Shown here: positions 1 through 64,000 of the stretch, piece after piece
How positions within the stretch are numbered: the first letter of the stretch is position 1
Layout of the letters: each line of letters opens with the position of its first letter
Virus record (IMG/VR): IMGVR_UViG_3300025740_000004
Location: 28,375 to 92,374 of that record
Source: a virus
Taxonomy: Duplodnaviria > Caudoviricetes
DNA length: 64,000 nucleotides
Reading direction: 5' to 3' (one strand)
Program-made: the position numbers and the translations under genes
Notes under the pieces: generated by a model
What the model was told of the DNA's origin: nothing
Database searches by the model: none
What the model saw: the letters and a program-made list of their open reading frames with translations, nothing else

Positions 1-144
1 AACTTTATGTTCCTTTATAAACAATTTCAGAAAAGTGTCATATATCAAAGGAACTTCAGATAACTTTCCTTGGAAATTATCTTCATTGAAAAATAATTTC
101 TTCTCTGCTATAATTTTAATCTGTTCAAATTCTTGATTGGTCAT
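1..144 (-). CDS. uvsY: UvsY-like recombination mediator, N-terminal part (runs off window)
   Basis: ATG at 144 with AAGGA RBS and TAAATA box at 165-170; translates MTNQEFEQIKIIAEKKLFFNEDNFQGKLSEVPLIYDTFLKLFIKEHKV, whose spacing resembles the T4 UvsY N-terminus. Not in the ORF track. Confidence 0.55.
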   Translation of the reverse strand, partial: MTNQEFEQIKIIAEKKLFFNEDNFQGKLSEVPLIYDTFLKLFIKEHKV

Positions 145-163
145 GTTTAAATTCCTTCTAGAG

Positions 164-622
164 TTATTTAGTTTGTTCAAGTTGTTGATCAAAAATTTGA
201 AGGAACTCATCTTGATTGGAAAAGTTTGAATTTAACACTTGATTCAAAACATTCAAAGATTTTAAGTTATGCTCAAATTCTGGTTTAGAGACGTTTTGAG
301 AGTGATCAAATTCTGAAGGAGACTTTCTAGGTAAAATTGATTTAGATCGATTACAAGGCTTCTTAGGCAGATTGTAGGTAACAGTTATTAGTCTCTTTAA
401 TGCATTAGCTTTTTCTTTAGAAAGATTAACTTTTATTATTTCAGTTTTAATTAAATTTTGTTCCTTTAGTGATAAAAACTCTGAAAATGAAAAATTTGAA
501 TAAAAATATCTATTACTGAAAGCATAATTAAAATGATGATAGTTATAGTTACATCCAACTTTTACTGAAATAATTTTATTAATATCAATTTGTCTTAAGA
601 CGAAAACATAATAATCATTTAT
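164..622 (-). CDS. Unannotated GIY-YIG-like ORF with non-canonical start (possibly ATA) or 5'-decayed
   Basis: Stop-free frame 637..164 (157 codons); YYVFVL..VKVG and EIIKVNLSKEKANALKRLI..YN resemble GIY-YIG motifs; AAGGA lies ~9 nt before ATA at 622. Confidence 0.55.
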   Translation of the reverse strand: MNDYYVFVLRQIDINKIISVKVGCNYNYHHFNYAFSNRYFYSNFSFSEFLSLKEQNLIKTEIIKVNLSKEKANALKRLITVTYNLPKKPCNRSKSILPRKSPSEFDHSQNVSKPEFEHNLKSLNVLNQVLNSNFSNQDEFLQIFDQQLEQTK

Positions 623-639
623 AGTGAAAAATTCCTTTT

Positions 640-1230
640 AAGTAATTATTCAACTTAAAAATTAACGAAAATGAAGAACTGGAAATCTGACTGTAAGGAA
701 GATTTTTAGTTCTTCGCGCAGCTTGATCAAAATTGTAGAAATATTTTTAAATAAAATTTTGATCAAAGAATCTATTTCCAGATTAATTTATTTTGTCTGA
801 ATCGACTGAAAGGAGATTCATGCGAGTCAACGAGCATTGTAGAAAATATTTAAATTTAAAAGTATTAAACTAATTTATTCCAAAATGATGATAATTTAAA
901 GTTATTATTCAATCTCCTGCGGAGAGAATTTTATTTTTCCACTGCGCTACAAAATAAAATTCATTTTAAACATTTCTTTAATTTAAATTCTTTTCTACAA
1001 AACATTTAAATTTATTTGTATTAAGAGAAAGTTTTATTTAAAGTAATTATTTCAATTTGTATATGTTTTGATCAATATCGCTCGATGCATCGCGATCTAA
1101 AGAGTTTGATTTAATTTTTGATTGAATAATTTTTTAGAAATTTATTTTTAGATACAGTTGCCCCTATTGTCCCCAAAATTTTCTTCAATTTTAATGTAAA
1201 GAAATTAGGAAAAATAGTAACATGCCCCTA
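640..1230. other. Non-coding hairpin/iteron-like cluster, candidate replication origin
   Basis: Inverted repeats at 673-715, 723-766, 798-820, 913-925 and 926-962; repeats AAGT(A/T)ATTATT(T)CAA at ~640, ~899 and ~1041; TGCCCCTA at ~1159 and ~1223. Confidence 0.45.
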
Positions 1231-1289
1231 GAACCAATTTTACAGTTTTCTCCAAAAAGAAATAGAGTTTTACAACATAATTTCTTTAA

Positions 1290-1500
1290 GAATTGCAACT
1301 AACGACATTCATCGAAAATTGATTCTTGTTGTGATACTCAGTTTCTTTAGTAACTTTATCTTCAATTTTTTAGTATGAAGCTTATTTCTTACCAGAGGTT
1401 CTTTTCCACGTTTTTGTTTCAGAAGTGGCGCCTCAGAGTATCACAACCATTCGATCCTTGCAGATCAAGAGATTCATTAAATTTCTTAACTTACTCTTTC
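1290..1500 (-). ncRNA. Candidate structured ncRNA
   Basis: Perfect 12-bp stem 1328-1339/1436-1447 enclosing two hairpin arms; directly downstream of stacked early-type and late promoters; no ORF follows on this strand. Confidence 0.45.
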
Positions 1501-1505
1501 AAATT

Positions 1506-1563
1506 TATTTATAGTATCTTCCAATCTTTAATCTTAGTTGTCAAGTATTTTTTAAATTTAATT
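1506..1563 (-). promoter_or_regulatory. Phage sigma70-type promoter overlapping T4 late box TATAAATA
   Basis: Reverse complement reads AATTAAATTTAAAAAATAC-TTGACA-actaagATTAAAgattg-GAAGAT-ac-TATAAATA. Confidence 0.7.
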
Positions 1564-2064
1564 TCAAACATATGAAAAATTTTCTTTTTTATTGATCCAT
1601 CTATGTAAAGTTGATTTTGGAATGTTTAGTTCTTTTGCAGCAATTCTTAAACTTTCGTAAATATTTCCACAAATTTTTACCATTTTACTTTTATGATTTC
1701 TTTTTCCAGACAAATTTAAAGCATTTTTGTAGTTAGGATTATTTTCACCAGAGTTATATTTTGAATTTTCTTCTCTAAGTTTTTCATATTGTTTTGGTGT
1801 AATTTTTTGTAGATTGTCTTTTTTAGAAAATGTCATTAAATGATATGCTAGAAATAAGTATTTTTCATTTTTGTAATGTTTATGTAAAAGATGGTGACAA
1901 ATATAATGTTCTTTTGCTGTTAATAAAACTAGATTTTCTTTAGAATTATTCCCACCCATGCATTTTGGAATGATATGATGCTTTTCAAAATAACCAAGTT
2001 TTCTAGATCTATTTTTTAATTTAGCTGATTTAATTATTTCGTTATATGCTTTCAAGTGATCCAT
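1564..2064 (-). CDS. HNH homing endonuclease with C-terminal HTH/NUMOD-like DNA-binding region
   Basis: EKHHIIPKCMGG..NLVLLTAKEHYICH motif; C-terminal YESLRIAAKELNIPKSTLHRW. Confidence 0.9.
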   Translation of the reverse strand: MDHLKAYNEIIKSAKLKNRSRKLGYFEKHHIIPKCMGGNNSKENLVLLTAKEHYICHHLLHKHYKNEKYLFLAYHLMTFSKKDNLQKITPKQYEKLREENSKYNSGENNPNYKNALNLSGKRNHKSKMVKICGNIYESLRIAAKELNIPKSTLHRWINKKENFSYV

Positions 2065-2108
2065 TAAAATTATTTATTACGAGAATTTCCAAAATCGATG
2101 AAAATAAT

Positions 2109-2156
2109 AATTAAATTTATAAAGTTCTTGACTATACAAATTAAAGATGGTAAGAT
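2109..2156 (+). promoter_or_regulatory. Phage sigma70-type promoter (family copy)
   Basis: AATTAAATTTATAAA..TTGACT-17 bp containing ATTAAAGAT-TAAGAT. Confidence 0.8.
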
Positions 2157-2177
2157 ACTATTAGTAGAGGTTAGAAC

Positions 2178-3938
2178 ATGTACATAGAATTTGAATATAT
2201 CATCGTCAAGAACTTTTTATCTTATGGGAATTCAGAAACAAAATTTAATTTTCAAACAGGATTATCTTTAGTTACTGCTGAAAATGGTTTAGGAAAAAGT
2301 ACAATTTTACTAGATGCGATTTCTTATTGTCTTTATGGAAAACCTTATAGACAAGTTAAGTTAAATGAATTGATCAATAGAAAGAATAAGAAAAATCTTT
2401 ATACAGAACTTTCTTTTAAAATTGATGGAAAAGATTCTTATAAAATTGTTAGAACACTTGCTCCACAAAAGTTATTCATATATAAAAATGGTTCTGATAA
2501 AGCTTTAGAATCAGCTTCTTCAAAACTATTAGATCAAGAAGAAATTACAAAGCTTCTGGGAATTGATTATGATTTGTTTAAACTTATCATAGCACTTGCA
2601 CCAAACACTAATCGTCCTTTCCTTTCTCTAGGCTTACCACAAAAGAGAGAGGTTATGGAATCGATTTTCTCTATCAAGGTCTTCGGAGAAATGTTGAAGA
2701 AAGCTAGAGCAAAATTAAATTCAATCAAAACTGACAAAACAATTTATCAAAGTTCTATAAAAAATGTAGAATCATTAATAATAACTTTAAAGAAACAAAT
2801 TGATGATACTGAAAATTCTATGAAAGACTTTGATGAAAAGAAGATTGAAGAAATTAATATTTTACAAACTAAGAAAGATGATATTCAAAATCAAATTTCA
2901 CAGATTAATTCTTCTTTAGAAACTTTAATAAAAGAGTTTTCCAAAATTTCTTTAGATGAACATGATTACTCCAAAGAACAGATTGAAGCTTCTGGAAATA
3001 TTAAGATTGAAGAAAACACTATTAAAGAAAAGAAATCTCAAATTAAATTTTTAGAAAAAGGTGGAAAGTGTCCTCTATGCTCTCATGATATTACAGAAGA
3101 ACATAAGACAGAAGAAATTCAAAAACTTAATAACATCATAACAAAATCAGAAACAAAAATTGAAACAAATAAGAAAAAACTTGTTAAGATAAATGAAAAA
3201 CAATCTGAACAAAGAAGAGTTAAAAAGATTTATGATGATTCTAAAAATGATATTCAAATAGCTAAAATAAAACTTTCAAATTTAGAAAAAACTTCTTTAG
3301 ACTTAGATAAACAAATTGAAAATGTAAAATCTAGAGAATTGAAAATAGATCTTACAAATATTAAAGAAGAATATTCAAATAAAATTGAAACATATAAAGA
3401 AGATGTTAAAAAACTTACTACTTTAAATAATGATCAAAAGAATTATGAAATTGTTTCTAAGATGCTTTCAGAAGATGGTATTAAATCTTTCTTCTTCAGA
3501 ATGCTCGTTCCAATTTTAAATAATAAGATTAATGAATATTTAAATATTTTCGATCTTCCTGTTGCAATTTCTTTTGATGAAACAATGCAAGAAACAATTT
3601 CAATCATAGGCTCTTCTGATAAAGATGTTTCCTATAATAGTTTTTCTGAAGGTGAAAAGAAAAGAATAGATATTGCAATTTTACTTTCTTTCATAAGCAC
3701 TACAAAAACAATCTCAAACTGGAATTGTAATCTTTTAACATTCGATGAAATTTTAGATAGTGCTACAGATCTAAATGGATTGGAAAAAATGTTATCATCT
3801 ATAAAACAACTAACTTTAAATGATAATCAACTATGCTCTTATGTAATTTCCCATAGAGATAGTTTCCAAGACATCTATTCGAGAATCATTAAAATCAAAA
3901 AGACAAACGGATTCTCAAAAATCGAGATTGATAAATAA
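2178..3938 (+). CDS. 46: gp46 Rad50/SbcC-like recombination ATPase
   Basis: KNFLSYGN, Walker A NGLGKST, zinc hook CPLC, signature FSEGEK, Walker B/D-loop FDEILDS, ISH. Confidence 0.95.
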   Translation: MYIEFEYIIVKNFLSYGNSETKFNFQTGLSLVTAENGLGKSTILLDAISYCLYGKPYRQVKLNELINRKNKKNLYTELSFKIDGKDSYKIVRTLAPQKLFIYKNGSDKALESASSKLLDQEEITKLLGIDYDLFKLIIALAPNTNRPFLSLGLPQKREVMESIFSIKVFGEMLKKARAKLNSIKTDKTIYQSSIKNVESLIITLKKQIDDTENSMKDFDEKKIEEINILQTKKDDIQNQISQINSSLETLIKEFSKISLDEHDYSKEQIEASGNIKIEENTIKEKKSQIKFLEKGGKCPLCSHDITEEHKTEEIQKLNNIITKSETKIETNKKKLVKINEKQSEQRRVKKIYDDSKNDIQIAKIKLSNLEKTSLDLDKQIENVKSRELKIDLTNIKEEYSNKIETYKEDVKKLTTLNNDQKNYEIVSKMLSEDGIKSFFFRMLVPILNNKINEYLNIFDLPVAISFDETMQETISIIGSSDKDVSYNSFSEGEKKRIDIAILLSFISTTKTISNWNCNLLTFDEILDSATDLNGLEKMLSSIKQLTLNDNQLCSYVISHRDSFQDIYSRIIKIKKTNGFSKIEIDK

Positions 3939-3961
3939 GTATAGAAAAGAGGAACAAATGT

Positions 3962-4390
3962 ATGGTAACCAAAAGAAAAAAGAAAGCTGGATATTTTAAT
4001 AATGAAGAAATGTTAGATCTGTTTATAGAAAGAAATAGACTAAGAGAAATTTCTGAAAAAACTAAAGAAGAAAATTTACAACTTAAGAAAATAGAAAATA
4101 AGATCGGAATTCTATTTTTTAAAATCTCCGAAGGAATGTTACATAGACCAAATTTTTGTAACTATGATTCAGCAACAAAAGCAGAAATGATATCAGATGC
4201 TGTTTATAATTGTCTAAGAGCAGGTGAAAGATATGACGTAAGCTTTAAAAATCCTTTTGGATACTTTTCTCAAATATCTTGGAATGCATTTATCCTCAAT
4301 ATCAAATCTATGAAAAAACGAACAGGAATAATGGTAAATATCTCACATGTAGAAAATCTTGATGGTTGTGATGATACTATTGGAGATTAA
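3962..4390 (+). CDS. 55: gp55 late-transcription sigma factor
   Basis: YFNNEEM, RPNFCNY..EMISDA, NPFGYFSQISWNAF are typical gp55 motifs. Confidence 0.9.
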   Translation: MVTKRKKKAGYFNNEEMLDLFIERNRLREISEKTKEENLQLKKIENKIGILFFKISEGMLHRPNFCNYDSATKAEMISDAVYNCLRAGERYDVSFKNPFGYFSQISWNAFILNIKSMKKRTGIMVNISHVENLDGCDDTIGD

Positions 4391-4393
4391 GAA

Positions 4394-5431
4394 ATGAATG
4401 TTGCTATATTTAACGATCTTCATTTTGGTATTAAAAGAGGTTCTGAAATTTTTCTACAATCTCAATTAAAGTTTATTAGGAATCAATTTATACCAGAATT
4501 AATTGAAAGAAAAATTGATACTATAATTATTCCAGGTGATTTTTTTGATAATAGAATTGCGTTAGATAATAAAATTTTAACACATATTTTAGATCTTTTT
4601 GATAATGAATTTAAAAACTTTAATATTCATATTCTTGTAGGAAATCATGATTCATATTTAAAAAGTTCTATTCATATTAATTCTTTAAGAGTATTTGAAT
4701 TTTATAAGAATGTAAAAATCTATGAAAAAAATGAATCTATAACTTTAGGAAATAGAAAAATCTTTATGTGTCCTTGGATTACTGATAATAAAGTTTTCTT
4801 AGAAGAATTAGAAACTTTAGAAAATCATGATGTTTGTTTTGGACATTTTAACTTTTCAAATTTTCTAATGCATAAAGATCAAGAATCAGATCATGGACTT
4901 TCTCCAGAACTTTTCTACAAAAAATTTAAGAAAACAATCTCAGGACACTTTCATACAAGATCTTCTAAAAAGGTTGGAGAGTCTGAAATCATATATCCAG
5001 GAAATCCATTTCATTTTACTAGAAGCGATATAGATGATGAACGAGGATATTCTATACTAAACTTAGATACCCTTGATTTAGAATTTATAGAAAATAGAGA
5101 ATCTATAAAGTTTGTAAAGTATTATTATCCACAACAATTAGAAGAAAAAGATATTCGAAATAATCATGTAGATATATATGTAAAGTTAGATCAAAATCTA
5201 AACGAACAAGAAGTAGATGCTTATTTCGAAAGGCTTGAGAAATTTGAACCAGCATTTCCTTTGAATAAGAAGACCATAAATATGTTAAATGGTGATTCTC
5301 CTGTAGAAATGTCTGCTACTTCAGGTAGAGAATTAATTGAACAATATGTATTACAGCAGTCTATTGAGAATAAATCAGATATTTTAAAACTTTTATTTGA
5401 ACTCCATGATGATTGTAAGAACGCTTTTTGA
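4394..5431 (+). CDS. 47: gp47 Mre11/SbcD-like nuclease
   Basis: DLHFG, GDFFDNR, GNHD and SGHFH metallophosphoesterase motifs. Confidence 0.95.
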   Translation: MNVAIFNDLHFGIKRGSEIFLQSQLKFIRNQFIPELIERKIDTIIIPGDFFDNRIALDNKILTHILDLFDNEFKNFNIHILVGNHDSYLKSSIHINSLRVFEFYKNVKIYEKNESITLGNRKIFMCPWITDNKVFLEELETLENHDVCFGHFNFSNFLMHKDQESDHGLSPELFYKKFKKTISGHFHTRSSKKVGESEIIYPGNPFHFTRSDIDDERGYSILNLDTLDLEFIENRESIKFVKYYYPQQLEEKDIRNNHVDIYVKLDQNLNEQEVDAYFERLEKFEPAFPLNKKTINMLNGDSPVEMSATSGRELIEQYVLQQSIENKSDILKLLFELHDDCKNAF

Positions 5432-5440
5432 GGTGAATTT

Positions 5441-5626
5441 ATGGGAAAGTATCCAGTAAAGACAGAAGAAGATATAGAGAAAAAAGAATTTGCTAATATG
5501 GTTGCTTCTAAATTGATTGAAAATATTCAAAAAATTGCTAAAGAAAAAAACTTAAATGAAGCAAAAGATTTTAGGAAAATAATGAGAATACTTAAAAAAG
5601 AGGAAAAGTTGAATGAACCTAAATGA
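5441..5626 (+). CDS. Hypothetical protein
   Basis: GAGGT RBS; tightly packed in the operon. Confidence 0.6.
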   Translation: MGKYPVKTEEDIEKKEFANMVASKLIENIQKIAKEKNLNEAKDFRKIMRILKKEEKLNEPK

Positions 5627-6815
5627 TTATAAAAAATCTATAGATGAAATTAAAGATCAAAAAGTTGAAGTAGTAAGATCACAAAATACTTCTAATTATG
5701 TTTCTGTAAAAAAGAATATTTTATTGTCTTATGTATCTGATGCAACTGGTTGTGGACATATTAGAAATATTTTTCCTATGACATATCTTAATGCTATTTT
5801 TGGAAAAGAACAACAAGTTATGCCAATTATTTCACCAATCTTTATTTGGCAAGAAGATATCCTAGCAAGAACTAAATCAATTCTATTCCAAAGACAAATG
5901 GCTCCAGAACATTATAATCTAATCCTAAGATATAAAGAACTCCAACCAAAATATGGATTCAAAATGGTTTATGATATAGATGATTTTATTTGGGGACATA
6001 ATGAGAAACAAGGTGGAGATAAAGAAGATGGCGTTCCTTCTTATAACTTTGGATGGCATGGAATTACAGAACCAGTTAAAAAGTATTCTGTAGAAATTAT
6101 GAAACTTATGGACAAGATTACTGTAACAAGCGAATATCTTAGATTTTATATTAATAAAGTTCTTGATGTAAATGTTCCAGTAGAAATTGTTCCAAATGCT
6201 ATTCCTATGTACTTTTGGGGAAATACTAAAAGAAAACAAATTAAGAAACCTATCACAAAACCAAGAATAGTTTATACAGGTTCACCAACACATTACTCAA
6301 ACCAAGAAAGACTTTTAGGAGATTTTGAAAATGCATTTAAAGAATTTATTATTAAAAACGTACTTGAAAATAAAATTGAATTTGTTGTTATGGGGGATTG
6401 TCCTTGGTTTTTCGAAGGAATCAAAGACAAAATTCAAGTAATAGGTTGGTTAAATTCTTATCAATATCATCTTGGTGTAAAAGCTATTAATGCAGATTTT
6501 GCTATCGGACCTCTTGTAAGAAACAATTTCAATTACTCTAAATCTTATATCAAATATCAAGAAATGTGTGCAATTGGCGTTCCATTTATAGGATCAGTAT
6601 TTACAAATGGAAAACCTTCTCCTTATGATATTTGTGAATTAAAAGTTACTGATAATTGTAAAGTAGAAGACATAGAAAAAATAGTATTCAATCTTTCTAA
6701 TAATATAGATGAATATAATAATGTCATGAAGAAACAATATGACTGGATGGATCGTTCTGGAGGATATCTAGAATCTCCAAAATATGTTCAAATGCTTTTA
6801 GATAATTACTTCTAA
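5613..6815 (+). CDS. GT-B fold glycosyltransferase
   Basis: GCGHIR..P, FQRQ, YDIDD, VPNAIP, ADFAIGPL..NNFNYSKSYIKYQE. Confidence 0.75.
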   Translation: MNLNDYKKSIDEIKDQKVEVVRSQNTSNYVSVKKNILLSYVSDATGCGHIRNIFPMTYLNAIFGKEQQVMPIISPIFIWQEDILARTKSILFQRQMAPEHYNLILRYKELQPKYGFKMVYDIDDFIWGHNEKQGGDKEDGVPSYNFGWHGITEPVKKYSVEIMKLMDKITVTSEYLRFYINKVLDVNVPVEIVPNAIPMYFWGNTKRKQIKKPITKPRIVYTGSPTHYSNQERLLGDFENAFKEFIIKNVLENKIEFVVMGDCPWFFEGIKDKIQVIGWLNSYQYHLGVKAINADFAIGPLVRNNFNYSKSYIKYQEMCAIGVPFIGSVFTNGKPSPYDICELKVTDNCKVEDIEKIVFNLSNNIDEYNNVMKKQYDWMDRSGGYLESPKYVQMLLDNYF

Positions 6816-6827
6816 GAGATAGATTCT

Positions 6828-6863
6828 AAAAGGTTGTGAGATTAATTTTTCACAACCTCTTTT
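6828..6863 (+). terminator. Intrinsic terminator
   Basis: AGGTTGTGAG/TTCACAACCT stem followed by T-rich tail. Confidence 0.65.
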
Positions 6864-6879
6864 CAAAAAGGAATTTAAA

Positions 6880-7278
6880 ATGGCTAGAAAAAAGAAAGAA
6901 CAATATCCAATCGGTCTATGTGGAACATTTTTTTCTACAAAATTTTTGGAAGAATTGAAAGAAGAAGTTTTAGAAGAAGTTAATGATAAAATTGAATTGA
7001 AAGATTTTTATAGTGAATTCATAGGAGCATTTGATTTTAAAGATTATGAACATGTTAAAAACTTTGTTATGATCCATTCTAAAAATGTAAAATTCTATGA
7101 TAATGAAGAAATTGAAGATGGTTATTTCATAGGCGTAAATATTTTTGATGTGCCTGAACATTTCTCTATGAAAAGAATTAAAATAGATGTTAGAAATGTT
7201 ATGGAACAAATAGGTTTAATTTATCATGATGAAGATCCAGAAACTATTCAAATCATTCCTCAAATTATCTCAATCTAA
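6880..7278 (+). CDS. Hypothetical protein
   Basis: AAGGA RBS; 132 aa. Confidence 0.75.
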   Translation: MARKKKEQYPIGLCGTFFSTKFLEELKEEVLEEVNDKIELKDFYSEFIGAFDFKDYEHVKNFVMIHSKNVKFYDNEEIEDGYFIGVNIFDVPEHFSMKRIKIDVRNVMEQIGLIYHDEDPETIQIIPQIISI

Positions 7279-8021
7279 TGATTAGACTTTTTAAAAATGA
7301 TTGTCTTAAAGAAATGGAAAATATAGAAGATAAATCTATTGATATGATTCTTTGTGATCTTCCTTATGGGACTACAAACTGTTCCTGGGATATAATAATT
7401 CCTTTTAATAAATTATGGGAACATTATAATAGAATAATTAAAGATCATCATGCTATTGTTTTATTTGGCAGTGAACCTTTTTCTTCAAATCTTAGAGTTA
7501 GTAATATAAAAAACTATAAATATGATTGGATTTGGGATAAGAAAAAACCAAGCAATTTTCCTTTAGCAAAAATTCAACCAATGAAATATCATGAAAATAT
7601 ATCCGTGTTTAATTCTAAAATTTATTATCCAATTATGGTGAAAGTTCCAGGAAGACATGCTAAAAAAGGAAAGAATGAAACTCCAGAAATTTTTAATGGA
7701 GGACTTTCTGATAAAAAATATTTAGAAAAAATATATACTGATAAATATCCTTCTACAATTTTGGAATTTAGTAATGCTGATCAAACAAATAGATTTCATC
7801 CGACACAAAAACCAGTAGAACTTTTAGAATATCTTATAAAAACTTATACCAAAGAGAATGAAACAATATTAGATAATTGTATGGGATCTGGCTCTACTGG
7901 AATTGCTTGCCTTAATACAAATAGAAATTTTATCGGTATAGAAAATGATGAAAAATATTTTGATATAGCTTGTAATAGGATTTATAAACATGAAAAAAAT
8001 ATTAAACTTATCGAAATCTAA
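7278..8021 (+). CDS. N6-adenine/N4-cytosine DNA methyltransferase (beta class)
   Basis: DLPYG, HPTQKP and LDNCMGSGST motifs. Confidence 0.92.
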   Translation: MIRLFKNDCLKEMENIEDKSIDMILCDLPYGTTNCSWDIIIPFNKLWEHYNRIIKDHHAIVLFGSEPFSSNLRVSNIKNYKYDWIWDKKKPSNFPLAKIQPMKYHENISVFNSKIYYPIMVKVPGRHAKKGKNETPEIFNGGLSDKKYLEKIYTDKYPSTILEFSNADQTNRFHPTQKPVELLEYLIKTYTKENETILDNCMGSGSTGIACLNTNRNFIGIENDEKYFDIACNRIYKHEKNIKLIEI

Positions 8022-8268
8022 ATTAGAATTTGTTTTGAAATATGTTTGGTCATATCTTTCTGCTAAATTTGGGCCAAGAACAGATTTCAAAACTTATCTA
8101 GAAAGATTGAATAAATGCAATGATTGTAAATGGAAAATTGAAAAAGAAAATTTAGCATATTGTAAAAGTTGTTTTTGTCCCACCTCAAAAGCGTTTCCTG
8201 ACAGTATATTATGGAATAAATGCAGAATGAAAAACTCAAAATGTCCGATGAAACTTTGGAATAAATAA
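7990..8268 (+). CDS. Small Cys-rich protein
   Basis: CxxC, CxxCxC and CPxxxW motifs. Confidence 0.7.
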   Translation: MKKILNLSKSKLEFVLKYVWSYLSAKFGPRTDFKTYLERLNKCNDCKWKIEKENLAYCKSCFCPTSKAFPDSILWNKCRMKNSKCPMKLWNK

Positions 8269-8286
8269 TTATAAAAGAGGATTATT

Positions 8287-8922
8287 ATGAAAACTTCTGA
8301 AATACAAAAAGATATTGTTAACATTTCTAAAGATCATATGAAGAAGAAAATGAAAGCTATTCATATTGGAGATCTTCTGGATGGATTACTTAAAAAATAT
8401 GGGATTAAAAGATTTGAAGATGAGGGTTCTGATTTTAAAGATCGATTTTCTGATATTATTGATTCTATGAAAAAATCTGAAATTATTAAAGAAGTTCCAA
8501 TAGGATATATTGTTGTTATTCCTGGTGGTGAAAAACTTATAAAAGAATCTAGAACATTTTCAGAACATTTAAAATTTTTGGTTGAAGGAAAATTAAACGA
8601 AGCTACTAATGATTTTTCAGATACAGCTTTTGACGAACTTAAGAAAATGAATTTTAAGTTTAACGGTAGTAAAGGAGTTTTTTCTAAAGATGTTTTTGCA
8701 GATTCTAAAATTTCAAAAATTCTTGTAATAGCTCCTACAGACGATGAAGATGAAGTTGAACTAAAAATTTATAATTATAAGCTAGATGAAGATAATCTAT
8801 ACTTAGAAGGGTATACAATCCCAACATCCAAACTTTCTAATATAAGTAAAATTGTAACATCTTTAGAAAAATTTGCAGATGAAGAAACTAAATTTCTTAA
8901 AGTCTGGGGAAGTAGGTTTTAA
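8287..8922 (+). CDS. Late protein with internal capsid-targeting-like segment
   Basis: ATAAATA box at ~8261; internal IKES-RTFSEHLKFLVEGKLNEA. Confidence 0.75.
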   Translation: MKTSEIQKDIVNISKDHMKKKMKAIHIGDLLDGLLKKYGIKRFEDEGSDFKDRFSDIIDSMKKSEIIKEVPIGYIVVIPGGEKLIKESRTFSEHLKFLVEGKLNEATNDFSDTAFDELKKMNFKFNGSKGVFSKDVFADSKISKILVIAPTDDEDEVELKIYNYKLDEDNLYLEGYTIPTSKLSNISKIVTSLEKFADEETKFLKVWGSRF

Positions 8923-8979
8923 TATGAGTACATTTTCAGAACATTTAAAATTTTTAGTTGAAGGGAAATTAAACGAAGC
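8554..8979 (+). repeat. 50-bp direct repeat (8554-8603 / 8930-8979) encoding TFSEHLKFLVEGKLNEA
   Basis: 48/50 identity read directly from the sequence. Confidence 0.95.
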
Positions 8980-9310
8980 AGATTCCAAGGATTTTCACCC
9001 AGATGTGAAAGAAGTTTTAGAAGAGTTACCATATATTACTTTTAATAAAGATGCTTTAGGAAAAACAGCAATTGCTAAACTAGATGATGTGAAACGAGTT
9101 GGGGCTTATTCTTGTAACATCTATCCAAATTCTGAAAAAGATATTGCTGTGACTATTTCTCTCAAACCAGTAGATTCTAATAAGATCATAACTCTTTCGG
9201 AAAGATTAATTAATACTGAAGATAGTGCTTGGGAAAAGAACTTTAAGAAATTCATTAACGAAGCAAGAAAAATTGTAGAGAAATTATCTGAACTAAATCA
9301 AGCAGACTAA
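8924..9310 (+). CDS. Putative internal head protein (leader MSTFSEHLKFLVEGKLNEA)
   Basis: ATG at 8924 after AGG, in frame with ORF 8873..9310. Confidence 0.7.
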   Translation: MSTFSEHLKFLVEGKLNEADSKDFHPDVKEVLEELPYITFNKDALGKTAIAKLDDVKRVGAYSCNIYPNSEKDIAVTISLKPVDSNKIITLSERLINTEDSAWEKNFKKFINEARKIVEKLSELNQAD

Positions 9311-9333
9311 TCAGAAATTTAATCTCACATCTT

Positions 9334-9381
9334 AATTAAATTTATAAACCTCTTGACATTCCTGATTAAATATTGGATAAT
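9334..9381 (+). promoter_or_regulatory. Phage sigma70-type promoter (family copy)
   Basis: AATTAAATTTATAAA..TTGACA-17-GATAAT with ATTAAA in the spacer. Confidence 0.75.
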
Positions 9382-9404
9382 CAGATTAATGGAAAGAGGT
9401 TTTA

Positions 9405-10313
9405 ATGTCTTTAACAGATAATTGGAAAAAAATATTAAATAGAAATGGAAGAATATTAAGTGCCTCACATGCTGATCTTGATGGTGTAGGTTGTTCTATA
9501 GTACTCCAAAACATTTATAAAAATATAGAATTCAAATCTTTAAAATATGGTGAAGTAGATAGTTTCTTAAAAACTGTAAATTTCAAAAATTATGATTGTG
9601 TGATTTTAACAGACATATCTCCAGAGTTTAAAGAAACATTTGATTTGTCTGATAAAATTTTCTTATTAGACCATCATGAATCCGCAGTAAAATATCATAA
9701 TCCTGAAAGAAATTTATTAGTCAACACGAAAAATTCTGCATCAGTTTTTGTGAAAGAGTTTTTTGAAAAGTTATTTAATCTAGATCTTTATTATTTAAAT
9801 GATCTAATTTCTATAATAGATGATTTTGATTTATGGAAACTTCAAGACCCAAGATCAAAATATTTTAATGAACTTTATTTTAAAATGTATGAATCAGATT
9901 TTCGAAGAAGGTTTGGAAATGGAAATACAAAACTTACTCAAGAAGAAATTGATTATGTATTAGAAAGAAAGAAACAATTTAAAGAAACTTATGAAAAATT
10001 AGATATATATGAATTTGATTCTATAAATGCATGTTTCTTTATCTCTACAAATTTCGTAAATGATATATGTCACAAACTGATGGAAGAAAAAGGATATCAA
10101 TTAACTATCTGTATAAATCCTAAATCAAGATCCTGCTCAGTAAGAACCAAAGAAGATTGTCTAGATGTTGGAAAAGTTTTAGAAATTTTAGGACTTGGTG
10201 CCGGACATAAAAAAAGTGCTGGTTTTAGACTTTTAGAAAATGAAGAACCATCTACAAAAATTGATATGATTGAGAAATACCTTTATTACAATTATGAGGA
10301 TATTAGAAAATGA
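9405..10313 (+). CDS. DHH/DHHA1 phosphoesterase
   Basis: HADLDG, TD, LDHH and GAGHKKSAG motifs. Confidence 0.88.
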   Translation: MSLTDNWKKILNRNGRILSASHADLDGVGCSIVLQNIYKNIEFKSLKYGEVDSFLKTVNFKNYDCVILTDISPEFKETFDLSDKIFLLDHHESAVKYHNPERNLLVNTKNSASVFVKEFFEKLFNLDLYYLNDLISIIDDFDLWKLQDPRSKYFNELYFKMYESDFRRRFGNGNTKLTQEEIDYVLERKKQFKETYEKLDIYEFDSINACFFISTNFVNDICHKLMEEKGYQLTICINPKSRSCSVRTKEDCLDVGKVLEILGLGAGHKKSAGFRLLENEEPSTKIDMIEKYLYYNYEDIRK

Positions 10314-13234
10314 GAACGTTTAAAAACATTTATTACGACTCTTGGAAAAACAAAATGTATCTTTGGGAATATGACTCGGATACTGATAGAACTGAAATGA
10401 AAGAATTTGATCATGAAATTGAATATTATGTTTTAGATAAATCTGGAAAGAGTTCTATAAAAAGTATCTATGGTGATCCTGTAATAAGAAGAGTCACAAA
10501 GTCTAAAGATAAATTAAAAGAACTTAAAGAATCTGGGGAAAAATTATTCGAATCAGATCTATCAGAAGAAGTTAAATTTCTACATAAAAGATATGATCCT
10601 GAAGAAGATTTATTAGTTGATTATAATAAATTCGTTATAGCAAATATAGATATAGAAATTCAAACAGAAGGAGTATTTCCAAAACCTGAAGAAGCTCTAT
10701 TTCCAATTAATCTAGTAACAATTCAATTATTAAGAACTGGAGAAATTTATACTCTAGGCTTGAATCCATATACAGGAAATAAATTAGATAAATCTGTAAA
10801 TTACCTTCATTGTAAATCTGAAGAACAATTAATACAAAATCTATGTAAAATATTAAAACACAAAAAAGTTACCTCTATCACTGGTTGGAATACGAGTGGT
10901 GATTTAGGTGGTTTTGATATTCCTTATATAGTAAATCGTATCGAAAGACTTAATCTAGATTGTTCCTTATCACCTATGAATAAACATATTAAAAAATATA
11001 ATGGTGATATAGAAATTCCTGGTATTGCAGATTTTGATTTACTAAAACTTTATAAGAAATATACATATGTAAATCAACCATCATATTCTCTAAACTATAT
11101 TGGACTCTTAGAAGTAAATGAAGGAAAGTTAGATACTGAAGGTTCTATCCAAGACTTATGGAAAAGAGATTGGAATTTATTTGTAGAGTATAATATTCAA
11201 GACGTTTTACTAGTTTCTAAAATTGAAAAGAAAAAGAAATTAATAGAACAAGCAATTAACTTCTATACTCTTACTAGAACTCCTCCAAATAAAGTATGTT
11301 CTACTGTGGCAGTTGCTGAAGGATATATTAAAAAATTCTTGATGAGAAGAAATTTAGTAATCCCAAATAGAAAAGAAATTACTTCAAATGAAAAAATTAA
11401 AGGAGCTTTCGTATCAGCTATTCCAGGATTTTATCTATACTCAATTAATATAGATGCTACAAGTCTTTATCCTTCTTTAATGAGACAATTTAATATCAGT
11501 CCAGAAACTCAAAGACTCTATCCAAAAGATATTGAAGGACTTATTAAAACAAATATGGATGGATTGTATTATATAAAAGAACAAGGCATCATTCCAGAAA
11601 TTGTTACGGAAATGTTTAACCTAAGAAAGTATCACAAAGAATTGGCATCAAAATATGAATTAGAAGGAGATGTAGAAAAATTTGAATATCATGATTCACA
11701 ACAATTAATTTATAAAATTTTCATCAACTCAATCTATGGGGCTTTTCTAGAAAAAAGTTTTCATTTCTTTGATATTAATAATGGATCTTGTATTACATCA
11801 ATGGGAAGAGAAATTATTCAATATGTTGCAAAAAATGTAAATAATTTTCTTATAAATGAATTTCCTACATTTGCAAAACAACATTATCCCAACTTTAAAA
11901 ATAGTATCACAAAAAAGAATAAAATTTCGGTTATAGATACGGATTCGGTCGCTGGTTCTTCTTTAATAAATACTGATAGTGGTGATATTAAGATAGAGGA
12001 TATATTCGATAACTATTCATATAATAAACAAGAAAAATCTCAAGATAATTTTATAGCATCTGTAGATAATTTAAAAACATTATCATTCAATAAAGATACT
12101 AAAAAGTCTGAATATAAAGATATAAAATATATTAAGAAACATAAAGTTAAAAAAAGATTATTCAAAGTCAAACATATGAATGATGAAGTTATAGTTACAG
12201 AAGATCATTCTATAATAATTGAACGTAACGGAAAATACTTAGATATATCAGTAAAAGATTTAATCAAAGGAGATAAAATAATAAAATCTTCTTTAATACA
12301 TTCTAATGATTTTGAAATTAAAGATTTGGGAATTCAAGAAGAATGGGTTTATGATATTGAAGTAGATAATAATCATAACTTTTTTGCAAACAATATCTTA
12401 GTACATAATTCAAATTATATTAATCTTGAAGAAATTTTTATATCATGTAATACTGGATTAGATTTCCTACATTTTACTTTAGACTTTGAGGAAAAAATCC
12501 TACAGCCTTTCTTGAATAAAATTATGAAAGAATTTGCAGAAAAATATGACACAGAAAATCTTATTCAATTCAAAAGAGAAAAGATAATTCTAAAACAATA
12601 TGTGCAATGTAAAAAGAAATATATAACACAAATTATAGCAAACGAAAAGAAAATCTATAAAGAACCTATAGTGAAAATTACAGGAATCGAACTTAATAAA
12701 TCAGATCTTTGTAAATTCTCTAAAGATAGTCTTGGTAAACTTTGTGAAATAATGTTCCAAGGAGAAAGGCCAAATAAACAAAATATGCTAAATCATATCC
12801 GACAAGCATTTAATGAATTCAAAACTCATAATATAAATGAAATATCTACCCCAAAAGGTGTTAAAGATTATGATGCATATAGCATAGAACTTGATCAATC
12901 TTATTCAAATTTCAAACCACATACACCAATTCATAATAGAGCTTCCATCATTTATAACCAAACTATAAAAGATAATAATCTACCATATATGGAAATCTTT
13001 AATGGAACTAAATTGAAATATATCTATACAAAAGAAAATAATAAGTATAAATCAAATATCATAGGATTTATAGGAAACTATCCAAAAGAATTCGAATCAA
13101 TTTTTACTATAGATTATGAAGAACAATTTAACACTCAGTATCTAAATATCGCCCAAAGATTCTTCGATACTCTAGGTTTTGGACAAGTTACCCTAAAAGA
13201 TTCTAAACTATTGAGGCTAATTGAAGAGGAATAA
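10310..13234 (+). CDS. 43: gp43 family B DNA polymerase containing an intein
   Basis: DIE exonuclease motif, DATSLYPS, KIFINSIYG, DTD/S split by the intein, KKKY. Confidence 0.96.
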   Translation: MRTFKNIYYDSWKNKMYLWEYDSDTDRTEMKEFDHEIEYYVLDKSGKSSIKSIYGDPVIRRVTKSKDKLKELKESGEKLFESDLSEEVKFLHKRYDPEEDLLVDYNKFVIANIDIEIQTEGVFPKPEEALFPINLVTIQLLRTGEIYTLGLNPYTGNKLDKSVNYLHCKSEEQLIQNLCKILKHKKVTSITGWNTSGDLGGFDIPYIVNRIERLNLDCSLSPMNKHIKKYNGDIEIPGIADFDLLKLYKKYTYVNQPSYSLNYIGLLEVNEGKLDTEGSIQDLWKRDWNLFVEYNIQDVLLVSKIEKKKKLIEQAINFYTLTRTPPNKVCSTVAVAEGYIKKFLMRRNLVIPNRKEITSNEKIKGAFVSAIPGFYLYSINIDATSLYPSLMRQFNISPETQRLYPKDIEGLIKTNMDGLYYIKEQGIIPEIVTEMFNLRKYHKELASKYELEGDVEKFEYHDSQQLIYKIFINSIYGAFLEKSFHFFDINNGSCITSMGREIIQYVAKNVNNFLINEFPTFAKQHYPNFKNSITKKNKISVIDTDSVAGSSLINTDSGDIKIEDIFDNYSYNKQEKSQDNFIASVDNLKTLSFNKDTKKSEYKDIKYIKKHKVKKRLFKVKHMNDEVIVTEDHSIIIERNGKYLDISVKDLIKGDKIIKSSLIHSNDFEIKDLGIQEEWVYDIEVDNNHNFFANNILVHNSNYINLEEIFISCNTGLDFLHFTLDFEEKILQPFLNKIMKEFAEKYDTENLIQFKREKIILKQYVQCKKKYITQIIANEKKIYKEPIVKITGIELNKSDLCKFSKDSLGKLCEIMFQGERPNKQNMLNHIRQAFNEFKTHNINEISTPKGVKDYDAYSIELDQSYSNFKPHTPIHNRASIIYNQTIKDNNLPYMEIFNGTKLKYIYTKENNKYKSNIIGFIGNYPKEFESIFTIDYEEQFNTQYLNIAQRFFDTLGFGQVTLKDSKLLRLIEEE
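11945..12409 (+). mobile_element. Mini-intein (155 aa) in the polymerase catalytic DTD|S motif
   Basis: Starts SVAGSSLI; block B VTEDHS; ends VYDIEV..HNFFANNILVHN followed by S; no endonuclease domain. Confidence 0.92.
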
Positions 13235-13302
13235 ATATAGTTGATCTATGGAAATTCTATTAGATCATTTCTAAAAATCATAATAAAACATAAAGGAAAA
13301 AT

Positions 13303-14445
13303 ATGGCAAAAGAAAAAGTATTAGGAAACAATTTGAATAAAGCTTCAAATTTGATGGAAAGATTATTAAAAAATAGTACACTAAAACATGCTGCAAGACT
13401 TGACGAATCTGAAATATTAAATGAAATTCCAGCAGTCCCGACAAGAATTCCGATGTTAAATTTGGCACTTAATGGAAGAATTGATGGTGGAATCGAACGT
13501 GGACTTACAATGTTAGCAGGTCCGTCTAAAAGTTTCAAGACAAGTTTTTCGCTAGAAATGATTTCGGCGTATTTAAAAGCAAAACCAAACGCGGTATGTT
13601 TATTTTTTGATGGAGAATTTGGTGCTAAGAAATCATATTTTGAACAATTTGATGTACCAACCCACAAAATCCTACATTTGCCGTTCGAAAATATCGAGGA
13701 ATTAAAATTTGAAATGGCAAATCAGTTAACAAATGTGGAATTGGGAGAAGATGTTATATGTTTTGTGGATAGTATTGGTAATGCTGCTTCAAAAAAAGAA
13801 GTTGAAGATAGCATTGATCAAAAGTCTGTCGCAGACCTTTCGAGAGCAAAATCGCTTGCTAGTTTATTTAGAATTATTACTCCAAAGTTATATCTTAAAA
13901 GAATTCCTTGTATTATTGTTAATCATACAATGAAGACGATGGATTTTTATCCTGTCGATTTGCCGAAAGGAGGAAATGGAGGAATCTATAGTTCGAATAC
14001 TATTTGGCTAATTGGTAAAAATAAACTTAAGGAAAAGGAAGAACATACTGGTTATAAATTTCTAATCAAGATGTATAAGAGTAGAGATATTAAAGATAAT
14101 GCTATGTTTCCAATTACCGTAAGATTTGAAGGCGGTATTGCTAAATGGTCTGGATTAGATGAATTAGCATTACAATTAGGTATTATTGAAAAATGTAAAG
14201 AAGGAAGATCATCGGCATATCAATATCAATCAATTAGTGGGGAAATTTTTAAGGTTTTAGAAAAGGATGTTGATGTTGATGATGCATTTTGGGAAAGGAT
14301 TTTTAAGGAAACTGATTTTCAATATAGAGTAGAATGTTTATATCAATTTGGAAAACACTCTGAAGATAAAGTTCATTTCGATTCTTCTGAAGTCGATGAA
14401 ATTATTAAAAATGCTGTAGTAATTGATTTGAATAAACCAGAATAA
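13303..14445 (+). CDS. uvsX: UvsX RecA-like recombinase
   Basis: GPSKSFKT, FDGEFG, DSIGNAASKKE..D, VNHT. Confidence 0.95.
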   Translation: MAKEKVLGNNLNKASNLMERLLKNSTLKHAARLDESEILNEIPAVPTRIPMLNLALNGRIDGGIERGLTMLAGPSKSFKTSFSLEMISAYLKAKPNAVCLFFDGEFGAKKSYFEQFDVPTHKILHLPFENIEELKFEMANQLTNVELGEDVICFVDSIGNAASKKEVEDSIDQKSVADLSRAKSLASLFRIITPKLYLKRIPCIIVNHTMKTMDFYPVDLPKGGNGGIYSSNTIWLIGKNKLKEKEEHTGYKFLIKMYKSRDIKDNAMFPITVRFEGGIAKWSGLDELALQLGIIEKCKEGRSSAYQYQSISGEIFKVLEKDVDVDDAFWERIFKETDFQYRVECLYQFGKHSEDKVHFDSSEVDEIIKNAVVIDLNKPE

Positions 14446-14451
14446 AATATT

Positions 14452-14497
14452 TCTAATATAGGGTCTATTTTTTAATTTTTATAGACCTTATATTAGA
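14452..14497 (+). terminator. Long hairpin after uvsX (probable terminator)
   Basis: TCTAATATAGGGTCTAT / ATAGACCTTATATTAGA inverted repeat. Confidence 0.55.
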
Positions 14498-14528
14498 TCT
14501 TAAAAATTAATTAAAGACTTATCGGATA

Positions 14529-14576
14529 AATTAAATTTCTAAAGGTCTTGACTCTTGAAATTAAAGATTGTAAGAT
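14529..14576 (+). promoter_or_regulatory. Phage sigma70-type promoter (family copy)
   Basis: AATTAAATTTCTAAA..TTGACT-17-TAAGAT. Confidence 0.8.
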
Positions 14577-14598
14577 ATGTATATAAGAGGTGCGATAA

Positions 14599-15984
14599 GT
14601 GCAAGAAGAATTTACTAAAGCATTATATGAGAAGTTATTAATTCAGTACATGTTTAATAATGAGAGAGTTCGAGAAAAGTTAGTTCCGTTTTTAGATAGT
14701 TCTGTATTTTTTTATCAAATGAATTCTCAGGTTATTGAAAGTATTTTAGGATTTATAAAGAGTCATGAACATTTTCCTAGAATTAATGAGATGAAGTTAT
14801 ATATAAAATCTAATGAATTATATGAACATTTGATGGAGATAATGAATACTGATTCTTCTGAATATGATGAGGAATTTATTTTAGGAGAGTTAGAGGAATT
14901 TTACAGGAAGAGTTTGATTTCAAAAGTTATTATAGAATCTCATGAAAAGTTAAATAAAGATTCTAATGAGATGCAGGATTTACCGGATGAGTTATTGAAT
15001 GCATTATCATTTACTTTTGATACTAATATTGGAACTTCTTTAATAGATGATGAAGATAAGTTTTTTGAACAGCTTCACAATAAAGAAAATTTCATACCGA
15101 CTAATATAAAGACATTGGATAGATTAATTGATGGTGGATGTCATGAGAAGACTTTGAATGGAATTTTGGCTGGAACTGGTGTAGGAAAGAGTTTAGCATT
15201 ATGTTCTTTAGCATGTAATTTTATTTTACAGAACAAGAATGTATTATATATTACTTTAGAGATGAGTGAGCAGAAGATTCAAGAAAGAATTTTAGCTAAC
15301 TTATTTGATATAGAAATCTCATCTTTAAAGAATCTTTCTAAAGCTCAATATAAAGAATATTACAAAACATTAAAGAATAGAATTAAAGCAAATTTACATA
15401 TTGTAGAGTATCCAGAGAAAACAATTTCAGCAAATAGAATTGATGCGATTGTTAAAGAATTCCAGACAAAGAAGAATATAAAGTTTGATGTCTTAGTTTT
15501 AGATTATATGGCATTGATGTGTACAAATACTAAAATGAGAGATGTAAATTCTTATCATGAACTAGGATTGATTTCACAAGAATTGAGAGGATGTGCTAAA
15601 AAACATTCATTTCCAGTATGGACGGCCTACCAATCCAACAGAGGAAATATGACAAAAATTGACATCGAAATTGACAGTATTGCCGAAAGTTCAAAAATTC
15701 TTCATACATTAGATTTATTATTTGCATTAACTTCTTCAGATGAGTTGAGAGAAGCTGGAAAATATAAAGCAACAATTTTGAAGAATAGATATGGCACTCC
15801 AAATTTTTCATTTTATGTTGGTGTAGATTATCCGAAAATGAGGATATTTGATTTGGAAGATGAATTAAGTAAGCAAGAAATTTACAAGCCAAAATCAGTT
15901 GTAGATGAAGCTGCTGTAGAAGTTTTGAAAACGATGCAATCAAATGTAAATGAAAAAAGAAAGAAAATTACAGGAATAGAATAA
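14599..15984 (+). CDS. 41: gp41 DnaB-like replicative helicase
   Basis: AGTGVGKS, ITLEMS, LDY, Q.NR and KNRYG; GTG start with GAGGT RBS. Confidence 0.95.
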   Translation: MQEEFTKALYEKLLIQYMFNNERVREKLVPFLDSSVFFYQMNSQVIESILGFIKSHEHFPRINEMKLYIKSNELYEHLMEIMNTDSSEYDEEFILGELEEFYRKSLISKVIIESHEKLNKDSNEMQDLPDELLNALSFTFDTNIGTSLIDDEDKFFEQLHNKENFIPTNIKTLDRLIDGGCHEKTLNGILAGTGVGKSLALCSLACNFILQNKNVLYITLEMSEQKIQERILANLFDIEISSLKNLSKAQYKEYYKTLKNRIKANLHIVEYPEKTISANRIDAIVKEFQTKKNIKFDVLVLDYMALMCTNTKMRDVNSYHELGLISQELRGCAKKHSFPVWTAYQSNRGNMTKIDIEIDSIAESSKILHTLDLLFALTSSDELREAGKYKATILKNRYGTPNFSFYVGVDYPKMRIFDLEDELSKQEIYKPKSVVDEAAVEVLKTMQSNVNEKRKKITGIE

Positions 15985-15993
15985 GGAACAATT

Positions 15994-16395
15994 ATGGACA
16001 ATTTAACAGAATTTTATCAACCATCTCTTACACCAAAACGTGAGAACAATTTCGAAAAGAATACTGAGAATGATATTGTGAGATCATGTTTGAAGACAAG
16101 ATTTTTCGATAAACTTTCTTTAGAAAATTTAGATTTAGATATTGTTTCTAATGGTAAGAGAAATAGAAATGAGCAGTTTCATAGATTTAATTTATTCATT
16201 AAGATGATGTATGAGAAACATAGAATTTTAATGCATGATATGGTACAGTTTTTAGAAGAAGATTGGTTTGATTATAAGTCTGTTTTGCAATGTTTAAATG
16301 AAGAAAATTATTTTATTTTAAGAGAAGAGTTGCAGATAAAGTATCATAGAAAACAAAAAAGAAGCAAATTAGAATTATTGATTGAGGAAGAATGA
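15994..16395 (+). CDS. 33: gp33-like late transcription co-activator
   Basis: C-terminal DMVQFLEEDWFD..LREE resembles gp33; T4-like order 33-59-32. Confidence 0.55.
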   Translation: MDNLTEFYQPSLTPKRENNFEKNTENDIVRSCLKTRFFDKLSLENLDLDIVSNGKRNRNEQFHRFNLFIKMMYEKHRILMHDMVQFLEEDWFDYKSVLQCLNEENYFILREELQIKYHRKQKRSKLELLIEEE

Positions 16396-16949
16396 CAGAA
16401 GCTAAATTAGATCATTTTTACATATTCTATACAAAAGTAAAAAAAGCATTAGATGGATATAAAGTAAAATGGGATTTTCAAAAAGGAATTGTTGGAAAAA
16501 GAAGTATTCCGTGGATTGTTAAAAAACTTACGGAATTTTATGCATGTTACAGATCTAATCATTTTACAGAACTAGATTTTCAACTTTATTTTTTAGAGAA
16601 TGTATTAAAGAATGAGAAATTTTTAGAAAATTGCAGTCTATGGAATGTTAGAGATGTGAAAAAGATATCGAGAATAGAAATGACTGAAATGATTGTAAAA
16701 GATCAAGAATTCATTTTGAAAGTATCTAAGAGTTCAGGTGTTAAAGACCCTCAGATATTTTTCGATATAAATAATAATGGAGAGAGTTTGATATCTTCTT
16801 TTTATGAGAAGGGACTAATTTCAATCCATTTTTTGGTAAAGTATTGTATGTACTTTATTGAATCAGAAAACGAGACAGAAAAACACAAAAAACTAGTAAA
16901 AATTTCTAAAATAATAAAAGAAATATTACAAAACTATAAGGAAAACTAA
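16392..16949 (+). CDS. 59: gp59-like helicase loader
   Basis: Size and position between gp33-like and gp32; sequence match weak. Confidence 0.45.
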   Translation: MTEAKLDHFYIFYTKVKKALDGYKVKWDFQKGIVGKRSIPWIVKKLTEFYACYRSNHFTELDFQLYFLENVLKNEKFLENCSLWNVRDVKKISRIEMTEMIVKDQEFILKVSKSSGVKDPQIFFDINNNGESLISSFYEKGLISIHFLVKYCMYFIESENETEKHKKLVKISKIIKEILQNYKEN

Positions 16950-16951
16950 TC

Positions 16952-17863
16952 ATGGCAGTAAGAAAAATTAATTGGGAAAATGTTGCAAGTGAAATGTCAA
17001 ATGTTGGTAAGAAGCCTGCTTTCGAAAAGAAGGTTGATGCAAATCTTTACAAGTATAAGGCAAAGAATGGAGAATCTACAGTTCTTCTAAGATTTCTTCC
17101 AGCACCTGTAGGAGATATTGAGCTTCCTTACGCAGAAGTATTTCATCACTCATATAAGAATAATGGGAAACTTCTTTTAGAAAAGTGTCCTCAATCTATG
17201 TCTAAGACTAATAAGTGTCCTGTGTGTGAATATGGAACGAAGCTTTGGAGAAATGGTGACAAGGAAGTTGCGAAGCAATTTTTCCATCAAGTTTCATATT
17301 ATGTAAATGTTCTTATCATCAATGACATCAATACTCCAGAAAATAATGGAAAGATTTTTGTACTAAAGCTTGGTAAGAGTTTATTCAAGAAGATTAAGGA
17401 TAAGATGGCTCCTTCAGAAGAGGATAAGGAACTTGGTGCAACTCCTGTAAATATCTTTGATTATGAAGAAGGTCTTAACTTTAAACTTAAGATTTCTGAA
17501 ACTCTTATCAAGGAAAAGAGAAATGGAGAAGAATATTCTTATACTGTTCCTAGATATGATGGCTCAACTTGGGTAGACGTTCCTACAAAGATTGGAATTG
17601 ATCCTAAGAAGCCTTTTACAGAACAAGAAATTGAAGAAAAGGTTGAGCAAAATCTTATCCCACTCAAGCCTTATATTTTCGATGATCAGAAGGAATACAG
17701 TGCTCTCCAGGAGCGTTTAAACAGGGTTCTAGGACGTTCTGACGAGTCTGTTGAACATTCCGATGGGTTTGAAAAGACTATGGCTCAAACAAGCTCTGAT
17801 AAGTATGCAGCAACTAATGAAGACGATGACAAGGAATTTCTGAAGAACCTTTTGGGTGGATAA
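16952..17863 (+). CDS. 32: gp32 ssDNA-binding protein
   Basis: LRFLPAP, H..C..CPVCE zinc site, NIFD..EG.NFKLKI, acidic tail. Confidence 0.93.
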   Translation: MAVRKINWENVASEMSNVGKKPAFEKKVDANLYKYKAKNGESTVLLRFLPAPVGDIELPYAEVFHHSYKNNGKLLLEKCPQSMSKTNKCPVCEYGTKLWRNGDKEVAKQFFHQVSYYVNVLIINDINTPENNGKIFVLKLGKSLFKKIKDKMAPSEEDKELGATPVNIFDYEEGLNFKLKISETLIKEKRNGEEYSYTVPRYDGSTWVDVPTKIGIDPKKPFTEQEIEEKVEQNLIPLKPYIFDDQKEYSALQERLNRVLGRSDESVEHSDGFEKTMAQTSSDKYAATNEDDDKEFLKNLLGG

Positions 17864-17883
17864 TTTAGAAATTTAATTTTTGG

Positions 17884-17912
17884 AAAGCTCTGGAGAAATC
17901 TGGAGCTTTTTT
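17884..17912 (+). terminator. Intrinsic terminator
   Basis: AAAGCTCTGGA/TCTGGAGCTTT stem plus T-tract. Confidence 0.75.
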
Positions 17913-17913
17913 A

Positions 17914-17961
17914 ATTTTAATTTGAGAAAGGCTTGACAAAACAAATTAAAGGTGTTATTAT
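17914..17961 (+). promoter_or_regulatory. Phage sigma70-type promoter (family copy)
   Basis: TTGACA-aaacaaATTAAAggtgt-TATTAT; primase ATG follows 6 nt later. Confidence 0.75.
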
Positions 17962-17967
17962 AAGTTT

Positions 17968-18966
17968 ATGTTAGAACAAGATCCAGAAATTTTATTAAGG
18001 TTTGTAGAAAGAGCTATAGAATCTTTTGATACAAATGCTCATCATTCTAGAAATTATATAAACTTTAAGTGTAATTGTTGTGGTGAAAATAATAGAAGAG
18101 ATAAGAAAGCATATGTTTTAAAAAATAGTTACAAACATAATGATAGGATTACGATATATTGTCATAAAGCAAGTTGTGTATTAAATTCTGGAAAGTCTGG
18201 ACAAAATTGGTTGAAAGAATTTTTTCCACAAATGTATTCAGAATATCGTAGAGAATCTTTTCTAAACTTTTGTGAAAAATCTCCTAAGAAGCAAACTGTA
18301 AAATATGTAGAAAAAAAGATTGAAGAAAAAGATGATGTTAAATTTTTCGTTCCTATTCTAAAAGGTGAAGGAGAATTATTTCAAACTGCTATAGAATATT
18401 GTGTTTCTAGAAAGCTATCTGAAAATGTTTGGAAGAAATTTTTTGTAGCAACTGGTGGATTTTTTCAAGGAAGATTGATTATACCTTTTCTAGATGCTGA
18501 AGATAAAATTTATTATTATCAAGGAAGAACTTTATTAAACTCTAAACCAAAATATTTAAATAGAAGAGTTGGTGATAAGGCTATATATAACATTTTCAAT
18601 ATAGATAAAAGTCTTCCTGTAATTATTGTAGAAGGTCCGATTGATTCATCCTTTGTAAAAAATTCTATAGCTATTGTAGGATTGATTGGTAAAAGAATGT
18701 CTGAAAATGTTTATGAACAGATTAAAGACTTGAAGAAATTTTATATGTTAGATAATGATGAAGAGGGTAAGAAAAACTCTATTCAATTATTACAAAATGG
18801 TGAGAGAGTTTTTAATTGGACTAGATTTTTAAAAGATCATGAAATTGTTGGTAAGATTAAAGATGTGAATGATTTTATTTTAGCTTCTGGAAAGGAGTTT
18901 TTAGAATTTAAAGATTTAGAAAAATATTTCACGAATGATTATATAGATGTTATATATTTCAAATGA
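17968..18966 (+). CDS. 61: gp61 DNA primase
   Basis: N-terminal CxxC zinc site, RLIIPF, YQGR, TOPRIM VEGPIDS and DNDEEG, KDVND. Confidence 0.93.
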   Translation: MLEQDPEILLRFVERAIESFDTNAHHSRNYINFKCNCCGENNRRDKKAYVLKNSYKHNDRITIYCHKASCVLNSGKSGQNWLKEFFPQMYSEYRRESFLNFCEKSPKKQTVKYVEKKIEEKDDVKFFVPILKGEGELFQTAIEYCVSRKLSENVWKKFFVATGGFFQGRLIIPFLDAEDKIYYYQGRTLLNSKPKYLNRRVGDKAIYNIFNIDKSLPVIIVEGPIDSSFVKNSIAIVGLIGKRMSENVYEQIKDLKKFYMLDNDEEGKKNSIQLLQNGERVFNWTRFLKDHEIVGKIKDVNDFILASGKEFLEFKDLEKYFTNDYIDVIYFK

Positions 18967-18973
18967 GGTTTTG

Positions 18974-19189
18974 ATGAATTATGCAGAAGAAATCACAAAA
19001 CAAGTTACTCAGATAATTTTAGAATCTGGTGATATAGAAGGCTTTGATGTAGAGTCTTGGGTTAAAAATTGGATAAATTCTCCTACTCCTTGTTTGGGAG
19101 GAAGATGTCCTATAGAATTTTTAGAAGATGAAAAAGGGTATAAGATGATTTCAGATACAATTTCTAGAATCCAAAGCGGAGCATTTTAA
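18974..19189 (+). CDS. Stand-alone Xre/MbcA/ParS antitoxin C-terminal (DUF2384-like) domain
   Basis: WINSPTPCLGGRCPIEFL..G..ISDTISRIQSGAF matches the family pattern; GAGG RBS before ATG 18974. Confidence 0.75.
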   Translation: MNYAEEITKQVTQIILESGDIEGFDVESWVKNWINSPTPCLGGRCPIEFLEDEKGYKMISDTISRIQSGAF

Positions 19190-19278
19190 TGAAAAAATTT
19201 GAAGAAAGCGTTTTAGGAAATGTTTTGTTATTCCCAATTATGATAGGATTATTAATTTTGTTTTGGATCTTTTCATGA
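19189..19278 (+). CDS. Small membrane peptide
   Basis: MKKFEESVLGNVLLFPIMIGLLILFWIFS; overlaps both neighbours at start/stop codons. Confidence 0.5.
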   Translation: MKKFEESVLGNVLLFPIMIGLLILFWIFS

Positions 19279-19607
19279 TCTTTACTAGTAATTTTTCTAA
19301 GAATGGTTATAATGAAAATGCTGTTGCTATTTGTGGAAAGTCTCCTGAATGGTATTTTGGTAAAGAATATAAGAAACTTGCTCCGAAATATTGGTTCTTC
19401 AAAAAGTATAAAGAAGATCATGATGAAGACTTTTATATTAAACATTACTATGCAGAAGTTTTATCACAATTAGATCCTAAGAAAGTTTATGAAGAACTTG
19501 ATGGAAAGATTTTATTATGTTATGAAAAAGAAACCGATTTTTGTCATAGATTTTTAGTAGCAGATTGGTTAGAATATAATTTAGGAATTGAGGTAAAAGA
19601 AATATGA
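19275..19607 (+). CDS. DUF488-like protein
   Basis: IFTSNF, LAP, LLCYEK..FCHR..VADWL. Confidence 0.75.
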   Translation: MIFTSNFSKNGYNENAVAICGKSPEWYFGKEYKKLAPKYWFFKKYKEDHDEDFYIKHYYAEVLSQLDPKKVYEELDGKILLCYEKETDFCHRFLVADWLEYNLGIEVKEI

Positions 19608-19780
19608 ATAGATATGAAGTCGGTTATGAAGATGAAATGATTGGTATTTATTATGGTAAAGATGAATTAGAAGCCATACAAAATTGTAAAAAAGATATTA
19701 AACAAAGTAATTTTATTCCAGACACTCCATTTAAAAATCGAGTATTAAAAGGAATGATTGCAAATAAAATAGATTATTAA
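19604..19780 (+). CDS. Hypothetical protein (58 aa)
   Basis: GAGGT RBS, ATGA overlap, MNRYEVGYEDEM... Confidence 0.5.
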   Translation: MNRYEVGYEDEMIGIYYGKDELEAIQNCKKDIKQSNFIPDTPFKNRVLKGMIANKIDY

Positions 19781-19781
19781 T

Positions 19782-19970
19782 ATGAAGACTAGAAAACCAA
19801 GAACTACTGGATCAAGTTTAAGATTTGAATTAAGTCATCAATTTGGAAGAGAAGATATTGGAATTTATTCACCAGCAAATTCTAAATTAACTAAAAGATT
19901 ATTAGAAGGTCTTTGCTTAGGATGTGGTAAAAAGATTTGTAAATGTAAATCTAAAGGAAATATAAAATGA
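19782..19970 (+). CDS. Small basic Cys-containing protein
   Basis: CLGCG..CKC; operon packing. Confidence 0.6.
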   Translation: MKTRKPRTTGSSLRFELSHQFGREDIGIYSPANSKLTKRLLEGLCLGCGKKICKCKSKGNIK

Positions 19971-20236
19971 ATTTGACAGTCCTAATTGAAGCAAAGTATA
20001 TTCCAAATGGCTCTAAAGTTTATAAAGCTTCTGGAACATATCCATCTATATTAAAAGATAAAATTTCTGTTTATAATGAATCTGGGAAATCAGAAAGTAT
20101 AGTTACAAATGGATGTAAATTTTTAATATCAGATACTGGAAATATTAATGCAATATCTGAAAATTTAATATTAAAATGGGAAACGGATTTACATACTTTG
20201 AACTGTTTATTTGGTGAGGATGTTGACGATGTTTAA
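19967..20236 (+). CDS. Hypothetical protein
   Basis: AAGGA RBS; overlapping start. Confidence 0.65.
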   Translation: MNLTVLIEAKYIPNGSKVYKASGTYPSILKDKISVYNESGKSESIVTNGCKFLISDTGNINAISENLILKWETDLHTLNCLFGEDVDDV

Positions 20237-20526
20237 CTTTATATGTTGTTTGTTTGGGTTTAATAAGTTTGAATTTATCGTTGAGAGTGAATTTAAAACG
20301 GATTCTTGTAAATGTAAAAATTGTGGTTTTGTAAAATGACGACGTTATTATGATAGTAGAAATAATATTATAATGTTGTATAGTGAAGAGTAGTAAAAAG
20401 GAAATATAAAAATGTTAGTAAAAGATTTAATAGATTATCTAAAAAAATTTGATCCAGAATTTGAGGTATTAATAGAAAAAGATTTTGGTTGTTTTACTAT
20501 TACATTTGATGAGATTATAATACGAG

Positions 20527-20733
20527 ATGAAAATAGTAGAAATAATACAAACTAAAGAAATTGGATTAACTGACGGAAAGTATGATGAAGAAAATCCTTT
20601 GTTAAATGTTTTCACTAAAAATGGATATAAAAAAGTTACTTTGAAAGAAATAGTTTTTATAGATTGGTTGGAAGATTTAACAAAAGATGAATTGAAACAA
20701 TATAAGAAATTGAACAAACTTTTAAGGAAATAA
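20527..20733 (+). CDS. Hypothetical protein
   Basis: ORF track; 3' end partly duplicated downstream. Confidence 0.55.
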   Translation: MKIVEIIQTKEIGLTDGKYDEENPLLNVFTKNGYKKVTLKEIVFIDWLEDLTKDELKQYKKLNKLLRK

Positions 20734-20899
20734 AAATGGGTGATTGGATTGAAATGAGTAATAAGTTTTGTTTGTGGATGATTATAATGTGTGTTATTAC
20801 AGTTGGATTTTGTATTTTATGTATATGTACATTATAATGGATATTGTTAAATGAAACCATATAAGAAATTGAACAAAATTTTAAGGAGATAAAAATGGG
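20701..20899 (+). repeat. 40-bp imperfect direct repeat (20701-20740 / 20860-20899) flanking a 33-aa hydrophobic ORF starting at 20736
   Basis: TATAAGAAATTGAACAAA(C/A)TTTTAAGGA(A/G)ATAAAAATGGG occurs twice. Confidence 0.9.
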
Positions 20900-21227
20900 A
20901 ATTGATTATGATGGAGTTGGTGGAATTGGTATAGAATTAACCGAAGAAATCATTCAAAGATTTATTGCTGCTGAATATTTTACAGAGGATGAATGGAATG
21001 AAAGTTATGAAGATTGTTTAGAAACAATTGGTGAAAAGTTTAACATTTCTTTTACTTCTGGTGGAAATTTTTATTCCGGAGATATTGTTCATTATCTTTT
21101 AGTAGATGGTGAAAATCTCAAAGAAATTAATGAAAATTCTAAAACATTTATAGAGAAGTTAAAGATTATTGGTTTAGAACTTTCCGAAGAATCTTTAAAA
21201 GTAATTTCTGATTATAAGGTTTGGTAA
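20895..21227 (+). CDS. Hypothetical protein
   Basis: AAGGAG RBS. Confidence 0.75.
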   Translation: MGIDYDGVGGIGIELTEEIIQRFIAAEYFTEDEWNESYEDCLETIGEKFNISFTSGGNFYSGDIVHYLLVDGENLKEINENSKTFIEKLKIIGLELSEESLKVISDYKVW

Positions 21228-21587
21228 ATGAAGATTGAAAATATAAATGGTGAAGATTTTAGAAGCATTCCAAAATTATTTGAAGATAGAATTTCTCAAA
21301 GATTAATTGAAGAAGTTTTATTGCATTGTATTAATAATTGGAATTTTGAATATGATGAATTTGAACTTTCTAATAATAGTTCAATGAAGACTTTTAAATT
21401 TTGGTTAGTTATGGATGATAGATGTTATATAAATATAGATTATTATGAAAACGCTAAATTTTTTGATATAGAATTTTCTTATAAAAGATTTGGTGAAGAT
21501 TTTTATAGAAATAGTTTAAAAACTCATCAAATAGAAATTGTATTAAGTTGTTTAAATTGTATTTCAAATATTATAAATCGAGGATAA
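21228..21587 (+). CDS. Hypothetical protein
   Basis: Operon packing. Confidence 0.7.
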   Translation: MKIENINGEDFRSIPKLFEDRISQRLIEEVLLHCINNWNFEYDEFELSNNSSMKTFKFWLVMDDRCYINIDYYENAKFFDIEFSYKRFGEDFYRNSLKTHQIEIVLSCLNCISNIINRG

Positions 21588-21588
21588 A

Positions 21589-21774
21589 ATGAAAGCAAGT
21601 GAATTGATAAAAGAGTTACAGAAACAAATCTCAAAATATGGTGATTTAGAATTTATGAGATACGATCCAATAGATTCTAAATACCTTGGGATTACTATGC
21701 TTGAAATTCATGCTTTAGAAAATCCTACACCAGATGATGAAGATGATGAAATTGATGTATTTGTATTGGAGTAA
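21589..21774 (+). CDS. Hypothetical protein (MKASELIKELQ type)
   Basis: GAGGA RBS. Confidence 0.65.
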   Translation: MKASELIKELQKQISKYGDLEFMRYDPIDSKYLGITMLEIHALENPTPDDEDDEIDVFVLE

Positions 21775-21776
21775 AT

Positions 21777-22541
21777 ATGATTAAAATTTTAACTGGATGG
21801 GGAAATCCAGGTGGAAGTACGACCGCACATATAAATTTAGTAAATGCTTTTAATGAATATGGTTTAGAAGCAAAATTATATTCACCTCATACATACCATT
21901 TTGATAAGTGTCCTTCTGGAAGTTTACAAGAAGTTAATATTCAAAAGAGTGATATTGTAATTGGGCATTTTATTAATTTACCAAAGTTGAATTGTAAAAA
22001 AATGATATATTCTTGTCACGAATCAGATTTAGATCCATTATGGAAAAAGGATTTATCTATGTATTCAAAAGTTCATTATGTTAGTAGATGGCAACAGCAA
22101 TTTCATAACATAAAGAAATCGTATATTATTATTCCAAATGTATTAGAAGATCTTAAACCTAATGAAAAATCCAATATTAAAATTGGTGGTGTTATAGGTT
22201 CTATAGATTATAATAAACAAACACATTTATCTATATTACAAGCTTTAGAAGATGGTTGTGAAAAAGTTTATTTGTTTGGAAAGGTTACTGATGAAAACTA
22301 TTTTAATAATCATGTAAAATCTTTAATTTCTGATAAAGTTATTTTATATGGATATTGTGAGAGTAAACAATTAATGTATGATATGATTACTGATGTTTAT
22401 CAAAATTCTATTAAAGAAACTTGGGGTTATGTTGCTGGGGAATGTCAATTAACTGGGACTAAATATCATAGTACTGGTATGTGTAATTTTGAATTCATGT
22501 CTAAGAATGAAATAATTGAAAAATGGAGAAAAATACTGTGA
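21777..22541 (+). CDS. GT-B/GT4-like glycosyltransferase
   Basis: GGST, HE, VS..Q, IPN, K, ETWG.VAGE motifs. Confidence 0.75.
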   Translation: MIKILTGWGNPGGSTTAHINLVNAFNEYGLEAKLYSPHTYHFDKCPSGSLQEVNIQKSDIVIGHFINLPKLNCKKMIYSCHESDLDPLWKKDLSMYSKVHYVSRWQQQFHNIKKSYIIIPNVLEDLKPNEKSNIKIGGVIGSIDYNKQTHLSILQALEDGCEKVYLFGKVTDENYFNNHVKSLISDKVILYGYCESKQLMYDMITDVYQNSIKETWGYVAGECQLTGTKYHSTGMCNFEFMSKNEIIEKWRKIL

Positions 22542-23254
22542 ATTGGATTGAAATAACAACTAAAATTGGGTGTAAGAATATGTGTTCTTATTGCCCACAA
22601 ACTAAGTTTTTGAAAGAATATAAAGACACTAAGAAATTAATGACACTAGACGATTTTAAGTTTTTCCTTTCAAAAATTAATAACAAAGAAACAAAAATTC
22701 ATTTTTCTGGTTTTTCGGAATCTTTTATTAATGATGAAAGTGTTGATATGATGATACACGCTTTCAATTCTGGTTTTGGTGTTATTTTGTACACTACATT
22801 GGTTGGATTTACTTTAGAGAAAGCTAAGAAGTTGAAAGAATCTGGAATGATTTTTGAACAAACTAGAATGCATGAATTTGATGGTGTTGGTTTTAATAGA
22901 GAAGTTTTTAACAACTCTGAAGTTATGTTTAGAGAAAATGTAAAAAGTCTAGATCATAGAATTGTTAGAGTTGATAATCCGATGTCTAGAGGTGGTTCTT
23001 TGTTTGAGGTTCATCACAAACTTGGAAAAATTAGATGTGTCGAAAATAGATATTTCAATAATGTTTTATTGCCAAATGGTGATTTATATATGTGTTGTTC
23101 TGATTGGTTACTAAAACATAAGATTGGTAATTTGAATGAAGATATATATTCTAGCAATGAATTAAATGAAAATAGAATTAAAAATATAAAGTTGTGTGAC
23201 TCATATGATTCTGATATCATTTGTAGAGATTGTGAATGGAGTTACAATGTTTGA
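22523..23254 (+). CDS. Radical SAM/SPASM protein
   Basis: CKNMCSYC plus C-terminal C..GDLYMCC..CRDC. Confidence 0.88.
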   Translation: MEKNTVNWIEITTKIGCKNMCSYCPQTKFLKEYKDTKKLMTLDDFKFFLSKINNKETKIHFSGFSESFINDESVDMMIHAFNSGFGVILYTTLVGFTLEKAKKLKESGMIFEQTRMHEFDGVGFNREVFNNSEVMFRENVKSLDHRIVRVDNPMSRGGSLFEVHHKLGKIRCVENRYFNNVLLPNGDLYMCCSDWLLKHKIGNLNEDIYSSNELNENRIKNIKLCDSYDSDIICRDCEWSYNV

Positions 23255-23981
23255 AAATGTTTACTATGTAATTGTTCATAGAGATAGTGACGAAAAAAGA
23301 ACTAGAAATTTAATTTATACATGCAAATATATTCGTTCTTTAGGTCTTAATGTTTTAGTTATTGAACAAGACACAGAAAAGAAAATAGAATTGTTGTGCA
23401 AATCTTTGGATGTTGAATATGCATTTATTAAAAATTCTGGTTTGTTTAATAGAGCTTGGGGATTTAATTGCTTCAGGAATTTCATAAAAAGCGATAAGGT
23501 ATTTTTAGCAGACAATGATATAATTTTAGACAAAGATGTTATTTACAACACAATAAAACTTTTAGATACTTACGATGTTGTTCGTCCTTTTAATGGTGTT
23601 GTTTCTTATTATGATGAATCTGCGACGGACAAACTTTTCAAAACAAATGAAAGGACATTAGACAAACAATTTAAACTAGTCAACATTTTTAATTTGTCTG
23701 GTGGTATTTGTGCTTTTAGAACAGATTCTTTTTACAATAAACTTGGTGGATTTGATGAAAGATTTGAGGGTTGGGGTGGTGAAGACGATGAAATGCACAA
23801 ACATATACTTCAACTTGGTTTGGATGTTTTTTCGTTTACTTCAGTTGGAATTCATATGAATCATGAAAGAAATCATAATGAAGGAAATTGGCAACCGAAT
23901 TATAATAAAAATTTGGTTTATATAAATGATAATAAGAGAAATGAAAACATTTCTATAGGAAACATTAATAGGTATGAGTAA
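23247..23981 (+). CDS. GT2/GT7C-type glycosyltransferase
   Basis: FNRAWGFN, DND, GGFDERFEGWGGEDDE. Confidence 0.85.
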   Translation: MFENVYYVIVHRDSDEKRTRNLIYTCKYIRSLGLNVLVIEQDTEKKIELLCKSLDVEYAFIKNSGLFNRAWGFNCFRNFIKSDKVFLADNDIILDKDVIYNTIKLLDTYDVVRPFNGVVSYYDESATDKLFKTNERTLDKQFKLVNIFNLSGGICAFRTDSFYNKLGGFDERFEGWGGEDDEMHKHILQLGLDVFSFTSVGIHMNHERNHNEGNWQPNYNKNLVYINDNKRNENISIGNINRYE

Positions 23982-24603
23982 AGAAATTTTCACAAACATT
24001 TATAATAATCATTCTTGGGGTGGTGTTAGTAAATCTGGTCCTGGAAGTGATTTAGAACAGACGAAAGTTTTGATAGAAGAACTTCCAAGACTTTTTATGA
24101 AACATGATATTAAAACATTTTTAGATGCTCCTTGTGGAGATTTTCATTGGATGAAGTTTGTAGATAAAACAAATGTTAAGTATATTGGTGGTGATATTGT
24201 ATCTAATGTAATATCTTCTAATAAAAAGAATTTTGAAACAGATGATATTAGTTTTTTGGAATTGGATATCATTAACGACAAATTACCAAAAGCAGATGTC
24301 ATATTTGTTAGAGATTGTTTGGTTCATTTTCCTATACAATCTATATATAAATTTTTGTTCAATCTTATTTCAAGCGACATTAGATATTTGATGACAACTA
24401 CATTTGTTAATAGAAATGTTAATTATGATATTAACTTTGGTGAATGGAGACAGTTAAATTTGTTGGTATCTCCTTTCAATTTTCCAAAACCATTAGAGAT
24501 TATAAATGAGGGTTGTACAGAAAACAATAACTCCAACGCAGATAAGTCTATGTGTTTGTGGAATGTTTCTGATATCGAAAAGATTTTATTGAGAGCTAGA
24601 TAA
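23974..24603 (+). CDS. Class I SAM-dependent methyltransferase
   Basis: SGPGS, LDAPCGDFHW, RDCLVH. Confidence 0.82.
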   Translation: MSKEIFTNIYNNHSWGGVSKSGPGSDLEQTKVLIEELPRLFMKHDIKTFLDAPCGDFHWMKFVDKTNVKYIGGDIVSNVISSNKKNFETDDISFLELDIINDKLPKADVIFVRDCLVHFPIQSIYKFLFNLISSDIRYLMTTTFVNRNVNYDINFGEWRQLNLLVSPFNFPKPLEIINEGCTENNNSNADKSMCLWNVSDIEKILLRAR

Positions 24604-25442
24604 TGATCAGAGTTAAGTTTCATCAAAATTTTGAAGCAGACGAACAGATATACTATAAAGTTTTATCTATGTCACCAAATAACAAAAATATATGGAAAAA
24701 TATTAAAGTTGTTTCTGATGATGATTATGATATTTTTGTCATATTGAATTGTCCTACTCATCAAAATTATGATAGATCTAGAACAATAGTTTTTAATTGC
24801 GAAACAAAAAGCACAAGAGATAATCTTTCTACTTTTTATAAGGGAATTGAGTCTGAATTTCTTTATATTCATGATACCGAAAATCATTTTAATGTAGATC
24901 TTTGGTATCATGGTTTAACTTTTGATCAATTAAATAATGAAGAAATGTTTCAAAAGAATAAAAATTTTAGTGTTATAAATTCAAATCTTAATAATTTATC
25001 TGGGCATATTATTAGAAATAATTTTATAAAGTATATGTGTGATAGAATTGAATATGATTTGTTTGGTAGATTTCCAACAAATGATAAAAATTATAAAGGA
25101 AGATTGGTTAATAAATATGATGGTTTGATTGGTTATAAATACACATTCAATCATGAAAACGATATAGAAAATAATTACTTTACAGAAAAACTTTTGGATG
25201 GAATTTTTTGCGAATGTTTAACTTTTTATGGTGGTTGTCCTAATATAGAAAAATTCATAAACCCAAATTCTTTCATAAAACTTAATCTTGAAAACTTTGA
25301 AGAATCGTTCAATGTGATTCGAGATGTCATATCAAATGATTTGTGGAAAGATTATGTAAAAGATATCAAAGAAGAAAAAAGAAGAATCATGGTAGATTAT
25401 AATATTTTAAATATAGTGAGCAATATATTGGAGAAAATTTGA
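24603..25442 (+). CDS. GT10 (fucosyltransferase-like) glycosyltransferase
   Basis: YKYTFNHEN..NYFTEKLLD..FYGG. Confidence 0.8.
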   Translation: MIRVKFHQNFEADEQIYYKVLSMSPNNKNIWKNIKVVSDDDYDIFVILNCPTHQNYDRSRTIVFNCETKSTRDNLSTFYKGIESEFLYIHDTENHFNVDLWYHGLTFDQLNNEEMFQKNKNFSVINSNLNNLSGHIIRNNFIKYMCDRIEYDLFGRFPTNDKNYKGRLVNKYDGLIGYKYTFNHENDIENNYFTEKLLDGIFCECLTFYGGCPNIEKFINPNSFIKLNLENFEESFNVIRDVISNDLWKDYVKDIKEEKRRIMVDYNILNIVSNILEKI

Positions 25443-26359
25443 TGGATCTAGCGATTAATTTTTTACCACACAACAGAAGATATTTGATGTTACATACGTT
25501 GAAAGAATTTTCTAAGACAAACGAAAAATACAAAAACAAATTTAAGATTTATATTCATGATAATATTGACAACGATTATGTAAAAGATATTCTTAAAGAC
25601 ATAAATTATGAAATTGTTAATCATGGAACACACAATTATATTACAAAAATAAACTATGCTATAAATTTACATCATGCTTATTCTATGAAAATTGATGAAG
25701 ATATTTTTATGAATCATCATGTTTTAGAATATGTATTAGACAATTTAAATTTGATTTCTGATGAGAATTTTATACTATCTCCTATTTTATCTACAGGAAT
25801 CCCAAGCACCGAAATGTTTGTTGATGATTTTTGTCCAGAAGAAAAAGAAAATATTTTTAAAATGTTTTGTGATACACATGTTTGTAATTTATGGGGAGCA
25901 AACTATTCTTCGTTAAATTATAACAAATCGCGTTGGTGTGCTAATGAATATTATGATAAAGTAAATCAATTAGATCATTATTATAAAGGAATCCATCCAA
26001 TAAGAATAAATGTTAGTATTCAAAATTTTCTATTAAATGTAATCAAAAACAAAAAACAAAAATTATACGAAAAACAAGAATATTATACAGAGTCAAAACA
26101 AATTCCTTATATTTGTAATTCGTTGTTTGTTATAAAAACCGATGAATGGAAAAAGATTATAACAAATGGTTCTTTGTATAGAGATGAATATGACGAAGTT
26201 CCTTTAAATCTTTATATGAAACAATTTGATAAGAATGTTTTGTTTGTGCGAAATGCTAATTGTATTCATCCAGTATATAATACAGTAGATGTTTTTAATC
26301 AAGGTATGTATAATTCTTTGTCTATTGAATGGAATAAAATTTTGGAGGAATCTGTATGA
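25439..26359 (+). CDS. Putative GT-A glycosyltransferase
   Basis: KIDEDIF DxD-like motif; island context. Confidence 0.55.
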   Translation: MMDLAINFLPHNRRYLMLHTLKEFSKTNEKYKNKFKIYIHDNIDNDYVKDILKDINYEIVNHGTHNYITKINYAINLHHAYSMKIDEDIFMNHHVLEYVLDNLNLISDENFILSPILSTGIPSTEMFVDDFCPEEKENIFKMFCDTHVCNLWGANYSSLNYNKSRWCANEYYDKVNQLDHYYKGIHPIRINVSIQNFLLNVIKNKKQKLYEKQEYYTESKQIPYICNSLFVIKTDEWKKIITNGSLYRDEYDEVPLNLYMKQFDKNVLFVRNANCIHPVYNTVDVFNQGMYNSLSIEWNKILEESV

Positions 26360-26709
26360 AAACAATTTTTTGTGATATTGATGGGACTCTTCTTAAACAT
26401 ACAGGTGATATTTCAAAACAACACAAAATAAATGGTGACGTAATTCTTCTTCCAGGAACATTACAAAAATTAAAAGAGTGGGACAAAAAAGGTTATAGAA
26501 TTATCTTAACAACAGGAAGAAGAGAAAGTACTAGAAAAAGAACAGAAGAACAACTGTTAGAAGCTGGTATATTTTACGATTTGTTGATTATGGGTCTTAG
26601 TAATGGCAATAGAGTTTTAATCAATGACAGAAAGGTAGATTCTGTTTTGGATACTGCGTTTGGTATAAATATAGATAGAAATGTAGGTATTGAAAATGTT
26701 GAAATCTGA
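26356..26709 (+). CDS. Small HAD-family phosphatase
   Basis: DIDGT, TTGR, LINDR. Confidence 0.85.
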   Translation: MKTIFCDIDGTLLKHTGDISKQHKINGDVILLPGTLQKLKEWDKKGYRIILTTGRRESTRKRTEEQLLEAGIFYDLLIMGLSNGNRVLINDRKVDSVLDTAFGINIDRNVGIENVEI

Positions 26710-27052
26710 TATAAAAATAATTGAAAAACCTTGGGGTAAAGAAGAGTTATTAGAAAAAAATGATTTTTATGTCGTTAAAAGATTGTATATGAAATGTGGA
26801 CACAAATGTTCTATGCAATATCATGTAGATAAAATCGAAACAATATATGTTTTAAGCGGAGCTTTGAAAATTTATATTGGAGAATCTTTAGAAAATATTA
26901 AAGAAGAAAACTATCATGAAGGAGATTTTGTAACTATCAAAAACAATATGATTCATAGAATGGAAGGTGTTACAGATTGTGTTTATTTAGAATCATCAAC
27001 TACTCAATTGGACGATGTTGTTAGGATTTCTGATGTCTACTCAAGAATATAA
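26696..27052 (+). CDS. Cupin (mannose-6-phosphate isomerase-like)
   Basis: KPWG, SMQYH..K.E, IHRM, DDVVR. Confidence 0.85.
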   Translation: MLKSDIKIIEKPWGKEELLEKNDFYVVKRLYMKCGHKCSMQYHVDKIETIYVLSGALKIYIGESLENIKEENYHEGDFVTIKNNMIHRMEGVTDCVYLESSTTQLDDVVRISDVYSRI

Positions 27053-28574
27053 AGTTTTAATAACTGTTAGTGGTTTGGGTTCAAGATTAGGAGATTTGAC
27101 AAAGTATATTAACAAATCTTTAATTAAGGTCGGGAAGAAGCCAGCAATATCATACATTATAGAATCGTATCCTAAAGAAACACAATTTGTTATTACTCTT
27201 GGTCATATGGGAAATGTTGTTAAGCAATTTTTAGAATTGGTTTATTCTGATAGATTTTTTGAGTTTGTTTATGTTGACAAGTATGAAGGAACTGGTAGCA
27301 GTCTTTTGTATTCTATAAATTGTGCTAAAGAAAATCTACAATGCCCTTTTATTTTTCATGCTTGCGACACTATAACAGATGATATTAAATTTTCTGGAAA
27401 TTGTTTATATTTAAGTAAATCTTTTGAAAACATAAATGAATACAGAACAGTTAATATAGATAAAAATATAATTCTAGAAAAATCAAATCATGCTAATTCA
27501 TATCCTTACATTGGAGTTTGTTCTATAAATGATTATAAATCTTTTTGGAAATCTCTTCAAGTTACATTAAATGGTGAATTTGAACAAAGTGATTGTAGTG
27601 TTATTAATGCAATGCTAAACAGTGGTATAAAGTTTGATTATAAATTTGTAGAGAAATGGTTTGATGTTGGTAATTTAGAAAGTTTAAATCGTGCTAGGAA
27701 AAATATAGAAGATAGATTTGATATTCTAGACAAATTACAAGAAAGTATTTACATTTTTAAAGATTTCGTAGTTAAATATTTCTATGATAAAAATCTGATC
27801 AAAAATAGAGTAGATCGAACAAAATCATTAAATGGAACTGTTCCCGACATAATAGGACAAACTGAAAATTTTTATAAGTATTCTTTCGTGTTTGGTGATG
27901 AATATTCCCATATAGTGAACGATGATAATTTTTTAGAATTGTTAAGTTTCACTAATAACAAATTGTGGAAAATTAAAGGACCAAATATAAAGAATGAGTG
28001 TTTGAAATTTTATAAAAACAAAACAAATGATAGACTGAAAGAGTATTTTTCTCGTTTTAATTTACAAGACACATCATATGAAATTAATGGGATTATTGTA
28101 CCATCAACAAAAGAATTATTATCTAATATAAATTTTGAAGAATTTTGCGATATCGAATCTTCAAAATTTCATGGTGACTTTATTTTAGAAAATATTATAA
28201 AAGGTGAATATATAGCATTGATTGATTGGCGACAAGATTTTGGTGGATGTTTGGAATATGGAGATTTGTATTATGATTTGGCGAAAATGAATCATAATTT
28301 AATCATAGACCATTCGATTGTTTATAGAAATTTGTTCACATTAAATAATACTGATAGTGGTGTGGATATTGATATTCATGTTTCTTTTAAGAATATTTCT
28401 TTGAAACAAGTTTTTGACAAATTTTTGAACGAAAATAATTATGATAAAAATAGAGTTGAAATTCTCACTGGGTTAATTTGGTTGAATATGTCTCCATTAC
28501 ACGATGATAATTTTTCTAAATTTATTTTCAATATGGGCAAATTAAAATTATATAGGAGTTTGTATGGTAAGTAG
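27033..28574 (+). CDS. Nucleotidyltransferase fused to APH/choline-kinase-like phosphotransferase
   Basis: SGLGSRL..NKSL and WFDVG; C-terminal HGDF..EN, IDWR, YDLAK. Confidence 0.85.
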   Translation: MSTQEYKVLITVSGLGSRLGDLTKYINKSLIKVGKKPAISYIIESYPKETQFVITLGHMGNVVKQFLELVYSDRFFEFVYVDKYEGTGSSLLYSINCAKENLQCPFIFHACDTITDDIKFSGNCLYLSKSFENINEYRTVNIDKNIILEKSNHANSYPYIGVCSINDYKSFWKSLQVTLNGEFEQSDCSVINAMLNSGIKFDYKFVEKWFDVGNLESLNRARKNIEDRFDILDKLQESIYIFKDFVVKYFYDKNLIKNRVDRTKSLNGTVPDIIGQTENFYKYSFVFGDEYSHIVNDDNFLELLSFTNNKLWKIKGPNIKNECLKFYKNKTNDRLKEYFSRFNLQDTSYEINGIIVPSTKELLSNINFEEFCDIESSKFHGDFILENIIKGEYIALIDWRQDFGGCLEYGDLYYDLAKMNHNLIIDHSIVYRNLFTLNNTDSGVDIDIHVSFKNISLKQVFDKFLNENNYDKNRVEILTGLIWLNMSPLHDDNFSKFIFNMGKLKLYRSLYGK

Positions 28575-29118
28575 TATAGAATATTCTTGTGGCCTGTTGA
28601 ACGAAAAGTATAAAGACATTTTAGAATTTGGTGTATATCAAGGAACAACAATCAGAAAAATAGTTGATTGTGTAAATGGGTTTAGAATTTTTGGATTTGA
28701 TACGTTTGAAGGATTGCCAGAAGATTGGAAAGGAACTGTTTGTGATAAAGGTTTCTTTTCTACAAATGGATTAATTCCAGATATTAAAGGTGTTCATTTT
28801 TTCAAAGGGTTGTTTTCTGACACTCTAAAAGAATATCTATTAGACCCAAAAGACATTTCATTGCTTCATATTGACTGTGATTTATATTCATCAACAAAAG
28901 ATGTTTTATATGGTTTGAATGAATATATAAAAGAAGGAACAATAATTTGTTTTGATGAATGGTTATATTGTGGTATTGATGGAACTATGAAAAATGATTG
29001 TGAACAAAAATGTTTTTATGAATGGGTGTCTGATTTTGATAGGTCTTTTGAATTTGTTGATTTCGTAGACAATACTGCTTGTGGACACGAACGAAAGATT
29101 GTAAGGATCATCAAATGA
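28564..29118 (+). CDS. TylF/MycF-type O-methyltransferase
   Basis: EFGV..G, GFDTFEGLP, HIDCDLYSS, FDE. Confidence 0.85.
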   Translation: MVSSIEYSCGLLNEKYKDILEFGVYQGTTIRKIVDCVNGFRIFGFDTFEGLPEDWKGTVCDKGFFSTNGLIPDIKGVHFFKGLFSDTLKEYLLDPKDISLLHIDCDLYSSTKDVLYGLNEYIKEGTIICFDEWLYCGIDGTMKNDCEQKCFYEWVSDFDRSFEFVDFVDNTACGHERKIVRIIK

Positions 29119-30068
29119 AATATTGTATAGGACCAATGAGTAAAAATGTTGTTGATTCTGTTATTGATTTCGTTAATAATAATAATGTAGAAATTGGTTT
29201 GATTCCATCTAGAAGACAAGTTGATTATTTTGGTGGATATGTTAACCATTGGAACACTAAAACTTTTGTAGATTATGTTAAATCTAAAACACATAATATA
29301 AAAATTATAAGAGATCATGGTGGAGAATTTCAAGGAAGTGTTGAAGATGATGGTGTTGTTTCATTTTTTATAGATTCTGTTTTTGTTGATGGTATTCATG
29401 TTGATGTCTGGAAAAAGAATAAAAATTTAGAAGATGCAATTTTATCTACAATTAAAAATATAAAACATTGCTTGACCATAAACGATAATCTATTTTTTGA
29501 AATTGGAACAGAACAATCAATTAGAGAATATAGTGCCGATGAATTAGATTATTTTATAGAAAATGTTAAAAATGGTCTTGCTGACGATTTTTGTAAAGTG
29601 AAATATGCGGTCATTCAATGCGGAACTTCTTTAAAATCAAACATCAACACTGGAAATTATTCAGAAACAAAACTTATAGATATGTTAAGCGTAGTAAAAA
29701 AACATGGTTTGATGTCAAAAGAACACAATGGAGATTATACTACAAAAGATATTAAATATAAAAAATTTTCAAATGGTTTAGATTGTATAAACATCGCTCC
29801 AGAATTTGGTCTTATTGAAACAGAAACTATTTTAGAAAGTATGAAAGAATATGAGTTTCAAACATATTTTGATATTTGCTATTCTTCAAACAAATGGAAA
29901 AAATGGGTGAATGAAGATTTTGATCCACATAACAACAAAAATGAACTTATAAAAATTTGTGGTCATTATGTAAGAACAGATTCTTGGGTTGATAATTATG
30001 TTGTTGAAAATAATTTAAATGATGTGATAAAAACAAACATATATTCTTTTTTGGAGAGCCTTTATTAA
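29115..30068 (+). CDS. GatZ/KbaZ-like TIM-barrel sugar-phosphate epimerase/aldolase
   Basis: RDHGG, IHVD, EIGTE, EHNGDY and NIAPEFG parallel GatZ-family motifs. Confidence 0.65.
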   Translation: MKYCIGPMSKNVVDSVIDFVNNNNVEIGLIPSRRQVDYFGGYVNHWNTKTFVDYVKSKTHNIKIIRDHGGEFQGSVEDDGVVSFFIDSVFVDGIHVDVWKKNKNLEDAILSTIKNIKHCLTINDNLFFEIGTEQSIREYSADELDYFIENVKNGLADDFCKVKYAVIQCGTSLKSNINTGNYSETKLIDMLSVVKKHGLMSKEHNGDYTTKDIKYKKFSNGLDCINIAPEFGLIETETILESMKEYEFQTYFDICYSSNKWKKWVNEDFDPHNNKNELIKICGHYVRTDSWVDNYVVENNLNDVIKTNIYSFLESLY

Positions 30069-30742
30069 TGTTCTGTATTCCTTGTAAATATAATAAAACA
30101 AGTAATAACATAATTGAATTAGTTAAACAAATAAGACATTTTCATAAAAACGAAAAGATTGTTGTCGTTGATTCTTGTTCAGAAGATAAATCTTATTTCG
30201 AAGAATTGGAAGTTTATGATGCTATTGTTTTAGATGTGAATAATACTAATTGGATGGTTGGTGCGTATCCAAACGAAGAGCATTACTATTTCATCCACGA
30301 TTCTACAAAAATAAAAGCTTCTTTAGATTATTTGAAAACAGACGAGTTAACTTTAATCGCAACGTTTGATAAGAGTGTTGGTAATTTTAATGGATTGAAT
30401 GAAGAAATCAGACAAAAAACAAAGTACAAAAATATAAAAGATTTTGGGTTTGGTTGTTATGGTCCTATGTTTTTTTGTAAAGGAAAATTGATGAATAAAT
30501 TGTATGATAACGATTTTCATTTAATATTACCAAACAACAAACAAGAAACTGGTTGGATGGAAGGTGCATTTGGTGCCGTGTTTGAGGAAGAAGGTTTTGA
30601 TTTAATGAAGTGTTCTCTTTATGGAAACATTTTAGAACATGAATCTCTAGGAGGAAAATCATATCCACACCCTTTTAACACATCTTGGCAGTTTCCAATT
30701 GAAAAATTTTATGCATCACATTTAGACATATCGAGGTTATGA
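30068..30742 (+). CDS. GT2-like glycosyltransferase
   Basis: VVVDSCSED, IHDS. Confidence 0.6.
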   Translation: MFCIPCKYNKTSNNIIELVKQIRHFHKNEKIVVVDSCSEDKSYFEELEVYDAIVLDVNNTNWMVGAYPNEEHYYFIHDSTKIKASLDYLKTDELTLIATFDKSVGNFNGLNEEIRQKTKYKNIKDFGFGCYGPMFFCKGKLMNKLYDNDFHLILPNNKQETGWMEGAFGAVFEEEGFDLMKCSLYGNILEHESLGGKSYPHPFNTSWQFPIEKFYASHLDISRL

Positions 30743-31437
30743 TGGGGATTACTTTCGGAATAATAACAAATGGCGATAGAGATATTTCTGATGTTCTTCA
30801 GTCTATAGTGGATAATAACATAGAACATTTTGAAATAATAGTTGTTGGTGGATTTAGAAAATATGAAAATTTTAAAGTTACTTATATTGAATTTGATGAG
30901 TCTATAAAACCAGCGTGGATAACTAGAAAGAAAAATTTAATAACAAAATATGCAAAATATGAAGATATTGTTTATATGCATGATTATATATTATTATCAA
31001 AAGATTGGTACAAAAACTATAACACAAATTATGATATCTGCTGTAATAGAATATTGAATTCTGATAAGACAAGATTTAGAGATTGGTGTTTGAATGAATT
31101 ACACATGAATACTTTTAGATATATCGGTATGAAACTTTATAATAGAAATATGATAATACCTTATAACTACAACTTCAGCAAATTCATGTACATATCTGGT
31201 TCGTATTTTTTGGCTAAGAAGTATGTGATGGAAGAATTTCCTTTAGACGAAAACTTAGTTTGGGGTCAAGGCGAAGATGTTTATTGGTCTATGAATGTGT
31301 TGTCTAAATATAATTTTACAATGAACGAAAGATGTGAAGTTTATCTTACAAAATACAAAGAACTTGCTTTAGATTTTATAGATGAAACTGATTTGAAATT
31401 GATAGACGATAATTACAAAAATTTGACAAGGGGTTGA
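30739..31437 (+). CDS. GT2-like glycosyltransferase
   Basis: WITRKKN, HDY, WGQGED. Confidence 0.7.
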   Translation: MMGITFGIITNGDRDISDVLQSIVDNNIEHFEIIVVGGFRKYENFKVTYIEFDESIKPAWITRKKNLITKYAKYEDIVYMHDYILLSKDWYKNYNTNYDICCNRILNSDKTRFRDWCLNELHMNTFRYIGMKLYNRNMIIPYNYNFSKFMYISGSYFLAKKYVMEEFPLDENLVWGQGEDVYWSMNVLSKYNFTMNERCEVYLTKYKELALDFIDETDLKLIDDNYKNLTRG

Positions 31438-31438
31438 T

Positions 31439-31984
31439 ATGGAAAACATTTTAGAAGAACTCGCTATAAAATATGGAACAGACAAGCAAATTAAAAATGG
31501 TCATGGATATACTCAATTATACAATGATCTTTTTAAAGACATAAGATTAAATGAGTTAAATTTTTTTGAACTTGGTGTTAGAGGAGGTTGGTCTATTAAC
31601 ATGTGGGCAGAATATTTTCCTAATTCTAAAATATGGTGTATTGATAATGATTTTGAAAAATTGTGTCCAGAAAAATTTGAAAATGATAGGATTAATTTTA
31701 CAATATGTGATCAAGATGATTCGAACAAATTGTCAGAAATTCATAATTTTTCAGGAGATTTTGATATCATTATAGACAACTGTTCTCATATATCACACTT
31801 AACAATTAAAAGTTTTGAAATTCTATTTCATTTCTTAAAAAAAGATGGTATGTATGTTATAGAAGATTTGCATACATGCGATTTTAAAAACTATACACCA
31901 CATGGTCCAACAACATTAGAATACTTCAGAGCAAGTAATTATAATGTAGAATATTTTGGAAAGGTTTGTGTTGTTAGAAAATAA
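31439..31984 (+). CDS. SAM-dependent (sugar O-)methyltransferase
   Basis: YGTDK..HGY, ELGVRGG, DQ, IIDNCSH, YVIED. Confidence 0.8.
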   Translation: MENILEELAIKYGTDKQIKNGHGYTQLYNDLFKDIRLNELNFFELGVRGGWSINMWAEYFPNSKIWCIDNDFEKLCPEKFENDRINFTICDQDDSNKLSEIHNFSGDFDIIIDNCSHISHLTIKSFEILFHFLKKDGMYVIEDLHTCDFKNYTPHGPTTLEYFRASNYNVEYFGKVCVVRK

Positions 31985-32519
31985 TATAAAAGTATTTTTT
32001 CACATATATGATTATCCAAAATCAAAAGATATTGTTGATGAAATGTTATCATATTTTGACAATGAATTAAAACAGAAAATTGAATTTAGTCATAATATAG
32101 ATGAGCTTGATACATTAAATCAGTTACACAATTTCTCAAAAGCAAATGCAGATTATAAAATTCTTTATATTCATACTAAAGGTGCTGTTAATCGAAACGA
32201 AAATGTAGATTCTTGGCGAAAGTATATGTGCAGATATTTGATCAATAATTACAAAGAATGTTTATTAAGTTTATATGATCATGATGTTTGTGGTGTTGAT
32301 TTTAGAAAGGAACCTCAGTCGCATTTTTCTGGAAATTTTTGGTGGGCGAATTGTCAGTATCTAAATAAATTAGAAGAACCAGAAAAAACATATTCGTCAT
32401 TAACTCCAAGACATCGTTCTGAATTTTGGATAGGTACAAAAAGTCCAAAAGTATGTTCTATGATGGATTGTGGTGTTGGTGTTTATGAAAGACATCTGTA
32501 TAACTATGATAATTTTTAG
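31956..32519 (+). CDS. Glycan-related hypothetical protein (HTKG / FSGNFWW family)
   Basis: LYIHTKG, HFSGNFWWAN, E.WIG motifs; start uncertain. Confidence 0.6.
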   Translation: MERFVLLENNIKVFFHIYDYPKSKDIVDEMLSYFDNELKQKIEFSHNIDELDTLNQLHNFSKANADYKILYIHTKGAVNRNENVDSWRKYMCRYLINNYKECLLSLYDHDVCGVDFRKEPQSHFSGNFWWANCQYLNKLEEPEKTYSSLTPRHRSEFWIGTKSPKVCSMMDCGVGVYERHLYNYDNF

Positions 32520-32526
32520 GTGATAT

Positions 32527-33912
32527 ATGAACAAAAAATTGATAATATTCGATCTTGATGGTGTTATAATTGATTCTAGACAACTTCATTTTGATGCTTT
32601 AAATAATGCTTTAAGAGAAGTATCTGAACAGTTTGTCATTTCTACAGAAGATCATAACAAAAGATTTGATGGTCTTCCTACAAACAAAAAATTAGAAATA
32701 CTAACTTCTGAAAGAGGATTGTCTAAAGAACTTCATTCAAAAATATGGAAAGATAAACAAGAAAAAACATTTGAATCAATTAAACATACCGTTGTTAAAG
32801 ACGAAAAACTTATAGATATTTTCAATAATCTTAAATCAATTGGTTGTAAAATTTGTGTTGCTTCTAATTCTATCGCACTTACAATTGAACTTATATTGAA
32901 ACAAAAAGAAATTTATGATTTGGTTGATTTGGTTGTATCTAATGAAGATGTTAAATTTCCAAAACCAAATCCTCAGATGTATTTAAAGTGTATGACAACT
33001 TTCGGGATTTCTCCAAGGGACACAATTATAGTAGAAGATTCTTTTGTTGGTAGACAGGCTGCATTTGATTCTGGGGCTGTTGTGTGTCCTGTAAAAAATA
33101 CAAAAGAAGTAACATTTGAAAGAATTTATAATTACATAGATAGGAAAAAAGATAAAATGAAATGGACAAACAAAAATTTAAATGTGTTGATTCCTATGGC
33201 AGGAGAAGGATCTAGGTTTTCAAAAGCTGGTTATACATTTCCAAAACCAATCATAGAAGTAAATGGAAAACCTATGATTCAATTGGTTGTAGAAAACCTA
33301 AACTTAGATGCCAATTACATTTATATTATTAGAAAAGAACACAATGAAAAGTTTGGAATTTCTAGTATGTTGAATCAAATTACTCCTGGTTGTAAGATCG
33401 TAGAAGTAGACTATCTCACAGAAGGAGCAGCATATACAACTCTATTAGCAAAAGAGTTTATAGACAATGATATGGAGCTTCTTATTGCTAATTCGGATCA
33501 ATATGTAGAATGGGAATCTGGAGAATTTTATCATACAATTAACAATCCAAATATAGATGGTGCAATTTTATGTTTCGAGAACACTAATCCAAAATGGTCT
33601 TATGTTAAATTGAATTCTGATGGAAATGTTTCTGAAGTTAAAGAGAAAGAAGTCATTAGTAATTTAGCAACAATAGGAATTTATTATTGGGCTTCTGGTA
33701 AAGATTATGTTAAATATGCAGAACAAATGATTTCTAAAGATATTCGATATGGACAATTATTTAATGGACGAAGAGAATTTTATGTAGCTCCTGTATACAA
33801 TGAAGCATTTTTAGAAAACAAAATTGTGAAACCATATACTGTTCAAAAAATGTATGGCCTTGGAACACCAGAAGATCTTGAAATTTTTGTGAGAAATTAT
33901 GAACCTAAATGA
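32527..33912 (+). CDS. HAD phosphatase fused to nucleotidyltransferase
   Basis: FDLDGV..KPNP..EDS, then IPMAGEGSRF..PKP..GLGTPEDL. Confidence 0.88.
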   Translation: MNKKLIIFDLDGVIIDSRQLHFDALNNALREVSEQFVISTEDHNKRFDGLPTNKKLEILTSERGLSKELHSKIWKDKQEKTFESIKHTVVKDEKLIDIFNNLKSIGCKICVASNSIALTIELILKQKEIYDLVDLVVSNEDVKFPKPNPQMYLKCMTTFGISPRDTIIVEDSFVGRQAAFDSGAVVCPVKNTKEVTFERIYNYIDRKKDKMKWTNKNLNVLIPMAGEGSRFSKAGYTFPKPIIEVNGKPMIQLVVENLNLDANYIYIIRKEHNEKFGISSMLNQITPGCKIVEVDYLTEGAAYTTLLAKEFIDNDMELLIANSDQYVEWESGEFYHTINNPNIDGAILCFENTNPKWSYVKLNSDGNVSEVKEKEVISNLATIGIYYWASGKDYVKYAEQMISKDIRYGQLFNGRREFYVAPVYNEAFLENKIVKPYTVQKMYGLGTPEDLEIFVRNYEPK

Positions 33913-34210
33913 TTTTACAAAAGGATGGTTGGTTGGGGATTTTGTTCCAGCTATTATAAATTCAAAAGATATAGAAGTTGGTGTAAAAAAATATAAAAAA
34001 GGAGATGTTGAAAATACGCATGTTCACAATATCATAACAGAATACACAATCATATTGATAGGAAAAGTTAAAATGCTTGATAAAATATTTTTTGAAAACG
34101 ATGTTGTGAAAATTGATCCAGGCATTCCTACAAGTTTTGAATGTTTAGAAGATTGTATAACTCTTGTGATAAAAACACCAAGCATTCCATCTGATAAAGA
34201 AATTCTATAA
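33899..34210 (+). CDS. Cupin-domain protein
   Basis: GWLVGDF.P, H.H....E. Confidence 0.75.
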   Translation: MNLNDFTKGWLVGDFVPAIINSKDIEVGVKKYKKGDVENTHVHNIITEYTIILIGKVKMLDKIFFENDVVKIDPGIPTSFECLEDCITLVIKTPSIPSDKEIL

Positions 34211-34264
34211 TCTCTTTTCTATAAAGTCTTGTTTGATTAAAGGAAATTTGTTTGTTTTTGTAGT

Positions 34265-34612
34265 ATGAGTTAATACATGTTGTTCTATAGGAGTTAGATC
34301 GTTTAATTCTAATAATCCAAATGCTAATCTAGTTGGAAATGGTGGTTTAGTCTTAGATCTAAAAAAATATTAGAACTTCCATCGGTAAAGAATATTAAAT
34401 TAATATCTACTAATGATATGCCTTATCCAGTAGAAGATATTAATTATTGTGCGTATAATTTGAAGACATTTTTGGATAATAATATAAAATATGTGCCTAT
34501 ACAATTGGCTTCCAAATTTTCAACAGAAATTAATATACCAAGTATTTCTAGAGAATCTTTTGGGTTTCATAGCTTTAAATTTAATCCGCAATATTCAAAT
34601 ATATTAATTTAA
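34265..34612 (+). pseudogene. Frameshifted DUF5672-like glycan gene remnant
   Basis: GTT GGA AAT GGT GGT TT AGT CTT AGA TCT AAA reads VGNGG(F)SLRSK with 1 nt missing; downstream ED..C, A..FS.E and FGFH motifs. Confidence 0.7.
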
Positions 34613-34622
34613 CTTTCTTTTG

Positions 34623-34670
34623 AAAATTTTAAAAAAATCCCTTGACAACCAAAATTAAATGTGCTATCTT
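34623..34670 (+). promoter_or_regulatory. Phage sigma70-type promoter (family copy)
   Basis: TTGACA-accaaaATTAAAtgtgc-TATCTT. Confidence 0.75.
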
Positions 34671-34692
34671 ATGTTTAGAAAAGGAACCAATT

Positions 34693-35040
34693 ATGAAAAA
34701 TTACTCTATTAAAACTCTAGTGTCTAAAAATCTTATCGATCCAAATGAATATAAATTCTTCTATACTCCAGAAGATGGGATAATATTAAACTATATTGAT
34801 ATCGAAAAGTATAATAATTCTCTATCAAATATTGAAAATGTTTCGTTTGAACCTGTATGCGATGATACTTATGAAAAATTCGAATTTAATAACAAACAAG
34901 AATATCAAGTTGTTAAGAGTATTATTGTTGATAAACTTAATGCTCTAGGATTTCATCATGATCTAGTGACTCAAAAATACTATGACGATATTTTAGAAAC
35001 AGAAGATGATGTAGAATATTGTTGTGTGACGTATTGGTAA
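34693..35040 (+). CDS. Hypothetical protein
   Basis: AAGGA RBS before ATG 34693; the TTG at 34642 in the ORF track is the -35 box. Confidence 0.7.
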   Translation: MKNYSIKTLVSKNLIDPNEYKFFYTPEDGIILNYIDIEKYNNSLSNIENVSFEPVCDDTYEKFEFNNKQEYQVVKSIIVDKLNALGFHHDLVTQKYYDDILETEDDVEYCCVTYW

Positions 35041-35048
35041 AATTTTAG

Positions 35049-35765
35049 TCAAACTTTCTTTTGGATAAAGTCTCTTCTAATCAAAGGGATTTTATTTTTT
35101 GGAGTAGTATGTGTAAGAACGTGTTTATATTTTTCTGATAAACATTCTACATCAATTGTATGAGTCTTTACCAAAAGTTCATTGTAAAGTAAATAACACA
35201 TCCAAAAAGAGTCTATGAGATCACTGCGAGGAGATATCCCATTACGATCTCTTAAATTTACAAACTTTCCTCTTTTATGAATAGGAATTTCTGGTAAATA
35301 TGAAACATCAATTTTTTGAACATCTAGTTTATTAAATTCATCTTCCATATCTGGTTTTTCATGTTTACCATTTCCAGCAAATTGTTTAACTTGTAATGGA
35401 CTGATCAATCTTATTTTAGTTCCTTGTCTTAATAATTGAAATTTAACTTGTGAACAAAACTCTGCAATTTCAGTGATATCACCATTCCCAGCAAACGCAT
35501 AGTCTTCCAAAATTGCATAGTCTACATCTTTAATAAAATCAAAAATATATTCATCCATCATAATTGTTCTATTAAAGAAATCATATTTTTCTTTTTCGTA
35601 ACTTATAATATCTTTATATTCAGGAACTTTAAATTCCTTTTTCTTAGGAACTGTATAAGCACAAAATCCTAATTTCTGTATATCTAAAATTTTCATATCT
35701 TCATCTAAAATAAATTTAGTAAATCCTGATGAGGTAGGGCTTAAATCTGCTCCTAAAATGATCAT
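35049..35765 (-). CDS. RuvC-like Holliday junction resolvase/nuclease
   Basis: ILGADLSPTSSG, LEDYAF, P..VK.FAGNG, DLIDS. Confidence 0.8.
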   Translation of the reverse strand: MIILGADLSPTSSGFTKFILDEDMKILDIQKLGFCAYTVPKKKEFKVPEYKDIISYEKEKYDFFNRTIMMDEYIFDFIKDVDYAILEDYAFAGNGDITEIAEFCSQVKFQLLRQGTKIRLISPLQVKQFAGNGKHEKPDMEDEFNKLDVQKIDVSYLPEIPIHKRGKFVNLRDRNGISPRSDLIDSFWMCYLLYNELLVKTHTIDVECLSEKYKHVLTHTTPKNKIPLIRRDFIQKKV

Positions 35766-35815
35766 AAATAAATTTCCTTTCAATAAATAGTTATGATTAT
35801 TTATAAGGATCTAAA

Positions 35816-36370
35816 ATGGGATTTAAACAATTTTTATTAGAAGCTAGACAAACGATTCCTCAGATTTGGTATCATGGGACTTCTGTGGATTTTAAAGAGT
35901 TTGATCTAAAATATATAATAACTGATAAATCAAATGCTGCTGATGGTCCTGGATTTTATTTAACCAATCAAGATGAAGATGCTGGAAATTATGCTAGAGG
36001 TTATATTAAAACTGTTGAACTTTTAAAAACATCAAATATAAAACTAGGATCTTCAAAATTTAATAAACAATTTTTTGAAAAACTTGTAGATGATATGCCA
36101 GATAAAGAAATAGTTTTATCAAATTGGGACGAAAATCCAAAAATTGCTATGAGAGATCTAAAGAAATCTATTTTTGATACGACTAAAACTCTTAGAGATA
36201 TTATAAATGAAGTTTGGGGTGAATGTTATAAAGGATATGAAAAAGAATTATTAAAGAAATTAGTAGATGAAGGAATTGATGGAATTATTGTTAAACAAAG
36301 ATTCGGAGTTCTTCATCTAATATGTTTTAATAAAGATATTCTTAAAATTGTAAAAACAGAAAAGCTCTAA
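35816..36370 (+). CDS. ADP-ribosyltransferase-like late protein with capsid-targeting-like leader
   Basis: MGFKQFLLEA; WYHGTS..F..FD, GPGFYLT..A..YA, GIDGII; ATAAATA at ~35783. Confidence 0.7.
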   Translation: MGFKQFLLEARQTIPQIWYHGTSVDFKEFDLKYIITDKSNAADGPGFYLTNQDEDAGNYARGYIKTVELLKTSNIKLGSSKFNKQFFEKLVDDMPDKEIVLSNWDENPKIAMRDLKKSIFDTTKTLRDIINEVWGECYKGYEKELLKKLVDEGIDGIIVKQRFGVLHLICFNKDILKIVKTEKL

Positions 36371-36534
36371 GAAATTATATCTTTGAATTTTGGTATTTCG
36401 AATTTCTTCTTTTTTGGAATTTCATATGCGTAAAATCCAAGTTTCTTAATTTCAAGTATATTCATTTCTTCGTCTAAAATAAATTTGACGAGTCCTGACG
36501 ATGTGGGACTAAGATCTAATCCAAGTATATTCAT
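36367..36534 (-). pseudogene. Truncated diverged copy of the RuvC-like gene 5' end (55 aa)
   Basis: MNILGLDLSPTSSGLVKFILDEEMNILEIKKLGFYAYEIPKKKKFEIPKFKDIIS* versus MIILGADLSPTSSGFTKFILDEDMKILDIQKLGFCAYTVPKKKEFKVPEYKDIIS. Confidence 0.9.
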
Positions 36535-36574
36535 ATATTCCTTCAATTGTTTATGATATTTATAGATAATAGTT

Positions 36575-37057
36575 TCAATTATTTTTTATCATTTGTTCAT
36601 AATATCTAATTAGTTGATCTTCTGTTTTGAAATATAATATGTCTTTTGGTTTATAATTTACTATTTCTCGTCCTTTAATTATAAATCCATCATATCCAAT
36701 ATTTAACATTTCTTTTTCGAATGATGTATTATTTTCAAAGAATCCGATGTTATATGATTCATTATGTTTGTCGCAGAATTTTTTAATTATTGTCTGTCTC
36801 CAAATTTCAGCATCATTCAAGGAGTTTACAATTTTTGGATTTTTTGGAATTGCATTTACTACAAATCTTAATTCTCCATATTGTTTAATGAATTTTTTAT
36901 TGCTTAATGGAACTGTGTATAATCCAGAACCAAATGATCCATATATTTGATTATCATTGTTTCCTTCTTTTACTCCACGCAATGTAACATTATTTTTCTT
37001 CCAATTTTTATAATCATCAATGCTTTCATTTAATATTAAAAATTCTGTAAATAACAT
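36575..37057 (-). CDS. ART-like late protein with capsid-targeting-like leader
   Basis: MLFTEFLILNES; TLRG..FGSGLY..YG..GYDGFII; TATAAATA upstream. Confidence 0.6.
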   Translation of the reverse strand: MLFTEFLILNESIDDYKNWKKNNVTLRGVKEGNNDNQIYGSFGSGLYTVPLSNKKFIKQYGELRFVVNAIPKNPKIVNSLNDAEIWRQTIIKKFCDKHNESYNIGFFENNTSFEKEMLNIGYDGFIIKGREIVNYKPKDILYFKTEDQLIRYYEQMIKNN

Positions 37058-37094
37058 ATGATTCCTGGTATTTGTTGAAATATTTATATAAAAA

Positions 37095-37123
37095 TGCTTT
37101 AGAATTTTATTTCTAAAGCTTTT
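37095..37123 (-). terminator. Intrinsic terminator
   Basis: GCTTTAGAA/TTCTAAAGC stem with T-rich tail on the minus strand. Confidence 0.6.
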
Positions 37124-37146
37124 CGATAATCAATCTATAAAATTAA

Positions 37147-37434
37147 TTAGTCTTCGTCTTCTTCAGTTTCTAATTCTGTACCAACGAGTTCTGCAATCTT
37201 TTGAACTGCTTTAAGAGCCTTTTCATCTTCAGTTTTGGTAAGATATTCAGCAAGCTTTGAAACAACAGTATCTAAAGCTTTGAAATTCTTTACCTTTCTC
37301 TCTTCCTTCTCGTCTTCCATTTCATCCTTCTGAACTTTCTTAGAAGGTTTTTCTTCTTTCTTCATTTCTTTAGGACAAATAGTAGCCTTTTCAGTAAGGT
37401 ATCTATTAACTTTATCAAAATCTACATCTTTCAT
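37147..37434 (-). CDS. Small charged late protein (scaffold/internal-like)
   Basis: CAGGAG RBS, ATAAATA box; leader ends YLTE. Confidence 0.7.
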   Translation of the reverse strand: MKDVDFDKVNRYLTEKATICPKEMKKEEKPSKKVQKDEMEDEKEERKVKNFKALDTVVSKLAEYLTKTEDEKALKAVQKIAELVGTELETEEDED

Positions 37435-37480
37435 ATTGGTTTAACTCCTGTTATTAAAATTATTTATCGAAACTATAGAA

Positions 37481-37714
37481 TTATTTTTCTAAAATCTTCT
37501 GAATCTTTTCGAACTGCTCTTTGGTAATAGATAACCAACGAGTTTCAGATTTTTCTCCCATAATTTTAATTTGAGGTTTAAAATCTTTAGAAAGTTTTAT
37601 TTTAGAAAACTCGTACTTAATATAATCCTTATCACTAAAATTAGTTTCCTTGTCTTTTGAAATAGTATTCTTCTCTTCGAGTAAATAATTTGTCTTAGTA
37701 AAATCTATATTCAT
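37481..37714 (-). CDS. Small late protein (leader MNIDFTKTNYLLEE)
   Basis: GGGAG RBS before ATG 37714. Confidence 0.65.
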   Translation of the reverse strand: MNIDFTKTNYLLEEKNTISKDKETNFSDKDYIKYEFSKIKLSKDFKPQIKIMGEKSETRWLSITKEQFEKIQKILEK

Positions 37715-37716
37715 TT

Positions 37717-38469
37717 TTATGCTCCCTTCTTTGTAATAGCTTTGTAAATTGCTTTCTTCTCTTCTTCTGACCAATTTCCAGATAAATGATAAGTTAAATA
37801 TTTTGTTTCACCAGTCTTATAATTTTCTTCACCATCATCTTTATAATATGTCCCAGAATGATATGATCCATTTGAAGGATTATTAGCAAAATTGTTCTTT
37901 AAGAATTTAATCGCATCTTCTACAGAATCAAATTCTTCACCTTCTTCATCTTCCCAACCCTTATCGTCAGTTTCACCAGCTTCTATAGAATCTTCATCCC
38001 AAATTTCATAAGAGACTGTAATTCTTTTACTATCATCTTTAGATTCATTAATGCTTTTATTATATTTGTCTGCAATTTTTTTAGCAGTTTGTTTTGATTT
38101 TTCAGAAATATCACCTTGAAAGTCTGACCAAGTTTTTGATTTTTTATCATATACTGCATATTCAGCATCATCGGCATCTTCTCTAGGATATATACCAACT
38201 TCAAAGGTTTTAACAGATTCTAATAATTTATTTTTAATATTTTCATTGATAGGTTCTACTTTAACTGCTTTTAACATAACTGGAGTTTTATCTTTAGACA
38301 TAGCTTTAACATTCTTTCCTAGATACGCCTTTTTACCAGCTTCGAAAGATCCTTTAAACTCTATATCTTTTTTCATGCCATTATCAAAAGTAACTCTTAA
38401 AACAGTTTTCGCTTCTGTTAGAGTATGTTTATCTTGTAAAAGTTTGTTTACTGATTCAAATAAATCCAT
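37717..38469 (-). CDS. Multi-domain late protein with repeated (L/I)xE cleavage-like sites
   Basis: LFES, LTEA, INEN, LLES and INES separate short domains; GAGGA RBS. Confidence 0.7.
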   Translation of the reverse strand: MDLFESVNKLLQDKHTLTEAKTVLRVTFDNGMKKDIEFKGSFEAGKKAYLGKNVKAMSKDKTPVMLKAVKVEPINENIKNKLLESVKTFEVGIYPREDADDAEYAVYDKKSKTWSDFQGDISEKSKQTAKKIADKYNKSINESKDDSKRITVSYEIWDEDSIEAGETDDKGWEDEEGEEFDSVEDAIKFLKNNFANNPSNGSYHSGTYYKDDGEENYKTGETKYLTYHLSGNWSEEEKKAIYKAITKKGA

Positions 38470-38493
38470 TGGAAAATCCTCTTTTATCATTAT

Positions 38494-38865
38494 TTATTTT
38501 AATTGATTTAATGCTATTCTAATTTGATGGGCAATCTCAGATTCATTTCCCATAAAGAAATATCTCTTCTTATCATACTCTATTCCAAAAACCTTTCCGC
38601 CCATCTTTGCATGAATAAATCCTAAAACATATCCAGAGTCTAAAAGTTCTTCATGATCATTTAAACCATAGTCATCATAAGTCACTGCAATATCTTGTAA
38701 TACTGTATGAACTTTTCTAGGATCTATTCCTTTCTCTTTTAGATAATATTTTAAAATATCTTCTATAGTATCTGATTCTGAAAATTCAAATTTTAATTTA
38801 GAAAAATCCCCATTATTACTTTCCATGAGATTTTGTCTTTTTTCTTTTAGATAACTTTTAAACAT
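38494..38865 (-). CDS. Late protein with leader MFKSYLKE..LMES
   Basis: AAGGAG RBS; leader motif. Confidence 0.7.
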   Translation of the reverse strand: MFKSYLKEKRQNLMESNNGDFSKLKFEFSESDTIEDILKYYLKEKGIDPRKVHTVLQDIAVTYDDYGLNDHEELLDSGYVLGFIHAKMGGKVFGIEYDKKRYFFMGNESEIAHQIRIALNQLK

Positions 38866-39604
38866 TCTTACTCCTTCCTTTATCTAATAATAGCTTCTTC
38901 ATAAACTCTTTGTAACTCTTCCATGCTTCTTTATCATCAAAATAATCTAACTCTTTTTGATAATTTGAATGTGAAATTTTTGGAATCCATTGATCAATTT
39001 CTTTTAATATCTTAGAATATTCCATACCTTTTAAAATCATATTCTCTATATTTCTCTCGGCCATTGTAGAAAGATTTGCCTTCTTCTCCCAAGGGAATGA
39101 AATGTATTGTTTATAATTTTTTGACTTCAATTGATCTTGCATTTGACCATCGACATCTAATTCTTTTCTAATCGTCCTGTCGTTATTAATAGGGTCTAAT
39201 GCGTGGCAAATTTCATGTCTAACCCTATCTATAAAATCTTCTTTGATAGATTTGTCTGAAAAGTTTTTAATCTGCTTTGGAGACATAAAATAAATTGTAA
39301 CTCTATTCATTTTTCCTACATCAAATCCACCATCGAATCTAATCAAATCTTTTTCAGGTTTTTGTGAAATTGTAAAAATGATCTTGTTAGAATTTTCATA
39401 AACATCATGAGTTATTCTTCTTTTAAAAATGTCTACAGAATCATGAGATAAGTTTCCTAAAATATGCTCCGGAGAATAACCTTCACGTTTTTGTAATTTC
39501 AACCATTCAGAAGTTAATTCATAAGCTTGATTTGCATAGTCTTTCATATCATCAGAAAGAGTCATTAAATTTGTAGATTCGAAAAGTGCTCTAAAAGAAA
39601 TCAT
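38858..39604 (-). CDS. HExxH zinc-metallopeptidase-like late protein
   Basis: MISFRALFES; RHEICHALDP..Y..FPWE. Confidence 0.7.
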   Translation of the reverse strand: MISFRALFESTNLMTLSDDMKDYANQAYELTSEWLKLQKREGYSPEHILGNLSHDSVDIFKRRITHDVYENSNKIIFTISQKPEKDLIRFDGGFDVGKMNRVTIYFMSPKQIKNFSDKSIKEDFIDRVRHEICHALDPINNDRTIRKELDVDGQMQDQLKSKNYKQYISFPWEKKANLSTMAERNIENMILKGMEYSKILKEIDQWIPKISHSNYQKELDYFDDKEAWKSYKEFMKKLLLDKGRSKNV

Positions 39605-40338
39605 TGAAAATCCCTATCAATAAGTTTATTTATAGATAGAATAAATCTCTTCCAAACTTTAGGATCTTCGTGATAAAATTTTAATAAAGAATTTTCTGGA
39701 GTATAGTTTTTCAAATAATTCAAAGCGTCTTTTTTAGATCTGGATTTCTTCTTAATATCTTTAAAAACTTCTTCTGCTTCTGTAGATATATAAGCATCAA
39801 GTTCCCAAGGAAATTTATAATACTCTTTAAATAATTTTTCTAAATCTTTTTTAGCATTTTGTCTCTCGTCAAAATCTTTAGAATAGATAATAATTTTCTT
39901 TAACTTTTCTACATTATCCCTAAAAGATTTTATAACTTTATCAGACTTTTCTTTTAATTCTGGTTTGTTTAATTTTGGATCTATAGAATGAATTAACTCA
40001 TGTAAAATAAGTCTTCTAACATTTTTAAATTCATTTCCGCCTTTTTTAAAATCATTGTAAAGATCTTCTGAAACTGTTATCCAAAGAACATCATCCTTAA
40101 TCCAAAAGTGATATTTACTATCTTTTATATTAATATTTACTTTAACTTCTTTATCACCAAACTTAGATTGAATTTCTCCAGAATATATTTCTTTTTGATC
40201 AAGTTTCTTTTGAAAATAATTGTAAGTAACATGAGAATCTATAAGTTCATAAAGTTTTTTAATAACTTCATCCGCAAAATTTTCCATAGATTTATTAATT
40301 TGAATAGATGCTTCTGTTAAAAATGTAGTAAAGTTCAT
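39601..40338 (-). CDS. HExxH zinc-metallopeptidase-like late protein (paralog of previous)
   Basis: MNFTTFLTEA; LHELIHSIDP..YY.FPWE. Confidence 0.7.
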   Translation of the reverse strand: MNFTTFLTEASIQINKSMENFADEVIKKLYELIDSHVTYNYFQKKLDQKEIYSGEIQSKFGDKEVKVNINIKDSKYHFWIKDDVLWITVSEDLYNDFKKGGNEFKNVRRLILHELIHSIDPKLNKPELKEKSDKVIKSFRDNVEKLKKIIIYSKDFDERQNAKKDLEKLFKEYYKFPWELDAYISTEAEEVFKDIKKKSRSKKDALNYLKNYTPENSLLKFYHEDPKVWKRFILSINKLIDRDFQ

Positions 40339-40367
40339 ATGATTATTTATGTTTTCTAAATAACTAT

Positions 40368-40754
40368 ATGATAAAAACTATTCCAGAACATTTAATTTTA
40401 GTCGATTTATCTTCAGGTCCAGATGATATTTTATTTGAACTTTATTGTGATGTAGATTTAGAATTTTCTTTTAGAAATAAACTTTATAAAGTGACTATTC
40501 CAAAAGGATTTAGAACTAATTTTGCATCTGTTCCGAAAAAGTTTAGAAATGTTATATCAAATGTTTCTATGTTTAATAAATGTTATCTTCTTCATGACTA
40601 TATCTATTCTAAAGATTGTTTATTAAACTTTTCTAGAAGTGATGCTGATGTAATGTTAAGAAGAAATTTAGAAGATTTTGGAATGGATTTTATAGATAGG
40701 TGGACTGTATATTTTTCTGTTAAATATTTTGCAAAGAAACATTGGAAATCTTAA
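40368..40754 (+). CDS. DUF1353 family protein
   Basis: IPKGFRTNFASVP, LLHDYIY, R..AD. Confidence 0.8.
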   Translation: MIKTIPEHLILVDLSSGPDDILFELYCDVDLEFSFRNKLYKVTIPKGFRTNFASVPKKFRNVISNVSMFNKCYLLHDYIYSKDCLLNFSRSDADVMLRRNLEDFGMDFIDRWTVYFSVKYFAKKHWKS

Positions 40755-41203
40755 AACTTCTTCATTCTATTTCTAGTTTTTTCATTTCTTAATTTTACAA
40801 AGTTTGTATTAAAGTTTCTTTTAAAATCTTTTCTAATTTGTATTGCATCAAGTCTATTATTATTTTCTACCATAGCGATACCTTTCACCATCAACTTTCT
40901 ATAGGCAACTATTCTATTATATAATTGTAAAAGCTTTAGATTTAAATTTTGTCCAACTCTTCCTTGTGAAATGTTTTCTAATAATTCATCTGCAACTTTA
41001 TAAAGATCAAAAATAATATCATAAGTAAGTTCCGTAAATTCTTCAGACTTTTTCTTTGTTAAATTTTCTTTACTCTTTTGAATTTCTATAACTTGTTTTT
41101 CTAATTCAGTTTGTTGTTTGTCAACTTTCCTTTCAATTTTTTGTCCTATGCTCTGAGTCATTTTTTGAATCTGTTCTTGTAAATCTTTTTCAATATCTTT
41201 CAT
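40751..41203 (-). CDS. Coiled-coil late protein
   Basis: GAGGA RBS, TAAATA box upstream. Confidence 0.7.
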   Translation of the reverse strand: MKDIEKDLQEQIQKMTQSIGQKIERKVDKQQTELEKQVIEIQKSKENLTKKKSEEFTELTYDIIFDLYKVADELLENISQGRVGQNLNLKLLQLYNRIVAYRKLMVKGIAMVENNNRLDAIQIRKDFKRNFNTNFVKLRNEKTRNRMKKF

Positions 41204-41239
41204 AAATTCCTCTTTTGGATATATTTAGTCTATCGGGAA

Positions 41240-41287
41240 AATTAAATTTCTAAAATCCTTGACAACACAAATTAAAGATTGTAATAT
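41240..41287 (+). promoter_or_regulatory. Phage sigma70-type promoter (family copy)
   Basis: AATTAAATTTCTAAA..TTGACA-17-TAATAT. Confidence 0.8.
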
Positions 41288-41304
41288 AACTATGAGGTAA
41301 CAAG

Positions 41305-42270
41305 ATGAAACCTAATTTATTTGAAGAAGAAATTTATGATCATGTTCTGTTAGTTGATGGACATAGTCTAATTTTCAGAGTTGTTAATGCAGCACAATCA
41401 GAACTAGACAAAGAAAAAATGACAGATCCAGAGTTTACATATTTTAAAATTTACTTTATGAACGCTTTGAAAACCTTAGTTGAGAAGTTCAATCCTACTC
41501 GTGTAATCGTCGCTATAGACCCTAAAAACGGCTGGAGAAAGGGAGTATACAAAGAGTACAAGGCGAAGAGAAAGGCTGCTAGAGACTCTTCTAAAGTGGA
41601 TTTTGAGGCATTCTTTAAAGTGTTGGATCCTTTCTTAGAAGATTTCAAAAAAGCATTTCAAAATATAGAAGTTTTAAAGATCGATGAAGCTGAAGGTGAT
41701 GATGTTATTGCGGTAGCTTGTCAAAATATTAAGTCTAGAATCACTATAGTTTCTGTAGATAAAGATTTCTATCAATTACAAATTTTCAAAAATGTTAGTC
41801 AGTATCATCCTATAGAAAGAGTTATGAAAAAATCTTTAAATCCTATGAATGATCTACAGACAAAAATTATTGGTGGAGATGAAAACGATAACATTCCAGC
41901 AATATATCCAAGATGTGGACCAAAATCTGTAGAAGCTGCTATTAAGAATAATTTTATATATAACTTACATGATGAAGAGTATATAAAAGATGAAAAAAAC
42001 TATGCTGAAATTATTAAAAAATGTAAAATTGAACCAAAACAAATTCTAGAAAATTATGTAAGAAATACTCAACTAATTGATTTCAAACATATTCCTCAAG
42101 AAATTGTAAATAGAATTTTAAATGAACTTAATAATCCAGTTACTAAAAAATTTGATGGAAGAAAGTTTATGACATTTGTAGTAAAACATAATCTTAAACC
42201 AATTCTAGAACGTGCTCAAGACTTTACAAACAGTTTAGGAAGGATATGGTATCAAAATGACTCTATCTGA
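41305..42270 (+). CDS. rnh: T4 RNase H-like 5'-3' exonuclease
   Basis: LVDG, WRK..Y.EYKAKR, EGDD, DKDFYQL, GD.NDNIP. Confidence 0.92.
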   Translation: MKPNLFEEEIYDHVLLVDGHSLIFRVVNAAQSELDKEKMTDPEFTYFKIYFMNALKTLVEKFNPTRVIVAIDPKNGWRKGVYKEYKAKRKAARDSSKVDFEAFFKVLDPFLEDFKKAFQNIEVLKIDEAEGDDVIAVACQNIKSRITIVSVDKDFYQLQIFKNVSQYHPIERVMKKSLNPMNDLQTKIIGGDENDNIPAIYPRCGPKSVEAAIKNNFIYNLHDEEYIKDEKNYAEIIKKCKIEPKQILENYVRNTQLIDFKHIPQEIVNRILNELNNPVTKKFDGRKFMTFVVKHNLKPILERAQDFTNSLGRIWYQNDSI

Positions 42271-42487
42271 ATAAGTAAAACAAATAACAAAAAATTATAA
42301 AAATGTGTCTGTAGTAGATTTTGTAATAGATGAAATAAAACATCAAGCAAGAAACGGAAACTTTTATCTCAAAATCGATGCATATTTTCTAAGAAGCAAA
42401 TTTCTAACAGACTTTCTAATCAAAGAAGGATTTGAAATAACTTATGAAAATGATCTTGTAGGAATAATTAGCTGGGAGGAAAAATGA
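42257..42487 (+). pseudogene. First of three ...(I/V)SW-ending paralogs; in-frame TAA at codon 6
   Basis: ATG 42257 is in frame with ORF 42305..42487 but interrupted by TAA at 42272-42274. Confidence 0.5.
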
Positions 42488-42735
42488 ATTTAGCAAAACA
42501 AATGCATATACTAGCAGATAAATCTAAAAATAATCATGAAGATATTTTAAAAAAGAGAATCCTAGACTCTATCAAAACTAGTGCAGAATTAGGTTTGTTC
42601 AGTCTAGAATATAAGTTTAAATCACATCTTTCGTATATTCAATTAGAGATGATTAAAATCGCTTTAGAATATGAAGGATTTAAAGTAGAATTTTTAGATG
42701 ATAATAGATATATCTTTATTTCATGGGATTTATAA
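42484..42735 (+). CDS. Small phage protein (EGF.V..ISW family)
   Basis: GGAGG RBS; similar to flanking ORFs. Confidence 0.7.
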   Translation: MNLAKQMHILADKSKNNHEDILKKRILDSIKTSAELGLFSLEYKFKSHLSYIQLEMIKIALEYEGFKVEFLDDNRYIFISWDL

Positions 42736-42737
42736 TA

Positions 42738-43013
42738 ATGGAGAAAACAATGAACGCAAAAGAAATGAACAAATTTACAACAGATAATATTTTCTTAGGA
42801 ATAGAAACTTTAAAAGACTCTATCAAAAAAGAAATCACTCATCAATCAAATCTAAAACAGTTTAATACTGAAAGAGATTTCTCAAATGAAGTTTCTTTAC
42901 AAACTAGATTTGAACTAGTAAACTATTTAAGATCAGAAGGTTATTATTCAACTCTCTTAAATAATAATCAAACAATCTATGTAAGTTGGGGTGAAACAGA
43001 ATATGTAAACTAA
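42738..43013 (+). CDS. Small phage protein (EGY..VSW family)
   Basis: Similar to the previous ORF. Confidence 0.7.
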   Translation: MEKTMNAKEMNKFTTDNIFLGIETLKDSIKKEITHQSNLKQFNTERDFSNEVSLQTRFELVNYLRSEGYYSTLLNNNQTIYVSWGETEYVN

Positions 43014-43072
43014 GAATTTTCCATGTAAATTTCTCTAATAAATATTAAAACAATTGAAGAGAGATTATTTAC

Positions 43073-43567
43073 ATGGCTAATAATAGAGTATATAAAACTG
43101 GTGAATATAAATTAGTTAATCCAGGAAAGTATAAAGGATCTAAAGCACCAAAATATAAATCATCATTTGAAGAAAGAATATTTTGGTGGTGTGATGTAAA
43201 TGAAAATATTATAGAATGGTCTTACGAAGCGTATCCTATACAATATATTTTTGAAGGTGATAATACTTGGACAGATTATGAAAAAAGTCTAGCAGATAAA
43301 CTTTCTCATAGATACTATCCAGATATTTTTATTAAAGTTAAAGATAATGATGGAAAACTTGTAAACTATATTCTTGAAATTAAACCATACTCACAAACAG
43401 TTAAACCAGTAGAACCTAAAAAGAAAACCAAAAAAGCTTTAGCAAAATTTGAAAATGCGTTAACAGAATTTTTAAAGAATGCTAAAAAATGGGAAGCTGC
43501 TAGAAAATTTGCTAAAGAACGAGGAATGTTGTTTAGTGTATTGACAGAAAGAAATTTGTTTACTTAA
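43073..43567 (+). CDS. 4: gp4 head-completion nuclease (TnsA-like PD-(D/E)xK)
   Basis: NPGKYKG, YKSSFE, HRYYPD, EIKP..Q, KWEAA; late box at ~43039. Confidence 0.9.
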   Translation: MANNRVYKTGEYKLVNPGKYKGSKAPKYKSSFEERIFWWCDVNENIIEWSYEAYPIQYIFEGDNTWTDYEKSLADKLSHRYYPDIFIKVKDNDGKLVNYILEIKPYSQTVKPVEPKKKTKKALAKFENALTEFLKNAKKWEAARKFAKERGMLFSVLTERNLFT

Positions 43568-43604
43568 TACACGAAATTTGTTGGAAAGAGTTTGAGATAA
43601 AATT

Positions 43605-46600
43605 ATGATAAAATTGAAGGAGAATGAAAGAATGGTTAAATATGATGATGTGAAGGATTTGACTACAGAAGAATATTTTAATGGTAATAATTTTAGTATA
43701 GATATTTTTAATAAGAAATATTCTTTGAACGGTGAAACATATGTTCAAACATTAAAGAGAGTTTGTGATTATATCGCATCGGCTGAAGATACTGAAGAAA
43801 AAAGAAAATACTGGTCTGATAGATGGTTTGATGAAATATTTAATGATTGGTGGCACCCTGCTGGAAGTATTATGCAAGGAGCAAATTCAGGTAAAAAAAT
43901 TTCAATGGCTAACTGTACTACAATTTCTTTGGGAGTAAATGATGAAGATTCTGAATGGGATAATTTAGAATCTATTTATAAAAATACAGCTTATACTGTT
44001 GCTAAGACCGCAGCATACAGACAAGGTCTCGGTTTGGACTTTTCTAGAATCCGTCCACAAGGTTTGAATGTTTTGAATAGCAGTAAAGAATCTCAAGGTG
44101 TTATTCATTGGATGAAATTTATTGATTCTATTGGAAATTTTATTGGTCAATCTGGTAGAACTCCTGCTATGCTTATGTCATTAAATATTTCTCATCCAGA
44201 TATTGAAAATTTTATTACTGTCAAATCAGATTATACAAAAATTCAAAATGCTAATATTTCAGTACAAATTACAAATGATTTTATGGAAGCCGTTAAGACA
44301 AATTCTGATTGGGAGTTGATTTTTGAAATTCCTGAAGTAAAAGTAGGCGATAAAGTTTATGTGGATGTACATTCTATTGATATGGATTGTTTAAAAGATG
44401 AATCTGGAAAGTATTATAAAATTGCTACAAAAAATCGTCCTTATGAAAAGATTGTAAAGAAAGTAAACGCAAAAGAATTGTTAGAACTTCTCGCAAAAAA
44501 TATGTTACAAAATGCAGAACCAGGAGTTCAATTTATAGATATGGCGAAGTATTGGAGTAATTCAGATTATCTTTATGAAGAAAATGTAGAATACGATCCA
44601 AGAATTATTTCCACAAATGCTCCATTAGTAGGTGATACTATAGTAAATTCTATAGAATATGGTAAAACCACTATAAAAGATTTATATAATAATGGTAATG
44701 CTAGTTTATTTGTTTATAATATAGCATCAAAAGCACCACAAATATTAACAATTAATTCACAATTTAAGAAATTTGAAAACCAACAAGTTTGGAAAATTAT
44801 TCTTGAAAACGGAAAAATATTTAAATGTAACGGAGAACATAAGTGGTATGTAGATGGTTCTATGAAAGAAACTTATAAATTAATTGCTGGAGATTCTTTT
44901 GTATTAATTTCTGGTCTAGAGACACAATTAATTAAGATTATTTCTATAGAAAAATTAAATGAATTTGAAGATATGTATTGTGCTGTAGTTCCGACATATC
45001 ATTCATTTTTAGTAGATGATGGTTATGTAACATCAAATTGTTCAGAACAATATCTATCAAGAGAAAGCTTATGTGTTCTAGCATCAATTAATTGTGGTAA
45101 ATTTTCTACAAATAAATACGAAGAAGAACTTTCTATTATTGCGCCATCTGTAAATAGATTTTTGGATAATGTAAATGAAATGGAAGTTAGGGATAATACA
45201 TATGCGACACCTCATCAAAAAGTTGCAATTCAAGCTTTACGAAGAACTGGCGCAGGGTTAACAAATCTTTCTGGATGGTTATTTAAGAATAATGCTGCTT
45301 ATGGATCTACAGAAGGAAATGAACTTTTAGAAAAATTTAATGAAAGATATAATTATTTCCTTTATAAATCTTCTATTGAACTTGGTGAGGAAAAAGGTTC
45401 ATTTGGAATGTTTTCAGAAGAAAAATATACTAAATCTCCATTCATTCAAAATCTTATGAAAAAGGGATTAAATTTTAAAACAATGAGAAATGTTACTTGT
45501 TCATCAATCGCACCAGCAGGAACACTATCTACCATGTTTAGAGATTTCGTTATGTCATATGGTGTAGAGCCAGCATTTGGATTATATTTCTGGAAAAGAA
45601 CTAGGATATCTGGAAAGTATGAATATTACTTTTGTGTTCCTAATGTTGTTAGAGAATATTTTAAACAATCCGGATATGAAATTCCAATGACAGTGGATTG
45701 CTTAAAAGATACATGGGACGGTTCTTTAGGAGCACCTATCGCAAAGTTTATTGATGAGTCTAGAGAAAAGTTAGCAATCAGATTTAAAACTGCTACAGAA
45801 GTTCCAGTTCAAGATAAATTAGATCTTATGTCTAGGTTAATGAAAGATGTAGACTCTTCAATTTCAGTTACTTATACTCTTCCTGAAGGTTCTACTTGGA
45901 AAGATACTTATGATCTTATCGTAGGAGCTTATGAAAAGGGTGTCAAGTCTATTGCAGCATTCCCAGACAAGAAAATGTATGGAATTATTTCATTCATTCC
46001 TTTTAGAGATCTTGCTGTAAAGTTGACTAAAGAAAATGTCGCAATTTATGATGGTAATTTATCTGAAGAAGAAAAGAAAGAATTGGGTATTGTTAAAGCT
46101 GGTTCACAAAAATCATTTAGTTCAGATGCACCAAAGAGAAATAAAACTTTAGATCAAGATGTTTATGTTGTAACGTCTAAAGGAAAAAAATATATTATTT
46201 CTGTTGGTAAACAAGATGGTAAACTTTATGAGATTTTTGGTGGATTAATTCCAGATAATCTTTCTTTTAAGTTCACACACAAACATGGAAAAATGACAAA
46301 AGTTTCACAAGGTCATTATACATTAGAAATTGGTGATGATATAGTTGTTAACAATTTTGGAGAAATTTTTACTGCGGAAGAACAAATGTTATTTAGAATG
46401 ATTTCAACATCTTTACGTCATGGAATTCCAGTAAAGTTTATTGTTCAACAAATGGCAAAATCTGCTGAAGATATGTCTTCGTTAACATCAGTAGTTAGTA
46501 GAGTTTTGAAGAAATATATTCAAGATGGTGAAACTGCAAATGGAATGAAATGTCCTGTGTGTAGTAGTAAAGAACTGATATATGGTGATGGATGTGTTAG

Positions 46601-46631
46601 CTGTTCTTGCGGATGGTCACGATGTTCTTGA
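43605..46631 (+). CDS. nrdJ: Class II (AdoCbl-dependent) ribonucleotide reductase with intein
   Basis: ANC, NA|CSE, CVLASIN, SIAPAGT, C-terminal TSCPD-like/zinc-ribbon region; no nrdB nearby. Confidence 0.88.
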   Translation: MIKLKENERMVKYDDVKDLTTEEYFNGNNFSIDIFNKKYSLNGETYVQTLKRVCDYIASAEDTEEKRKYWSDRWFDEIFNDWWHPAGSIMQGANSGKKISMANCTTISLGVNDEDSEWDNLESIYKNTAYTVAKTAAYRQGLGLDFSRIRPQGLNVLNSSKESQGVIHWMKFIDSIGNFIGQSGRTPAMLMSLNISHPDIENFITVKSDYTKIQNANISVQITNDFMEAVKTNSDWELIFEIPEVKVGDKVYVDVHSIDMDCLKDESGKYYKIATKNRPYEKIVKKVNAKELLELLAKNMLQNAEPGVQFIDMAKYWSNSDYLYEENVEYDPRIISTNAPLVGDTIVNSIEYGKTTIKDLYNNGNASLFVYNIASKAPQILTINSQFKKFENQQVWKIILENGKIFKCNGEHKWYVDGSMKETYKLIAGDSFVLISGLETQLIKIISIEKLNEFEDMYCAVVPTYHSFLVDDGYVTSNCSEQYLSRESLCVLASINCGKFSTNKYEEELSIIAPSVNRFLDNVNEMEVRDNTYATPHQKVAIQALRRTGAGLTNLSGWLFKNNAAYGSTEGNELLEKFNERYNYFLYKSSIELGEEKGSFGMFSEEKYTKSPFIQNLMKKGLNFKTMRNVTCSSIAPAGTLSTMFRDFVMSYGVEPAFGLYFWKRTRISGKYEYYFCVPNVVREYFKQSGYEIPMTVDCLKDTWDGSLGAPIAKFIDESREKLAIRFKTATEVPVQDKLDLMSRLMKDVDSSISVTYTLPEGSTWKDTYDLIVGAYEKGVKSIAAFPDKKMYGIISFIPFRDLAVKLTKENVAIYDGNLSEEEKKELGIVKAGSQKSFSSDAPKRNKTLDQDVYVVTSKGKKYIISVGKQDGKLYEIFGGLIPDNLSFKFTHKHGKMTKVSQGHYTLEIGDDIVVNNFGEIFTAEEQMLFRMISTSLRHGIPVKFIVQQMAKSAEDMSSLTSVVSRVLKKYIQDGETANGMKCPVCSSKELIYGDGCVSCSCGWSRCS
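44622..45038 (+). mobile_element. Class 3 mini-intein (139 aa) starting with Pro
   Basis: PLVGDTIV..CNGEHKW..MYC..VTSN|C; W(B12)-C(F4)-T(G5) triplet. Confidence 0.85.
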
Positions 46632-46661
46632 AAATTTTCCCTTGACAAACTAAATTAAATG

Positions 46662-48067
46662 TGTAAATTCATTTATATGATGTTATATATAAACATGAGT
46701 GAATATAAATTTTTATTTTAAAGAAAATATAAATAATTATATAAATCTAAGGAAGTAAATGATCAGAAGTTCTAAACATAGTGTGAAATTCGCAAATGGT
46801 GGAAAGCAAGAACTGCTTTCCATGTTTGTAGATTGTTACAAAGATGCTTTAGAATTTTATGTTTCTTATTTGTGGGATTCTAGAATTGAACATGATGGTT
46901 ATTTGTTAGATGTTGCTCAAGGGTTTTATGTATGTCCTAAGTTCATTTCTTCGGAAGTGAAACCAAAGGTTTCACGATTGACCGCAAGAGCTTTAAAATG
47001 TGCAGCTACACAAGCAAGTGCGATTGTAAGATCAGTGTTGAATAAAAGAGAAAGAGACGAGAACCGTCTAGAGTGGAAGAAATCTAAAGGGATGAAAGAT
47101 GAAAGGTTAGAGAAGAAACTTTCAAAGGCTCCAACTAAGCCAAATTTAAAAAATATTCATTGTGATTTGAATTCTATTTTGTGCAGTTTGACCGAAGGTC
47201 AAAACACTTTTGATTTTTGGTTAGAATTGCATTCTTTGTTTTCGGATGTTCGTGGATTGAAAGTTTTTCTTCCTTTGAAGAACTTCACTAGAGCGAAGAA
47301 GTGGCAGTCTCAAGGAGAGATTCTAAATGGGATTTCAGTTTCTAAAGAGACGGTGACTTTGCGTTATGAAGTTGCAGGAGTGCCTAAGAAAGAGATTGGA
47401 GATGTCATAGCAGTTGATCAAGGCTTGTCAACTTTATTGACAACTTCAAGGAATGATGAGTTTCCTTTAGATATACATGGTCATACATTGAGTTCAATTT
47501 TAGAGAAGCTATCTAGTTGCAAGTTAGGCTCAAAGGGATTTGATCGCGCTTCCGCGCATAGAAAGAATCACATCAATTGGTTAGTTAAACAATTAAACTT
47601 AAGCAATGTCAAAGAGTTAAAATTAGAGAACATAGAGAATATTAAATATGGAGTGTGTGTTTCTAGATTGTTGAAGCATTGGAGTAATCCATTGATTCGA
47701 GATTCGTTAATTAAACTAGGTGAGGAACTAGGCGTCCTAGTGACTCTTGTAGGTAACGAATTTAATAGTCAGAGATGTAACAAATGTGGATGGGTCCAAA
47801 AATCAAACAGAAAGGGAAAAGTGTTTCATTGTAAACACTGTCATCATGAAGATGATGCAGATGCTAACGCATCTAAAAACATCTTAGATAGACATATGTT
47901 GTTTGAGTTACCTTTTGGGTTCAGGTCATTGAAGAAAAACTTAGTTGGTTTCTTTTGGAATCAGAATGGTTTGTTTTCAAAGACTGGTGAGGAGATTACA
48001 GTCCCTCAATCCATAAAAACGTAAAAATATAACTAATCAAAAGATTTACTTATATTCTACGTAACTG
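46662..48067 (+). mobile_element. Non-autonomous TnpB element (IS607/IS605-like) inserted in a phage promoter
   Basis: TG(T) at both ends; removal rebuilds TTGACA-17-TATCTT; ATATAAA repeats at the left end; no tnpA. Confidence 0.7.
46759..48024 (+). CDS. tnpB: TnpB RNA-guided endonuclease
   Basis: RuvC VDQG / LENI / DADANASKNI; zinc finger SQRCNKCG..CKHC. Confidence 0.92.
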   Translation: MIRSSKHSVKFANGGKQELLSMFVDCYKDALEFYVSYLWDSRIEHDGYLLDVAQGFYVCPKFISSEVKPKVSRLTARALKCAATQASAIVRSVLNKRERDENRLEWKKSKGMKDERLEKKLSKAPTKPNLKNIHCDLNSILCSLTEGQNTFDFWLELHSLFSDVRGLKVFLPLKNFTRAKKWQSQGEILNGISVSKETVTLRYEVAGVPKKEIGDVIAVDQGLSTLLTTSRNDEFPLDIHGHTLSSILEKLSSCKLGSKGFDRASAHRKNHINWLVKQLNLSNVKELKLENIENIKYGVCVSRLLKHWSNPLIRDSLIKLGEELGVLVTLVGNEFNSQRCNKCGWVQKSNRKGKVFHCKHCHHEDDADANASKNILDRHMLFELPFGFRSLKKNLVGFFWNQNGLFSKTGEEITVPQSIKT

Positions 48068-48075
48068 TTATCTTA

Positions 48076-48107
48076 GGCTGATGGGTTGAGCTATGTCAGT
48101 CTTTTTT
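48076..48107 (+). terminator. Intrinsic terminator
   Basis: GGCTGA/TCAGTC stem followed by TTTTTT. Confidence 0.7.
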
Positions 48108-48121
48108 ATTAGAAAGGTTTC

Positions 48122-48568
48122 ATGAAAGTTATTAATAAAAATATTTTAGAAATTTCTGATGGATTGATTTGCCATGCTTGTAATTGTCAGAACAAGTTTG
48201 GAAAAGGTTTAGCTAAAAGTATTCGAGATAAGTTTCCGCAAGTTTACCATGAGTTTTTAAAATTTTCTTCGCTACATAATTTTCCAAAAGATAGATTGGG
48301 AAAGATTCAGGAAGTTTATATTAATAAAAATTTATCTGTAGTGAATATTTTCTCACAACTTTATTATGGAAATTCTAAAGAGACTAGAATAGATTATAAT
48401 AATTATCCAGAAATGAGAAAATGTTTTATAGAGTTAAGTAAAATTAGAAACAATAGACCTATATATTTCCCATATGGTTTTGGATCTGGTTTAGCTGGTG
48501 GTGATTGGAATAAAATTTCTAGTATGATAGAAGAATATTTTCCAGATGTTATTTATTGTAAAATTTAA
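48122..48568 (+). CDS. Macro-domain (ADP-ribose processing) protein
   Basis: HACNC..GKGLA, NIFSQ, GSGLAGGDW. Confidence 0.88.
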   Translation: MKVINKNILEISDGLICHACNCQNKFGKGLAKSIRDKFPQVYHEFLKFSSLHNFPKDRLGKIQEVYINKNLSVVNIFSQLYYGNSKETRIDYNNYPEMRKCFIELSKIRNNRPIYFPYGFGSGLAGGDWNKISSMIEEYFPDVIYCKI

Positions 48569-48580
48569 AGAAAGGTTTCT

Positions 48581-49117
48581 ATGAATAGTTATGAATTTTC
48601 TAAATTTTATTCTGGAAAGGTTATTAAAATCGTTCAGAATTTGATCGATGGAAAGAAATATAAAAATTGTAAGAATAAAAATGGTTATACGTTTAATATG
48701 AAGAGTTATGGTTTTAGAACAAACTTTTGGATTGAATTTGTTTCTGGAACTCTTCGAAATGGTGATTTATTTTTATATGATGATTGTAGAGGAATTTGTA
48801 CACCAGATTTTATTAGAATTCCTATCTTTCATAATGATAAAGTTTTTGTAGAATTAGATTATTTAAGATCAGTTTTAATTCATGAGTTTACGCATTGTTA
48901 TCAGAAACAATATACAGTAAGTTTTAAAAGTTCTGAAGATGATTATTATTTGTGGTTGGCTGATGAGAATGAACAGGAAGCTATTTTAAATCAATTTGAA
49001 TTTGGATTAGAAAGTGGAAAGAGTTTTGGAGAATTACTTAAGATAAGAAATTTCAAAGAGTTGTATAAAATTTATCCTGAATTGTTTGTAAAATTTAAAG
49101 AAAGATCAAGAGAATAA
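48581..49117 (+). CDS. HExxH-motif protein
   Basis: LIHEFTHCYQ..E.EA. Confidence 0.65.
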   Translation: MNSYEFSKFYSGKVIKIVQNLIDGKKYKNCKNKNGYTFNMKSYGFRTNFWIEFVSGTLRNGDLFLYDDCRGICTPDFIRIPIFHNDKVFVELDYLRSVLIHEFTHCYQKQYTVSFKSSEDDYYLWLADENEQEAILNQFEFGLESGKSFGELLKIRNFKELYKIYPELFVKFKERSRE

Positions 49118-49168
49118 AGAAAATTCTGAACGTAAACTTTTAGAAAAATTGAAAAGGAAATATGAAAA

Positions 49169-49456
49169 ATGAACTATATATCTGAGCAAAAGAGATTAAA
49201 TATTGTAATAACTATTTGGTCTAGCATTTCTGGAATGTTTTGTAATATGTTAAATCCAGAATTTCGAGGACATAATTTTAAATGGAAATCTGATTTGATT
49301 ATAAACTATGCTTGTGATATGGTGTGGTGTCAACATAATTGTAATGATAAGATGGTTAGAAATTTTGAATGTACTGTAAAAGAATATAGTAGAAAACTTG
49401 CAATAGAAATATATAATGATATGTTAGAAAAATCTAATTTAAAGGATGAAAAATGA
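49169..49456 (+). CDS. Hypothetical protein
   Basis: ORF track. Confidence 0.6.
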   Translation: MNYISEQKRLNIVITIWSSISGMFCNMLNPEFRGHNFKWKSDLIINYACDMVWCQHNCNDKMVRNFECTVKEYSRKLAIEIYNDMLEKSNLKDEK

Positions 49457-49695
49457 TTAATATTTTGTTACTATTATTTTCTACAAATTGTGATTCTCTA
49501 AATTCTGAGATTTATAATTTTTCTAGAAAGTTAAAAGAAGTAGAGTTTTGTAAATGTGTTTCTAGAAAGAGTTTTGTAAGTTCTGTAAAGATTCCAAAAC
49601 TTTCTTCTGACGATAAAGAAAATTGTTCTATGTTATTAAATGATATAGAAGGACTTACAGAAAAATACAAACAAATTAAAAAGGAATTAAAATGA
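49453..49695 (+). CDS. Hypothetical protein with short hydrophobic N-terminus
   Basis: AAGGA RBS; MINILLLLFS. Confidence 0.6.
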   Translation: MINILLLLFSTNCDSLNSEIYNFSRKLKEVEFCKCVSRKSFVSSVKIPKLSSDDKENCSMLLNDIEGLTEKYKQIKKELK

Positions 49696-50130
49696 ATGAT
49701 TCTAGATATGATATTTTTAAAAAATATAAATTCACTAGTGATGGAACTTGGTTTGTAGAAGGAACTGATGTGTTTTTAGATTTTTTTTCATCCTAATGTT
49801 TTAGTTCCATATGGTATTAGACAAAATGAAAATGACTTTAAAGGTTGTGTCGTTGGTGATTATAGATTTGATGAAGAAAATTGCGGAACTGATGAATTTT
49901 ATATTAATGGTAAACCTTCTGAAGAATATACATTGGAAGAGTTAGATGAAATAGAAAAAGAATATAATGAAGCGATTTCTAAATTTACTAAAGAAGAGTT
50001 AAATGAATATGCTGAAAAGTTTCTTTCTGTTCAATTAGTCAATCTTAAATTTAAAAAGGTTGATGAAATTAGAAGAATTGATAAATTAATCTCGGAGAAA
50101 TGGAATGAAAAAGAAACTATTAAATTTTAA
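49692..50130 (+). pseudogene. Gene split by a T8 tract (frameshift)
   Basis: ATG 49692 frame stops just after T8 (49781-88); T7 would join the open frame of ORF 49933..50130. Confidence 0.6.
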
Positions 50131-50542
50131 TGAACCACTTAAAGAAAATATTTCTGTTGGTGAAATTTTAGATATTATAAATCAAAGATATGGAAAAGTT
50201 AATCTATATGAATGTCAATTTTATATAGATGATCCAAATTATGATTATGATGAATACTCTACTTTACATTTAAAAATTCAAAGAGAAGAAACTGATGAAG
50301 AGTTTAATAAAAGATGTAAAAAGTCTAAGAAGAAATATAAACCAACATTAGAAGATTTGAAGAAAGAGTTTGGAGATTTTAATCATTTTAACTCAGATGT
50401 TGTAGAATCATTTCAAGCATTATATAATCTAAAAATGAAATCTAAAGATGATCCTAATTATATAAAGAATGTTTTAATCAACGCTGGAATCATAAATGAA
50501 GAAGGAAATTTAACAGAACATTATAGGAATGAAAATACTTGA
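50105..50542 (+). CDS. Hypothetical protein
   Basis: GGAG RBS; REETDEEF motif. Confidence 0.7.
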   Translation: MKKKLLNFNEPLKENISVGEILDIINQRYGKVNLYECQFYIDDPNYDYDEYSTLHLKIQREETDEEFNKRCKKSKKKYKPTLEDLKKEFGDFNHFNSDVVESFQALYNLKMKSKDDPNYIKNVLINAGIINEEGNLTEHYRNENT

Positions 50543-50554
50543 ATAAATAATTTC

Positions 50555-51394
50555 ATGCGATTTAAAACATTTTATTTAAAAGAAGTTGTTTCTCCAGAAA
50601 AGCCAAAAAAAGTATATTCAAAAAGCGTAATTAAAAACGCTGGGACAAATACCGCACATAAACTTAGATATAAAGAATTCGTAACAAAAAACGGAAATAA
50701 AGTTTATGTTACATTTAAAGATACTTTTGATGATGGTATTAAAATAGATTTTCAAGTAAATGATTCTTTTGATGATTCTAATTTAAACGATGTGAATGTA
50801 TTAAAAAATGTTTTATATGTTGTTTTAAGAGAAGTTAATAAAAAGAAATATAAAAGAATCGAATTGAATCCAAAACATAGATCAGATTTAAATAGAAATA
50901 ATAAACATATTAGATTTGATTTATTTAGAAAGTTGATTAATAAAAATCTTAATGATTATTCGGAATATTATGTTGATCGTTCTGATTATGGCGAATCAGA
51001 TCATATTTTATTAGTAAGAAAAGAAGATATAAAAGAATCTGAAGAAAGAACTCATGGAAAACTTTTATCCGAATTAAAACCTTCTTTGAAAACAGTTATG
51101 ATTTTTAGAGCAAGAGATTCTAAAGGTGATGAATTTGATTCTAAAGATTATGTAACATTGTCTTCAAAATTTGCTCTAGAACATGCTGAATCAAATCATG
51201 TATATAATGATGAACAATATATTGTAATAAGAGCGATAGTTCCTACAAATCAATTAGCAGAAGCATCAAATCCTGGAGAATGGTTTTATATAGGTCCGAA
51301 AATTCATGGTGATGTCGTTTATAAATCTCTTGGTCCAGATGATTATGAAGGGAAAATAATTGATTTAAAATTTGCTAGGAAATTAAAATTATGA
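50555..51394 (+). CDS. Two-domain late protein, leader MRFKTFYLKE, C-terminal ART-like domain
   Basis: ATAAATA upstream; internal IKES; IFRA..YVTLS..A..HA..GEWFY. Confidence 0.65.
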   Translation: MRFKTFYLKEVVSPEKPKKVYSKSVIKNAGTNTAHKLRYKEFVTKNGNKVYVTFKDTFDDGIKIDFQVNDSFDDSNLNDVNVLKNVLYVVLREVNKKKYKRIELNPKHRSDLNRNNKHIRFDLFRKLINKNLNDYSEYYVDRSDYGESDHILLVRKEDIKESEERTHGKLLSELKPSLKTVMIFRARDSKGDEFDSKDYVTLSSKFALEHAESNHVYNDEQYIVIRAIVPTNQLAEASNPGEWFYIGPKIHGDVVYKSLGPDDYEGKIIDLKFARKLKL

Positions 51395-51811
51395 GATTTA
51401 AAACATTTTATTTGAAAGAGAATATTAAATTTTTTTCGAAAACTACATTAGATTTTGTGAAGGATCTTGGATATTCTAAATCCATCACTCCAAGAAATAC
51501 AATAATCGTTTATCATGGAACTTCAAAAAAGAATGCAGATAACATTTTAAAAACTGGAAAATTTAAAGGACATCCGTGGTTTGCGTTGGATAAATCAATT
51601 GCTGAAAAATATGCTACTTCTCATGGTGGAAAGAATAATACAATTTTGACTTTAGAAATCGATCCATCATCAGTTCTTCCAGTAGCTGGTTCATATTTAT
51701 CTGCTAGAATGGAAGGACTAACAATTCATGGAAAAGATTCTAATAATAATGTTTGGCATCTTCCGAATGAGGAATTAAAATTATGAGATTTAAAGAATTT
51801 TATTTGAAAGA
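51381..51811 (+). repeat. 39-bp junction repeat (51381-51419 / 51773-51811; partial copy 50555-50583)
   Basis: AATTAAAATTATGAGATTTAAA(AC/GA)ATTTTATTTGAAAGA, 37/39 identical. Confidence 0.95.
51391..51786 (+). CDS. ART-like late protein, leader MRFKTFYLKE
   Basis: VYHGTS..NA..I...G, WFA...A..YA. Confidence 0.7.
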   Translation: MRFKTFYLKENIKFFSKTTLDFVKDLGYSKSITPRNTIIVYHGTSKKNADNILKTGKFKGHPWFALDKSIAEKYATSHGGKNNTILTLEIDPSSVLPVAGSYLSARMEGLTIHGKDSNNNVWHLPNEELKL

Positions 51812-52364
51812 AGCATCTGGTCAAAATTTAATAATTGTTGATATACAACCTTCTTATAAAAAGGCTATTAAATTTTCTATAGAATCTTTTTGTGATCATT
51901 TAATTGAAGAAGATTATACTAAGATTCTATATTTATATAATGGACCAGATTTGGGTATGGAAAATTCTGATGATATAATGGATTTTCTTATTGAAGATGG
52001 TTTAGATTATGATGAAGAAAAAGTTGAACAAATGCCTCATATGACATTTTATGAAAAAGGATATGCATTTTATAGGGATATGATGGATTCTGGTTATGAT
52101 TATAAAGACATTGTAAAACTTATTAAATATATGTTAAGTAAAAATTATAATACGTCTGAAGATTTAGAAGAAGATGAATGGAAGACCTTAAAAATTGAAG
52201 ACCCTGCACCTAATAGAATTTTTATACCAGATGTTCTAGATATGCTTAAAAAATATAATAATATTGTTTTGTGTGGTGGAAAGAATGAATGTTTAGCAGA
52301 GATTGAAATTTGTTTAGATGTTCTTGACAAACCATACACATTATTAAATAAGTTTGTTTATTAG
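51783..52364 (+). CDS. Isochorismatase/cysteine-hydrolase-like late protein, leader MRFKEFYLKE
   Basis: LIIVDIQP..EKG..LCGGKNECL (D/K/C triad pattern). Confidence 0.65.
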   Translation: MRFKEFYLKEASGQNLIIVDIQPSYKKAIKFSIESFCDHLIEEDYTKILYLYNGPDLGMENSDDIMDFLIEDGLDYDEEKVEQMPHMTFYEKGYAFYRDMMDSGYDYKDIVKLIKYMLSKNYNTSEDLEEDEWKTLKIEDPAPNRIFIPDVLDMLKKYNNIVLCGGKNECLAEIEICLDVLDKPYTLLNKFVY

Positions 52365-52403
52365 TCGTTATATAAATACTTGAAACCTTAAAGGAAATAA
52401 ACT

Positions 52404-53075
52404 ATGTCAGAATTTAGAAATTATGTAGAAGATACTATGTTATTTGAATCTTATGTTGGAGAAGTTGAATCTAAAGAAGATTTTCAAGAACTTCTAACAG
52501 TTTTAACAGAATGTGAAGAAAGACTTGATGAATTTCTTGGTCTAGGAAAAGTTGGATCCGCTCTTAAGAAGCTTTCTGATAAAGGTGATAAGAAAGCCGA
52601 AGAGGTCAAGAAGGCCACTAAGGAGACTGTAGAGAAGGGTAAAGATGTGGTCAAGGGAATGGCTAAAGATGCTGTAGACGCTGTTAAAAGGGATGCTAAA
52701 GAAGTTGCGCAGAGTCATAAAGAGATTGCTGTAGCTGTTGGAAAGAAAACATCTGAACTCGCGAAAGAAGCTAAAGATAAGTTCGTAAAAGTTTCTGCTC
52801 AAGGTCGAGATGCTTTAAAGAAGATTTTCAAAAATATTAAAGATGCTAGTGAAGATCAGAAGAAAGTATTAGCAGAACTCGAACCATTGTTTATGAAAAT
52901 TGATGATGGAAAGAAGTCTGTAAGCGGTAGTGAAGGAATTAAAATTTTGGCGGCAATCCTCGGAATGGGACCAGATGGACAAACTCCTTCTTACAAAAAC
53001 TATACTAAGAAACTTGAAATGCTTCGTACTACTCCTATGTTAAGTTCTTTCAAGATTTCTGTAAAAAAGATTTAA
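52404..53075 (+). CDS. Ala/Lys-rich helical late protein (probably abundant)
   Basis: TATAAATA box, AAGGA RBS, LFES and LDEF sites. Confidence 0.75.
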   Translation: MSEFRNYVEDTMLFESYVGEVESKEDFQELLTVLTECEERLDEFLGLGKVGSALKKLSDKGDKKAEEVKKATKETVEKGKDVVKGMAKDAVDAVKRDAKEVAQSHKEIAVAVGKKTSELAKEAKDKFVKVSAQGRDALKKIFKNIKDASEDQKKVLAELEPLFMKIDDGKKSVSGSEGIKILAAILGMGPDGQTPSYKNYTKKLEMLRTTPMLSSFKISVKKI

Positions 53076-53096
53076 AAATTTCATAAAACTCTTTCA

Positions 53097-53135
53097 AAAT
53101 GCTAATTGATTAATCTCTTTTAGCATTTTCTTTTT
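53097..53135 (+). terminator. Intrinsic terminator
   Basis: AAAATGCTAA/TTAGCATTTT stem plus T-tract. Confidence 0.6.
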
Positions 53136-53149
53136 GGATAAATACTCAT

Positions 53150-54478
53150 ATGATAAACGAAAATTTACTAAACATTGCAGATCATTATTTAACAGAAGCT
53201 TCAAATACTTATTTAACAGTTTTGAATCAATATTATAATAAAAAGACTGGAAATAATTATCCAAATCCAGATGAATCTAGAGAAGATCTTCAGCAAAAAG
53301 TTGTAGATATTGCTTCCGAAATGAATCTAGATGTTCCTGGAAAAGATCTTAGAACAAAAGCTAATAATGCTAATCGATTAATCTTAGCAAATTTAAAAAA
53401 TGTAAAACCAGATACTGAAAAGAAAACTGGTCCAAAAACTTCTATCACTACAACTGGAACAGATACTGAAGAAGCACCTAATGATATAGAACAAAAGAAA
53501 TTCCCTAAGTATGATGAGTTTAGAAAAAAATGGTATGCCACAACAGTTTCTATGGGTTGGCCTAAAGATTTAAAAGTTCCAGATGTAAATGATAGTCTTT
53601 CTGAAAAAGGTATTATATATCCTTGGAGTAGTGTTACAAAATCTGCTTATCCATTTAATAAGAGAGGAAAAGGTGTAGTAACTTTTAGAAACTATACCAA
53701 AAAAATTCAAGATTATTTGTATACTAAATTTGAAAATGATCTTCCAGGATTAAAGAGATTATTAGAAAAGGTTGAATCTATTGTAGAAGTTGAGAAACAA
53801 TTTTTAAAAAAGAAACCTACAAATTTCGTCGGAACTCTTTTATTGAATATGTTTAAAGGAATTGGTGGAACTGAAAAGGATGAAGCTATTTTAAAATGGT
53901 TAGGTCAAAAGTCTACTGGAATGACTGTATTTGAATATCAGAAATATATTTTAGAAGAGATGTTAACAAAAATGTCTGTAGGTGATGATGTATCTAAAAC
54001 ATTAAAACTTATTCTATTTCCTTTATATAAACAGATTAAGAATACTTGTGAGAAATATTTTATTATAGAACCTGTTAAATTTGAAGATAGAAATTTCCAC
54101 GACAACGAATACCAAGCATATTTTAATGTAAAGGTTCGTCCTGGTACAAAATCTCAACAATACTCTATGGCTTATTCTCCTTTCGTATTTGTTTTAGAGA
54201 ATAATGTTTTACCACTCCTTGAAGGAAAAGGTATAGGATCTAAGTCTGGAAGAAAGTTAGAATCAGATGTAGATGTAGATGATGTAAAAGGGTTAATAAA
54301 ATCTTTAAAGAATACTACAGAAGATGAAGCATTAAAGAAAATAAATAAATCTCCAGATATAGAATTGGTTTATGATGCTTTAGATGATCAAGATAAAGTT
54401 ATAGGAAAATATTTTATAGAGTTTGGATATTTTAATAAAGGTTGTAAGATAACTGTTGGATATCGTTCGGAGAAATAA
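53150..54478 (+). CDS. Large late protein, leader ending YLTEA
   Basis: ATAAATA 5 nt before ATG. Confidence 0.75.
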   Translation: MINENLLNIADHYLTEASNTYLTVLNQYYNKKTGNNYPNPDESREDLQQKVVDIASEMNLDVPGKDLRTKANNANRLILANLKNVKPDTEKKTGPKTSITTTGTDTEEAPNDIEQKKFPKYDEFRKKWYATTVSMGWPKDLKVPDVNDSLSEKGIIYPWSSVTKSAYPFNKRGKGVVTFRNYTKKIQDYLYTKFENDLPGLKRLLEKVESIVEVEKQFLKKKPTNFVGTLLLNMFKGIGGTEKDEAILKWLGQKSTGMTVFEYQKYILEEMLTKMSVGDDVSKTLKLILFPLYKQIKNTCEKYFIIEPVKFEDRNFHDNEYQAYFNVKVRPGTKSQQYSMAYSPFVFVLENNVLPLLEGKGIGSKSGRKLESDVDVDDVKGLIKSLKNTTEDEALKKINKSPDIELVYDALDDQDKVIGKYFIEFGYFNKGCKITVGYRSEK

Positions 54479-54479
54479 T

Positions 54480-54698
54480 ATGTCAAAATATAATAATGCA
54501 TTACAAGAAGCAAGAAGACTTTTAGGAGAAACTGAAATTCAAGAAGAAGTGTCTCCACAAATTCAAAGTCTATTAAATCAAAAAGCTAGTTTACAAAAGA
54601 GAATAGATAATTTAGATAAACAAAGAAAGCCATTAATTCTTCAAATGCAAGAAATTAATAAAAAACTTACTATGTTAAATCAAGATATCAACGCTTAA
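54480..54698 (+). CDS. Small coiled-coil late protein
   Basis: GGAG RBS; MSKYNNALQEA. Confidence 0.65.
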   Translation: MSKYNNALQEARRLLGETEIQEEVSPQIQSLLNQKASLQKRIDNLDKQRKPLILQMQEINKKLTMLNQDINA

Positions 54699-54745
54699 CT
54701 TGAAATTAAATTTTTGAAGACTATTTTAATTTTGAGCTTGTGAGA

Positions 54746-54793
54746 AATTAAATTTATAAAATCCTTGACAATCTAAATTAAAGATGCTATCAT
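54746..54793 (+). promoter_or_regulatory. Phage sigma70-type promoter (family copy)
   Basis: AATTAAATTTATAAA..TTGACA-17-TATCAT. Confidence 0.8.
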
Positions 54794-54811
54794 AGAATAA
54801 GTGAGGAACCT

Positions 54812-55735
54812 ATGATAAGTCATTTTAACGAAAACTTTACAAAAGAATATTATAACAAAAATCCTAATTACATTTTACATAACTTTGATGAGAATATGAG
54901 AAATGTTTTAGAGAATGGATTTCAGTTAAATGATAGGACTGGAGTTGGATGTAAATTTCTTCCAGGGATTTTGACCACAGTAGATGTTTCTAAAAGAGTT
55001 CCTGTCCCGACCAGAAGAAAAACTGCTTGGAAATCTATGTTGAAAGAATATCTTTGGTTTATTTCTGGTTCTAATAATATAAAAGATTTGAATAAAATGG
55101 GATCTAAGGTTTGGGATTTTTGGAGAGATGATGAATGGTCTTTAAAAAATGGATTTGAAGAAGGTTCTATAGGATATGGTTATGGCACAAATTTAATTAA
55201 TTATGGTTGCGATTTAAATGATATGGAAAATAATCCTGGATTTAATCAATTAGACTATGTGATAAACGAATTGAAGAATAACAAAAACTCTAGAAGAATT
55301 TTATTTAATTTTTATAGGCCAGATAAGTCCGGGAAAAATGATACTATATTACCACCTTGTCATAATCAATATCAATTTATTCCAGAACCTGATTCAAATG
55401 GGATTTTATCAAACCTGTCAGTATGTGTAACCCAAAGATCTTCTGATAGCTTTGTCGGAAACTTATCTACAAACCTTCAAGGTGCTGCGTTTTTACTTTA
55501 TATGATTTGTCAACAAGTAGATATGAAACCAAGTAAAGTATTTCATTTCTCTGGAAACTTTCATGTATATAATAATCACGAAAGTTCTTTAAGAGAATAT
55601 TTGAATAGAGATTGTCCAGATTCGCCTATATTAAAATTGAATCCCAAAAACTCTATCTATGATTATACCGCAGATGATTTTGAATTGATTGAATATAACC
55701 CTTTAGAAAAAATGAAATTGGAGATCGCTGTATGA
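54812..55735 (+). CDS. td: Thymidylate synthase (ThyA type)
   Basis: DRTGVG, EYLWF, SRR, LPPCH, QRSSD...N, H.Y.NH. Confidence 0.92.
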   Translation: MISHFNENFTKEYYNKNPNYILHNFDENMRNVLENGFQLNDRTGVGCKFLPGILTTVDVSKRVPVPTRRKTAWKSMLKEYLWFISGSNNIKDLNKMGSKVWDFWRDDEWSLKNGFEEGSIGYGYGTNLINYGCDLNDMENNPGFNQLDYVINELKNNKNSRRILFNFYRPDKSGKNDTILPPCHNQYQFIPEPDSNGILSNLSVCVTQRSSDSFVGNLSTNLQGAAFLLYMICQQVDMKPSKVFHFSGNFHVYNNHESSLREYLNRDCPDSPILKLNPKNSIYDYTADDFELIEYNPLEKMKLEIAV

Positions 55736-56235
55736 TAACACTAATTGCGGCAACTGATAGAAATAATTTAATTGGAGATAATGGAAAGTTACCTTGGAAA
55801 GTTCCGGAAGATATGGCATTTTTTAAGAAAATTACTTCAGGAAATATTGTAGTTCTTGGAAGAAAAACTTATATATCTATAGGAAAACCTTTAACAAATA
55901 GAATTAATGTTTTAATTTCTGAAAGTATTTTAAAAACGTTAGATACTACAAAACCTTTATCAGATTATGAAAATGATATTGTAGTAATAAACTCTTTTGA
56001 AGATATGTTAAATCCATATTTCAATTGTAAGAAAGATATTTTCATAATTGGAGGAAGATCGATTTATAGACAATCCTTAGAAAAATCTATTCCAGAAAAG
56101 TTATTAATTTCAAGAATAGATGATGAGTATGAAGGGAATGAATACTTTCCAGAGATTCCTAAAAATTATAAGTTAGTCCAAAAGTTTAGAATTTCACCAA
56201 GAATTTTAGTAGATGAATATAGGAGAATAAAATGA
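55732..56235 (+). CDS. frd: Dihydrofolate reductase
   Basis: IG..GKLPW..PED..FF, GRKTY, PL.NR, IIGG. Confidence 0.93.
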   Translation: MITLIAATDRNNLIGDNGKLPWKVPEDMAFFKKITSGNIVVLGRKTYISIGKPLTNRINVLISESILKTLDTTKPLSDYENDIVVINSFEDMLNPYFNCKKDIFIIGGRSIYRQSLEKSIPEKLLISRIDDEYEGNEYFPEIPKNYKLVQKFRISPRILVDEYRRIK

Positions 56236-56570
56236 GAGAAGAATTTTTAACATACAAATATAAGATAGATAATATCATAAGAGAATTAGAAAGACATATC
56301 AAAACAAACATTAAACATTATTATAAATTTCAAGTAAATGATGTTTTAGTAGATGTTGTTTCTGAAAATATGTATAAAGTTTTAGAAATTAAAGTAGATG
56401 TTTCAAATTTTTATAATGGAGATGTAGATATTTTTGCAAAGTTAGAAAGTCATTCTGATTATAGTATCATTTACGATAAGGTTATTTTTAATAGACTATG
56501 CACATTAAAAGATTTCCAAACTAAGAATGAAAATTATATAAAGTGTTTGGAGAGTCTTAATGAAGTTTGA
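56232..56570 (+). CDS. Hypothetical protein
   Basis: AGGAG RBS. Confidence 0.7.
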   Translation: MREEFLTYKYKIDNIIRELERHIKTNIKHYYKFQVNDVLVDVVSENMYKVLEIKVDVSNFYNGDVDIFAKLESHSDYSIIYDKVIFNRLCTLKDFQTKNENYIKCLESLNEV

Positions 56571-56835
56571 AGAAGAATTAAAGAAATATTCTATAGAAAA
56601 GATTCGAGAAGTTCCTAAGAAAATTTGTGAACTCTTGATTATAAACTCTTTAGAATATACAATTTTAGAAAAAGAATCAAAAGATGTTTTAGATACTGCG
56701 TTGATAAATTTTAAAAAGTCTAAAGATTATGTAGGATTTTATAAGAAAGATGAATTTAGAATCTATGTAAAATCTTCTTGGCTTTCTAAAACTGTTTGTG
56801 AAAGAAGAATAATAGATTTTTTAAAAGGAGTGTAG
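56560..56835 (+). CDS. Hypothetical protein
   Basis: Operon packing. Confidence 0.65.
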   Translation: MKFEEELKKYSIEKIREVPKKICELLIINSLEYTILEKESKDVLDTALINFKKSKDYVGFYKKDEFRIYVKSSWLSKTVCERRIIDFLKGV

Positions 56836-57141
56836 ATGAATAATCGCAGAGAATCTATGTATCATTATTATAAAAAATATTATTCGAGATTTAAATATGA
56901 TCATAAAAAATCTCACAAAGTATTTTTAGAAGATATATTTATGTTCTCGTTGGAGGATAAAAATATAAACATATTAAATTCTTTGAAAGGTGTAGATAGA
57001 TTGAATTATGAACGAGACTTATTAGAACGGATTATATTTCCAATATCTGAAAAATATGAAGACTTAACTCTCGATGTTTATGAGAAAAAATGTTTATTTG
57101 TTTTAGCATTCGTGTATATTTTAAGTAAAACTAAAATTTAA
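56836..57141 (+). CDS. Hypothetical protein flanked by 16-bp RBS-start repeat
   Basis: AAAAGGAGTGTA(G/A)ATG at 56823 and 57141. Confidence 0.65.
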   Translation: MNNRRESMYHYYKKYYSRFKYDHKKSHKVFLEDIFMFSLEDKNINILNSLKGVDRLNYERDLLERIIFPISEKYEDLTLDVYEKKCLFVLAFVYILSKTKI

Positions 57142-57153
57142 AAAGGAGTGTAA

Positions 57154-57534
57154 ATGTTTTTAAATTTTTTGAAAAAAGATAAACCACAAGAACCAATTAT
57201 AGATAAGAAGGAAGAAGAAAGACGCATACGAGAAGAAAATGATAAACTCATTGGTGAAAAATGTAAAGAGCTACAGGAAATTATAGATTCTAGATTACCA
57301 TTTGAAAAGACATTTAAAATTGGTGATGTAGTAAAATATACAAAGATTCCAAATGATTTTAAAATGGGGGTTATTCAATTTCATCCACTTAGAATTAGAG
57401 TATATCCTTATTGGGGCTATGCAAAACCAGAACATTATTTTATAGATGAGTCTAGAATGGTTGTCGAATATTTTGATAATAATGGAAATATTCGACAAAT
57501 AAATGAAGAAACTAAGTGGTTTGAATCTGTATGA
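57154..57534 (+). CDS. Hypothetical protein
   Basis: AAGGAG RBS. Confidence 0.7.
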   Translation: MFLNFLKKDKPQEPIIDKKEEERRIREENDKLIGEKCKELQEIIDSRLPFEKTFKIGDVVKYTKIPNDFKMGVIQFHPLRIRVYPYWGYAKPEHYFIDESRMVVEYFDNNGNIRQINEETKWFESV

Positions 57535-58640
57535 AGAAAGGATTTAATCAAATAGCTTCAAACATTCCAGGATTTGGTTCTATAAATATTTTCTATAATG
57601 CTGGTGGAAAAGTTGAGAAAGAAGGCACTAGAGGAATTTCACATTTAGCAGAACATCTTTTATTCAAATCCGTAGACCACATAGATGAAAAATTATCTGC
57701 GTATGGAATAAAGTTTAATGCATTGACTTCCGAAGATTATGTATATTTTTATTTCAATGGTCTAAATGAAAGTCTTAAACTATTTGAAAATGATATTATT
57801 AAAATTCTTTCCTATATTCCTTCTAAAGAAGATTTTGAAAAGGAAAAGAAAATTGTTTTAAGCGAATATTCAAATGTATTTTCTAAACAAAACGCAATTT
57901 TTCCAAATATTTTAAGAAAATACTTTAATAGATTTGGTGCAATTGGTTATAAGAAAGATATAGAAGAAATTACTTATGAACAATTTTTAGATTTTATTTC
58001 TATTCATTTTAAACAACCTACATATATTTCTAGAATTGGTGAAACAGATTTTGAAGAATATTATAAAGCATTAGTTTATTCAGATTTTACTACAATAACT
58101 TATGAAGAAAAAGATTATGGAGAAGAGTTTTTAGAATTTAATACATCTTCAATTCATCCTCTTATTTCTCATTGGTTTACTACAGATCTTGAAACAAATC
58201 TTTTAGACTTTATTTCTTTATATCTTTCGAGCGGTTTATCATCACCTTTATATCAATCGTTAAGAGAGAAAAATGGATTGGTTTATTATGTAGGTGCTGA
58301 TACAATTTTTGATGGTAATATAAAACCTTTCTGCGTCTATTATGAATGTGAAAATAAGAATAAAAAAGATACTAAAAAAGTTGTAAAAGAATTATTTAAG
58401 AGCTTAGAATTAAATGAAGATAGATTTGAAAACATTAAGAAAATGATTGATGTTAAATTGAAGAAACAAAATATCTTTAATTTTGATACTACATTTAATA
58501 AAACAAATTTTGAAGATGTTGATTATGAACCTTTACAAAATTTGACATATGAAGAGTTTCAAAAAATCATGAAAAAGTTTTGTAAAGATTTTTTGAAGAA
58601 TGAGAAAATAGCTATCGCACAAAAAGGAATTAAAATATGA
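57531..58640 (+). CDS. M16 (inverzincin) zinc peptidase
   Basis: GISHLAEHLLFK, NA.TS, EK..V..E, SSPLYQSLREKNGLVYY. Confidence 0.9.
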   Translation: MKKGFNQIASNIPGFGSINIFYNAGGKVEKEGTRGISHLAEHLLFKSVDHIDEKLSAYGIKFNALTSEDYVYFYFNGLNESLKLFENDIIKILSYIPSKEDFEKEKKIVLSEYSNVFSKQNAIFPNILRKYFNRFGAIGYKKDIEEITYEQFLDFISIHFKQPTYISRIGETDFEEYYKALVYSDFTTITYEEKDYGEEFLEFNTSSIHPLISHWFTTDLETNLLDFISLYLSSGLSSPLYQSLREKNGLVYYVGADTIFDGNIKPFCVYYECENKNKKDTKKVVKELFKSLELNEDRFENIKKMIDVKLKKQNIFNFDTTFNKTNFEDVDYEPLQNLTYEEFQKIMKKFCKDFLKNEKIAIAQKGIKI

Positions 58641-59065
58641 ACGTAAAATTTATTAAGATTAATGATAATGCAAAGTTACCATACAAAGCATCAAAATCAG
58701 CAGCTTGTTCGGATCTTTATTCTGTAGAAGATGTTGTAATACTTCCTGGAAAAACTGTGATGGTTTCCACTGGATTAAAGGTAGCATATATTCCAAATGG
58801 TTTTAGATTAGATTTATATGATCGTTCTGGATTTAGAGCTAAAGGAATTTTCGGCTCATCTGTAGGAATTATTGATGAAGATTATAGAGGAGAACTTAAA
58901 GTTATTCTTTTCAATTCTACTGATAAAGATTTCATTATAAAGATTGGTGATAGAATTGCTCAAGCAGCTTTAAGACCAGTTCAGCAAGTTTCTTATGAAT
59001 TTACAGAAACATTTGAAGATACTGAAAGATCTGAAGGTGGATTTGGAAGTACTGGAAAAAATTAA
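58637..59065 (+). CDS. dut: Trimeric dUTPase
   Basis: DL, RSG, GIIDEDYRGE, RIAQ, RSEGGFGSTG. Confidence 0.95.
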   Translation: MNVKFIKINDNAKLPYKASKSAACSDLYSVEDVVILPGKTVMVSTGLKVAYIPNGFRLDLYDRSGFRAKGIFGSSVGIIDEDYRGELKVILFNSTDKDFIIKIGDRIAQAALRPVQQVSYEFTETFEDTERSEGGFGSTGKN

Positions 59066-59107
59066 ATTTATAAAGATCTTGACTATTCAAATTAAAGATT
59101 GTAAAAT
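59060..59107 (+). promoter_or_regulatory. Phage sigma70-type promoter (family copy)
   Basis: AATTAAATTTATAAA..TTGACT-17-TAAAAT. Confidence 0.8.
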
Positions 59108-59130
59108 AAGAATATAGTAAAGGAACTAAA

Positions 59131-59868
59131 ATGACACCGATAAAATATAATTTGAATGCATTGAAGATTATAAATGATTTATCTTCAATTTCAAAAACCA
59201 AAGATGGAAATACACCAATTAAATTTGTAAAGGATCTAGAAGGAGTTCATGTTCGTTCTGGAAACTCTGCTAAGACAATTGTGTTCGCTGTAGATTTACC
59301 TTCAGAGAGTTTTGATATTCCAAATCCTACATTATCTTTTTATGATTATTCTGAATTTTATAAGTATGTAACAACTTTTCCAGATGCTACATTATCTTTT
59401 GGATTAGTCAATGAAGGATCAGAAAGAGAATTTGAAGGAATCATTATTACAAAAGATCGTAAGAAGATTTCATATCAAACCTCAGATGATGAAACTATTT
59501 CTGGAAGTATGAAGAGTTTGAAGCATCCAGATCCTACAACGTCTTTCAATTTTAATTCAGAAAACTTTGTTCAATTAAAGAAGATCATAAATCTTTTCCA
59601 TAGCGATGATGTATTAATCAAATTAAAGTTTTCAGGAAAGTTTGTAGATATTTCAATCAAAGCAGAAAATATAGAAACTCTTTATGAAGATCAATTTGAA
59701 TTAGATATTGAGATTGAAAAGGAATTTGAAATTGTAATTAGACACGAAGTTTTTAAGCATCTATTAAATACAAATTATGTAGTAGAAGCTTCAGAAGAAT
59801 ATCAATGTTTGTTTTTTAATTTTGTATTTGAATCTATCAAGGGTTCAATTCTAGTAACAGGAGAATAA
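59131..59868 (+). CDS. 45: gp45 sliding clamp
   Basis: 245 aa, FYDYSEF motif, located upstream of the clamp loader. Confidence 0.7.
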   Translation: MTPIKYNLNALKIINDLSSISKTKDGNTPIKFVKDLEGVHVRSGNSAKTIVFAVDLPSESFDIPNPTLSFYDYSEFYKYVTTFPDATLSFGLVNEGSEREFEGIIITKDRKKISYQTSDDETISGSMKSLKHPDPTTSFNFNSENFVQLKKIINLFHSDDVLIKLKFSGKFVDISIKAENIETLYEDQFELDIEIEKEFEIVIRHEVFKHLLNTNYVVEASEEYQCLFFNFVFESIKGSILVTGE

Positions 59869-59872
59869 TAAA

Positions 59873-60514
59873 ATGGCTAAGAAAAAAATTGAAGAAGCTG
59901 AATTTCAAGAAGTTGTTCAAGAACCAGTTCAAGATACCACACAAGTTGGATATAATGCTTTAGGAATGGTTGAAAATACTAGAGATGATGAAGACGAAGA
60001 TGAGTCAAGTTCTTCAGAAGATCTACAAAAGTTAAACAATCTTTCAGAACAATATAGAAAGACTGAAGTAGAACAGACTCAAATGTTTATGAATCCTGAG
60101 ACTGGAGAAATGGTTGAAAGATCTAAGCTTCCACCTCTTGAACAAATTAGAGTTACTGCAAAATCTACTGGACATCATATCAACGATCCTAAGAAGAATT
60201 GTAAGAAATGTTTCGGAAGAGGTTATACTGCAATTAAGTTAGAAGGTACACCAATTCCATGTGATTGTATTTTTGAAGAATTCTATAAGGCTAATCCAGA
60301 ATCTAAAAAGACTGCTCAAAATTACAATCCTCCTATGAATAGAAAGCAGAAGAGAATGTATGAAAAGCAATATAAGAAGTATGTTTCAAATATTATTGAA
60401 GAAGAAGTTAAGAAGCAAATGATTATTCAAAAGTCTAAATCAAATCTTAGAAAGAATACTCCAGTGACTGAAACAGAATCAGTTGTTATTGAAACCGCAG
60501 AAGGTGTTATTTAA
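59873..60514 (+). CDS. Hypothetical protein with CxxCxGxG..CxC zinc finger
   Basis: NCKKCFGRG..PCDC; acidic N-terminus. Confidence 0.7.
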   Translation: MAKKKIEEAEFQEVVQEPVQDTTQVGYNALGMVENTRDDEDEDESSSSEDLQKLNNLSEQYRKTEVEQTQMFMNPETGEMVERSKLPPLEQIRVTAKSTGHHINDPKKNCKKCFGRGYTAIKLEGTPIPCDCIFEEFYKANPESKKTAQNYNPPMNRKQKRMYEKQYKKYVSNIIEEEVKKQMIIQKSKSNLRKNTPVTETESVVIETAEGVI

Positions 60515-61470
60515 TGTCTAAAAAGCAGTTGTCTTATACAATATTTACAGAAAAGTATAGACCAATTTCTGTAAAAGATGTTATTATGCCAACGACTTAC
60601 AAGAATGCTTTTTTGAAAATGGTAGAAGAGGGTGAAGTTCCGCATCTTCTTCTTCATTCCTCTTATCCTGGATCTGGCAAAACATCTTTAGCAAAAGCTT
60701 TATGTAATGATATTGGTGCAGATTTTATGTATATTAATGCTTCGGAAGATTCTGGTGTAGATGTTTTAAGAAATGAAATTAGAAGATTCGCATCTGGAAG
60801 AAGTATTGTAGGAAAAAAGAAGATAGTTATTCTTGATGAGTTGGACGCAAATTCAAATACATCTTTACAAAAAGGTTTGAGAGGTGCTATAGAAGAGTTT
60901 CATAATACATGCAGATTTATAGCAACTTGTAATCATGTAAATAAAATCATTTCTCCTTTAAGATCTAGATTTCAAGATTTTGATTTTAATATGAATACTC
61001 AAGAAATTCGTTCTGAAATGATTCCTAAAGTTGTTAATAGAATTAAAGGAGTTTTACAAGTAGAGAAAATTGAATTTGATCTATCTGCTATTCAAGAATT
61101 AGTAGAACTACATTTTCCAGATATTCGAAAAATCTATAATATGGTTCAGAAATATTCTAACATGTCTGGAATGATTGATAGGAATATTTTAAACTTTACT
61201 GAATCTGATGAGAAGCTTTATGAATTAGTTTTATCTAGAAAGTTTACCGCAGCTAGACAATACATTTTAGATAATGGTTATGATTTTGATGGATTGTATA
61301 CAGACTTTTATAAAAACTTAGTTCCAAAGATTAAGAATAAAAAAGCACAATTATCAGTTATCAGAGCTATTGGAGAATGGAATTATAGATCGGCATTTTG
61401 TACTGATAAAGAAATACCATTTGCTACAATGCTTTTAGAAATTATGTCAGAACTTGGAGAAGAAGGATGA
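60514..61470 (+). CDS. 44: gp44 clamp loader AAA+ subunit
   Basis: EKYRP, PGSGKT, ILDE.D, PLRSR. Confidence 0.95.
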   Translation: MSKKQLSYTIFTEKYRPISVKDVIMPTTYKNAFLKMVEEGEVPHLLLHSSYPGSGKTSLAKALCNDIGADFMYINASEDSGVDVLRNEIRRFASGRSIVGKKKIVILDELDANSNTSLQKGLRGAIEEFHNTCRFIATCNHVNKIISPLRSRFQDFDFNMNTQEIRSEMIPKVVNRIKGVLQVEKIEFDLSAIQELVELHFPDIRKIYNMVQKYSNMSGMIDRNILNFTESDEKLYELVLSRKFTAARQYILDNGYDFDGLYTDFYKNLVPKIKNKKAQLSVIRAIGEWNYRSAFCTDKEIPFATMLLEIMSELGEEG

Positions 61471-61745
61471 CAGAACAAGAATTAAAAAATGGTAAAGAAC
61501 TTTCGGGAATAGTTACTTTTGTTTCAGATCATTGTAAAATTTGTTTGAAGCAGAAAGAATTGTTTGATAAAGTTTCTTTAAAATATGATACCATTGTTTG
61601 TGATAATGATCCTAACTATTTTATTTCAAATCATAATATAGATACTTTACCAGAGACTAGAATATATGAATCTGGTAAAGTTGTTTGGTCTAAGGTTGAT
61701 TTTGTTTCAGAAGAAGATCTACAATTTTTAAGGAGTTACATTTGA
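61467..61745 (+). CDS. Thioredoxin-like protein
   Basis: CKIC and cis-Pro LPET. Confidence 0.7.
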   Translation: MTEQELKNGKELSGIVTFVSDHCKICLKQKELFDKVSLKYDTIVCDNDPNYFISNHNIDTLPETRIYESGKVVWSKVDFVSEEDLQFLRSYI

Positions 61746-62026
61746 TTTATAATCTTTCTCTAGAAGGTTTTCAAAGACAAAAGAAACATGGAATTTATAT
61801 TTTCGAAAGTCCTGGATGTTTTACTTGTTCATATCACATAGAAGAATTTTCTAAACACTTTTCGGAATTTTATATCATATCTACTTTAGAAGATCCTGCA
61901 TATTTTGATTCTATAGAAATTGGAATCACACCTACAACAAGAATCTATAAAAATGATAAATTGATTTGGACAAAAGAGGGAGTTCTTTACGATACACAAT
62001 TAGATGAAATGAGAAAATTTTTATGA
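61742..62026 (+). CDS. Thioredoxin-like protein (paralog)
   Basis: CFTC and TPTT. Confidence 0.65.
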   Translation: MIYNLSLEGFQRQKKHGIYIFESPGCFTCSYHIEEFSKHFSEFYIISTLEDPAYFDSIEIGITPTTRIYKNDKLIWTKEGVLYDTQLDEMRKFL

Positions 62027-62457
62027 TAAATCAATTACAAAAATTATGGGAATCTTATATAAACTATTCCAAACTTATAGAATCTAATAATGGGAATTCT
62101 TTTTTATCAGAACTTAGAAAACAAGATTTAGAAAGGTTAGAAATCATTAAGAATCAAATTCAAGAGATTGTTAAAAATAATAAACAAGAACTTGAACAAA
62201 TTTCTTCTGATGAAAATCTTATTCCAAATTTTGTAGCAGAATCTTTGAAGAAAATGTATGCTCCTCAATATGGTCTTCAATCAATTTTAGAAGATTATCC
62301 AGATGATGAAGATGGGAATGATTGTAAAGAAAAATATGAAGAACTTTCTAGATACTGGTATAAACAAAAAGAGTTTTATCATAGTTTAGGAATTAATAGT
62401 TTAAAGACGATTAGATTTTATTTGAATTTAAAAAGTATAATAAAGGAGTTTGAATGA
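62023..62457 (+). CDS. Hypothetical protein
   Basis: Operon packing. Confidence 0.7.
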   Translation: MINQLQKLWESYINYSKLIESNNGNSFLSELRKQDLERLEIIKNQIQEIVKNNKQELEQISSDENLIPNFVAESLKKMYAPQYGLQSILEDYPDDEDGNDCKEKYEELSRYWYKQKEFYHSLGINSLKTIRFYLNLKSIIKEFE

Positions 62458-63167
62458 ATATTAAATTTGTAGTAGCAAGATATGAGAATGATAATTTTGA
62501 AGGATTTTTATCAGAGACTATAAAAGATTATGAACATGAATTTATTTGGAACGATGAAGGAAGTTCTATTTTTGAAAAGTATAATATTGGTGTAAATAGA
62601 CTTGTACAAAAAGGTTTAAATGGAGATGATGTAGTTTGTTTCTGTCATGCTGATGTAAAGTTTATAGATCCTGATTGGGAAGAAAAAGTTAAATATGCTT
62701 TCCAAAATATTCAAGGTCTTGGTGTAGCTGGTGTAATTGGTGCTACTGAACTTCACGAAACTGGAGGATGGTGGTTATCTGATCAATCTTTACATAGAGG
62801 TCATGTTATGCAATGGGTTGATGATAAGGAAGAAAACAAATATCATATGATTCGTAAGGAAGGAAATTTTACAGATTGTTGTGTTGTAGATGGTTTATGT
62901 ATGTTTGTTATCGGCCATATTGCACAAAATCTTAGATGGGATTATCAAACGTTTCCAGAATCTTATGATATGTATGATTTAGATTATTGTCTTTCTGTAA
63001 TGGGTCATGGATATAAAGTTGCTGTTTTAGATATTCTTCTTGAACATAAATCTGCTGGGGTTGGTGTTATGAAAGATTCTTGGAAAATTAATAAAGAAAA
63101 GTTCATTAACAAGTGGAAAGGTGCTGGTGTAAATTTTCCTATAAAGGTTATTACTAAAAATGGCTGA
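62454..63167 (+). CDS. GT-A glycosyltransferase (StrF/GT2-like)
   Basis: YN.G, CHADV, GVIG, VDG, YDLD.C, H.S.G. Confidence 0.8.
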   Translation: MNIKFVVARYENDNFEGFLSETIKDYEHEFIWNDEGSSIFEKYNIGVNRLVQKGLNGDDVVCFCHADVKFIDPDWEEKVKYAFQNIQGLGVAGVIGATELHETGGWWLSDQSLHRGHVMQWVDDKEENKYHMIRKEGNFTDCCVVDGLCMFVIGHIAQNLRWDYQTFPESYDMYDLDYCLSVMGHGYKVAVLDILLEHKSAGVGVMKDSWKINKEKFINKWKGAGVNFPIKVITKNG

Positions 63168-63561
63168 TAAAGAAGAGAAGAAAGATATCTGGTATTTTTG
63201 GAAAGTCTTATGTCAAAAGAAACTACATCCAGACGATTTATCAGAAGATGATTTGTCTGGATACAATGTTTATCAAATGAATCGAATTTTGTCTAGTATT
63301 AATATGTATCTTCCAGAAGTAGCAGAATTAACAAAATATGATCTTCCAAAAGAGGTTCATTATAGATATCTTTACAATCTTCTTCCTAAAAAATATCTGC
63401 CAGTAGAATATCCTAAAGCTAAAAAATCAAATGATGAAGATTCAAAAGTTGTGGCAAAATATTTTGAATTTGGTTCTAGAGATACTAAACAAGCTTTACA
63501 AATTTTAACAGAAACTGATATCAATAATATTAAAAAGAAATATGGTGGAAGAATTCGTTAA
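63160..63561 (+). CDS. 62: gp62 clamp loader small subunit
   Basis: YNVYQMNRILS, HYRYL..LPK, YFEF...A..IL. Confidence 0.8.
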   Translation: MADKEEKKDIWYFWKVLCQKKLHPDDLSEDDLSGYNVYQMNRILSSINMYLPEVAELTKYDLPKEVHYRYLYNLLPKKYLPVEYPKAKKSNDEDSKVVAKYFEFGSRDTKQALQILTETDINNIKKKYGGRIR

Positions 63562-63587
63562 AATAAATACTCTTAAAAAGGTAATTC

Positions 63588-64000
63588 ATGTCTTTCAAAA
63601 ATTTTTATATTTCTGTAGTAGATTCAAAGTTAGAACAAATTAATGAAGTCTTTGAAAACTTATTTGAAGCATCTGAGGGATTTTATAATCTAACATCTAA
63701 TGGAAAGATGCAGTTTGAGAAATCATTTGAAGAAGCTCCGGAAATTTCTAAAGCGTCAAATTTTACAGTATTAAACCTTTCTAATGAAGATGATAAAAAG
63801 AAAATTATAGATCTGAAGAAGAAAGGTTTTGTAAGATTTTTAATGTATGTTGCTGAAAAATCTAGAATAGTAAAACCTTCTATAGACTCTGATTATTTCT
63901 TAGTACCAAAAGAATTTTTCACATTTACTACATTAAAACCTTCCAACGATACAGAAAAGTCTTTATTAAAATCTATTAAAGAAAAAGAATCTCAAAGAAC
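63588..64000 (+). CDS. Late protein with leader MSFKNFY..LFEA (runs off window)
   Basis: ATAAATA at ~63563, AAGG RBS, open to the window end. Confidence 0.65.
   Translation, partial: MSFKNFYISVVDSKLEQINEVFENLFEASEGFYNLTSNGKMQFEKSFEEAPEISKASNFTVLNLSNEDDKKKIIDLKKKGFVRFLMYVAEKSRIVKPSIDSDYFLVPKEFFTFTTLKPSNDTEKSLLKSIKEKESQR

Follow-up and report, generated by a model that had tools for sequence, protein, structure and literature searches.

The closest described systems are origins and primers at which a transcript is retained on its template. T4 oriF, or ori(uvsY), consists of a promoter followed by a downstream unwinding element, and a persistent R-loop formed there primes the leading strand (PMC3016281). 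Only a MotA-dependent middle promoter and the A+T-rich unwinding element are needed at oriF, oriE combines an early promoter with iterons, and the active T4 origins lie at strand switches with skew shifts (PMC3016281). How R-loop priming is chosen and regulated at T4-type origins is an open question (PMC3016281). In plasmid ColE1, the fold of the primer RNA II decides on hybrid formation hundreds of nucleotides later (PMC11012335). At mitochondrial CSB II, G-clusters or G-quadruplexes of the non-template strand are reported to trap the RNA as a primer (PMC3488243, PMC4176368).

Here, a folded RNA is described from the gap between uvsY and gene 46 of an uncultured phage. The locus is like T4 oriF in lying 5' of uvsY where transcription strand and skew both switch, with a promoter directed towards uvsY, and like oriE in having an early-type promoter with short repeats nearby. 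It differs from the T4 origins in carrying a covarying folded RNA of 120 nt and G-runs, and the site is a candidate origin. To our knowledge, neither a covarying folded RNA nor G-runs are known for T4 origins. ColE1 RNA II is resembled in that a promoter-proximal folded domain is followed by hundreds of nucleotides leading to a putative hybrid site. There is, however, no homology to RNA II, neither an RNA I-like antisense gene nor Rom was identified, and the replicon is a phage and not a plasmid. The mitochondrial LSP-CSB II system is alike in its non-template G-clusters downstream of a promoter in A/T-rich DNA, and one of the two clades described below (clade B) has a canonical G3 x 4 motif. 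It is unlike in its polymerase and in the system as a whole; moreover, the G-runs of clade A are limited to GGGG x 3 over 68 nt, and a quadruplex or R-loop at the present locus is putative. A folded RNA together with G-clusters at a uvsY-side strand switch is a concrete, mutable element that may bear on R-loop priming.

The folded RNA lies at a strand switch beside uvsY

The window takes up the right-hand 64 kb of a virus contig from IMG/VR that is 92 kb long and has a completeness estimate of 37%, and all positions given are those of the window. The phage is very AT-rich (G+C ~25-28%; A+T ~75% genome-wide) and is, on its sequence, an uncultured, distant T4-like myovirus. Gene 46 (2178-3938, plus strand) encodes a protein with 31% identity to cyanophage and enterobacterial gp46; outside the HNH gene no sequence similarity to T4 was found. 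The gene at the left edge is uvsY (phrog_231 at 1e-12; PF11056 at 34.3 bits against a cut-off of 22.8). It starts at 144, alternatively at 210 by ORF call, and runs off the left edge of the window.

Between uvsY and gene 46 the coding strand switches, and the folded RNA is placed in this gap. Leftward of it the called genes (from ~2.9 kb of the contig) are all on the minus strand, and rightward the genes of the next 35 kb are all on the plus strand. The global minima of the cumulative skews bracket the RNA site, that of GC at 132 and that of AT at 2078. A location beside uvsY and a strand switch with a compositional shift, which mark T4-type origins, were both found here.

No tRNA or tmRNA was detected by ARAGORN in the 64-kb window. 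The minus strand of 638-1563 has no start-codon frame of at least 45 aa, and none of the frames crossing the fold is conserved between clades A and B. A hidden protein gene was considered and rejected: the 66-aa plus-strand ORF at 1375-1575 and the 54-aa ORF of clade B member L009 share nothing, and the substitutions are pairwise and not codon-wise.

Architecture of the fold

The preliminary description of this stretch had drawn a perfect 12-bp helix closing two arms, that is, a three-way junction. Folding returned the helix and both arms exactly as drawn. For 1325-1450 of the minus strand, the MFE and centroid structures are both the three-way junction, with a free energy of -30.6 kcal/mol and z = -4.8; the longer segment 1290-1505 of that strand has z = -2.9. 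Single-sequence folding recovered the junction in six of the seven family members, with z from -2.6 to -4.8. The fold begins ~60 nt into the transcript, and the junction occupies ~120 nt with junction strands of 1-3, 0 and 9-10 nt. In DNA as A/T-rich as this, a perfect 12-bp inverted repeat within 150 nt is nothing unusual (10 seen against 6.5 expected per window), so the helix alone proves nothing; it is the covariation that exceeds chance. The coordinates of the features are collected in Table 1.

Table 1. Features of the RNA locus (window positions; distances with a plus sign are from the predicted transcription start).
Feature	Position	Strand	Details or basis
mobD-like HNH homing endonuclease gene	1564-2064	minus	166-aa protein, HNH motif and C-terminal HTH only
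Gene 47	4394-5431		
Early sigma70-type family promoter	1516..1564	minus	UP-like AAATTAAATTT block; -35 TTGACA (1544-1539); 17-nt spacer; -10 GAAGAT (1521-1516)
Late-promoter-like box TATAAATA	1513-1506	minus	overlaps early start site
5'-terminal hairpin of transcript	1467..1500	minus	RNAalifold on clade A; without double-sided covariation
Hairpin P0	1453..1466	minus	GAUC/GAUC, loop UGCAAG; compensatory U-A to C-G in L006 and L034
Core three-way junction	1328..1447	minus	folding, model R1, alignment A6, covariation, per-clade RNAalifold
P1 closing helix, 12 bp	1447-1436 / 1339-1328	minus	
Arm 1 (P2a and P2b, A-rich 3' bulge)	1434-1395	minus	
Arm 2 (P3a, 8/6 internal loop, P3b)	1394-1348	minus	
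Junction strand UAAAGAAAC	1349-1341	minus	
Hairpin P4	1288..1327	minus	abuts P1 3' strand; outer AAGAAU/AUUCUU, inner CGAU/GUCG
Three GGGG runs, RNA-sense strand	1228-1225, 1174-1171, 1164-1161	minus	~+281, ~+335, ~+345 (to +348)
Rest of ORF-free gap	638..1160		A/T-rich tracts; TTGTAGAAA in both orientations; TTGATCAAA repeats; GATC-rich palindromes; hairpins with GACTG(A/T)AAGGA loops

The unpaired core is near-invariant across the clades. It is made up of CCUCU, AAUAAG and AUAAA (arm 2 internal loop), UAAAGAAA (junction) and YUCUG (loop 1). Neither the junction strands nor the pairs nearest the junction vary, and the outer part of P1 does. Such a sequence-conserved core implies a specific partner, be it a protein, a ligand or a tertiary fold.

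Outside the junction, clade B has a different 5'-terminal hairpin in the equivalent position. Its counterpart of P0 is CAAAUC/GGUUUG with the loop UGAAAAU, and its counterpart of P4 is AAGAAAUGU/ACGUUUCUU. The inner pair of P4 changes from U-G to A-U in L006 and L034. These two clade A relatives break the outer UCGA and UGCAA pairings that had been proposed earlier, and the local hairpins P0 and P4 covary instead. The size of ~200 nt first given for the RNA is probably an underestimate, since both conservation and G-runs reach ~+350 without a visible terminator. Inspection by eye for loop-loop kissing, for an anticodon-like loop, for a kink-turn or UAA/GAN motif and for alternative folds of the terminator/antiterminator type gave nothing that is kept in both clades.

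Homologues and covariation

A search of IMG/VR based on gp46 yielded two contig sets with the common order uvsY (minus), a gap of ~900 nt, HNH (minus) and gene 46 (plus). The gp46 of the clade A relative L006 is 98% identical to that of the window, and those of clade B (L007-L011) are 61% identical. A pattern scan of JGI metagenomes gave one new clade A member, L034, and two duplicates. The family consists of seven distinct homologous sequences from two clades of uncultured T4-like phages, with one copy of the RNA per genome.

L006 is 90% identical to the window over 609-2200. Within the 12-bp helix it has double changes from G-C to A-U and from U-A to C-G, along with a change from A-U to G-U. 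Outside that helix, a pair of the upstream hairpin has changed on both sides, and in arm 2 a G-U pair has become A-U. Two P1 pairs are found in three states, being G-C/U-A in the window, A-U/C-G in L006 and U-A/G-C in L034. Clade B keeps the architecture although little of the sequence can be recognised: the closing helix has 10 bp, arm 1 has two helices of 3-4 bp each with a 7-nt A-rich bulge, and arm 2 has helices of 6 bp and 5 bp separated by an 8/6 internal loop. In L007 the outer half of P1 is replaced, in L011 P2b is replaced, and in L034 one P2b pair is changed. We take the covariation events within the clades to be independent.

A covariance model, R1, was built from six sequences. Members score 111-142 bits and everything else scores at most 24 bits (~1.4 Mb of other phage loci). 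In alignment A6, in which the seven distinct rows were fitted to R1, 97.4% of the pair cells are paired and 19 of the 28 pairs show double-sided change. The compensatory changes in homologous regions by which the preliminary description had proposed to judge the RNA are present. The covariation score of A6 is 0.78; column shuffles gave 0.29, with 0/500 reaching 0.78, and slid partners gave at most 0.25. As A6 leans towards the model, plain MAFFT alignments of each clade were also run through RNAalifold. Each clade alone gave the identical junction, with six and seven double-sided pairs.

The earlier assignment to the minus strand had relied on a G-U pair. This argument holds in the window and extends to the homologues, where only the minus strand accommodates the eight G-U cells; one junction-adjacent A-C cell of clade B would fit the plus strand. 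L009 and L011 are 94% identical over 305 nt of the RNA region, against 61.5% at the third codon positions of gene 46, which indicates strong purifying selection on the RNA region. These results make it very probable that the stretch encodes a genuine structured RNA.

Searches for further members were carried out in several ways. An exact-helix pattern found nothing. A core pattern in IMG/VR matched L031, which was rejected as a coding false positive, and the other matches were known contigs. A loose pattern gave at least 114 chance matches, of which R1 confirmed none. No member was found in GTDB genomes, locus searches based on UvsY and HNH gave no new member, and R1 found nothing on the gene 46 relatives at 39-46% identity (L012-L025). 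HNH homologues P0003-P0015 are 53-80% identical, and their contigs probably carry further RNA members.

Comparison with known RNA families

At gathering thresholds, Rfam 15 gave no match in the whole window, and none in the five related loci that were also searched. With the cut-off relaxed to E = 5, the only matches on 550-1620 were chance-level miRNA/snoRNA ones, none of them on 1325-1450. The Rfam search that had been suggested at the outset and ARAGORN both agree with the first reading that this is not a tRNA, tmRNA or group I intron. A group I intron with an HNH ORF is also rejected on the lack of flanking exons (the divergent gene 46 promoter is upstream of HNH) as well as of an Rfam match. 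HEARO RNAs are associated with IscB proteins of 400-500 aa that have RuvC and HNH. A HEARO/IscB omega-RNA was rejected, as the HNH protein of the present locus is too unlike IscB (Table 1) and there is no Rfam match. The 6S-like decoy of the preliminary description is not supported, the shape being wrong.

The phi29 pRNA, 5S rRNA and the TPP riboswitch are three-way junctions, ~120 nt long, in which a helix of the 5' and 3' ends closes two arms of two parts each, and all three are represented by Rfam models. The RNA is like them only in gross topology and in its ~120-nt size. Junction strand lengths and conserved nucleotides differ, there is no THI-box and no Rfam match, and membership of the 5S, TPP and pRNA families is thereby ruled out. 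A phi29-type packaging RNA was further rejected because the complementarity between loops that pRNA rings require is, for the loops of arm 1 and arm 2, not kept in both clades and the genome is T4-like.

With the orphan phage RNAs (T4 rnaC/rnaD, cyanophage manA/wcaG, GOLLD and ROOL) it shares being phage-encoded, covarying, non-coding and of unassigned function; for rnaC/rnaD the likeness is by description only. It differs from them in lying outside a tRNA cluster and in being much smaller than GOLLD or ROOL. The models of Rfam include manA, wcaG, GOLLD and ROOL. By these comparisons, the predicted RNA is a new, previously uncatalogued family, so far seen in two clades of uncultured T4-like phages.

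Promoter and late-promoter-like box

The sigma70-type family promoter that had been reported to fire leftward into ORF-free sequence is present, has family copies and has an equivalent in clade B. Transcription is predicted to start near 1509 and to run leftward. Four more matches to the promoter block 1511-1563 occur in the 92-kb genome, and an additional copy, in inverted orientation, is the promoter of gene 46. The promoter belongs to a genuine six-member phage family; every copy is oriented as its genes run, and the spacer AAATTAAAGATTG is conserved among them. The 58-nt inverted repeat that flanks the HNH gene amounts to two divergent promoters, that of the RNA and that of gene 46. Clade B has TTGACA-17-TATGAT at the same distance to the fold as in the window.

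A perfect late box stacked on this promoter had also been reported, and the RNA had been suggested to be made throughout infection. The TATAAATA box is indeed there. It occurs 15 times in the window against 18 +/- 4 expected, and it is invariant in clade A and missing at the equivalent place in clade B; it is therefore weak evidence, and the notion of an RNA made throughout infection loses its footing. About 6 of the 15 copies in the window stand 15-35 nt before gene starts.

Sequence downstream of the fold

No terminator-like site follows the fold on the minus strand in either clade. Weak collinear similarity between clades A and B extends over ~570 nt from the promoter, to ~972. The remainder of the ORF-free gap, 82-96% identical in L006, belongs to the conserved non-coding block of the RNA.

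CCCC is rare on the plus strand, with only 23 occurrences in the 92-kb genome, and three of these, at 1161, 1171 and 1225, are the G-runs of the RNA-sense strand. Clade B has GGG at ~+279, and the only canonical G-quadruplex motif of each of its loci is at ~+326 to +344 (G3-N1-G3-N5-G3-N1-G3). Among the features that the clades share downstream, the G-runs stand out most. Their distances from the start are similar in both clades; in clade A they are three GGGG over 68 nt, with no canonical quadruplex. RNAalifold can fold the clade B G-tract as an ordinary G-U-rich hairpin. An A/T-rich stretch at 1150-1100 follows the G-runs, and since the genome has ~75% A+T, no distinct unwinding element stands out.

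Four GRACCAT sites occur within 260 nt in clade B, against 1.3 expected per whole 9.7-kb locus. The iteron-like repeats of both RNA-bearing clades are short and weak. For a plus-strand (antisense) promoter 3' of the junction, only 9-of-12 matches were seen in both clades, at chance frequency, and no conserved antisense promoter was found in either clade.

A candidate origin transcript

An origin primer RNA was among the roles first suggested for this RNA. The context strengthens the idea, which is plausible though unproven: the position beside uvsY and at the strand switch, the promoter type, the skew, the G-runs at fixed distances, the GRACCAT cluster of clade B and the iterons of relatives all fit. 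We put forward, as the leading but tentative reading, quite possible if short of probable, that the folded RNA makes up the 5' domain of a transcript, either an origin or a uvsY-leader transcript, entering a uvsY-side replication origin.

In such a pathway, the sigma70-like, host-type early promoter (1544-1516) would fire leftward, and ~60 nt into the transcript the RNA would fold as the junction. RNA polymerase would continue past the fold, because no terminator follows, and at ~+280 and at +330 to +345 would cross the rare G-clusters on the non-template strand. There, an R-loop or hybrid quadruplex could hold the G-rich RNA on the C-rich template, and the RNA so held would prime leftward DNA synthesis. 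The folded junction, like the 5' structure of RNA II, would prevent the 5' RNA from pairing with the template, and it may offer a handle to a protein or antisense RNA that decides on primer formation. We know of no T4-type origin with a priming logic like that of ColE1 or mitochondria.

Several observations speak against an origin transcript. The R-loop at T4 oriF is independent of specific sequences (PMC3016281), so that nothing at oriF calls for a folded RNA. The strand switch and the skew minima are confounded with the direction of transcription. The three G-runs of clade A do not make up a canonical quadruplex, and the tract of clade B can fold into the competing hairpin. The repeats of the RNA-bearing clades are weak as iterons, and an antisense promoter is not conserved. 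Relatives without the RNA still have iteron gaps, which means that the RNA is not a general part of such origins. The family itself amounts to only seven distinct sequences in two clades.

Alternative explanations

A conserved unpaired core with a covarying closing helix is usual in RNAs that bind a protein or ligand. The compact fold described here, with its conserved unpaired core and freely covarying closing helix, could accordingly be that of a free-standing, trans-acting phage ncRNA. The transcript would be processed or would end after the conserved block, and in early infection the junction would bind a protein or RNA, for instance to act as decoy, sponge or scaffold. In keeping with such an RNA are the strong promoter of its own, the 5'-terminal hairpin, purifying selection far above that on the synonymous sites of gene 46, and the unrelated RNA of ~320 nt in the equivalent slot of L012 and L014. 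We consider it possible but unlikely. Neither clade has an intrinsic terminator on the minus strand, conservation and G-runs extend to ~+350, and there is one copy per genome. Moreover, no target or partner was identified, and on inspection loop-loop or anti-RBS complementarity is not conserved between the clades.

The fold may instead be a cis-acting leader of an early leftward uvsY operon, acting in the manner of a riboswitch, by put-like antitermination, or as a processing or stability element. It lies ~60 nt after the promoter, uvsY is on the same strand without an intervening terminator, and the conservation is aptamer-like, the junction being fixed and outer P1 variable. A leader of this kind is nevertheless improbable. 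The first ORF is ~700 nt away (622 in the window; ~690 nt in L009), and repeat arrays and other possible promoters come before it. An expression platform, be it a terminator or an RBS-sequestering helix, with a regulated ORF directly downstream, as expected of a riboswitch or leader, was not found; alternatives that pair the P1 3' strand to strands of P4 are, on inspection, not kept in L007 or L034. Only one of the at least six family promoters carries the fold, and no riboswitch or leader of Rfam matches even at E = 5.

The preliminary description had also named the upstream HNH gene as a possible partner. The RNA could be a 3' UTR stabiliser of the HNH gene, its co-mobile cargo, or a region shaped by cleavage and repair. 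All seven members lie directly after the HNH stop codon, distant relatives with a gap of ~350 nt have neither HNH nor RNA, and the gene is kept at the site in both clades, at 50% identity. We give a link of this kind very little credence, for the RNA's own promoter stands between the HNH stop codon and the fold, and the 166-aa protein is without the RuvC and bridge helix of the RNA-guided IscB, with no HEARO or group I match. A general partnership is not supported by the 79 IMG/VR HNH loci outside the lineage, beside which R1 gave nothing convincing, only two marginal matches (E = 0.02-0.04).

Inverted repeats are common in origin regions and G-T wobbles are tolerated in DNA hairpins, and a displaced non-template strand would have the sense of the RNA; a structure at the DNA level (a cruciform or folded displaced single strand) is nonetheless highly improbable, given the conserved promoter at a fixed upstream distance in both clades, the large conserved internal loops, 7-nt bulge and wobbles that make a poor cruciform, and the restriction of the wobble pairs to one strand.

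The equivalent gap in distant relatives

Distant relatives, with gp46 39-43% identical, are without the HNH gene and without the RNA. In their gap between uvsY and gene 46, which is ~350 nt long, (TA)n tracts precede arrays of direct repeats (iterons), 3-5 per array and specific to each phage. In L012 and L014 the gap contains an unrelated, G+C-richer folded RNA of ~320 nt with 14 double-sided pairs between the two sequences. The RNA family, together with this unrelated structured RNA in the equivalent slot of other lineages, suggests that the uvsY-gene 46 gap of T4-like phages is a recurrent home of functional RNAs missed by annotation pipelines.

To return to the candidate origin transcript, it can be extended to the proposal that T4-like phages of this lineage run an RNA-controlled origin. 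The junction would govern whether the G-clusters 280-345 nt downstream trap a primer as an R-loop or hybrid quadruplex, and the arrangement may recur with unrelated folds, as in L012 and L014. This wider proposal is rather unlikely. If the origin reading is true, the locus is a new variant of promoter-primed origins; if it is false, the RNA joins the orphan RNAs of phages, its signal being unusually clean. G-tracts are seen in the gaps of relatives as well: in L014 the ~320-nt RNA is followed by a G5-N3-G5 tract, and the gap of L017 has two GGGGGG runs.

A structured RNA of a different kind in the slot upstream of gene 46

In two of the more distant gene 46 relatives, L012 and L014, the slot upstream of gene 46 is filled by an RNA which is unrelated to that of the window and has no match in Rfam. 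Folding of the two sequences with RNAalifold gave 14 double-sided compensatory pairs, in an alignment limited to these two sequences. In L014 the RNA is followed by a GGGGG-N3-GGGGG tract. In six other relatives (L015, L016, L019, L021, L022, L023) a (TA)n-rich tract and then a direct-repeat array of 3-5 copies, with its own unit in each relative, lie between the uvsY-like ORF and gene 46. These arrays have the look of a classic iteron origin or operator array.

Features in and around the gap between uvsY and gene 46
Feature	Position	Strand	Remarks
Structured RNA, ~320 nt, G+C-richer	L012 3061-3400; L014 3030-3430	minus	RNAalifold
Two hairpins with near-identical GACTG(T/A)AAGGA loops, then terminator-like hairpin	window 673-715, 798-820, 913-937	plus	
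17-codon ORF	window 820-873		in plus-strand hairpin group, between hairpins and terminator-like site
Stop-free frame, 157 codons	window 164-637	minus	without usual start
mobD-like HNH gene	window 1564-2064; L009 3393-3866		
Hairpin directly upstream of uvsY	L009 ~2590-2620	minus	L007 vs L009 comparison
L021 array, 26-bp unit x5	gap, uvsY-like ORF to gene 46		
L016 array, CTTAAGGACC x5	gap, uvsY-like ORF to gene 46		
L019 array, TAACCTAG units	gap, uvsY-like ORF to gene 46		

Additional elements within the gap

The terminator-like hairpin on the plus strand, TCTCC-TGC-GGAGA followed by a T-run, is the sole site of its type within positions 1-2300 of the window. The ribosome-binding site of the 17-codon ORF, AAAGGAG, falls inside the second of the two similar hairpin loops. 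The hairpins and the ORF may together constitute a separate small transcript running rightward within the gap.

The far (uvsY) end of the gap in clade B, a group of related uncultured phages, holds further conserved predicted structures. Comparison of L007 with L009 revealed two double changes in the hairpin next to uvsY that keep the pairing (AAAUGG/CCAUUU versus AAACAG/CUGUUU), and a GUCC-UUCG-GGAC tetraloop hairpin adjoins it.

Genes flanking the gap

The stop-free frame between the gap and uvsY carries ATA at codon 622-620. In contig L034, which is 93% identical, this codon is ATG, and the counterpart of the frame (L034 1298-1756) is an intact ORF of 152 aa. Since the counterpart is missing in clade B and L006 diverges at this place, the frame looks like a recent insertion. 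No match was found in Pfam or PHROG, and assignment as a GIY-YIG protein is thus unsupported.

The mobD-like HNH gene, whose product has a helix-turn-helix at its C-terminal end, occupies the identical site in both clades, with an amino-acid identity of 50% as against 61% for gp46. Such stability at one site is unusual among homing endonucleases of the free-standing kind.

To the left of the window, in the structural-gene region of the whole contig (C1:12630-21955), ORFs of 569, 167, 517 and 296/297 aa appear twice, in tandem; the doubled series would be either a tandem duplication of ~4.7 kb or an assembly artefact.

Follow-up and report, generated by a model that had tools for sequence, protein, structure and literature searches.

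Why should about 15 genes in one stretch of phage DNA, encoding proteins that are otherwise unrelated, begin with the same kind of short N-terminal sequence? The stretch (hereafter the window) comprises 64,000 nucleotides of a 92-kb contig from an uncultured, very AT-rich relative of phage T4. Leader-like ORFs number 15 in the window, with a further 5 upstream of it on the same contig. A family of about 17 unrelated ORFs had been proposed in a preliminary description, and all 12 N-termini quoted there lie at the ORFs named for them. About 9-10 leaders are strict, with glutamate at residue 8-11 and leucine at P3 in 9/10; MNKFKTFFTKE is a strict leader without leucine at P3. The non-strict leaders are 13-27 residues long and end in LFE/S, LFE/A, LTE/A or LNE/A (here and below, a slash marks the putative cut). 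These looser leaders are weak when taken singly. The P1′ residue is not fixed and can be A, S, K, N, V, T or E.

The strict motif, M-x-F-K/T-x-F/Y-(Y/L)-L-x-E, was scored with the regular expression ^M.{0,2}F..[FY].{0,2}[LIF].E, which recovers 8 ORF starts on the 92-kb contig, against 0.12 expected from shuffles and 0.10 from the rate at internal positions, and L[FT]E[AS] is found 7 times within the first 30 residues but 3 times among the 24,021 remaining positions (p=6e-7), p-values that are indicative only because the motifs were defined post hoc from these data. One of the 3 copies outside N-termini lies at the predicted maturation site of the capsid protein and another in the scaffold. A matrix built only from the leaders of other contigs gives 7 N-termini scoring at least 8 bits, versus 0.8 expected. 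When the first 12 residues are removed, all-versus-all blastp leaves a single related pair, the weak paralogs 38858 and 39601 (E 4e-5); this pair excepted, the leader alone is the common part of the cargoes. In the AF2 models of 39601 and 51783 the leader is placed, at low confidence, outside the globular fold.

Along the window, the first leader gene is a 128-aa ORF at 8924..9310 (plus strand), directly 3′ of the late-boxed gene 8287-8922. Its loose leader reads MSTFSEHLKFLVE/GKLNE/A, and no Pfam or PHROG family matched it. ORF 35816 (35816..36370, plus strand, 184 aa) joins the strict leader MGFKQFLLE/A to an ART-PolyVal domain and has a late box upstream. Seven genes on the minus strand follow: 36575 (36575..37057, 160 aa, strict leader MLFTEFLILNE/S, TATAAATA upstream); 37147 (37147..37434, 95 aa, acidic, loose leader MKDVDFDKVNRYLTE/K, late box upstream); 37481 (37481..37714, 77 aa, MNIDFTKTNYLLE/E, 11.1 bits with the external matrix), which comes directly after 37717 in the direction of transcription; 37717 itself (37717..38469, 250 aa, late box and Shine-Dalgarno upstream), whose start MDLFE/SVNKLLQDKHTLTE/A holds two site-like tetrapeptides; 38494 (38494..38865, 123 aa, strict leader MFKSYLKE/K), whose reading frame overlaps the end of its same-strand neighbour 38858; 38858 (38858..39604, 248 aa, MISFRALFE/S, TATAAATA upstream), which bears a HEICH motif; and 39601 (39601..40338, 245 aa, strict leader MNFTTFLTE/A), in which HExxHxxDP and FPWExDA are invariant and the late box lies 5 nt before the ATG.

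On the plus strand, a three-gene array opens with 50555 (50555..51394, 279 aa, MRFKTFYLKE/V, late box 5 nt before the ATG) and continues with 51391 (51391..51786, 131 aa, MRFKTFYLKE/N), which has a YHGTS motif and a 39-nt junction repeat, and 51783 (51783..52364, 193 aa, MRFKEFYLKE/A). Also on this strand are 52404 (52404..53075, MSEFRNYVEDTMLFE/S, TATAAATA upstream), which encodes a Lys-rich helical protein of 223 aa and is conserved in the relatives L012 and L014, 53150 (53150..54478, 442 aa, MINENLLNIADHYLTE/A, late box 5 nt before the ATG), and 63588 (63588..64000, MSFKNFYISVVDSKLEQINEVFENLFE/A, late box upstream), which runs past the window end. In contrast to T4, whose Ips are small and basic, several cargoes here have an acidic pI (4.4-5.8) and a large size, up to 442 aa.

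The late box, ATAAATA, is depleted genome-wide (25+37 copies versus ~76+71 expected), and about half of its copies are found at most 80 nt upstream of a start. It stands directly upstream of 10 of the 15 window leader genes but of only 9 of 81 other genes (p=1.5e-5). The earlier statement that nearly all leader genes lie behind this box holds directly for these ten, whereas the other five are next downstream on the same strand, apparently within the same late units. An early/middle-like motif, AAATTAAAGAT..TA..AT, precedes none of the 15. The window also encodes a gp55-type late sigma factor (3962..4390, plus strand; phrog_234, E 8e-27). On the evidence of the promoter motif and this gp55 homolog, the leader genes are classed as late, alongside the head genes.

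Several leader genes lack a Shine-Dalgarno, and their ATAAATA stops 5-7 nt short of the ATG. Because the box lies so close, the late mRNAs would be nearly leaderless, and the conserved 5′ coding stretch could be a nucleotide signal, namely an enhancer of translation initiation on such messages. The leader DNA is indeed very A/T-rich, and the 39-nt junction repeat (85-95% identical) is conserved as DNA. Nevertheless, leaders are found equally on genes with a good Shine-Dalgarno and longer 5′ UTRs (35816, 38494, 51391, 51783), and their codons vary synonymously (TTT/TTC, GAA/GAG, TTA/CTA/TTG). Moreover, diverged homologs change the sequence yet keep aromatic, aromatic, L-x-E, a relative of 34% GC has the leader too, and L-F/T-E-A/S also occurs 50 residues into the capsid protein. 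A signal acting at the nucleotide level is, on this evidence, very improbable.

The conservation of the leader extends to the HExxH, isochorismatase-like and ART families, where the pattern aromatic, aromatic, L-x-E is kept at ~35-50% identity. The homolog P0013 begins MKTFKEF; one homolog has no leader and starts directly at the domain. A scan of other AT-rich phage contigs with the leader DNA pattern located it at the true ORF starts of no fewer than 12 unrelated cargoes, with ART-PolyVal, NUDIX and 2H phosphoesterase proteins among them, and neighbouring genes that the scan had not selected carry leaders too. One 33.6-kb contig holds ~14 leader genes in ~15 kb. In a relative, a Tad6 Thoeris-inhibitor protein starts MRFKEFSLINQ, which lacks a glutamate where one would be expected.

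The cassettes also turn over: L012 (58-83% aa identity) and L014 (99%) have other cargoes at the same locus, between conserved flanks. That conserved leader ends flank variable ip genes was first reported for T-even phages, according to the citation of Repoila 1994 in PMC12373910. The shared N-termini might be regarded as what cassette duplication and recombination have left behind, with an integron-like junction kept only as a crossover site while the peptide itself has no function. That the junction repeat takes in non-coding bases upstream of the ATG, and that close relatives differ in cassette content, would both suit such a history. However, neutral remnants would not be expected to keep the pattern at 35-50% identity despite differing DNA and peptide, and leaders also sit on isolated genes beyond the arrays (8924 and 63588 in the window, 4155 and 5606 in contig coordinates). 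There is little probability that the leaders are functionless remnants, and a role in recombination complements, rather than excludes, a capsid-targeting role.

Among the cargoes, the ARTs are fewer than the four first proposed. ORF 35816 matches ART-PolyVal (PF18760) at 36.5 bits, above the Pfam gathering cut-off of 31.2; PF18760 is found in 8/8 of its homologs, which keep the leader at 40-96% identity, and its assignment as an ART is firm. ORF 51391, which matches the same profile at 19.3 bits (below the gathering score and over the N-terminal half only) and resembles L012:11728, is probably a divergent or truncated ART. The other two proposals were not supported: 36575 has no PF18760 match, a GYDGxIxK motif being the sole feature that it has in common with ART-like proteins, and the C-terminus of 50555 has no PF18760 match and matches phrog_2579 instead.

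The two proposed HExxH peptidase paralogs retain their motif and their weak paralogy, but no fold match accompanies the peptidase call. HExxHxxDP is invariant in the 39601 family and HExxH is also present in 38858. The AF2 model of 39601 (pLDDT 87; residues 1-7 disordered) gave a best Foldseek E of 0.04 with scattered M48-like rows in the fold search, and in a wide VIA structure search the match of the HExxH protein is confined to a helical hairpin. A weak atlas lead connects 39601 to LPD23. For 51783 a cysteine hydrolase had been anticipated, and its AF2 model has a pLDDT of 91.5. In VIA-align, the best 17 chains are all isochorismatase-like (Z 9.6-8.3, rmsd ~3 Å over 112-125 residues), and D20, K92 and C170 do not vary across 24 sequences, this triad being assigned by position and not by superposition. 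ORF 51783 has no Pfam sequence match; the model supports a cysteine hydrolase with an isochorismatase/nicotinamidase-like fold.

The contig also encodes the machinery on which capsid targeting would depend. A gp21-type prohead protease (contig 9762-10421, outside the window; phrog_207, E 1e-47) has H78/S133 invariant in a 46-sequence alignment and bears its own KLLIE9 site, comparable with LIE-9 of T4 gp21 (PMC9026906). A gp22-type scaffold (phrog_237, E 1e-10), a gp23-type major capsid protein (MCP) and a gp45 clamp are present as well. The predicted maturation site of the MCP, DLFE52/S53, is a leader-type tetrapeptide located 7 residues ahead of a block whose counterpart in mature T4 gp23* is at residue 16. 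In the relative G003, a T4-like contig, ELNE/D occupies this position of the MCP, and six leader ORFs lie between portal and scaffold, where T4 has its core genes 67/68. The DNA polymerase and capsid protein are ~30-33% identical to those of cultured T4-like phages.

By analogy, the leaders would be T4-type capsid-targeting propeptides, a reading to which a probability of about 0.7 is assigned. They could alternatively be some other protein signal, such as an amphipathic helix that binds a membrane or a partner, a tag for assembly into a different part of the virion, or a degron, with the cargo acting late in the producing cell and not being injected. This would accommodate the acidic and large cargoes and the predicted helicity of the leader, and the cut site is itself read by analogy. 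Conversely, the leader ends in a gp21-type cleavage motif whose tetrapeptide recurs at the predicted MCP site, the leader ORFs of G003 fall within a head-morphogenesis cluster of portal, protease and scaffold, and length and key positions agree with the experimentally defined T4 capsid-targeting sequence, or CTS (PMC9026906). In addition, a producing infection would gain little from ARTs or a Thoeris inhibitor that appear only late; anti-defence cargo expressed late is sensible only if packaged. A different protein signal is therefore unlikely, though less so than the two explanations weighed above.

On the capsid-targeting reading, the leader genes would be transcribed late from gp55-dependent ATAAATA promoters, and the N-terminal 8-27 residues, aromatic-rich, helix-prone and ending in L-x-E, would bring each protein into the prohead scaffolding core. 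The gp21-type protease would then cleave after the glutamate, as predicted for the MCP at DLFE52/S53, and the mature cargo would be kept in the head and enter the next host with the DNA, ahead of any phage gene expression. The cargoes may be mostly enzymes or inhibitors directed at host takeover or at immunity (ART-PolyVal, nicotinamidase-like hydrolase, HExxH proteins), and the near-identical leader DNA at the junctions may double as a recombination handle for cargo swapping. Since a common CTS-like tag is found on ~15-20 unrelated late proteins, many of them enzymes, the head is probably loaded with an unusually large kit of injected proteins. The proposal of effector delivery behind a leader, as originally put forward, agrees with every computational test run here: the T4 CTS anatomy, the presence of protease, scaffold and late sigma factor, the tetrapeptide at the predicted MCP site, the late class of the genes, a leader that is both conserved and portable, the cassette turnover among relatives, and the core-gene slot filled in G003.

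More tentatively, and with less than an even chance of being right, M-x-F-K-x-F-Y-L-K-E can be viewed as a portable injection tag by which the heads of a large uncultured clade of AT-rich T4-like, possibly also jumbo, phages are pre-loaded with enzymes that would dismantle NAD+- and nucleotide-signal-based immunity from the very start of infection. The candidates found behind the leader may include the ARTs, the nicotinamidase-like hydrolase, NUDIX proteins and the Acb1-like 2H phosphoesterase; a Tad6-type ThsB inhibitor, with its leader-like N-terminus without the glutamate, may be a further one. To our knowledge, the dismantling of such immunity has so far been attributed only to anti-defence proteins that are expressed, not packaged.

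We know of CTS studies almost solely in T4 and its close kin, with a few small restriction inhibitors plus Alt as cargoes. Here the CTS logic turns up in a clade with a capsid protein only ~33% identical to those of cultured phages, and at a scale of 15-20 genes per half genome; the tag is attached to enzymes as well as to protein families that anti-defence studies have described. If the capsid-targeting reading is true, the tag would be of ancient origin and in general use in the head assembly of T4-like phages, and phages would deliver catalytic counter-defence proteins before the onset of transcription. The 10-residue tag would also offer a cheap search of viromes for injected effectors, by sequence alone, and would be useful for protein-delivery design in non-T4 phages.

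The closest known system is that of the T-even phages. The T4 CTS is MKTYQEFIAE, a 10-aa peptide removed by a single cleavage (PMC8442874), in which residues 4 and 7 serve targeting and residues 8 and 10 processing (PMC9026906). MRFKTFYLKE resembles it in length (~10 aa) and in having aromatics at 3 and 6/7, L8 and E10, whereas the consensus here, M-x-F-K-x-F-Y-L-K-E, places the aromatics one position off. As with the T-even Ips, to which an anti-defence role is ascribed (PMC12373910, PMC3012670, PMC9026906, PMC8442874), unrelated cargoes have the leader alone in common, the genes are late and the loci variable, and a gp21-family protease, a gp22-type scaffold and a gp23-type capsid protein are encoded. 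The cargoes here are mostly enzyme-sized and often acidic, while those of T-even phages are small basic inhibitors of type IV restriction. The claim of a set much larger than that of T4 is true per genome, with 15-20 tagged genes on half a genome versus 3 Ips plus Alt, but at least 10 internal proteins have been found by signal sequence in T-even phages (PMC12373910), so a larger set is not a new concept and the principle was already established there. What is new relative to the T-even system is the much deeper clade, the larger scale and the enzymatic cargo.

T4 Alt is a head-delivered ART from which an N-terminal propeptide is removed (PMC9026906, PMC5512222), and at least one ART (35816) carries a leader here. 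It belongs to ART-PolyVal (PF18760) and not to the Alt/Mod family, it is far smaller than Alt at 184 aa, and one firm and one probable ART-like cassette stand against the single gene of Alt. ART-PolyVal is found among proteins predicted to be injected (PMC5512222), and the polyvalent proteins (Iyer et al. 2017, PMC5512222) have the same domain repertoire and predicted co-delivery with DNA. They bundle many domains in each giant polypeptide, whereas here the domains are "unbundled", with one small leader gene for each. In giant phages resembling phiKZ and SPN3US (PMC5694885, PMC7411985), a diverged gp21 homolog cleaves many proteins of the head interior on the C-terminal side of Glu. T4, phiKZ and SPN3US have separate cleavage logos, those of the giant phages being unlike L-x-E (PMC9026906), and giant-phage propeptides are often long, in contrast to the portable 10-aa N-terminal tag found here.

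All the N-termini quoted in the preliminary description, which had reported some 17 unrelated late ORFs carrying a capsid-targeting-like leader on enzymatic cargo, are present in the sequence, and the leader family is real. The search expressions were picked after the data had been seen, so that the following counts are indicative and independent anchors weigh more: the strict form (^M.{0,2}F..[FY].{0,2}[LIF].E) opens eight ORFs, against 0.12 expected from shuffled N-termini and 0.10 from the rate at internal positions, and a second class of longer leaders ends in L-(F/T)-E-(A/S), which occurs seven times in the proteins' first 30 residues versus three times in the remaining 24,021 positions. 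Of these three, one lies in the scaffold and one in the N-terminal region of the capsid protein (DLFE52/S53). Two further leaders, MISFRALFES and MNKFKTFFTKE, belong to the strict form by eye. A position matrix trained solely on leaders of other contigs scored 7 N-termini at 8 bits or more (0.8 expected) and none of 777 internal control windows at 10 bits. Initial simple expressions were too loose, matching a homing endonuclease and a methyltransferase and giving, for one motif, a non-significant association with the late box, and were replaced. Leader-like genes number 15 in the window and five upstream on the contig (4155-4526, 5606-5953, 10624-10782, 26792-27214 and 27803-28099), about ten being robust. 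Beyond their leaders the proteins are unrelated to one another, with the weak paralog pair 38858/39601 as sole exception, which rules out whole-gene paralogy as the origin of the common N-termini.

The viral contig, with a G+C content of about 26%, measures 92,374 bp, and the window forms its final 64 kb. The source is, on its sequence, a distant T4-like myophage; identity to the nearest cultured phages is about 30% for the DNA polymerase and 33% for the major capsid protein. Neither megablast of window 35000-55000 nor tblastn of 51783 matched the cultured phage collection, so that no cultured relative with proteomics is available for support. The head and neck genes occupy the contig's first 28 kb, outside the window and on the minus strand: the major capsid protein (7280-8569; phrog_138), the scaffold (8603-9580), the gp21-type prohead protease (9762-10421; phrog_207, E 1e-47), the portal (12630-14339) and the neck proteins. 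The gp55 late sigma factor (window 3962-4390; phrog_234, E 8e-27), replication genes and the gp45 clamp lie within the window. Also outside the window, the portal and its neighbours are directly duplicated over about 4.7 kb, with a chimeric junction gene (contig ~10850-16431 and 16394-21099); either the tandem arrangement is genuine or the assembly produced it.

The late box ATAAATA is not a chance 7-mer of a 26%-GC genome, as it is depleted overall and concentrated upstream of starts. On the whole contig 25+37 copies are found versus about 76+71 expected, a 2.4-fold depletion relative to base composition, as though the box were avoided outside promoters. About half of the copies are correctly oriented and no more than 80 nt upstream of a start, including those of all major structural genes. 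In the window, the box directly precedes 10 of the 15 leader genes versus 9 of the 81 other genes (p=1.5e-5), and the other five leader genes are next downstream on the same strand, read as parts of the same late units. No leader gene has any of the five copies of an early/middle-like motif (AAATTAAAGAT..TA..AT) ahead of it. The refuting condition set in the preliminary description, that early genes carry the leader just as often, is thereby not borne out. These five copies, of the form AAATTAAAGAT(T/G)GTAA(G/T/A)ATA (window 2141, 14561, 41272, 54778 and 59092, plus strand), precede the starts of replication genes (gp46-like, RNase H-like, clamp and others) by about 20-25 nt and are probably the consensus of an early or middle promoter. 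Several late genes have no Shine-Dalgarno sequence and an ATAAATA that ends just 5-7 nt ahead of the ATG (e.g., AATAAATAATTTC-ATG; window 39601-40352, 50541-50557 and 53136-53152; contig 5953-5967 and 10782-10794; the related contig L012 8927-8943 and 9528-9544); by their spacing, the corresponding mRNAs would be fully or nearly leaderless.

In other contigs, three cargo families keep the leader while identity over the remaining protein has fallen to about 35-50%. The HExxH family shows MNFTTFLTE/A, MKFLQYLNE/A and MNFSQFLNE/S; the 51783 family carries some 30 different leaders, all aromatic-rich and with an x-E end directly ahead of the LIVDIQPSY domain start, and one member lacking the leader starts directly at the domain; the third is the ART family. 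A leader that is a pure recombination remnant would not explain this conservation across diverged families. It is likewise unlikely that the leader acts as a translation signal at the RNA level, since leaders are found both with and without Shine-Dalgarno sequences, their codons differ synonymously and the peptide pattern outlasts sequence change. A back-translated leader scan of viral and metagenome contigs located the leader at genuine ORF starts in at least 12 cargoes unrelated to each other, among which Pfam recognized ART-PolyVal, NUDIX and a 2H phosphoesterase faintly matching Acb1; short matches, of up to 28 residues, were due to chance. Genes adjoining the primary matches, not selected by the scan, carry leaders too, and one 33.6-kb fragment holds about 14 leader genes in some 15 kb. 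Another ORF not selected by the scan, in L012, contains a Tad6 type I Thoeris-inhibitor domain (E 7e-36) behind a leader-like N-terminus, MRFKEFSLINQ, without glutamate at the expected position; Tad6 binds ThsB (PMC13728456). A related-locus search with 39601 in viral contigs gave no match.

PHROGs and Pfam assigned no family to most cargoes. The cysteine hydrolase proposed at 51783 is supported by a confident model (pLDDT 91.5), for which the best 17 structural matches all belong to the isochorismatase-like hydrolases, with nicotinamidases at the top (Z 9.6-8.3), and by invariant D20, K92 and C170. Of four cargoes described as ART-like, 35816 holds (ART-PolyVal above the Pfam cut-off), 51391 shows YHGTS and a weak ART match, and 36575 and the 50555 C-terminus are unconfirmed, PDB sequence searches with 50555 and 36575 giving no match. 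The supposed peptidase paralogs 38858 and 39601 do have in common an invariant HExxHxxDP; fold searches with 39601 gave no convincing match. ART-PolyVal is counted among the "polyvalent proteins", for which injection together with the DNA has been predicted (PMC5512222). In the present phage each domain is encoded by a gene of its own that carries a separate tag.

The leader genes turn over as cassettes. L012 is syntenic with window 40368-52404 (58-83% amino-acid identity) and holds a different leader-gene set between the same flanks, including a 595-aa ART and the Tad6 protein. In the related contig L014, 52404 is 99% identical but a different cargo lies immediately upstream. In the window, the three cassettes at 50555-52364 have a common 39-nt junction (85-95% identity). 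The literature describes the T-even ip loci likewise (PMC12373910, which cites Repoila 1994). A RuvC-like resolvase gene (phrog_159; window 35049-35783, minus strand) and its 55-aa truncated paralog with the same N-terminus (36367-36546, minus strand) flank the ART cassette 35816-36370 on opposite sides, and from this arrangement the cassette looks as if it had been inserted with partial duplication. In the related contig G001 (loci L048/L049; 11646-31594) six paralogs on the opposite strand, beginning M(P)KKLTTEEFIQKAKQVHGDKYDYSKV, are interspersed in a leader-gene array; they are possibly homing-endonuclease-like genes mobilising cassettes. A TnpB-like 421-aa ORF (window 46759-48024) follows a TATAAATA box between the ribonucleotide-reductase-sized gene and the macro-like gene, and has no L012 counterpart at that position.

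In T4, the first 10 residues of internal proteins (MKTYQEFIAE) are enough to direct packaging, and a single cut takes them off (PMC8442874); targeting depends on residues 4 and 7, processing on residues 8 and 10 (PMC9026906). MRFKTFYLKE, the leader seen most often here, is likewise 10 residues long, with aromatics at 3 and 6/7, Leu 8 and Glu 10, and one family member from another contig begins MKTFKEF. In AlphaFold models of two cargoes the leader lies outside the globular fold with low confidence. The capsid protein's DLFE/S stands 7 residues ahead of the block aligning with residue 16 of mature T4 gp23*, and a T4-like relative has ELNE/D at the matching position. Among 46 protease homologs, H78 and S133 are invariant and KLLIE9 nearly so; T4 gp21 has the same LIE-9, according to a review (PMC9026906). 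The protease carries YLTE21 beside KLLIE9 near its N-terminus, both glutamates being nearly invariant, which suggests self-processing, as discussed for T4 gp21. Complex prediction with the protease alignment and residues 1-40 of the 51783 family scored 0.00 and was counted neither for nor against. In contig G003, which has a protease and a capsid gene of T4 type, six leader ORFs, one of them orthologous to contig gene 26792-27214, lie between portal and scaffold, at the place of genes 67 and 68 for the prohead core in T4. A less probable reading is a protein signal that directs the products elsewhere, which agrees badly with the leader's protease-type end and with this location in the head cluster. 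Packaging of leader and cargo into the head followed by injection, as originally proposed, is the best interpretation, with a probability of about 0.72, held there because we infer packaging, cleavage and injection. The packaging principle is already known in T-even phages; what would be new is its occurrence in a far deeper clade, with much larger sets and cargo of enzymatic or anti-defence type.

What the first reader, a model, noticed from the sequence alone, without database searches (positions are those of the whole stretch)
46642..48107. TnpB element sits inside a phage promoter; its predicted guide is the displaced -10 region
Seen: left flank TTGACAaactaaATTAAAtgTG|taaatt; right end ...ttctacgtaacTG|ttatcttaggctg. 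Joining at the shared TG(T) gives TTGACA-17-TATCTT, almost identical to the intact copy at 34642 (TTGACAaccaaaattaaatgtgcTATCTT). The left end has four ATATAAA repeats including a TATAAATA late box; the RuvC triad is intact; there is no tnpA. Knowledge: IS607-family elements recombine at a dinucleotide core, TAM is the sequence left of the element, and the guide is the right flank. Inference: TAM ~ATGTG and guide ~TTATCTTAGGCTGATGGGTT. The element could home like an RNA-guided endonuclease against co-infecting empty-site phages, while silencing or retiming the downstream macro-domain operon. The terminator at 48076-48107 would set the guide RNA 3' end and be bypassed only by the rebuilt promoter.
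Basis: partly seen in the sequence, partly recalled or inferred. Interest (0 to 1): 0.8.

Follow-up and report, generated by a model that had tools for sequence, protein, structure and literature searches.

The report
TnpB element splitting a phage promoter
A 1.4-kb mobile element with no transposase, carrying an RNA-guided DNA cutter (TnpB), sits between the two halves of a promoter in a T4-like sludge phage. Near-identical phages keep the unsplit promoter, which matches the sequence the element's guide RNA should read, so this is a natural test case for RNA-guided "homing" between phages.

Summary
ORF 46759-48024 is an intact TnpB: RuvC triad D220/E290/D368, zinc ribbon, a confident Cas12f/TnpB fold, and dN/dS of 0.08-0.18. 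Comparing 11 independent insertion sites of the same element family fixes the right end at 48068. The left end lies just after a GTGT motif at 46661-46664, so the insert is 1404 bp.

Empty-site alleles exist. A relative (L006) and near-identical phages in three sequencing runs (L023/L024 give the sequence) carry an unbroken TTGACA-17-TATCTT promoter followed by a hairpin and T-run. The predicted guide therefore begins at the displaced -10 hexamer (48069). The empty allele matches it 16/16, but has GTAT in place of GTGT at the TAM-like position.

Evidence for a guide-RNA scaffold at 47794-48068 is indirect. Synonymous sites are unusually conserved over the 3' part of tnpB (47794-48021), the terminal stem covaries, and conservation stops abruptly at 48068.

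No tnpA was found, so IS607 versus IS605 stays undecided. Only this one of 11 sites lies in a promoter, so promoter targeting is incidental. Cleavage, guide-RNA expression and silencing of the downstream macro-domain operon are untested. The element's right end may leave a weak replacement promoter.

The parts
46642..46647 (+). -35 hexamer TTGACA of the split phage promoter, one of about 12 copies of an early-type promoter family in the 92-kb record
   Evidence: the same hexamer and spacer are present in empty alleles L006 and L023
46661..46664 (+). GTGT: TAM-like target motif at the end of the promoter spacer. Its last three bases, TGT, recur at 48066-48068, so the junction can be slid by up to 3 nt
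   Evidence: left flanks of 10 independent insertions: GTGT in 7, plus GCGT, CTGT and AAGT; GT is invariant. The empty allele has GTAT here
46664..46669 (+). TAAATT at the element's left tip. Together with the captured -35 it forms a hybrid TTGACA-16-TAAATT promoter-like site reading into tnpB
   Evidence: 10 of 12 consensus matches; function is inferred
46665..48068 (+). The inserted element, 1404 bp: left end, tnpB, and a guide-RNA scaffold reaching the right end
   Evidence: boundaries from 11 insertion sites and from contigs that skip 46663-48067
46728..46735 (+). TATAAATA box in the left end, 31 nt upstream of the tnpB ATG; a T4-type late-promoter-like motif. The ATAAATA core is conserved in left ends across the family
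   Evidence: 6 of 19 TATAAATA in the record lie 28-42 nt upstream of an ORF start, against 0.19 expected; left-end alignment
46759..48024 (+). tnpB, 421 aa, RNA-guided nuclease of the TnpB/Cas12f superfamily with an intact catalytic triad
47794..48068 (+). Predicted omega/right-end RNA scaffold. It overlaps the 3' end of tnpB and contains an invariant hairpin at about 47985-48013. A covarying terminal stem-loop follows at about 48021-48063, and the scaffold ends in a single-stranded AACUGU
   Evidence: synonymous-codon identity rises from about 0.6 to 0.84; fold z = -3.6; consensus fold; covarying terminal stem; no Rfam family matches
48069..48084 (+). Predicted guide, which is also the former target: the displaced -10 hexamer TATCTT plus 10 nt. 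The true guide length (16-20 nt) is unknown
   Evidence: conservation among 11 copies stops at 48068; the empty allele L023 is identical over these 16 nt and differs at the 17th
48075..48107 (+). Hairpin plus T-run downstream of the -10; terminator-like. Its 5' arm lies inside the predicted guide and around the expected start site of the unsplit promoter
   Evidence: The hairpin is kept at all three alleles although the L006 sequence is unrelated; the window allele is the weakest
48122..48568 (+). First gene downstream: a macro-domain-like protein (phrog_335 'phosphatase'; relatives carry PF01661)
43605..46631 (+). Upstream gene: a large ribonucleotide reductase with a TSCPD tail
34642..34670 (+). 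Intact paralogous promoter, TTGACA-17-TATCTT. It is not a predicted target: its motif is GTGC and only 7 nt match the guide

Best explanation
Window 46665-48068 is an intact, recently mobile, transposase-less TnpB element of the IS1341 type (tnpB only). It inserted immediately 3' of a GTGT motif that happens to end the spacer of a sigma-70-type early promoter of a T4-like phage. This separated the -35 from the -10 by 1404 bp.

Shown:
- The insertion, its boundaries and the existence of empty alleles.
- An intact nuclease under purifying selection.
- A conserved, structured 3' region ending exactly at the element boundary.

Inferred from what is established for IS605 and IS607 TnpB systems:
- The 3' region is transcribed as an omega/right-end RNA whose 3' tail is the flanking DNA, that is the -10 hexamer plus downstream bases (48069 onward).
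- The TnpB-RNA complex would cut any co-infecting genome that carries GTGT followed by this sequence, meaning an unsplit promoter.
- The phage's own recombination machinery (UvsX, an SbcC-like protein) would repair the break from the occupied copy and so copy the element in, which is homing.
- Transcription would come from the left end's own ATAAATA/TATAAATA box and from a hybrid promoter built on the captured -35.
- Transcripts would stop at the hairpin and T-run at 48075-48107.

The promoter location is incidental, because GTGT overlaps the promoter's TGn extended -10.
For: TnpB identity and integrity:
- PF07282 scores above its cut-off.
- The E290 and D368 alignment to AsCas12f E324 and D401 holds.
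- D220, E290, D368 and four cysteines are invariant in 26 homologues down to 30% identity.
- The AlphaFold model has pLDDT 90.
- Foldseek finds AsCas12f at 1e-15, ISFba1 TnpB at 3e-12 and ISDra2 TnpB at 2e-9.
- dN/dS is 0.08 between copies 96% identical at different sites.

Mobility:
- There are 11 distinct flanking contexts, all on phage-like contigs, with TnpB 66-98% identical.
- Further copies at other sites appear in runs X6 and X16.

Boundaries: the right end finishes in the same 8-mer, GTAACTGT, in 10 of 11 copies, and what follows is unrelated. The left flank carries the GTGT consensus.

Empty sites:
- L006.
- A contig joint from 46662 to 48068 in three runs from three studies.
- The L023/L024 sequence.

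Guide RNA:
- Excess synonymous conservation at the 3' end of the gene.
- A stable fold.
- A terminal stem with compensatory changes across copies.

Context suited to homing: UvsX-like recombinase, SbcC-like nuclease subunit and a family B polymerase lie in the same window.

Published precedent:
- IS605 and IS607 TnpBs cut the TAM-plus-flank donor joint and promote homing (bioRxiv 10.1101/2023.11.20.567912).
- Homing into co-infecting phages is listed as a theoretical category in PMC13565253.
Against: - There is no direct RNA evidence. Logan contigs of an RNA run cannot show ends or expression, and no Rfam family matches.
- There is no cleavage evidence.
- The protein scores below the NCBIfam guided_TnpB cut-off (52 against 100 bits), so it is a divergent member.
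- Every empty allele seen so far has A in place of the invariant G of the motif, so these alleles may not be substrates.
- No transposase was found, so how the element reached 11 or more different sites is unexplained.
- In one empty-allele phage (L023) the left homology is only about 45 nt, which would make repair-mediated copying inefficient there.
Confidence: 0.7

Rival explanations
1. The element is a passive passenger. It reached this site by a trans-acting TnpA from the host or from an unsampled part of the phage genome. TnpB then serves only classical restorative homing, re-inserting the element after TnpA excision. Spread between co-infecting phages plays no real part, and the occupied/empty polymorphism reflects one chance insertion that persists by hitch-hiking.
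For: - Only 1 of 11 sites lies in a promoter.
- Sharp, motif-specific junctions at many unrelated sites require a transposase-like step.
- The record is only about 37% complete, so a tnpA could be missed.
- The known empty alleles carry GTAT and may simply be the ancestral state.
Against: - No tnpA lies next to any of the 11 copies or in the 92-kb record.
- No copy was found in 185,579 prokaryote species genomes; the six pattern hits were chance. A host reservoir of autonomous elements is therefore not visible.
- Strong purifying selection on tnpB persists in transposase-less copies.
Confidence: 0.2
2. The insertion is kept because of what it does to transcription. It replaces a strong early promoter of the macro-domain operon with a weaker or differently timed one, and puts tnpB under the captured -35, so the phage benefits from retimed expression.
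For: - A hybrid TTGACA-16-TAAATT site forms at the left junction.
- The right end provides TTTACT, 18 nt, then TGt before the old -10 (read).
- The hairpin after the -10 is weaker in the occupied allele than in the empty one, -10.2 against -15.1 kcal/mol. That would allow more read-through.
- The occupied allele recurs on 15 contigs, and four 2016 activated-sludge runs hold 80-100% of the sampled words of this stretch.
Against: - There are no expression data.
- Other copies of the element sit in non-promoter contexts, so no such role is general.
- Near-identical phages without the insertion are widespread.
- The hairpin differences may be drift.
Confidence: 0.07
3. TnpB here is an RNA-guided binder or repressor (TldR-like), or an inactive relic, rather than a nuclease.
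For: Phage-encoded TldRs are known (bioRxiv 10.1101/2023.11.30.569447), and the guide would pair with a promoter -10 region.
Against: The catalytic triad and zinc ribbon are invariant. The guide changes with every insertion site, so it is flank-derived rather than a fixed regulatory target. dN/dS is 0.08-0.18.
Confidence: 0.03

Closest known systems
IS200/IS605 family, IS1341 group (tnpB-only elements); reference TnpB-omega RNA of ISDra2 (PDB 8EXA, 8H1J) and the homing role shown for Geobacillus IS605 elements
   Same: - tnpB is the only gene.
- There is no target duplication beyond a shared short motif.
- Insertion is immediately 3' of a 4-nt motif, and the right end finishes in a similar motif (CTGT).
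- The structured RNA region overlaps the 3' end of tnpB, and its guide would be the right flank.
- The catalytic triad is intact.
   Different: - Only 13-16% sequence identity over the structural alignment to ISDra2 TnpB.
- The motif is GTGT rather than TTGAT.
- Subterminal hairpins typical of Y1 transposase substrates could not be shown.
- All known copies are on phage-like contigs.
- No Y1 TnpA is seen anywhere.
IS607-family TnpB systems: CboIStron (TAM TGGG with a GG core dinucleotide; bioRxiv 10.1101/2023.11.20.567912) and ISFba1 TnpB (PDB 8IAZ; PMC11061315)
   Same: - The same dinucleotide (here GT) stands at both junctions and forms the 3' end of the TAM-like motif, as GG does in TGGG.
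- By Foldseek E-value the model ranks ISFba1 TnpB (3e-12) and Fanzor2 (3e-10) ahead of ISDra2 TnpB (2e-9 for 8H1J, 5e-6 for 8EXA); TM-scores are similar.
- In ISFba1 a single TAM substitution abolishes cleavage. That makes the GTAT empty allele interesting.
   Different: - No serine recombinase is present.
- There is no RAGATH-18-type RNA.
- The RNA region overlaps the ORF, whereas the ISFba1 reRNA is separate from the coding sequence.
- The motif is T-rich and not G-rich.
Free-standing homing endonucleases of T4-like phages (Seg and Mob; intronless homing and marker exclusion)
   Same: - An intergenic nuclease gene in the replication and nucleotide-metabolism region of a T4-like phage.
- It is present or absent among near-identical phages.
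- It sits at a boundary where upstream modules differ (NrdD/NrdG against a class II-like RNR).
- The expected outcome is the same: a cut in the empty genome, then repair from the occupied one.
   Different: - Recognition would be RNA-guided rather than protein-based.
- Self and non-self are told apart by the insertion itself.
- The element also shows transposon-like spread to unrelated sites.

Membership tests
TnpB / Cas12f superfamily (RNA-guided RuvC nucleases) | Split RuvC domain with a D-E-D catalytic triad | tested here: met
   D220, E290 and D368 are invariant in 26 homologues. E290 and D368 align to AsCas12f E324 and D401.
TnpB / Cas12f superfamily (RNA-guided RuvC nucleases) | Zinc-ribbon target-nucleic-acid-binding domain (PF07282) inserted in RuvC | tested here: met
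   PF07282 scores 48.1 bits against a cut-off of 26.3. C340, C343, C358 and C361 are invariant.
TnpB / Cas12f superfamily (RNA-guided RuvC nucleases) | Full-length bilobed fold comparable to solved TnpB and Cas12f structures | tested here: met
   The model has pLDDT 90.3. Foldseek finds AsCas12f at E 1e-15 with TM about 0.55, ISFba1 TnpB at 3e-12 and ISDra2 TnpB at 2e-9.
TnpB / Cas12f superfamily (RNA-guided RuvC nucleases) | Score above the NCBIfam guided_TnpB (NF040570) curated cut-off | tested here: not met
   52.1 bits against a cut-off of 100, although the alignment spans residues 18-378. This marks a divergent member; it is a scoring threshold and not a structural feature.
TnpB / Cas12f superfamily (RNA-guided RuvC nucleases) | Cognate structured RNA at the 3' end of the gene and right end, ending at the element boundary, with the guide taken from the flank | tested here: inconclusive
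   Computational support comes: an abrupt end of conservation at 48068, excess synonymous conservation, and a covarying terminal stem. No RNA data are available, and no Rfam family matches.
TnpB / Cas12f superfamily (RNA-guided RuvC nucleases) | TAM-dependent, RNA-guided cleavage of double-stranded DNA | not testable with these tools
   Needs a plasmid interference or in vitro assay.
IS200/IS605 (including the IS1341 tnpB-only group) | Y1 (HUH) TnpA, in the element or in trans | tested here: not met
   No PF01797 hit in the 92-kb record, and none beside any of the 11 copies. IS1341-type elements lack it by definition, and the record is about 37% complete.
IS200/IS605 (including the IS1341 tnpB-only group) | Insertion 3' of a short conserved motif with no target duplication, and a related motif at the right end | tested here: met
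   The left flank is GTGT in 7 of 10 copies with GT in all 10. The right end is CTGT in 10 of 11. The empty allele shows no duplication.
IS200/IS605 (including the IS1341 tnpB-only group) | Subterminal imperfect hairpins at both ends on the same strand | tested here: inconclusive
   AT-rich inverted repeats exist at both ends (pairs I2, I3, I18), but they cannot be told from chance. The right-end hairpin is equally explained as part of the guide RNA.
IS607 | Serine-recombinase TnpA | tested here: not met
   No PF00239 hit in the record, and none in the neighbourhoods of the other copies.
IS607 | An identical core dinucleotide at both junctions that overlaps the TAM | tested here: met
   GT is present at the left junction in 10 of 10 copies and at the right junction in 10 of 11. 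The feature is also compatible with IS605-type elements, so it does not discriminate.
IS607 | RAGATH-18-type right-end RNA (for the ISFba1 clade) | tested here: not met
   No Rfam match at E up to 10 in 46000-48700.
TldR (nuclease-dead TnpB-like repressors) | Loss of RuvC catalytic residues and a fixed guide against a host or phage promoter | tested here: not met
   The triad is intact, and the guide differs at every site.

The most novel reading that the evidence does not exclude
The locus is a natural RNA-guided gene drive caught alongside its resistance allele. Every empty allele found (three runs from three studies, plus L023/L024) keeps a perfect 16-nt match to the predicted guide. Each also has a single G-to-A change at the one TAM-like position that is invariant in all insertion sites. 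That same G is the G of the promoter's TGn extended -10, so escape from TnpB may cost promoter strength. If so, TnpB elements spread through T4-like phage populations by cutting co-infecting genomes without any transposase, and phage promoters evolve under that pressure.
Probability: 0.25. Interest if true: 0.85.

Novelty: new variant of a known kind. Interest (0 to 1): 0.62.

Why it matters
RNA-guided homing by TnpB has been shown in bacteria with engineered set-ups. Spread between co-infecting phages is so far only a listed theoretical category (PMC13565253).

This locus offers every piece needed for a direct test:
- an intact nuclease;
- a predicted guide;
- an exactly defined empty target in near-identical wild phages;
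- a natural single-base variant at the putative TAM;
- a recombination-proficient T4-like background.

It also shows a phage-restricted, transposase-less TnpB family that has recently reached at least 11 different sites. Current models do not explain that. For phage biology it is a clean example of a mobile element splitting a promoter while possibly patching it from both ends.

Tried and rejected
- Megablast of the region against GenBank phages found no match. A tblastn search found only distant TnpBs at 26% identity.
- An exact-pattern scan for the invariant hairpin found nothing in IMG/VR and one contig in JGI metagenomes (L012).
- The same scan in GTDB species genomes gave six hits. All lack the right end and are chance matches, so neither a host nor an autonomous copy was identified.
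- An Rfam scan of 46000-48700 found nothing meaningful.
- Searches for Y1 and serine TnpA in the record found nothing. The record is incomplete, so this is weak evidence.
- Deciding IS605 against IS607 from end repeats was inconclusive in such AT-rich sequence.
- RNA run X16 holds contigs of the empty allele and of element copies at other sites. Contigs cannot show transcription, ends or strand, so no expression claim is made.
- I considered a 2-3-bp target duplication (TGT). L014 has CGT on the left and TGT on the right, so a 3-bp duplication is rejected. A 2-bp GT cannot be told from a recombination core.
- I considered self-targeting of the paralogous promoters at 34642 and 17933. I rejected it because each has too many guide mismatches, and 34642 also has GTGC in place of GTGT.
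- ARAGORN found no tRNA upstream of the L011 copy. The T-arm-like repeats there are better explained as Y-RNA-like modules.
- The earlier scan notes were used only as leads.
Full report
**What the window is.** The window is part of a 92-kb IMG/VR virus record with 28% G+C, estimated about 37% complete. Its large genes are a family B DNA polymerase, a UvsX-like recombinase, an SbcC-like nuclease subunit, a DnaB-like helicase and a large ribonucleotide reductase. This is the replication and recombination module of a T4-like virulent phage. Runs holding near-identical sequence come from activated sludge, wastewater, groundwater and sediment.

All sequence features are at the stated coordinates. 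ORF 46759-48024 (421 aa) matches the Cas12f1-like TNB domain above the Pfam cut-off. It aligns over residues 18-378 to the NCBIfam guided_TnpB model, though below that model's cut-off.

In an alignment of 26 homologues down to 30% identity, the invariant columns include D220, E290, D368 and the four zinc cysteines. E290 and D368 align to catalytic E324 and D401 of AsCas12f. An AlphaFold model (pLDDT 90) matches the following over its whole length:
- AsCas12f, E 1e-15;
- ISFba1 TnpB, E 3e-12;
- mimivirus Fanzor2, E 3e-10;
- ISDra2 TnpB, E 2e-9.

dN/dS over the first 340 codons is 0.08-0.18. That includes pairs of 96%-identical copies sitting at different sites. The nuclease is intact and under selection.

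**Boundaries.** The protein has a graded series of relatives. I fetched the DNA of copies whose TnpB is 66-98% identical. Together with the window and one contig found by pattern search, they sit in 11 different, phage-like gene contexts. None has a transposase beside it.

In all of them, conservation on the right runs to the same 8-mer ending in CTGT (once CTGG) and then stops dead. In the window that last base is 48068.

On the left, conservation begins at AAA/AAG just after a flank that reads GTGT in 7 of 10 cases. The others read GCGT, CTGT and AAGT, and the final GT is invariant. These flanks come, plus three further flanks read from loose ends.

The insert is therefore 46665-48068, 1404 bp. 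TGT is present at both junctions, so the crossover point can be slid by up to 3 nt.

**Empty sites.** A relative whose macro-domain gene is 83% identical (L006) has the following between the reductase gene and that gene: TTGACA, 17 nt, TATACT, and then a strong hairpin with a T-run.

Laying contigs of four runs on the region gave more decisive evidence. It showed a joint from 46662 to 48068 with a single letter A in between. The joint appears in a 76.8-kb groundwater contig, a sediment contig and a wastewater RNA-library contig, from three different studies, at 90-99% identity to the window.

The sequence of that allele was recovered as L023 and L024. It is colinear with both window flanks and reads -35, a 17-nt spacer, TATCTT, hairpin, T-run, and then the macro-domain gene.

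The promoter belongs to a family of about 12 copies in the record. Members share an A/T-rich upstream block, TTGACA, a conserved ATTAAA in the spacer, and a TAnnAT -10. The copy at 34642 is the closest paralogue.

**The guide.** In characterised IS605 and IS607 systems the guide RNA is the transcript of the right end, and it continues into the flank. Three lines of evidence indicate that such an RNA is encoded here.
- Among codons with the same amino acid, codon identity between copies is about 0.6 along most of the gene. It rises to 0.84-0.85 in residues 346-375 and 406-421.
- The last 220 nt fold at -56.7 kcal/mol, z = -3.6. They contain an invariant hairpin plus other stems that the alignment supports.
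- The final stem-loop before the boundary is kept in all 12 copies by different sequences. Examples are ACGUA/UACGU, ACGAAA/UUUCGU, ACAUAA/UUAUGU and ACGAAU/GUUCGU. It always leaves AACUGU unpaired next to the flank.

The loop of the invariant hairpin (ACAGU) is complementary to that tail, which may form a pseudoknot. Both are invariant, so this cannot be tested by covariation.

No Rfam family matches, and no RNA data could be used. The RNA is therefore well supported but not shown.

The empty allele matches the next 16 nt perfectly and differs at the 17th.

**TAM and the empty allele.** The flank consensus GTGT is the best estimate of the TAM. In the studied families the transposase target preference and the TnpB TAM coincide (10.1101/2023.11.20.567912).

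The empty alleles all read GTAT. The changed base is the one that is G in every insertion site. Two readings fit.
- The G-to-A is a resistance allele selected by TnpB attack. In ISFba1, single TAM substitutions abolish cutting (PMC11061315).
- GTAT is ancestral, and the junction base came from the donor core, as reported for mismatched cores in IS607 (same preprint as above).

The flanks differ by 3-6% overall, so a chance difference at one of four positions is not rare either. I cannot separate these readings.

The G is also part of a TGn extended -10 element, which is established sigma-70 knowledge. The change may therefore weaken the promoter.

**Which IS family.** No Y1 or serine transposase is present in the record or beside any copy. 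A dinucleotide shared by both junctions and forming the end of the TAM is what IS607 shows (GG within TGGG). An IS605-type TAM with a matching right-end motif looks the same. By Foldseek E-value the model ranks the IS607-type ISFba1 TnpB (3e-12) ahead of ISDra2 TnpB (2e-9), with similar TM-scores. Unlike ISFba1, however, the RNA region overlaps the ORF, and there is no RAGATH-18 match. End-repeat analysis was inconclusive. The IS607 label is unproven.

**Transcription.** TATAAATA occurs 19 times in the record. Six of these lie 28-42 nt upstream of an ORF start, against 0.19 expected, and it ranks joint first among the 56 permutations of the same letters. The tnpB copy lies 31 nt upstream of its ATG, and the ATAAATA core is conserved in left ends across the family.

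The left junction also forms TTGACA-16-TAAATT. On the right, the element ends with TTTACT, 18 nt, and a TGt directly before the old -10. A weaker promoter may therefore survive, so silencing of the macro operon should not be assumed.

The hairpin and T-run after the -10 is conserved as a structure in three alleles with different sequences. Its 5' arm overlaps the expected start site of the unsplit promoter. Transcripts arriving from upstream would contain the whole hairpin, whereas promoter-initiated ones would not.

**Is the promoter a target by design?** It is not. None of the other 10 left flanks is a promoter of this family. The spacer of this promoter type often ends in GTGT-like bases, as in the window at 17933 and in L011 at about 2293-2321. 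These promoters offer the motif, but the family inserts wherever the motif occurs.

**Verdict.** This is an intact, recently mobile, transposase-less TnpB element with a well-supported guide-RNA gene. It sits precisely inside a phage promoter, and genuine empty alleles exist in the wild. Its mechanism is most likely RNA-guided cutting of unsplit sites followed by recombinational copying, but that is inferred. The unexplained parts are how it reaches new sites without a transposase, and what the G-to-A in the empty alleles means.

Earlier notes of this scan describe similar phage TnpB cassettes. I did not test those notes, and they are not independent support.

Noticed in passing
L023:1-2916 compared with window 43605-46631: Upstream of the same promoter and macro-domain gene, the empty-allele phage carries NrdD plus a radical-SAM activase (class III reductase). 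The window has a 1008-aa class II-like reductase in that position. Homology to the window starts only about 30-45 nt before the insertion point, so a module-exchange breakpoint lies at this promoter.
   Followed up: partly
G000 whole record; window 2128, 9353, 14548, 17933, 34642, 41259, 46642, 54765, 59079 (+) and 1544 (-): A strongly conserved promoter family with about 12 copies. It has an A/T-rich upstream block (aaattaaattt), TTGACA, ATTAAA within a 17-nt spacer, and a TAnnAT -10. It probably represents the early promoters of this phage.
   Followed up: partly
window 26664, 46728, 52371 (+); 39634, 37088, 35805 (-): TATAAATA boxes lie 30-40 nt upstream of ORF starts: 6 of 19 occurrences against 0.19 expected. 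This fits T4-type late promoters. A gp55-like factor was not looked for.
   Followed up: partly
window 48075-48107 compared with L023:2955-2987: The hairpin after the -10 is weaker in the occupied allele (-10.2 kcal/mol) than in the empty allele (-15.1). Four substitutions fall in its upper stem and loop. This could increase read-through into the macro operon, or it could be drift.
   Followed up: no
L011:2380-2960 and 4426-5742: In another phage the same element family sits between two features. One is a run of four T-arm-like repeats, one of which matches Rfam YrlA (Y RNA-like) at E 2e-5, below the gathering score. The other is a Ro60/TROVE gene. This looks like a phage-borne Ro60 and Y-RNA module.
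   Followed up: partly
window 43605-46631, residues 354-435: There is a weak intein-splicing-domain match inside the reductase (E 6e-5, below the Pfam cut-off). Relatives of this gene are 968-1008 aa long.
   Followed up: no
L010:3015-3188 (-): In the 96%-identical copy at another site, a called 57-aa minus-strand ORF ends 22 nt inside the element's right end. The insertion probably replaced the 3' end of that small gene.
   Followed up: no
runs X6 and X16: The same samples that hold the empty allele at this locus also hold contigs with near-identical element copies joined to other flanks. Occupied-elsewhere and empty-here genomes therefore coexist in one community.
   Followed up: no
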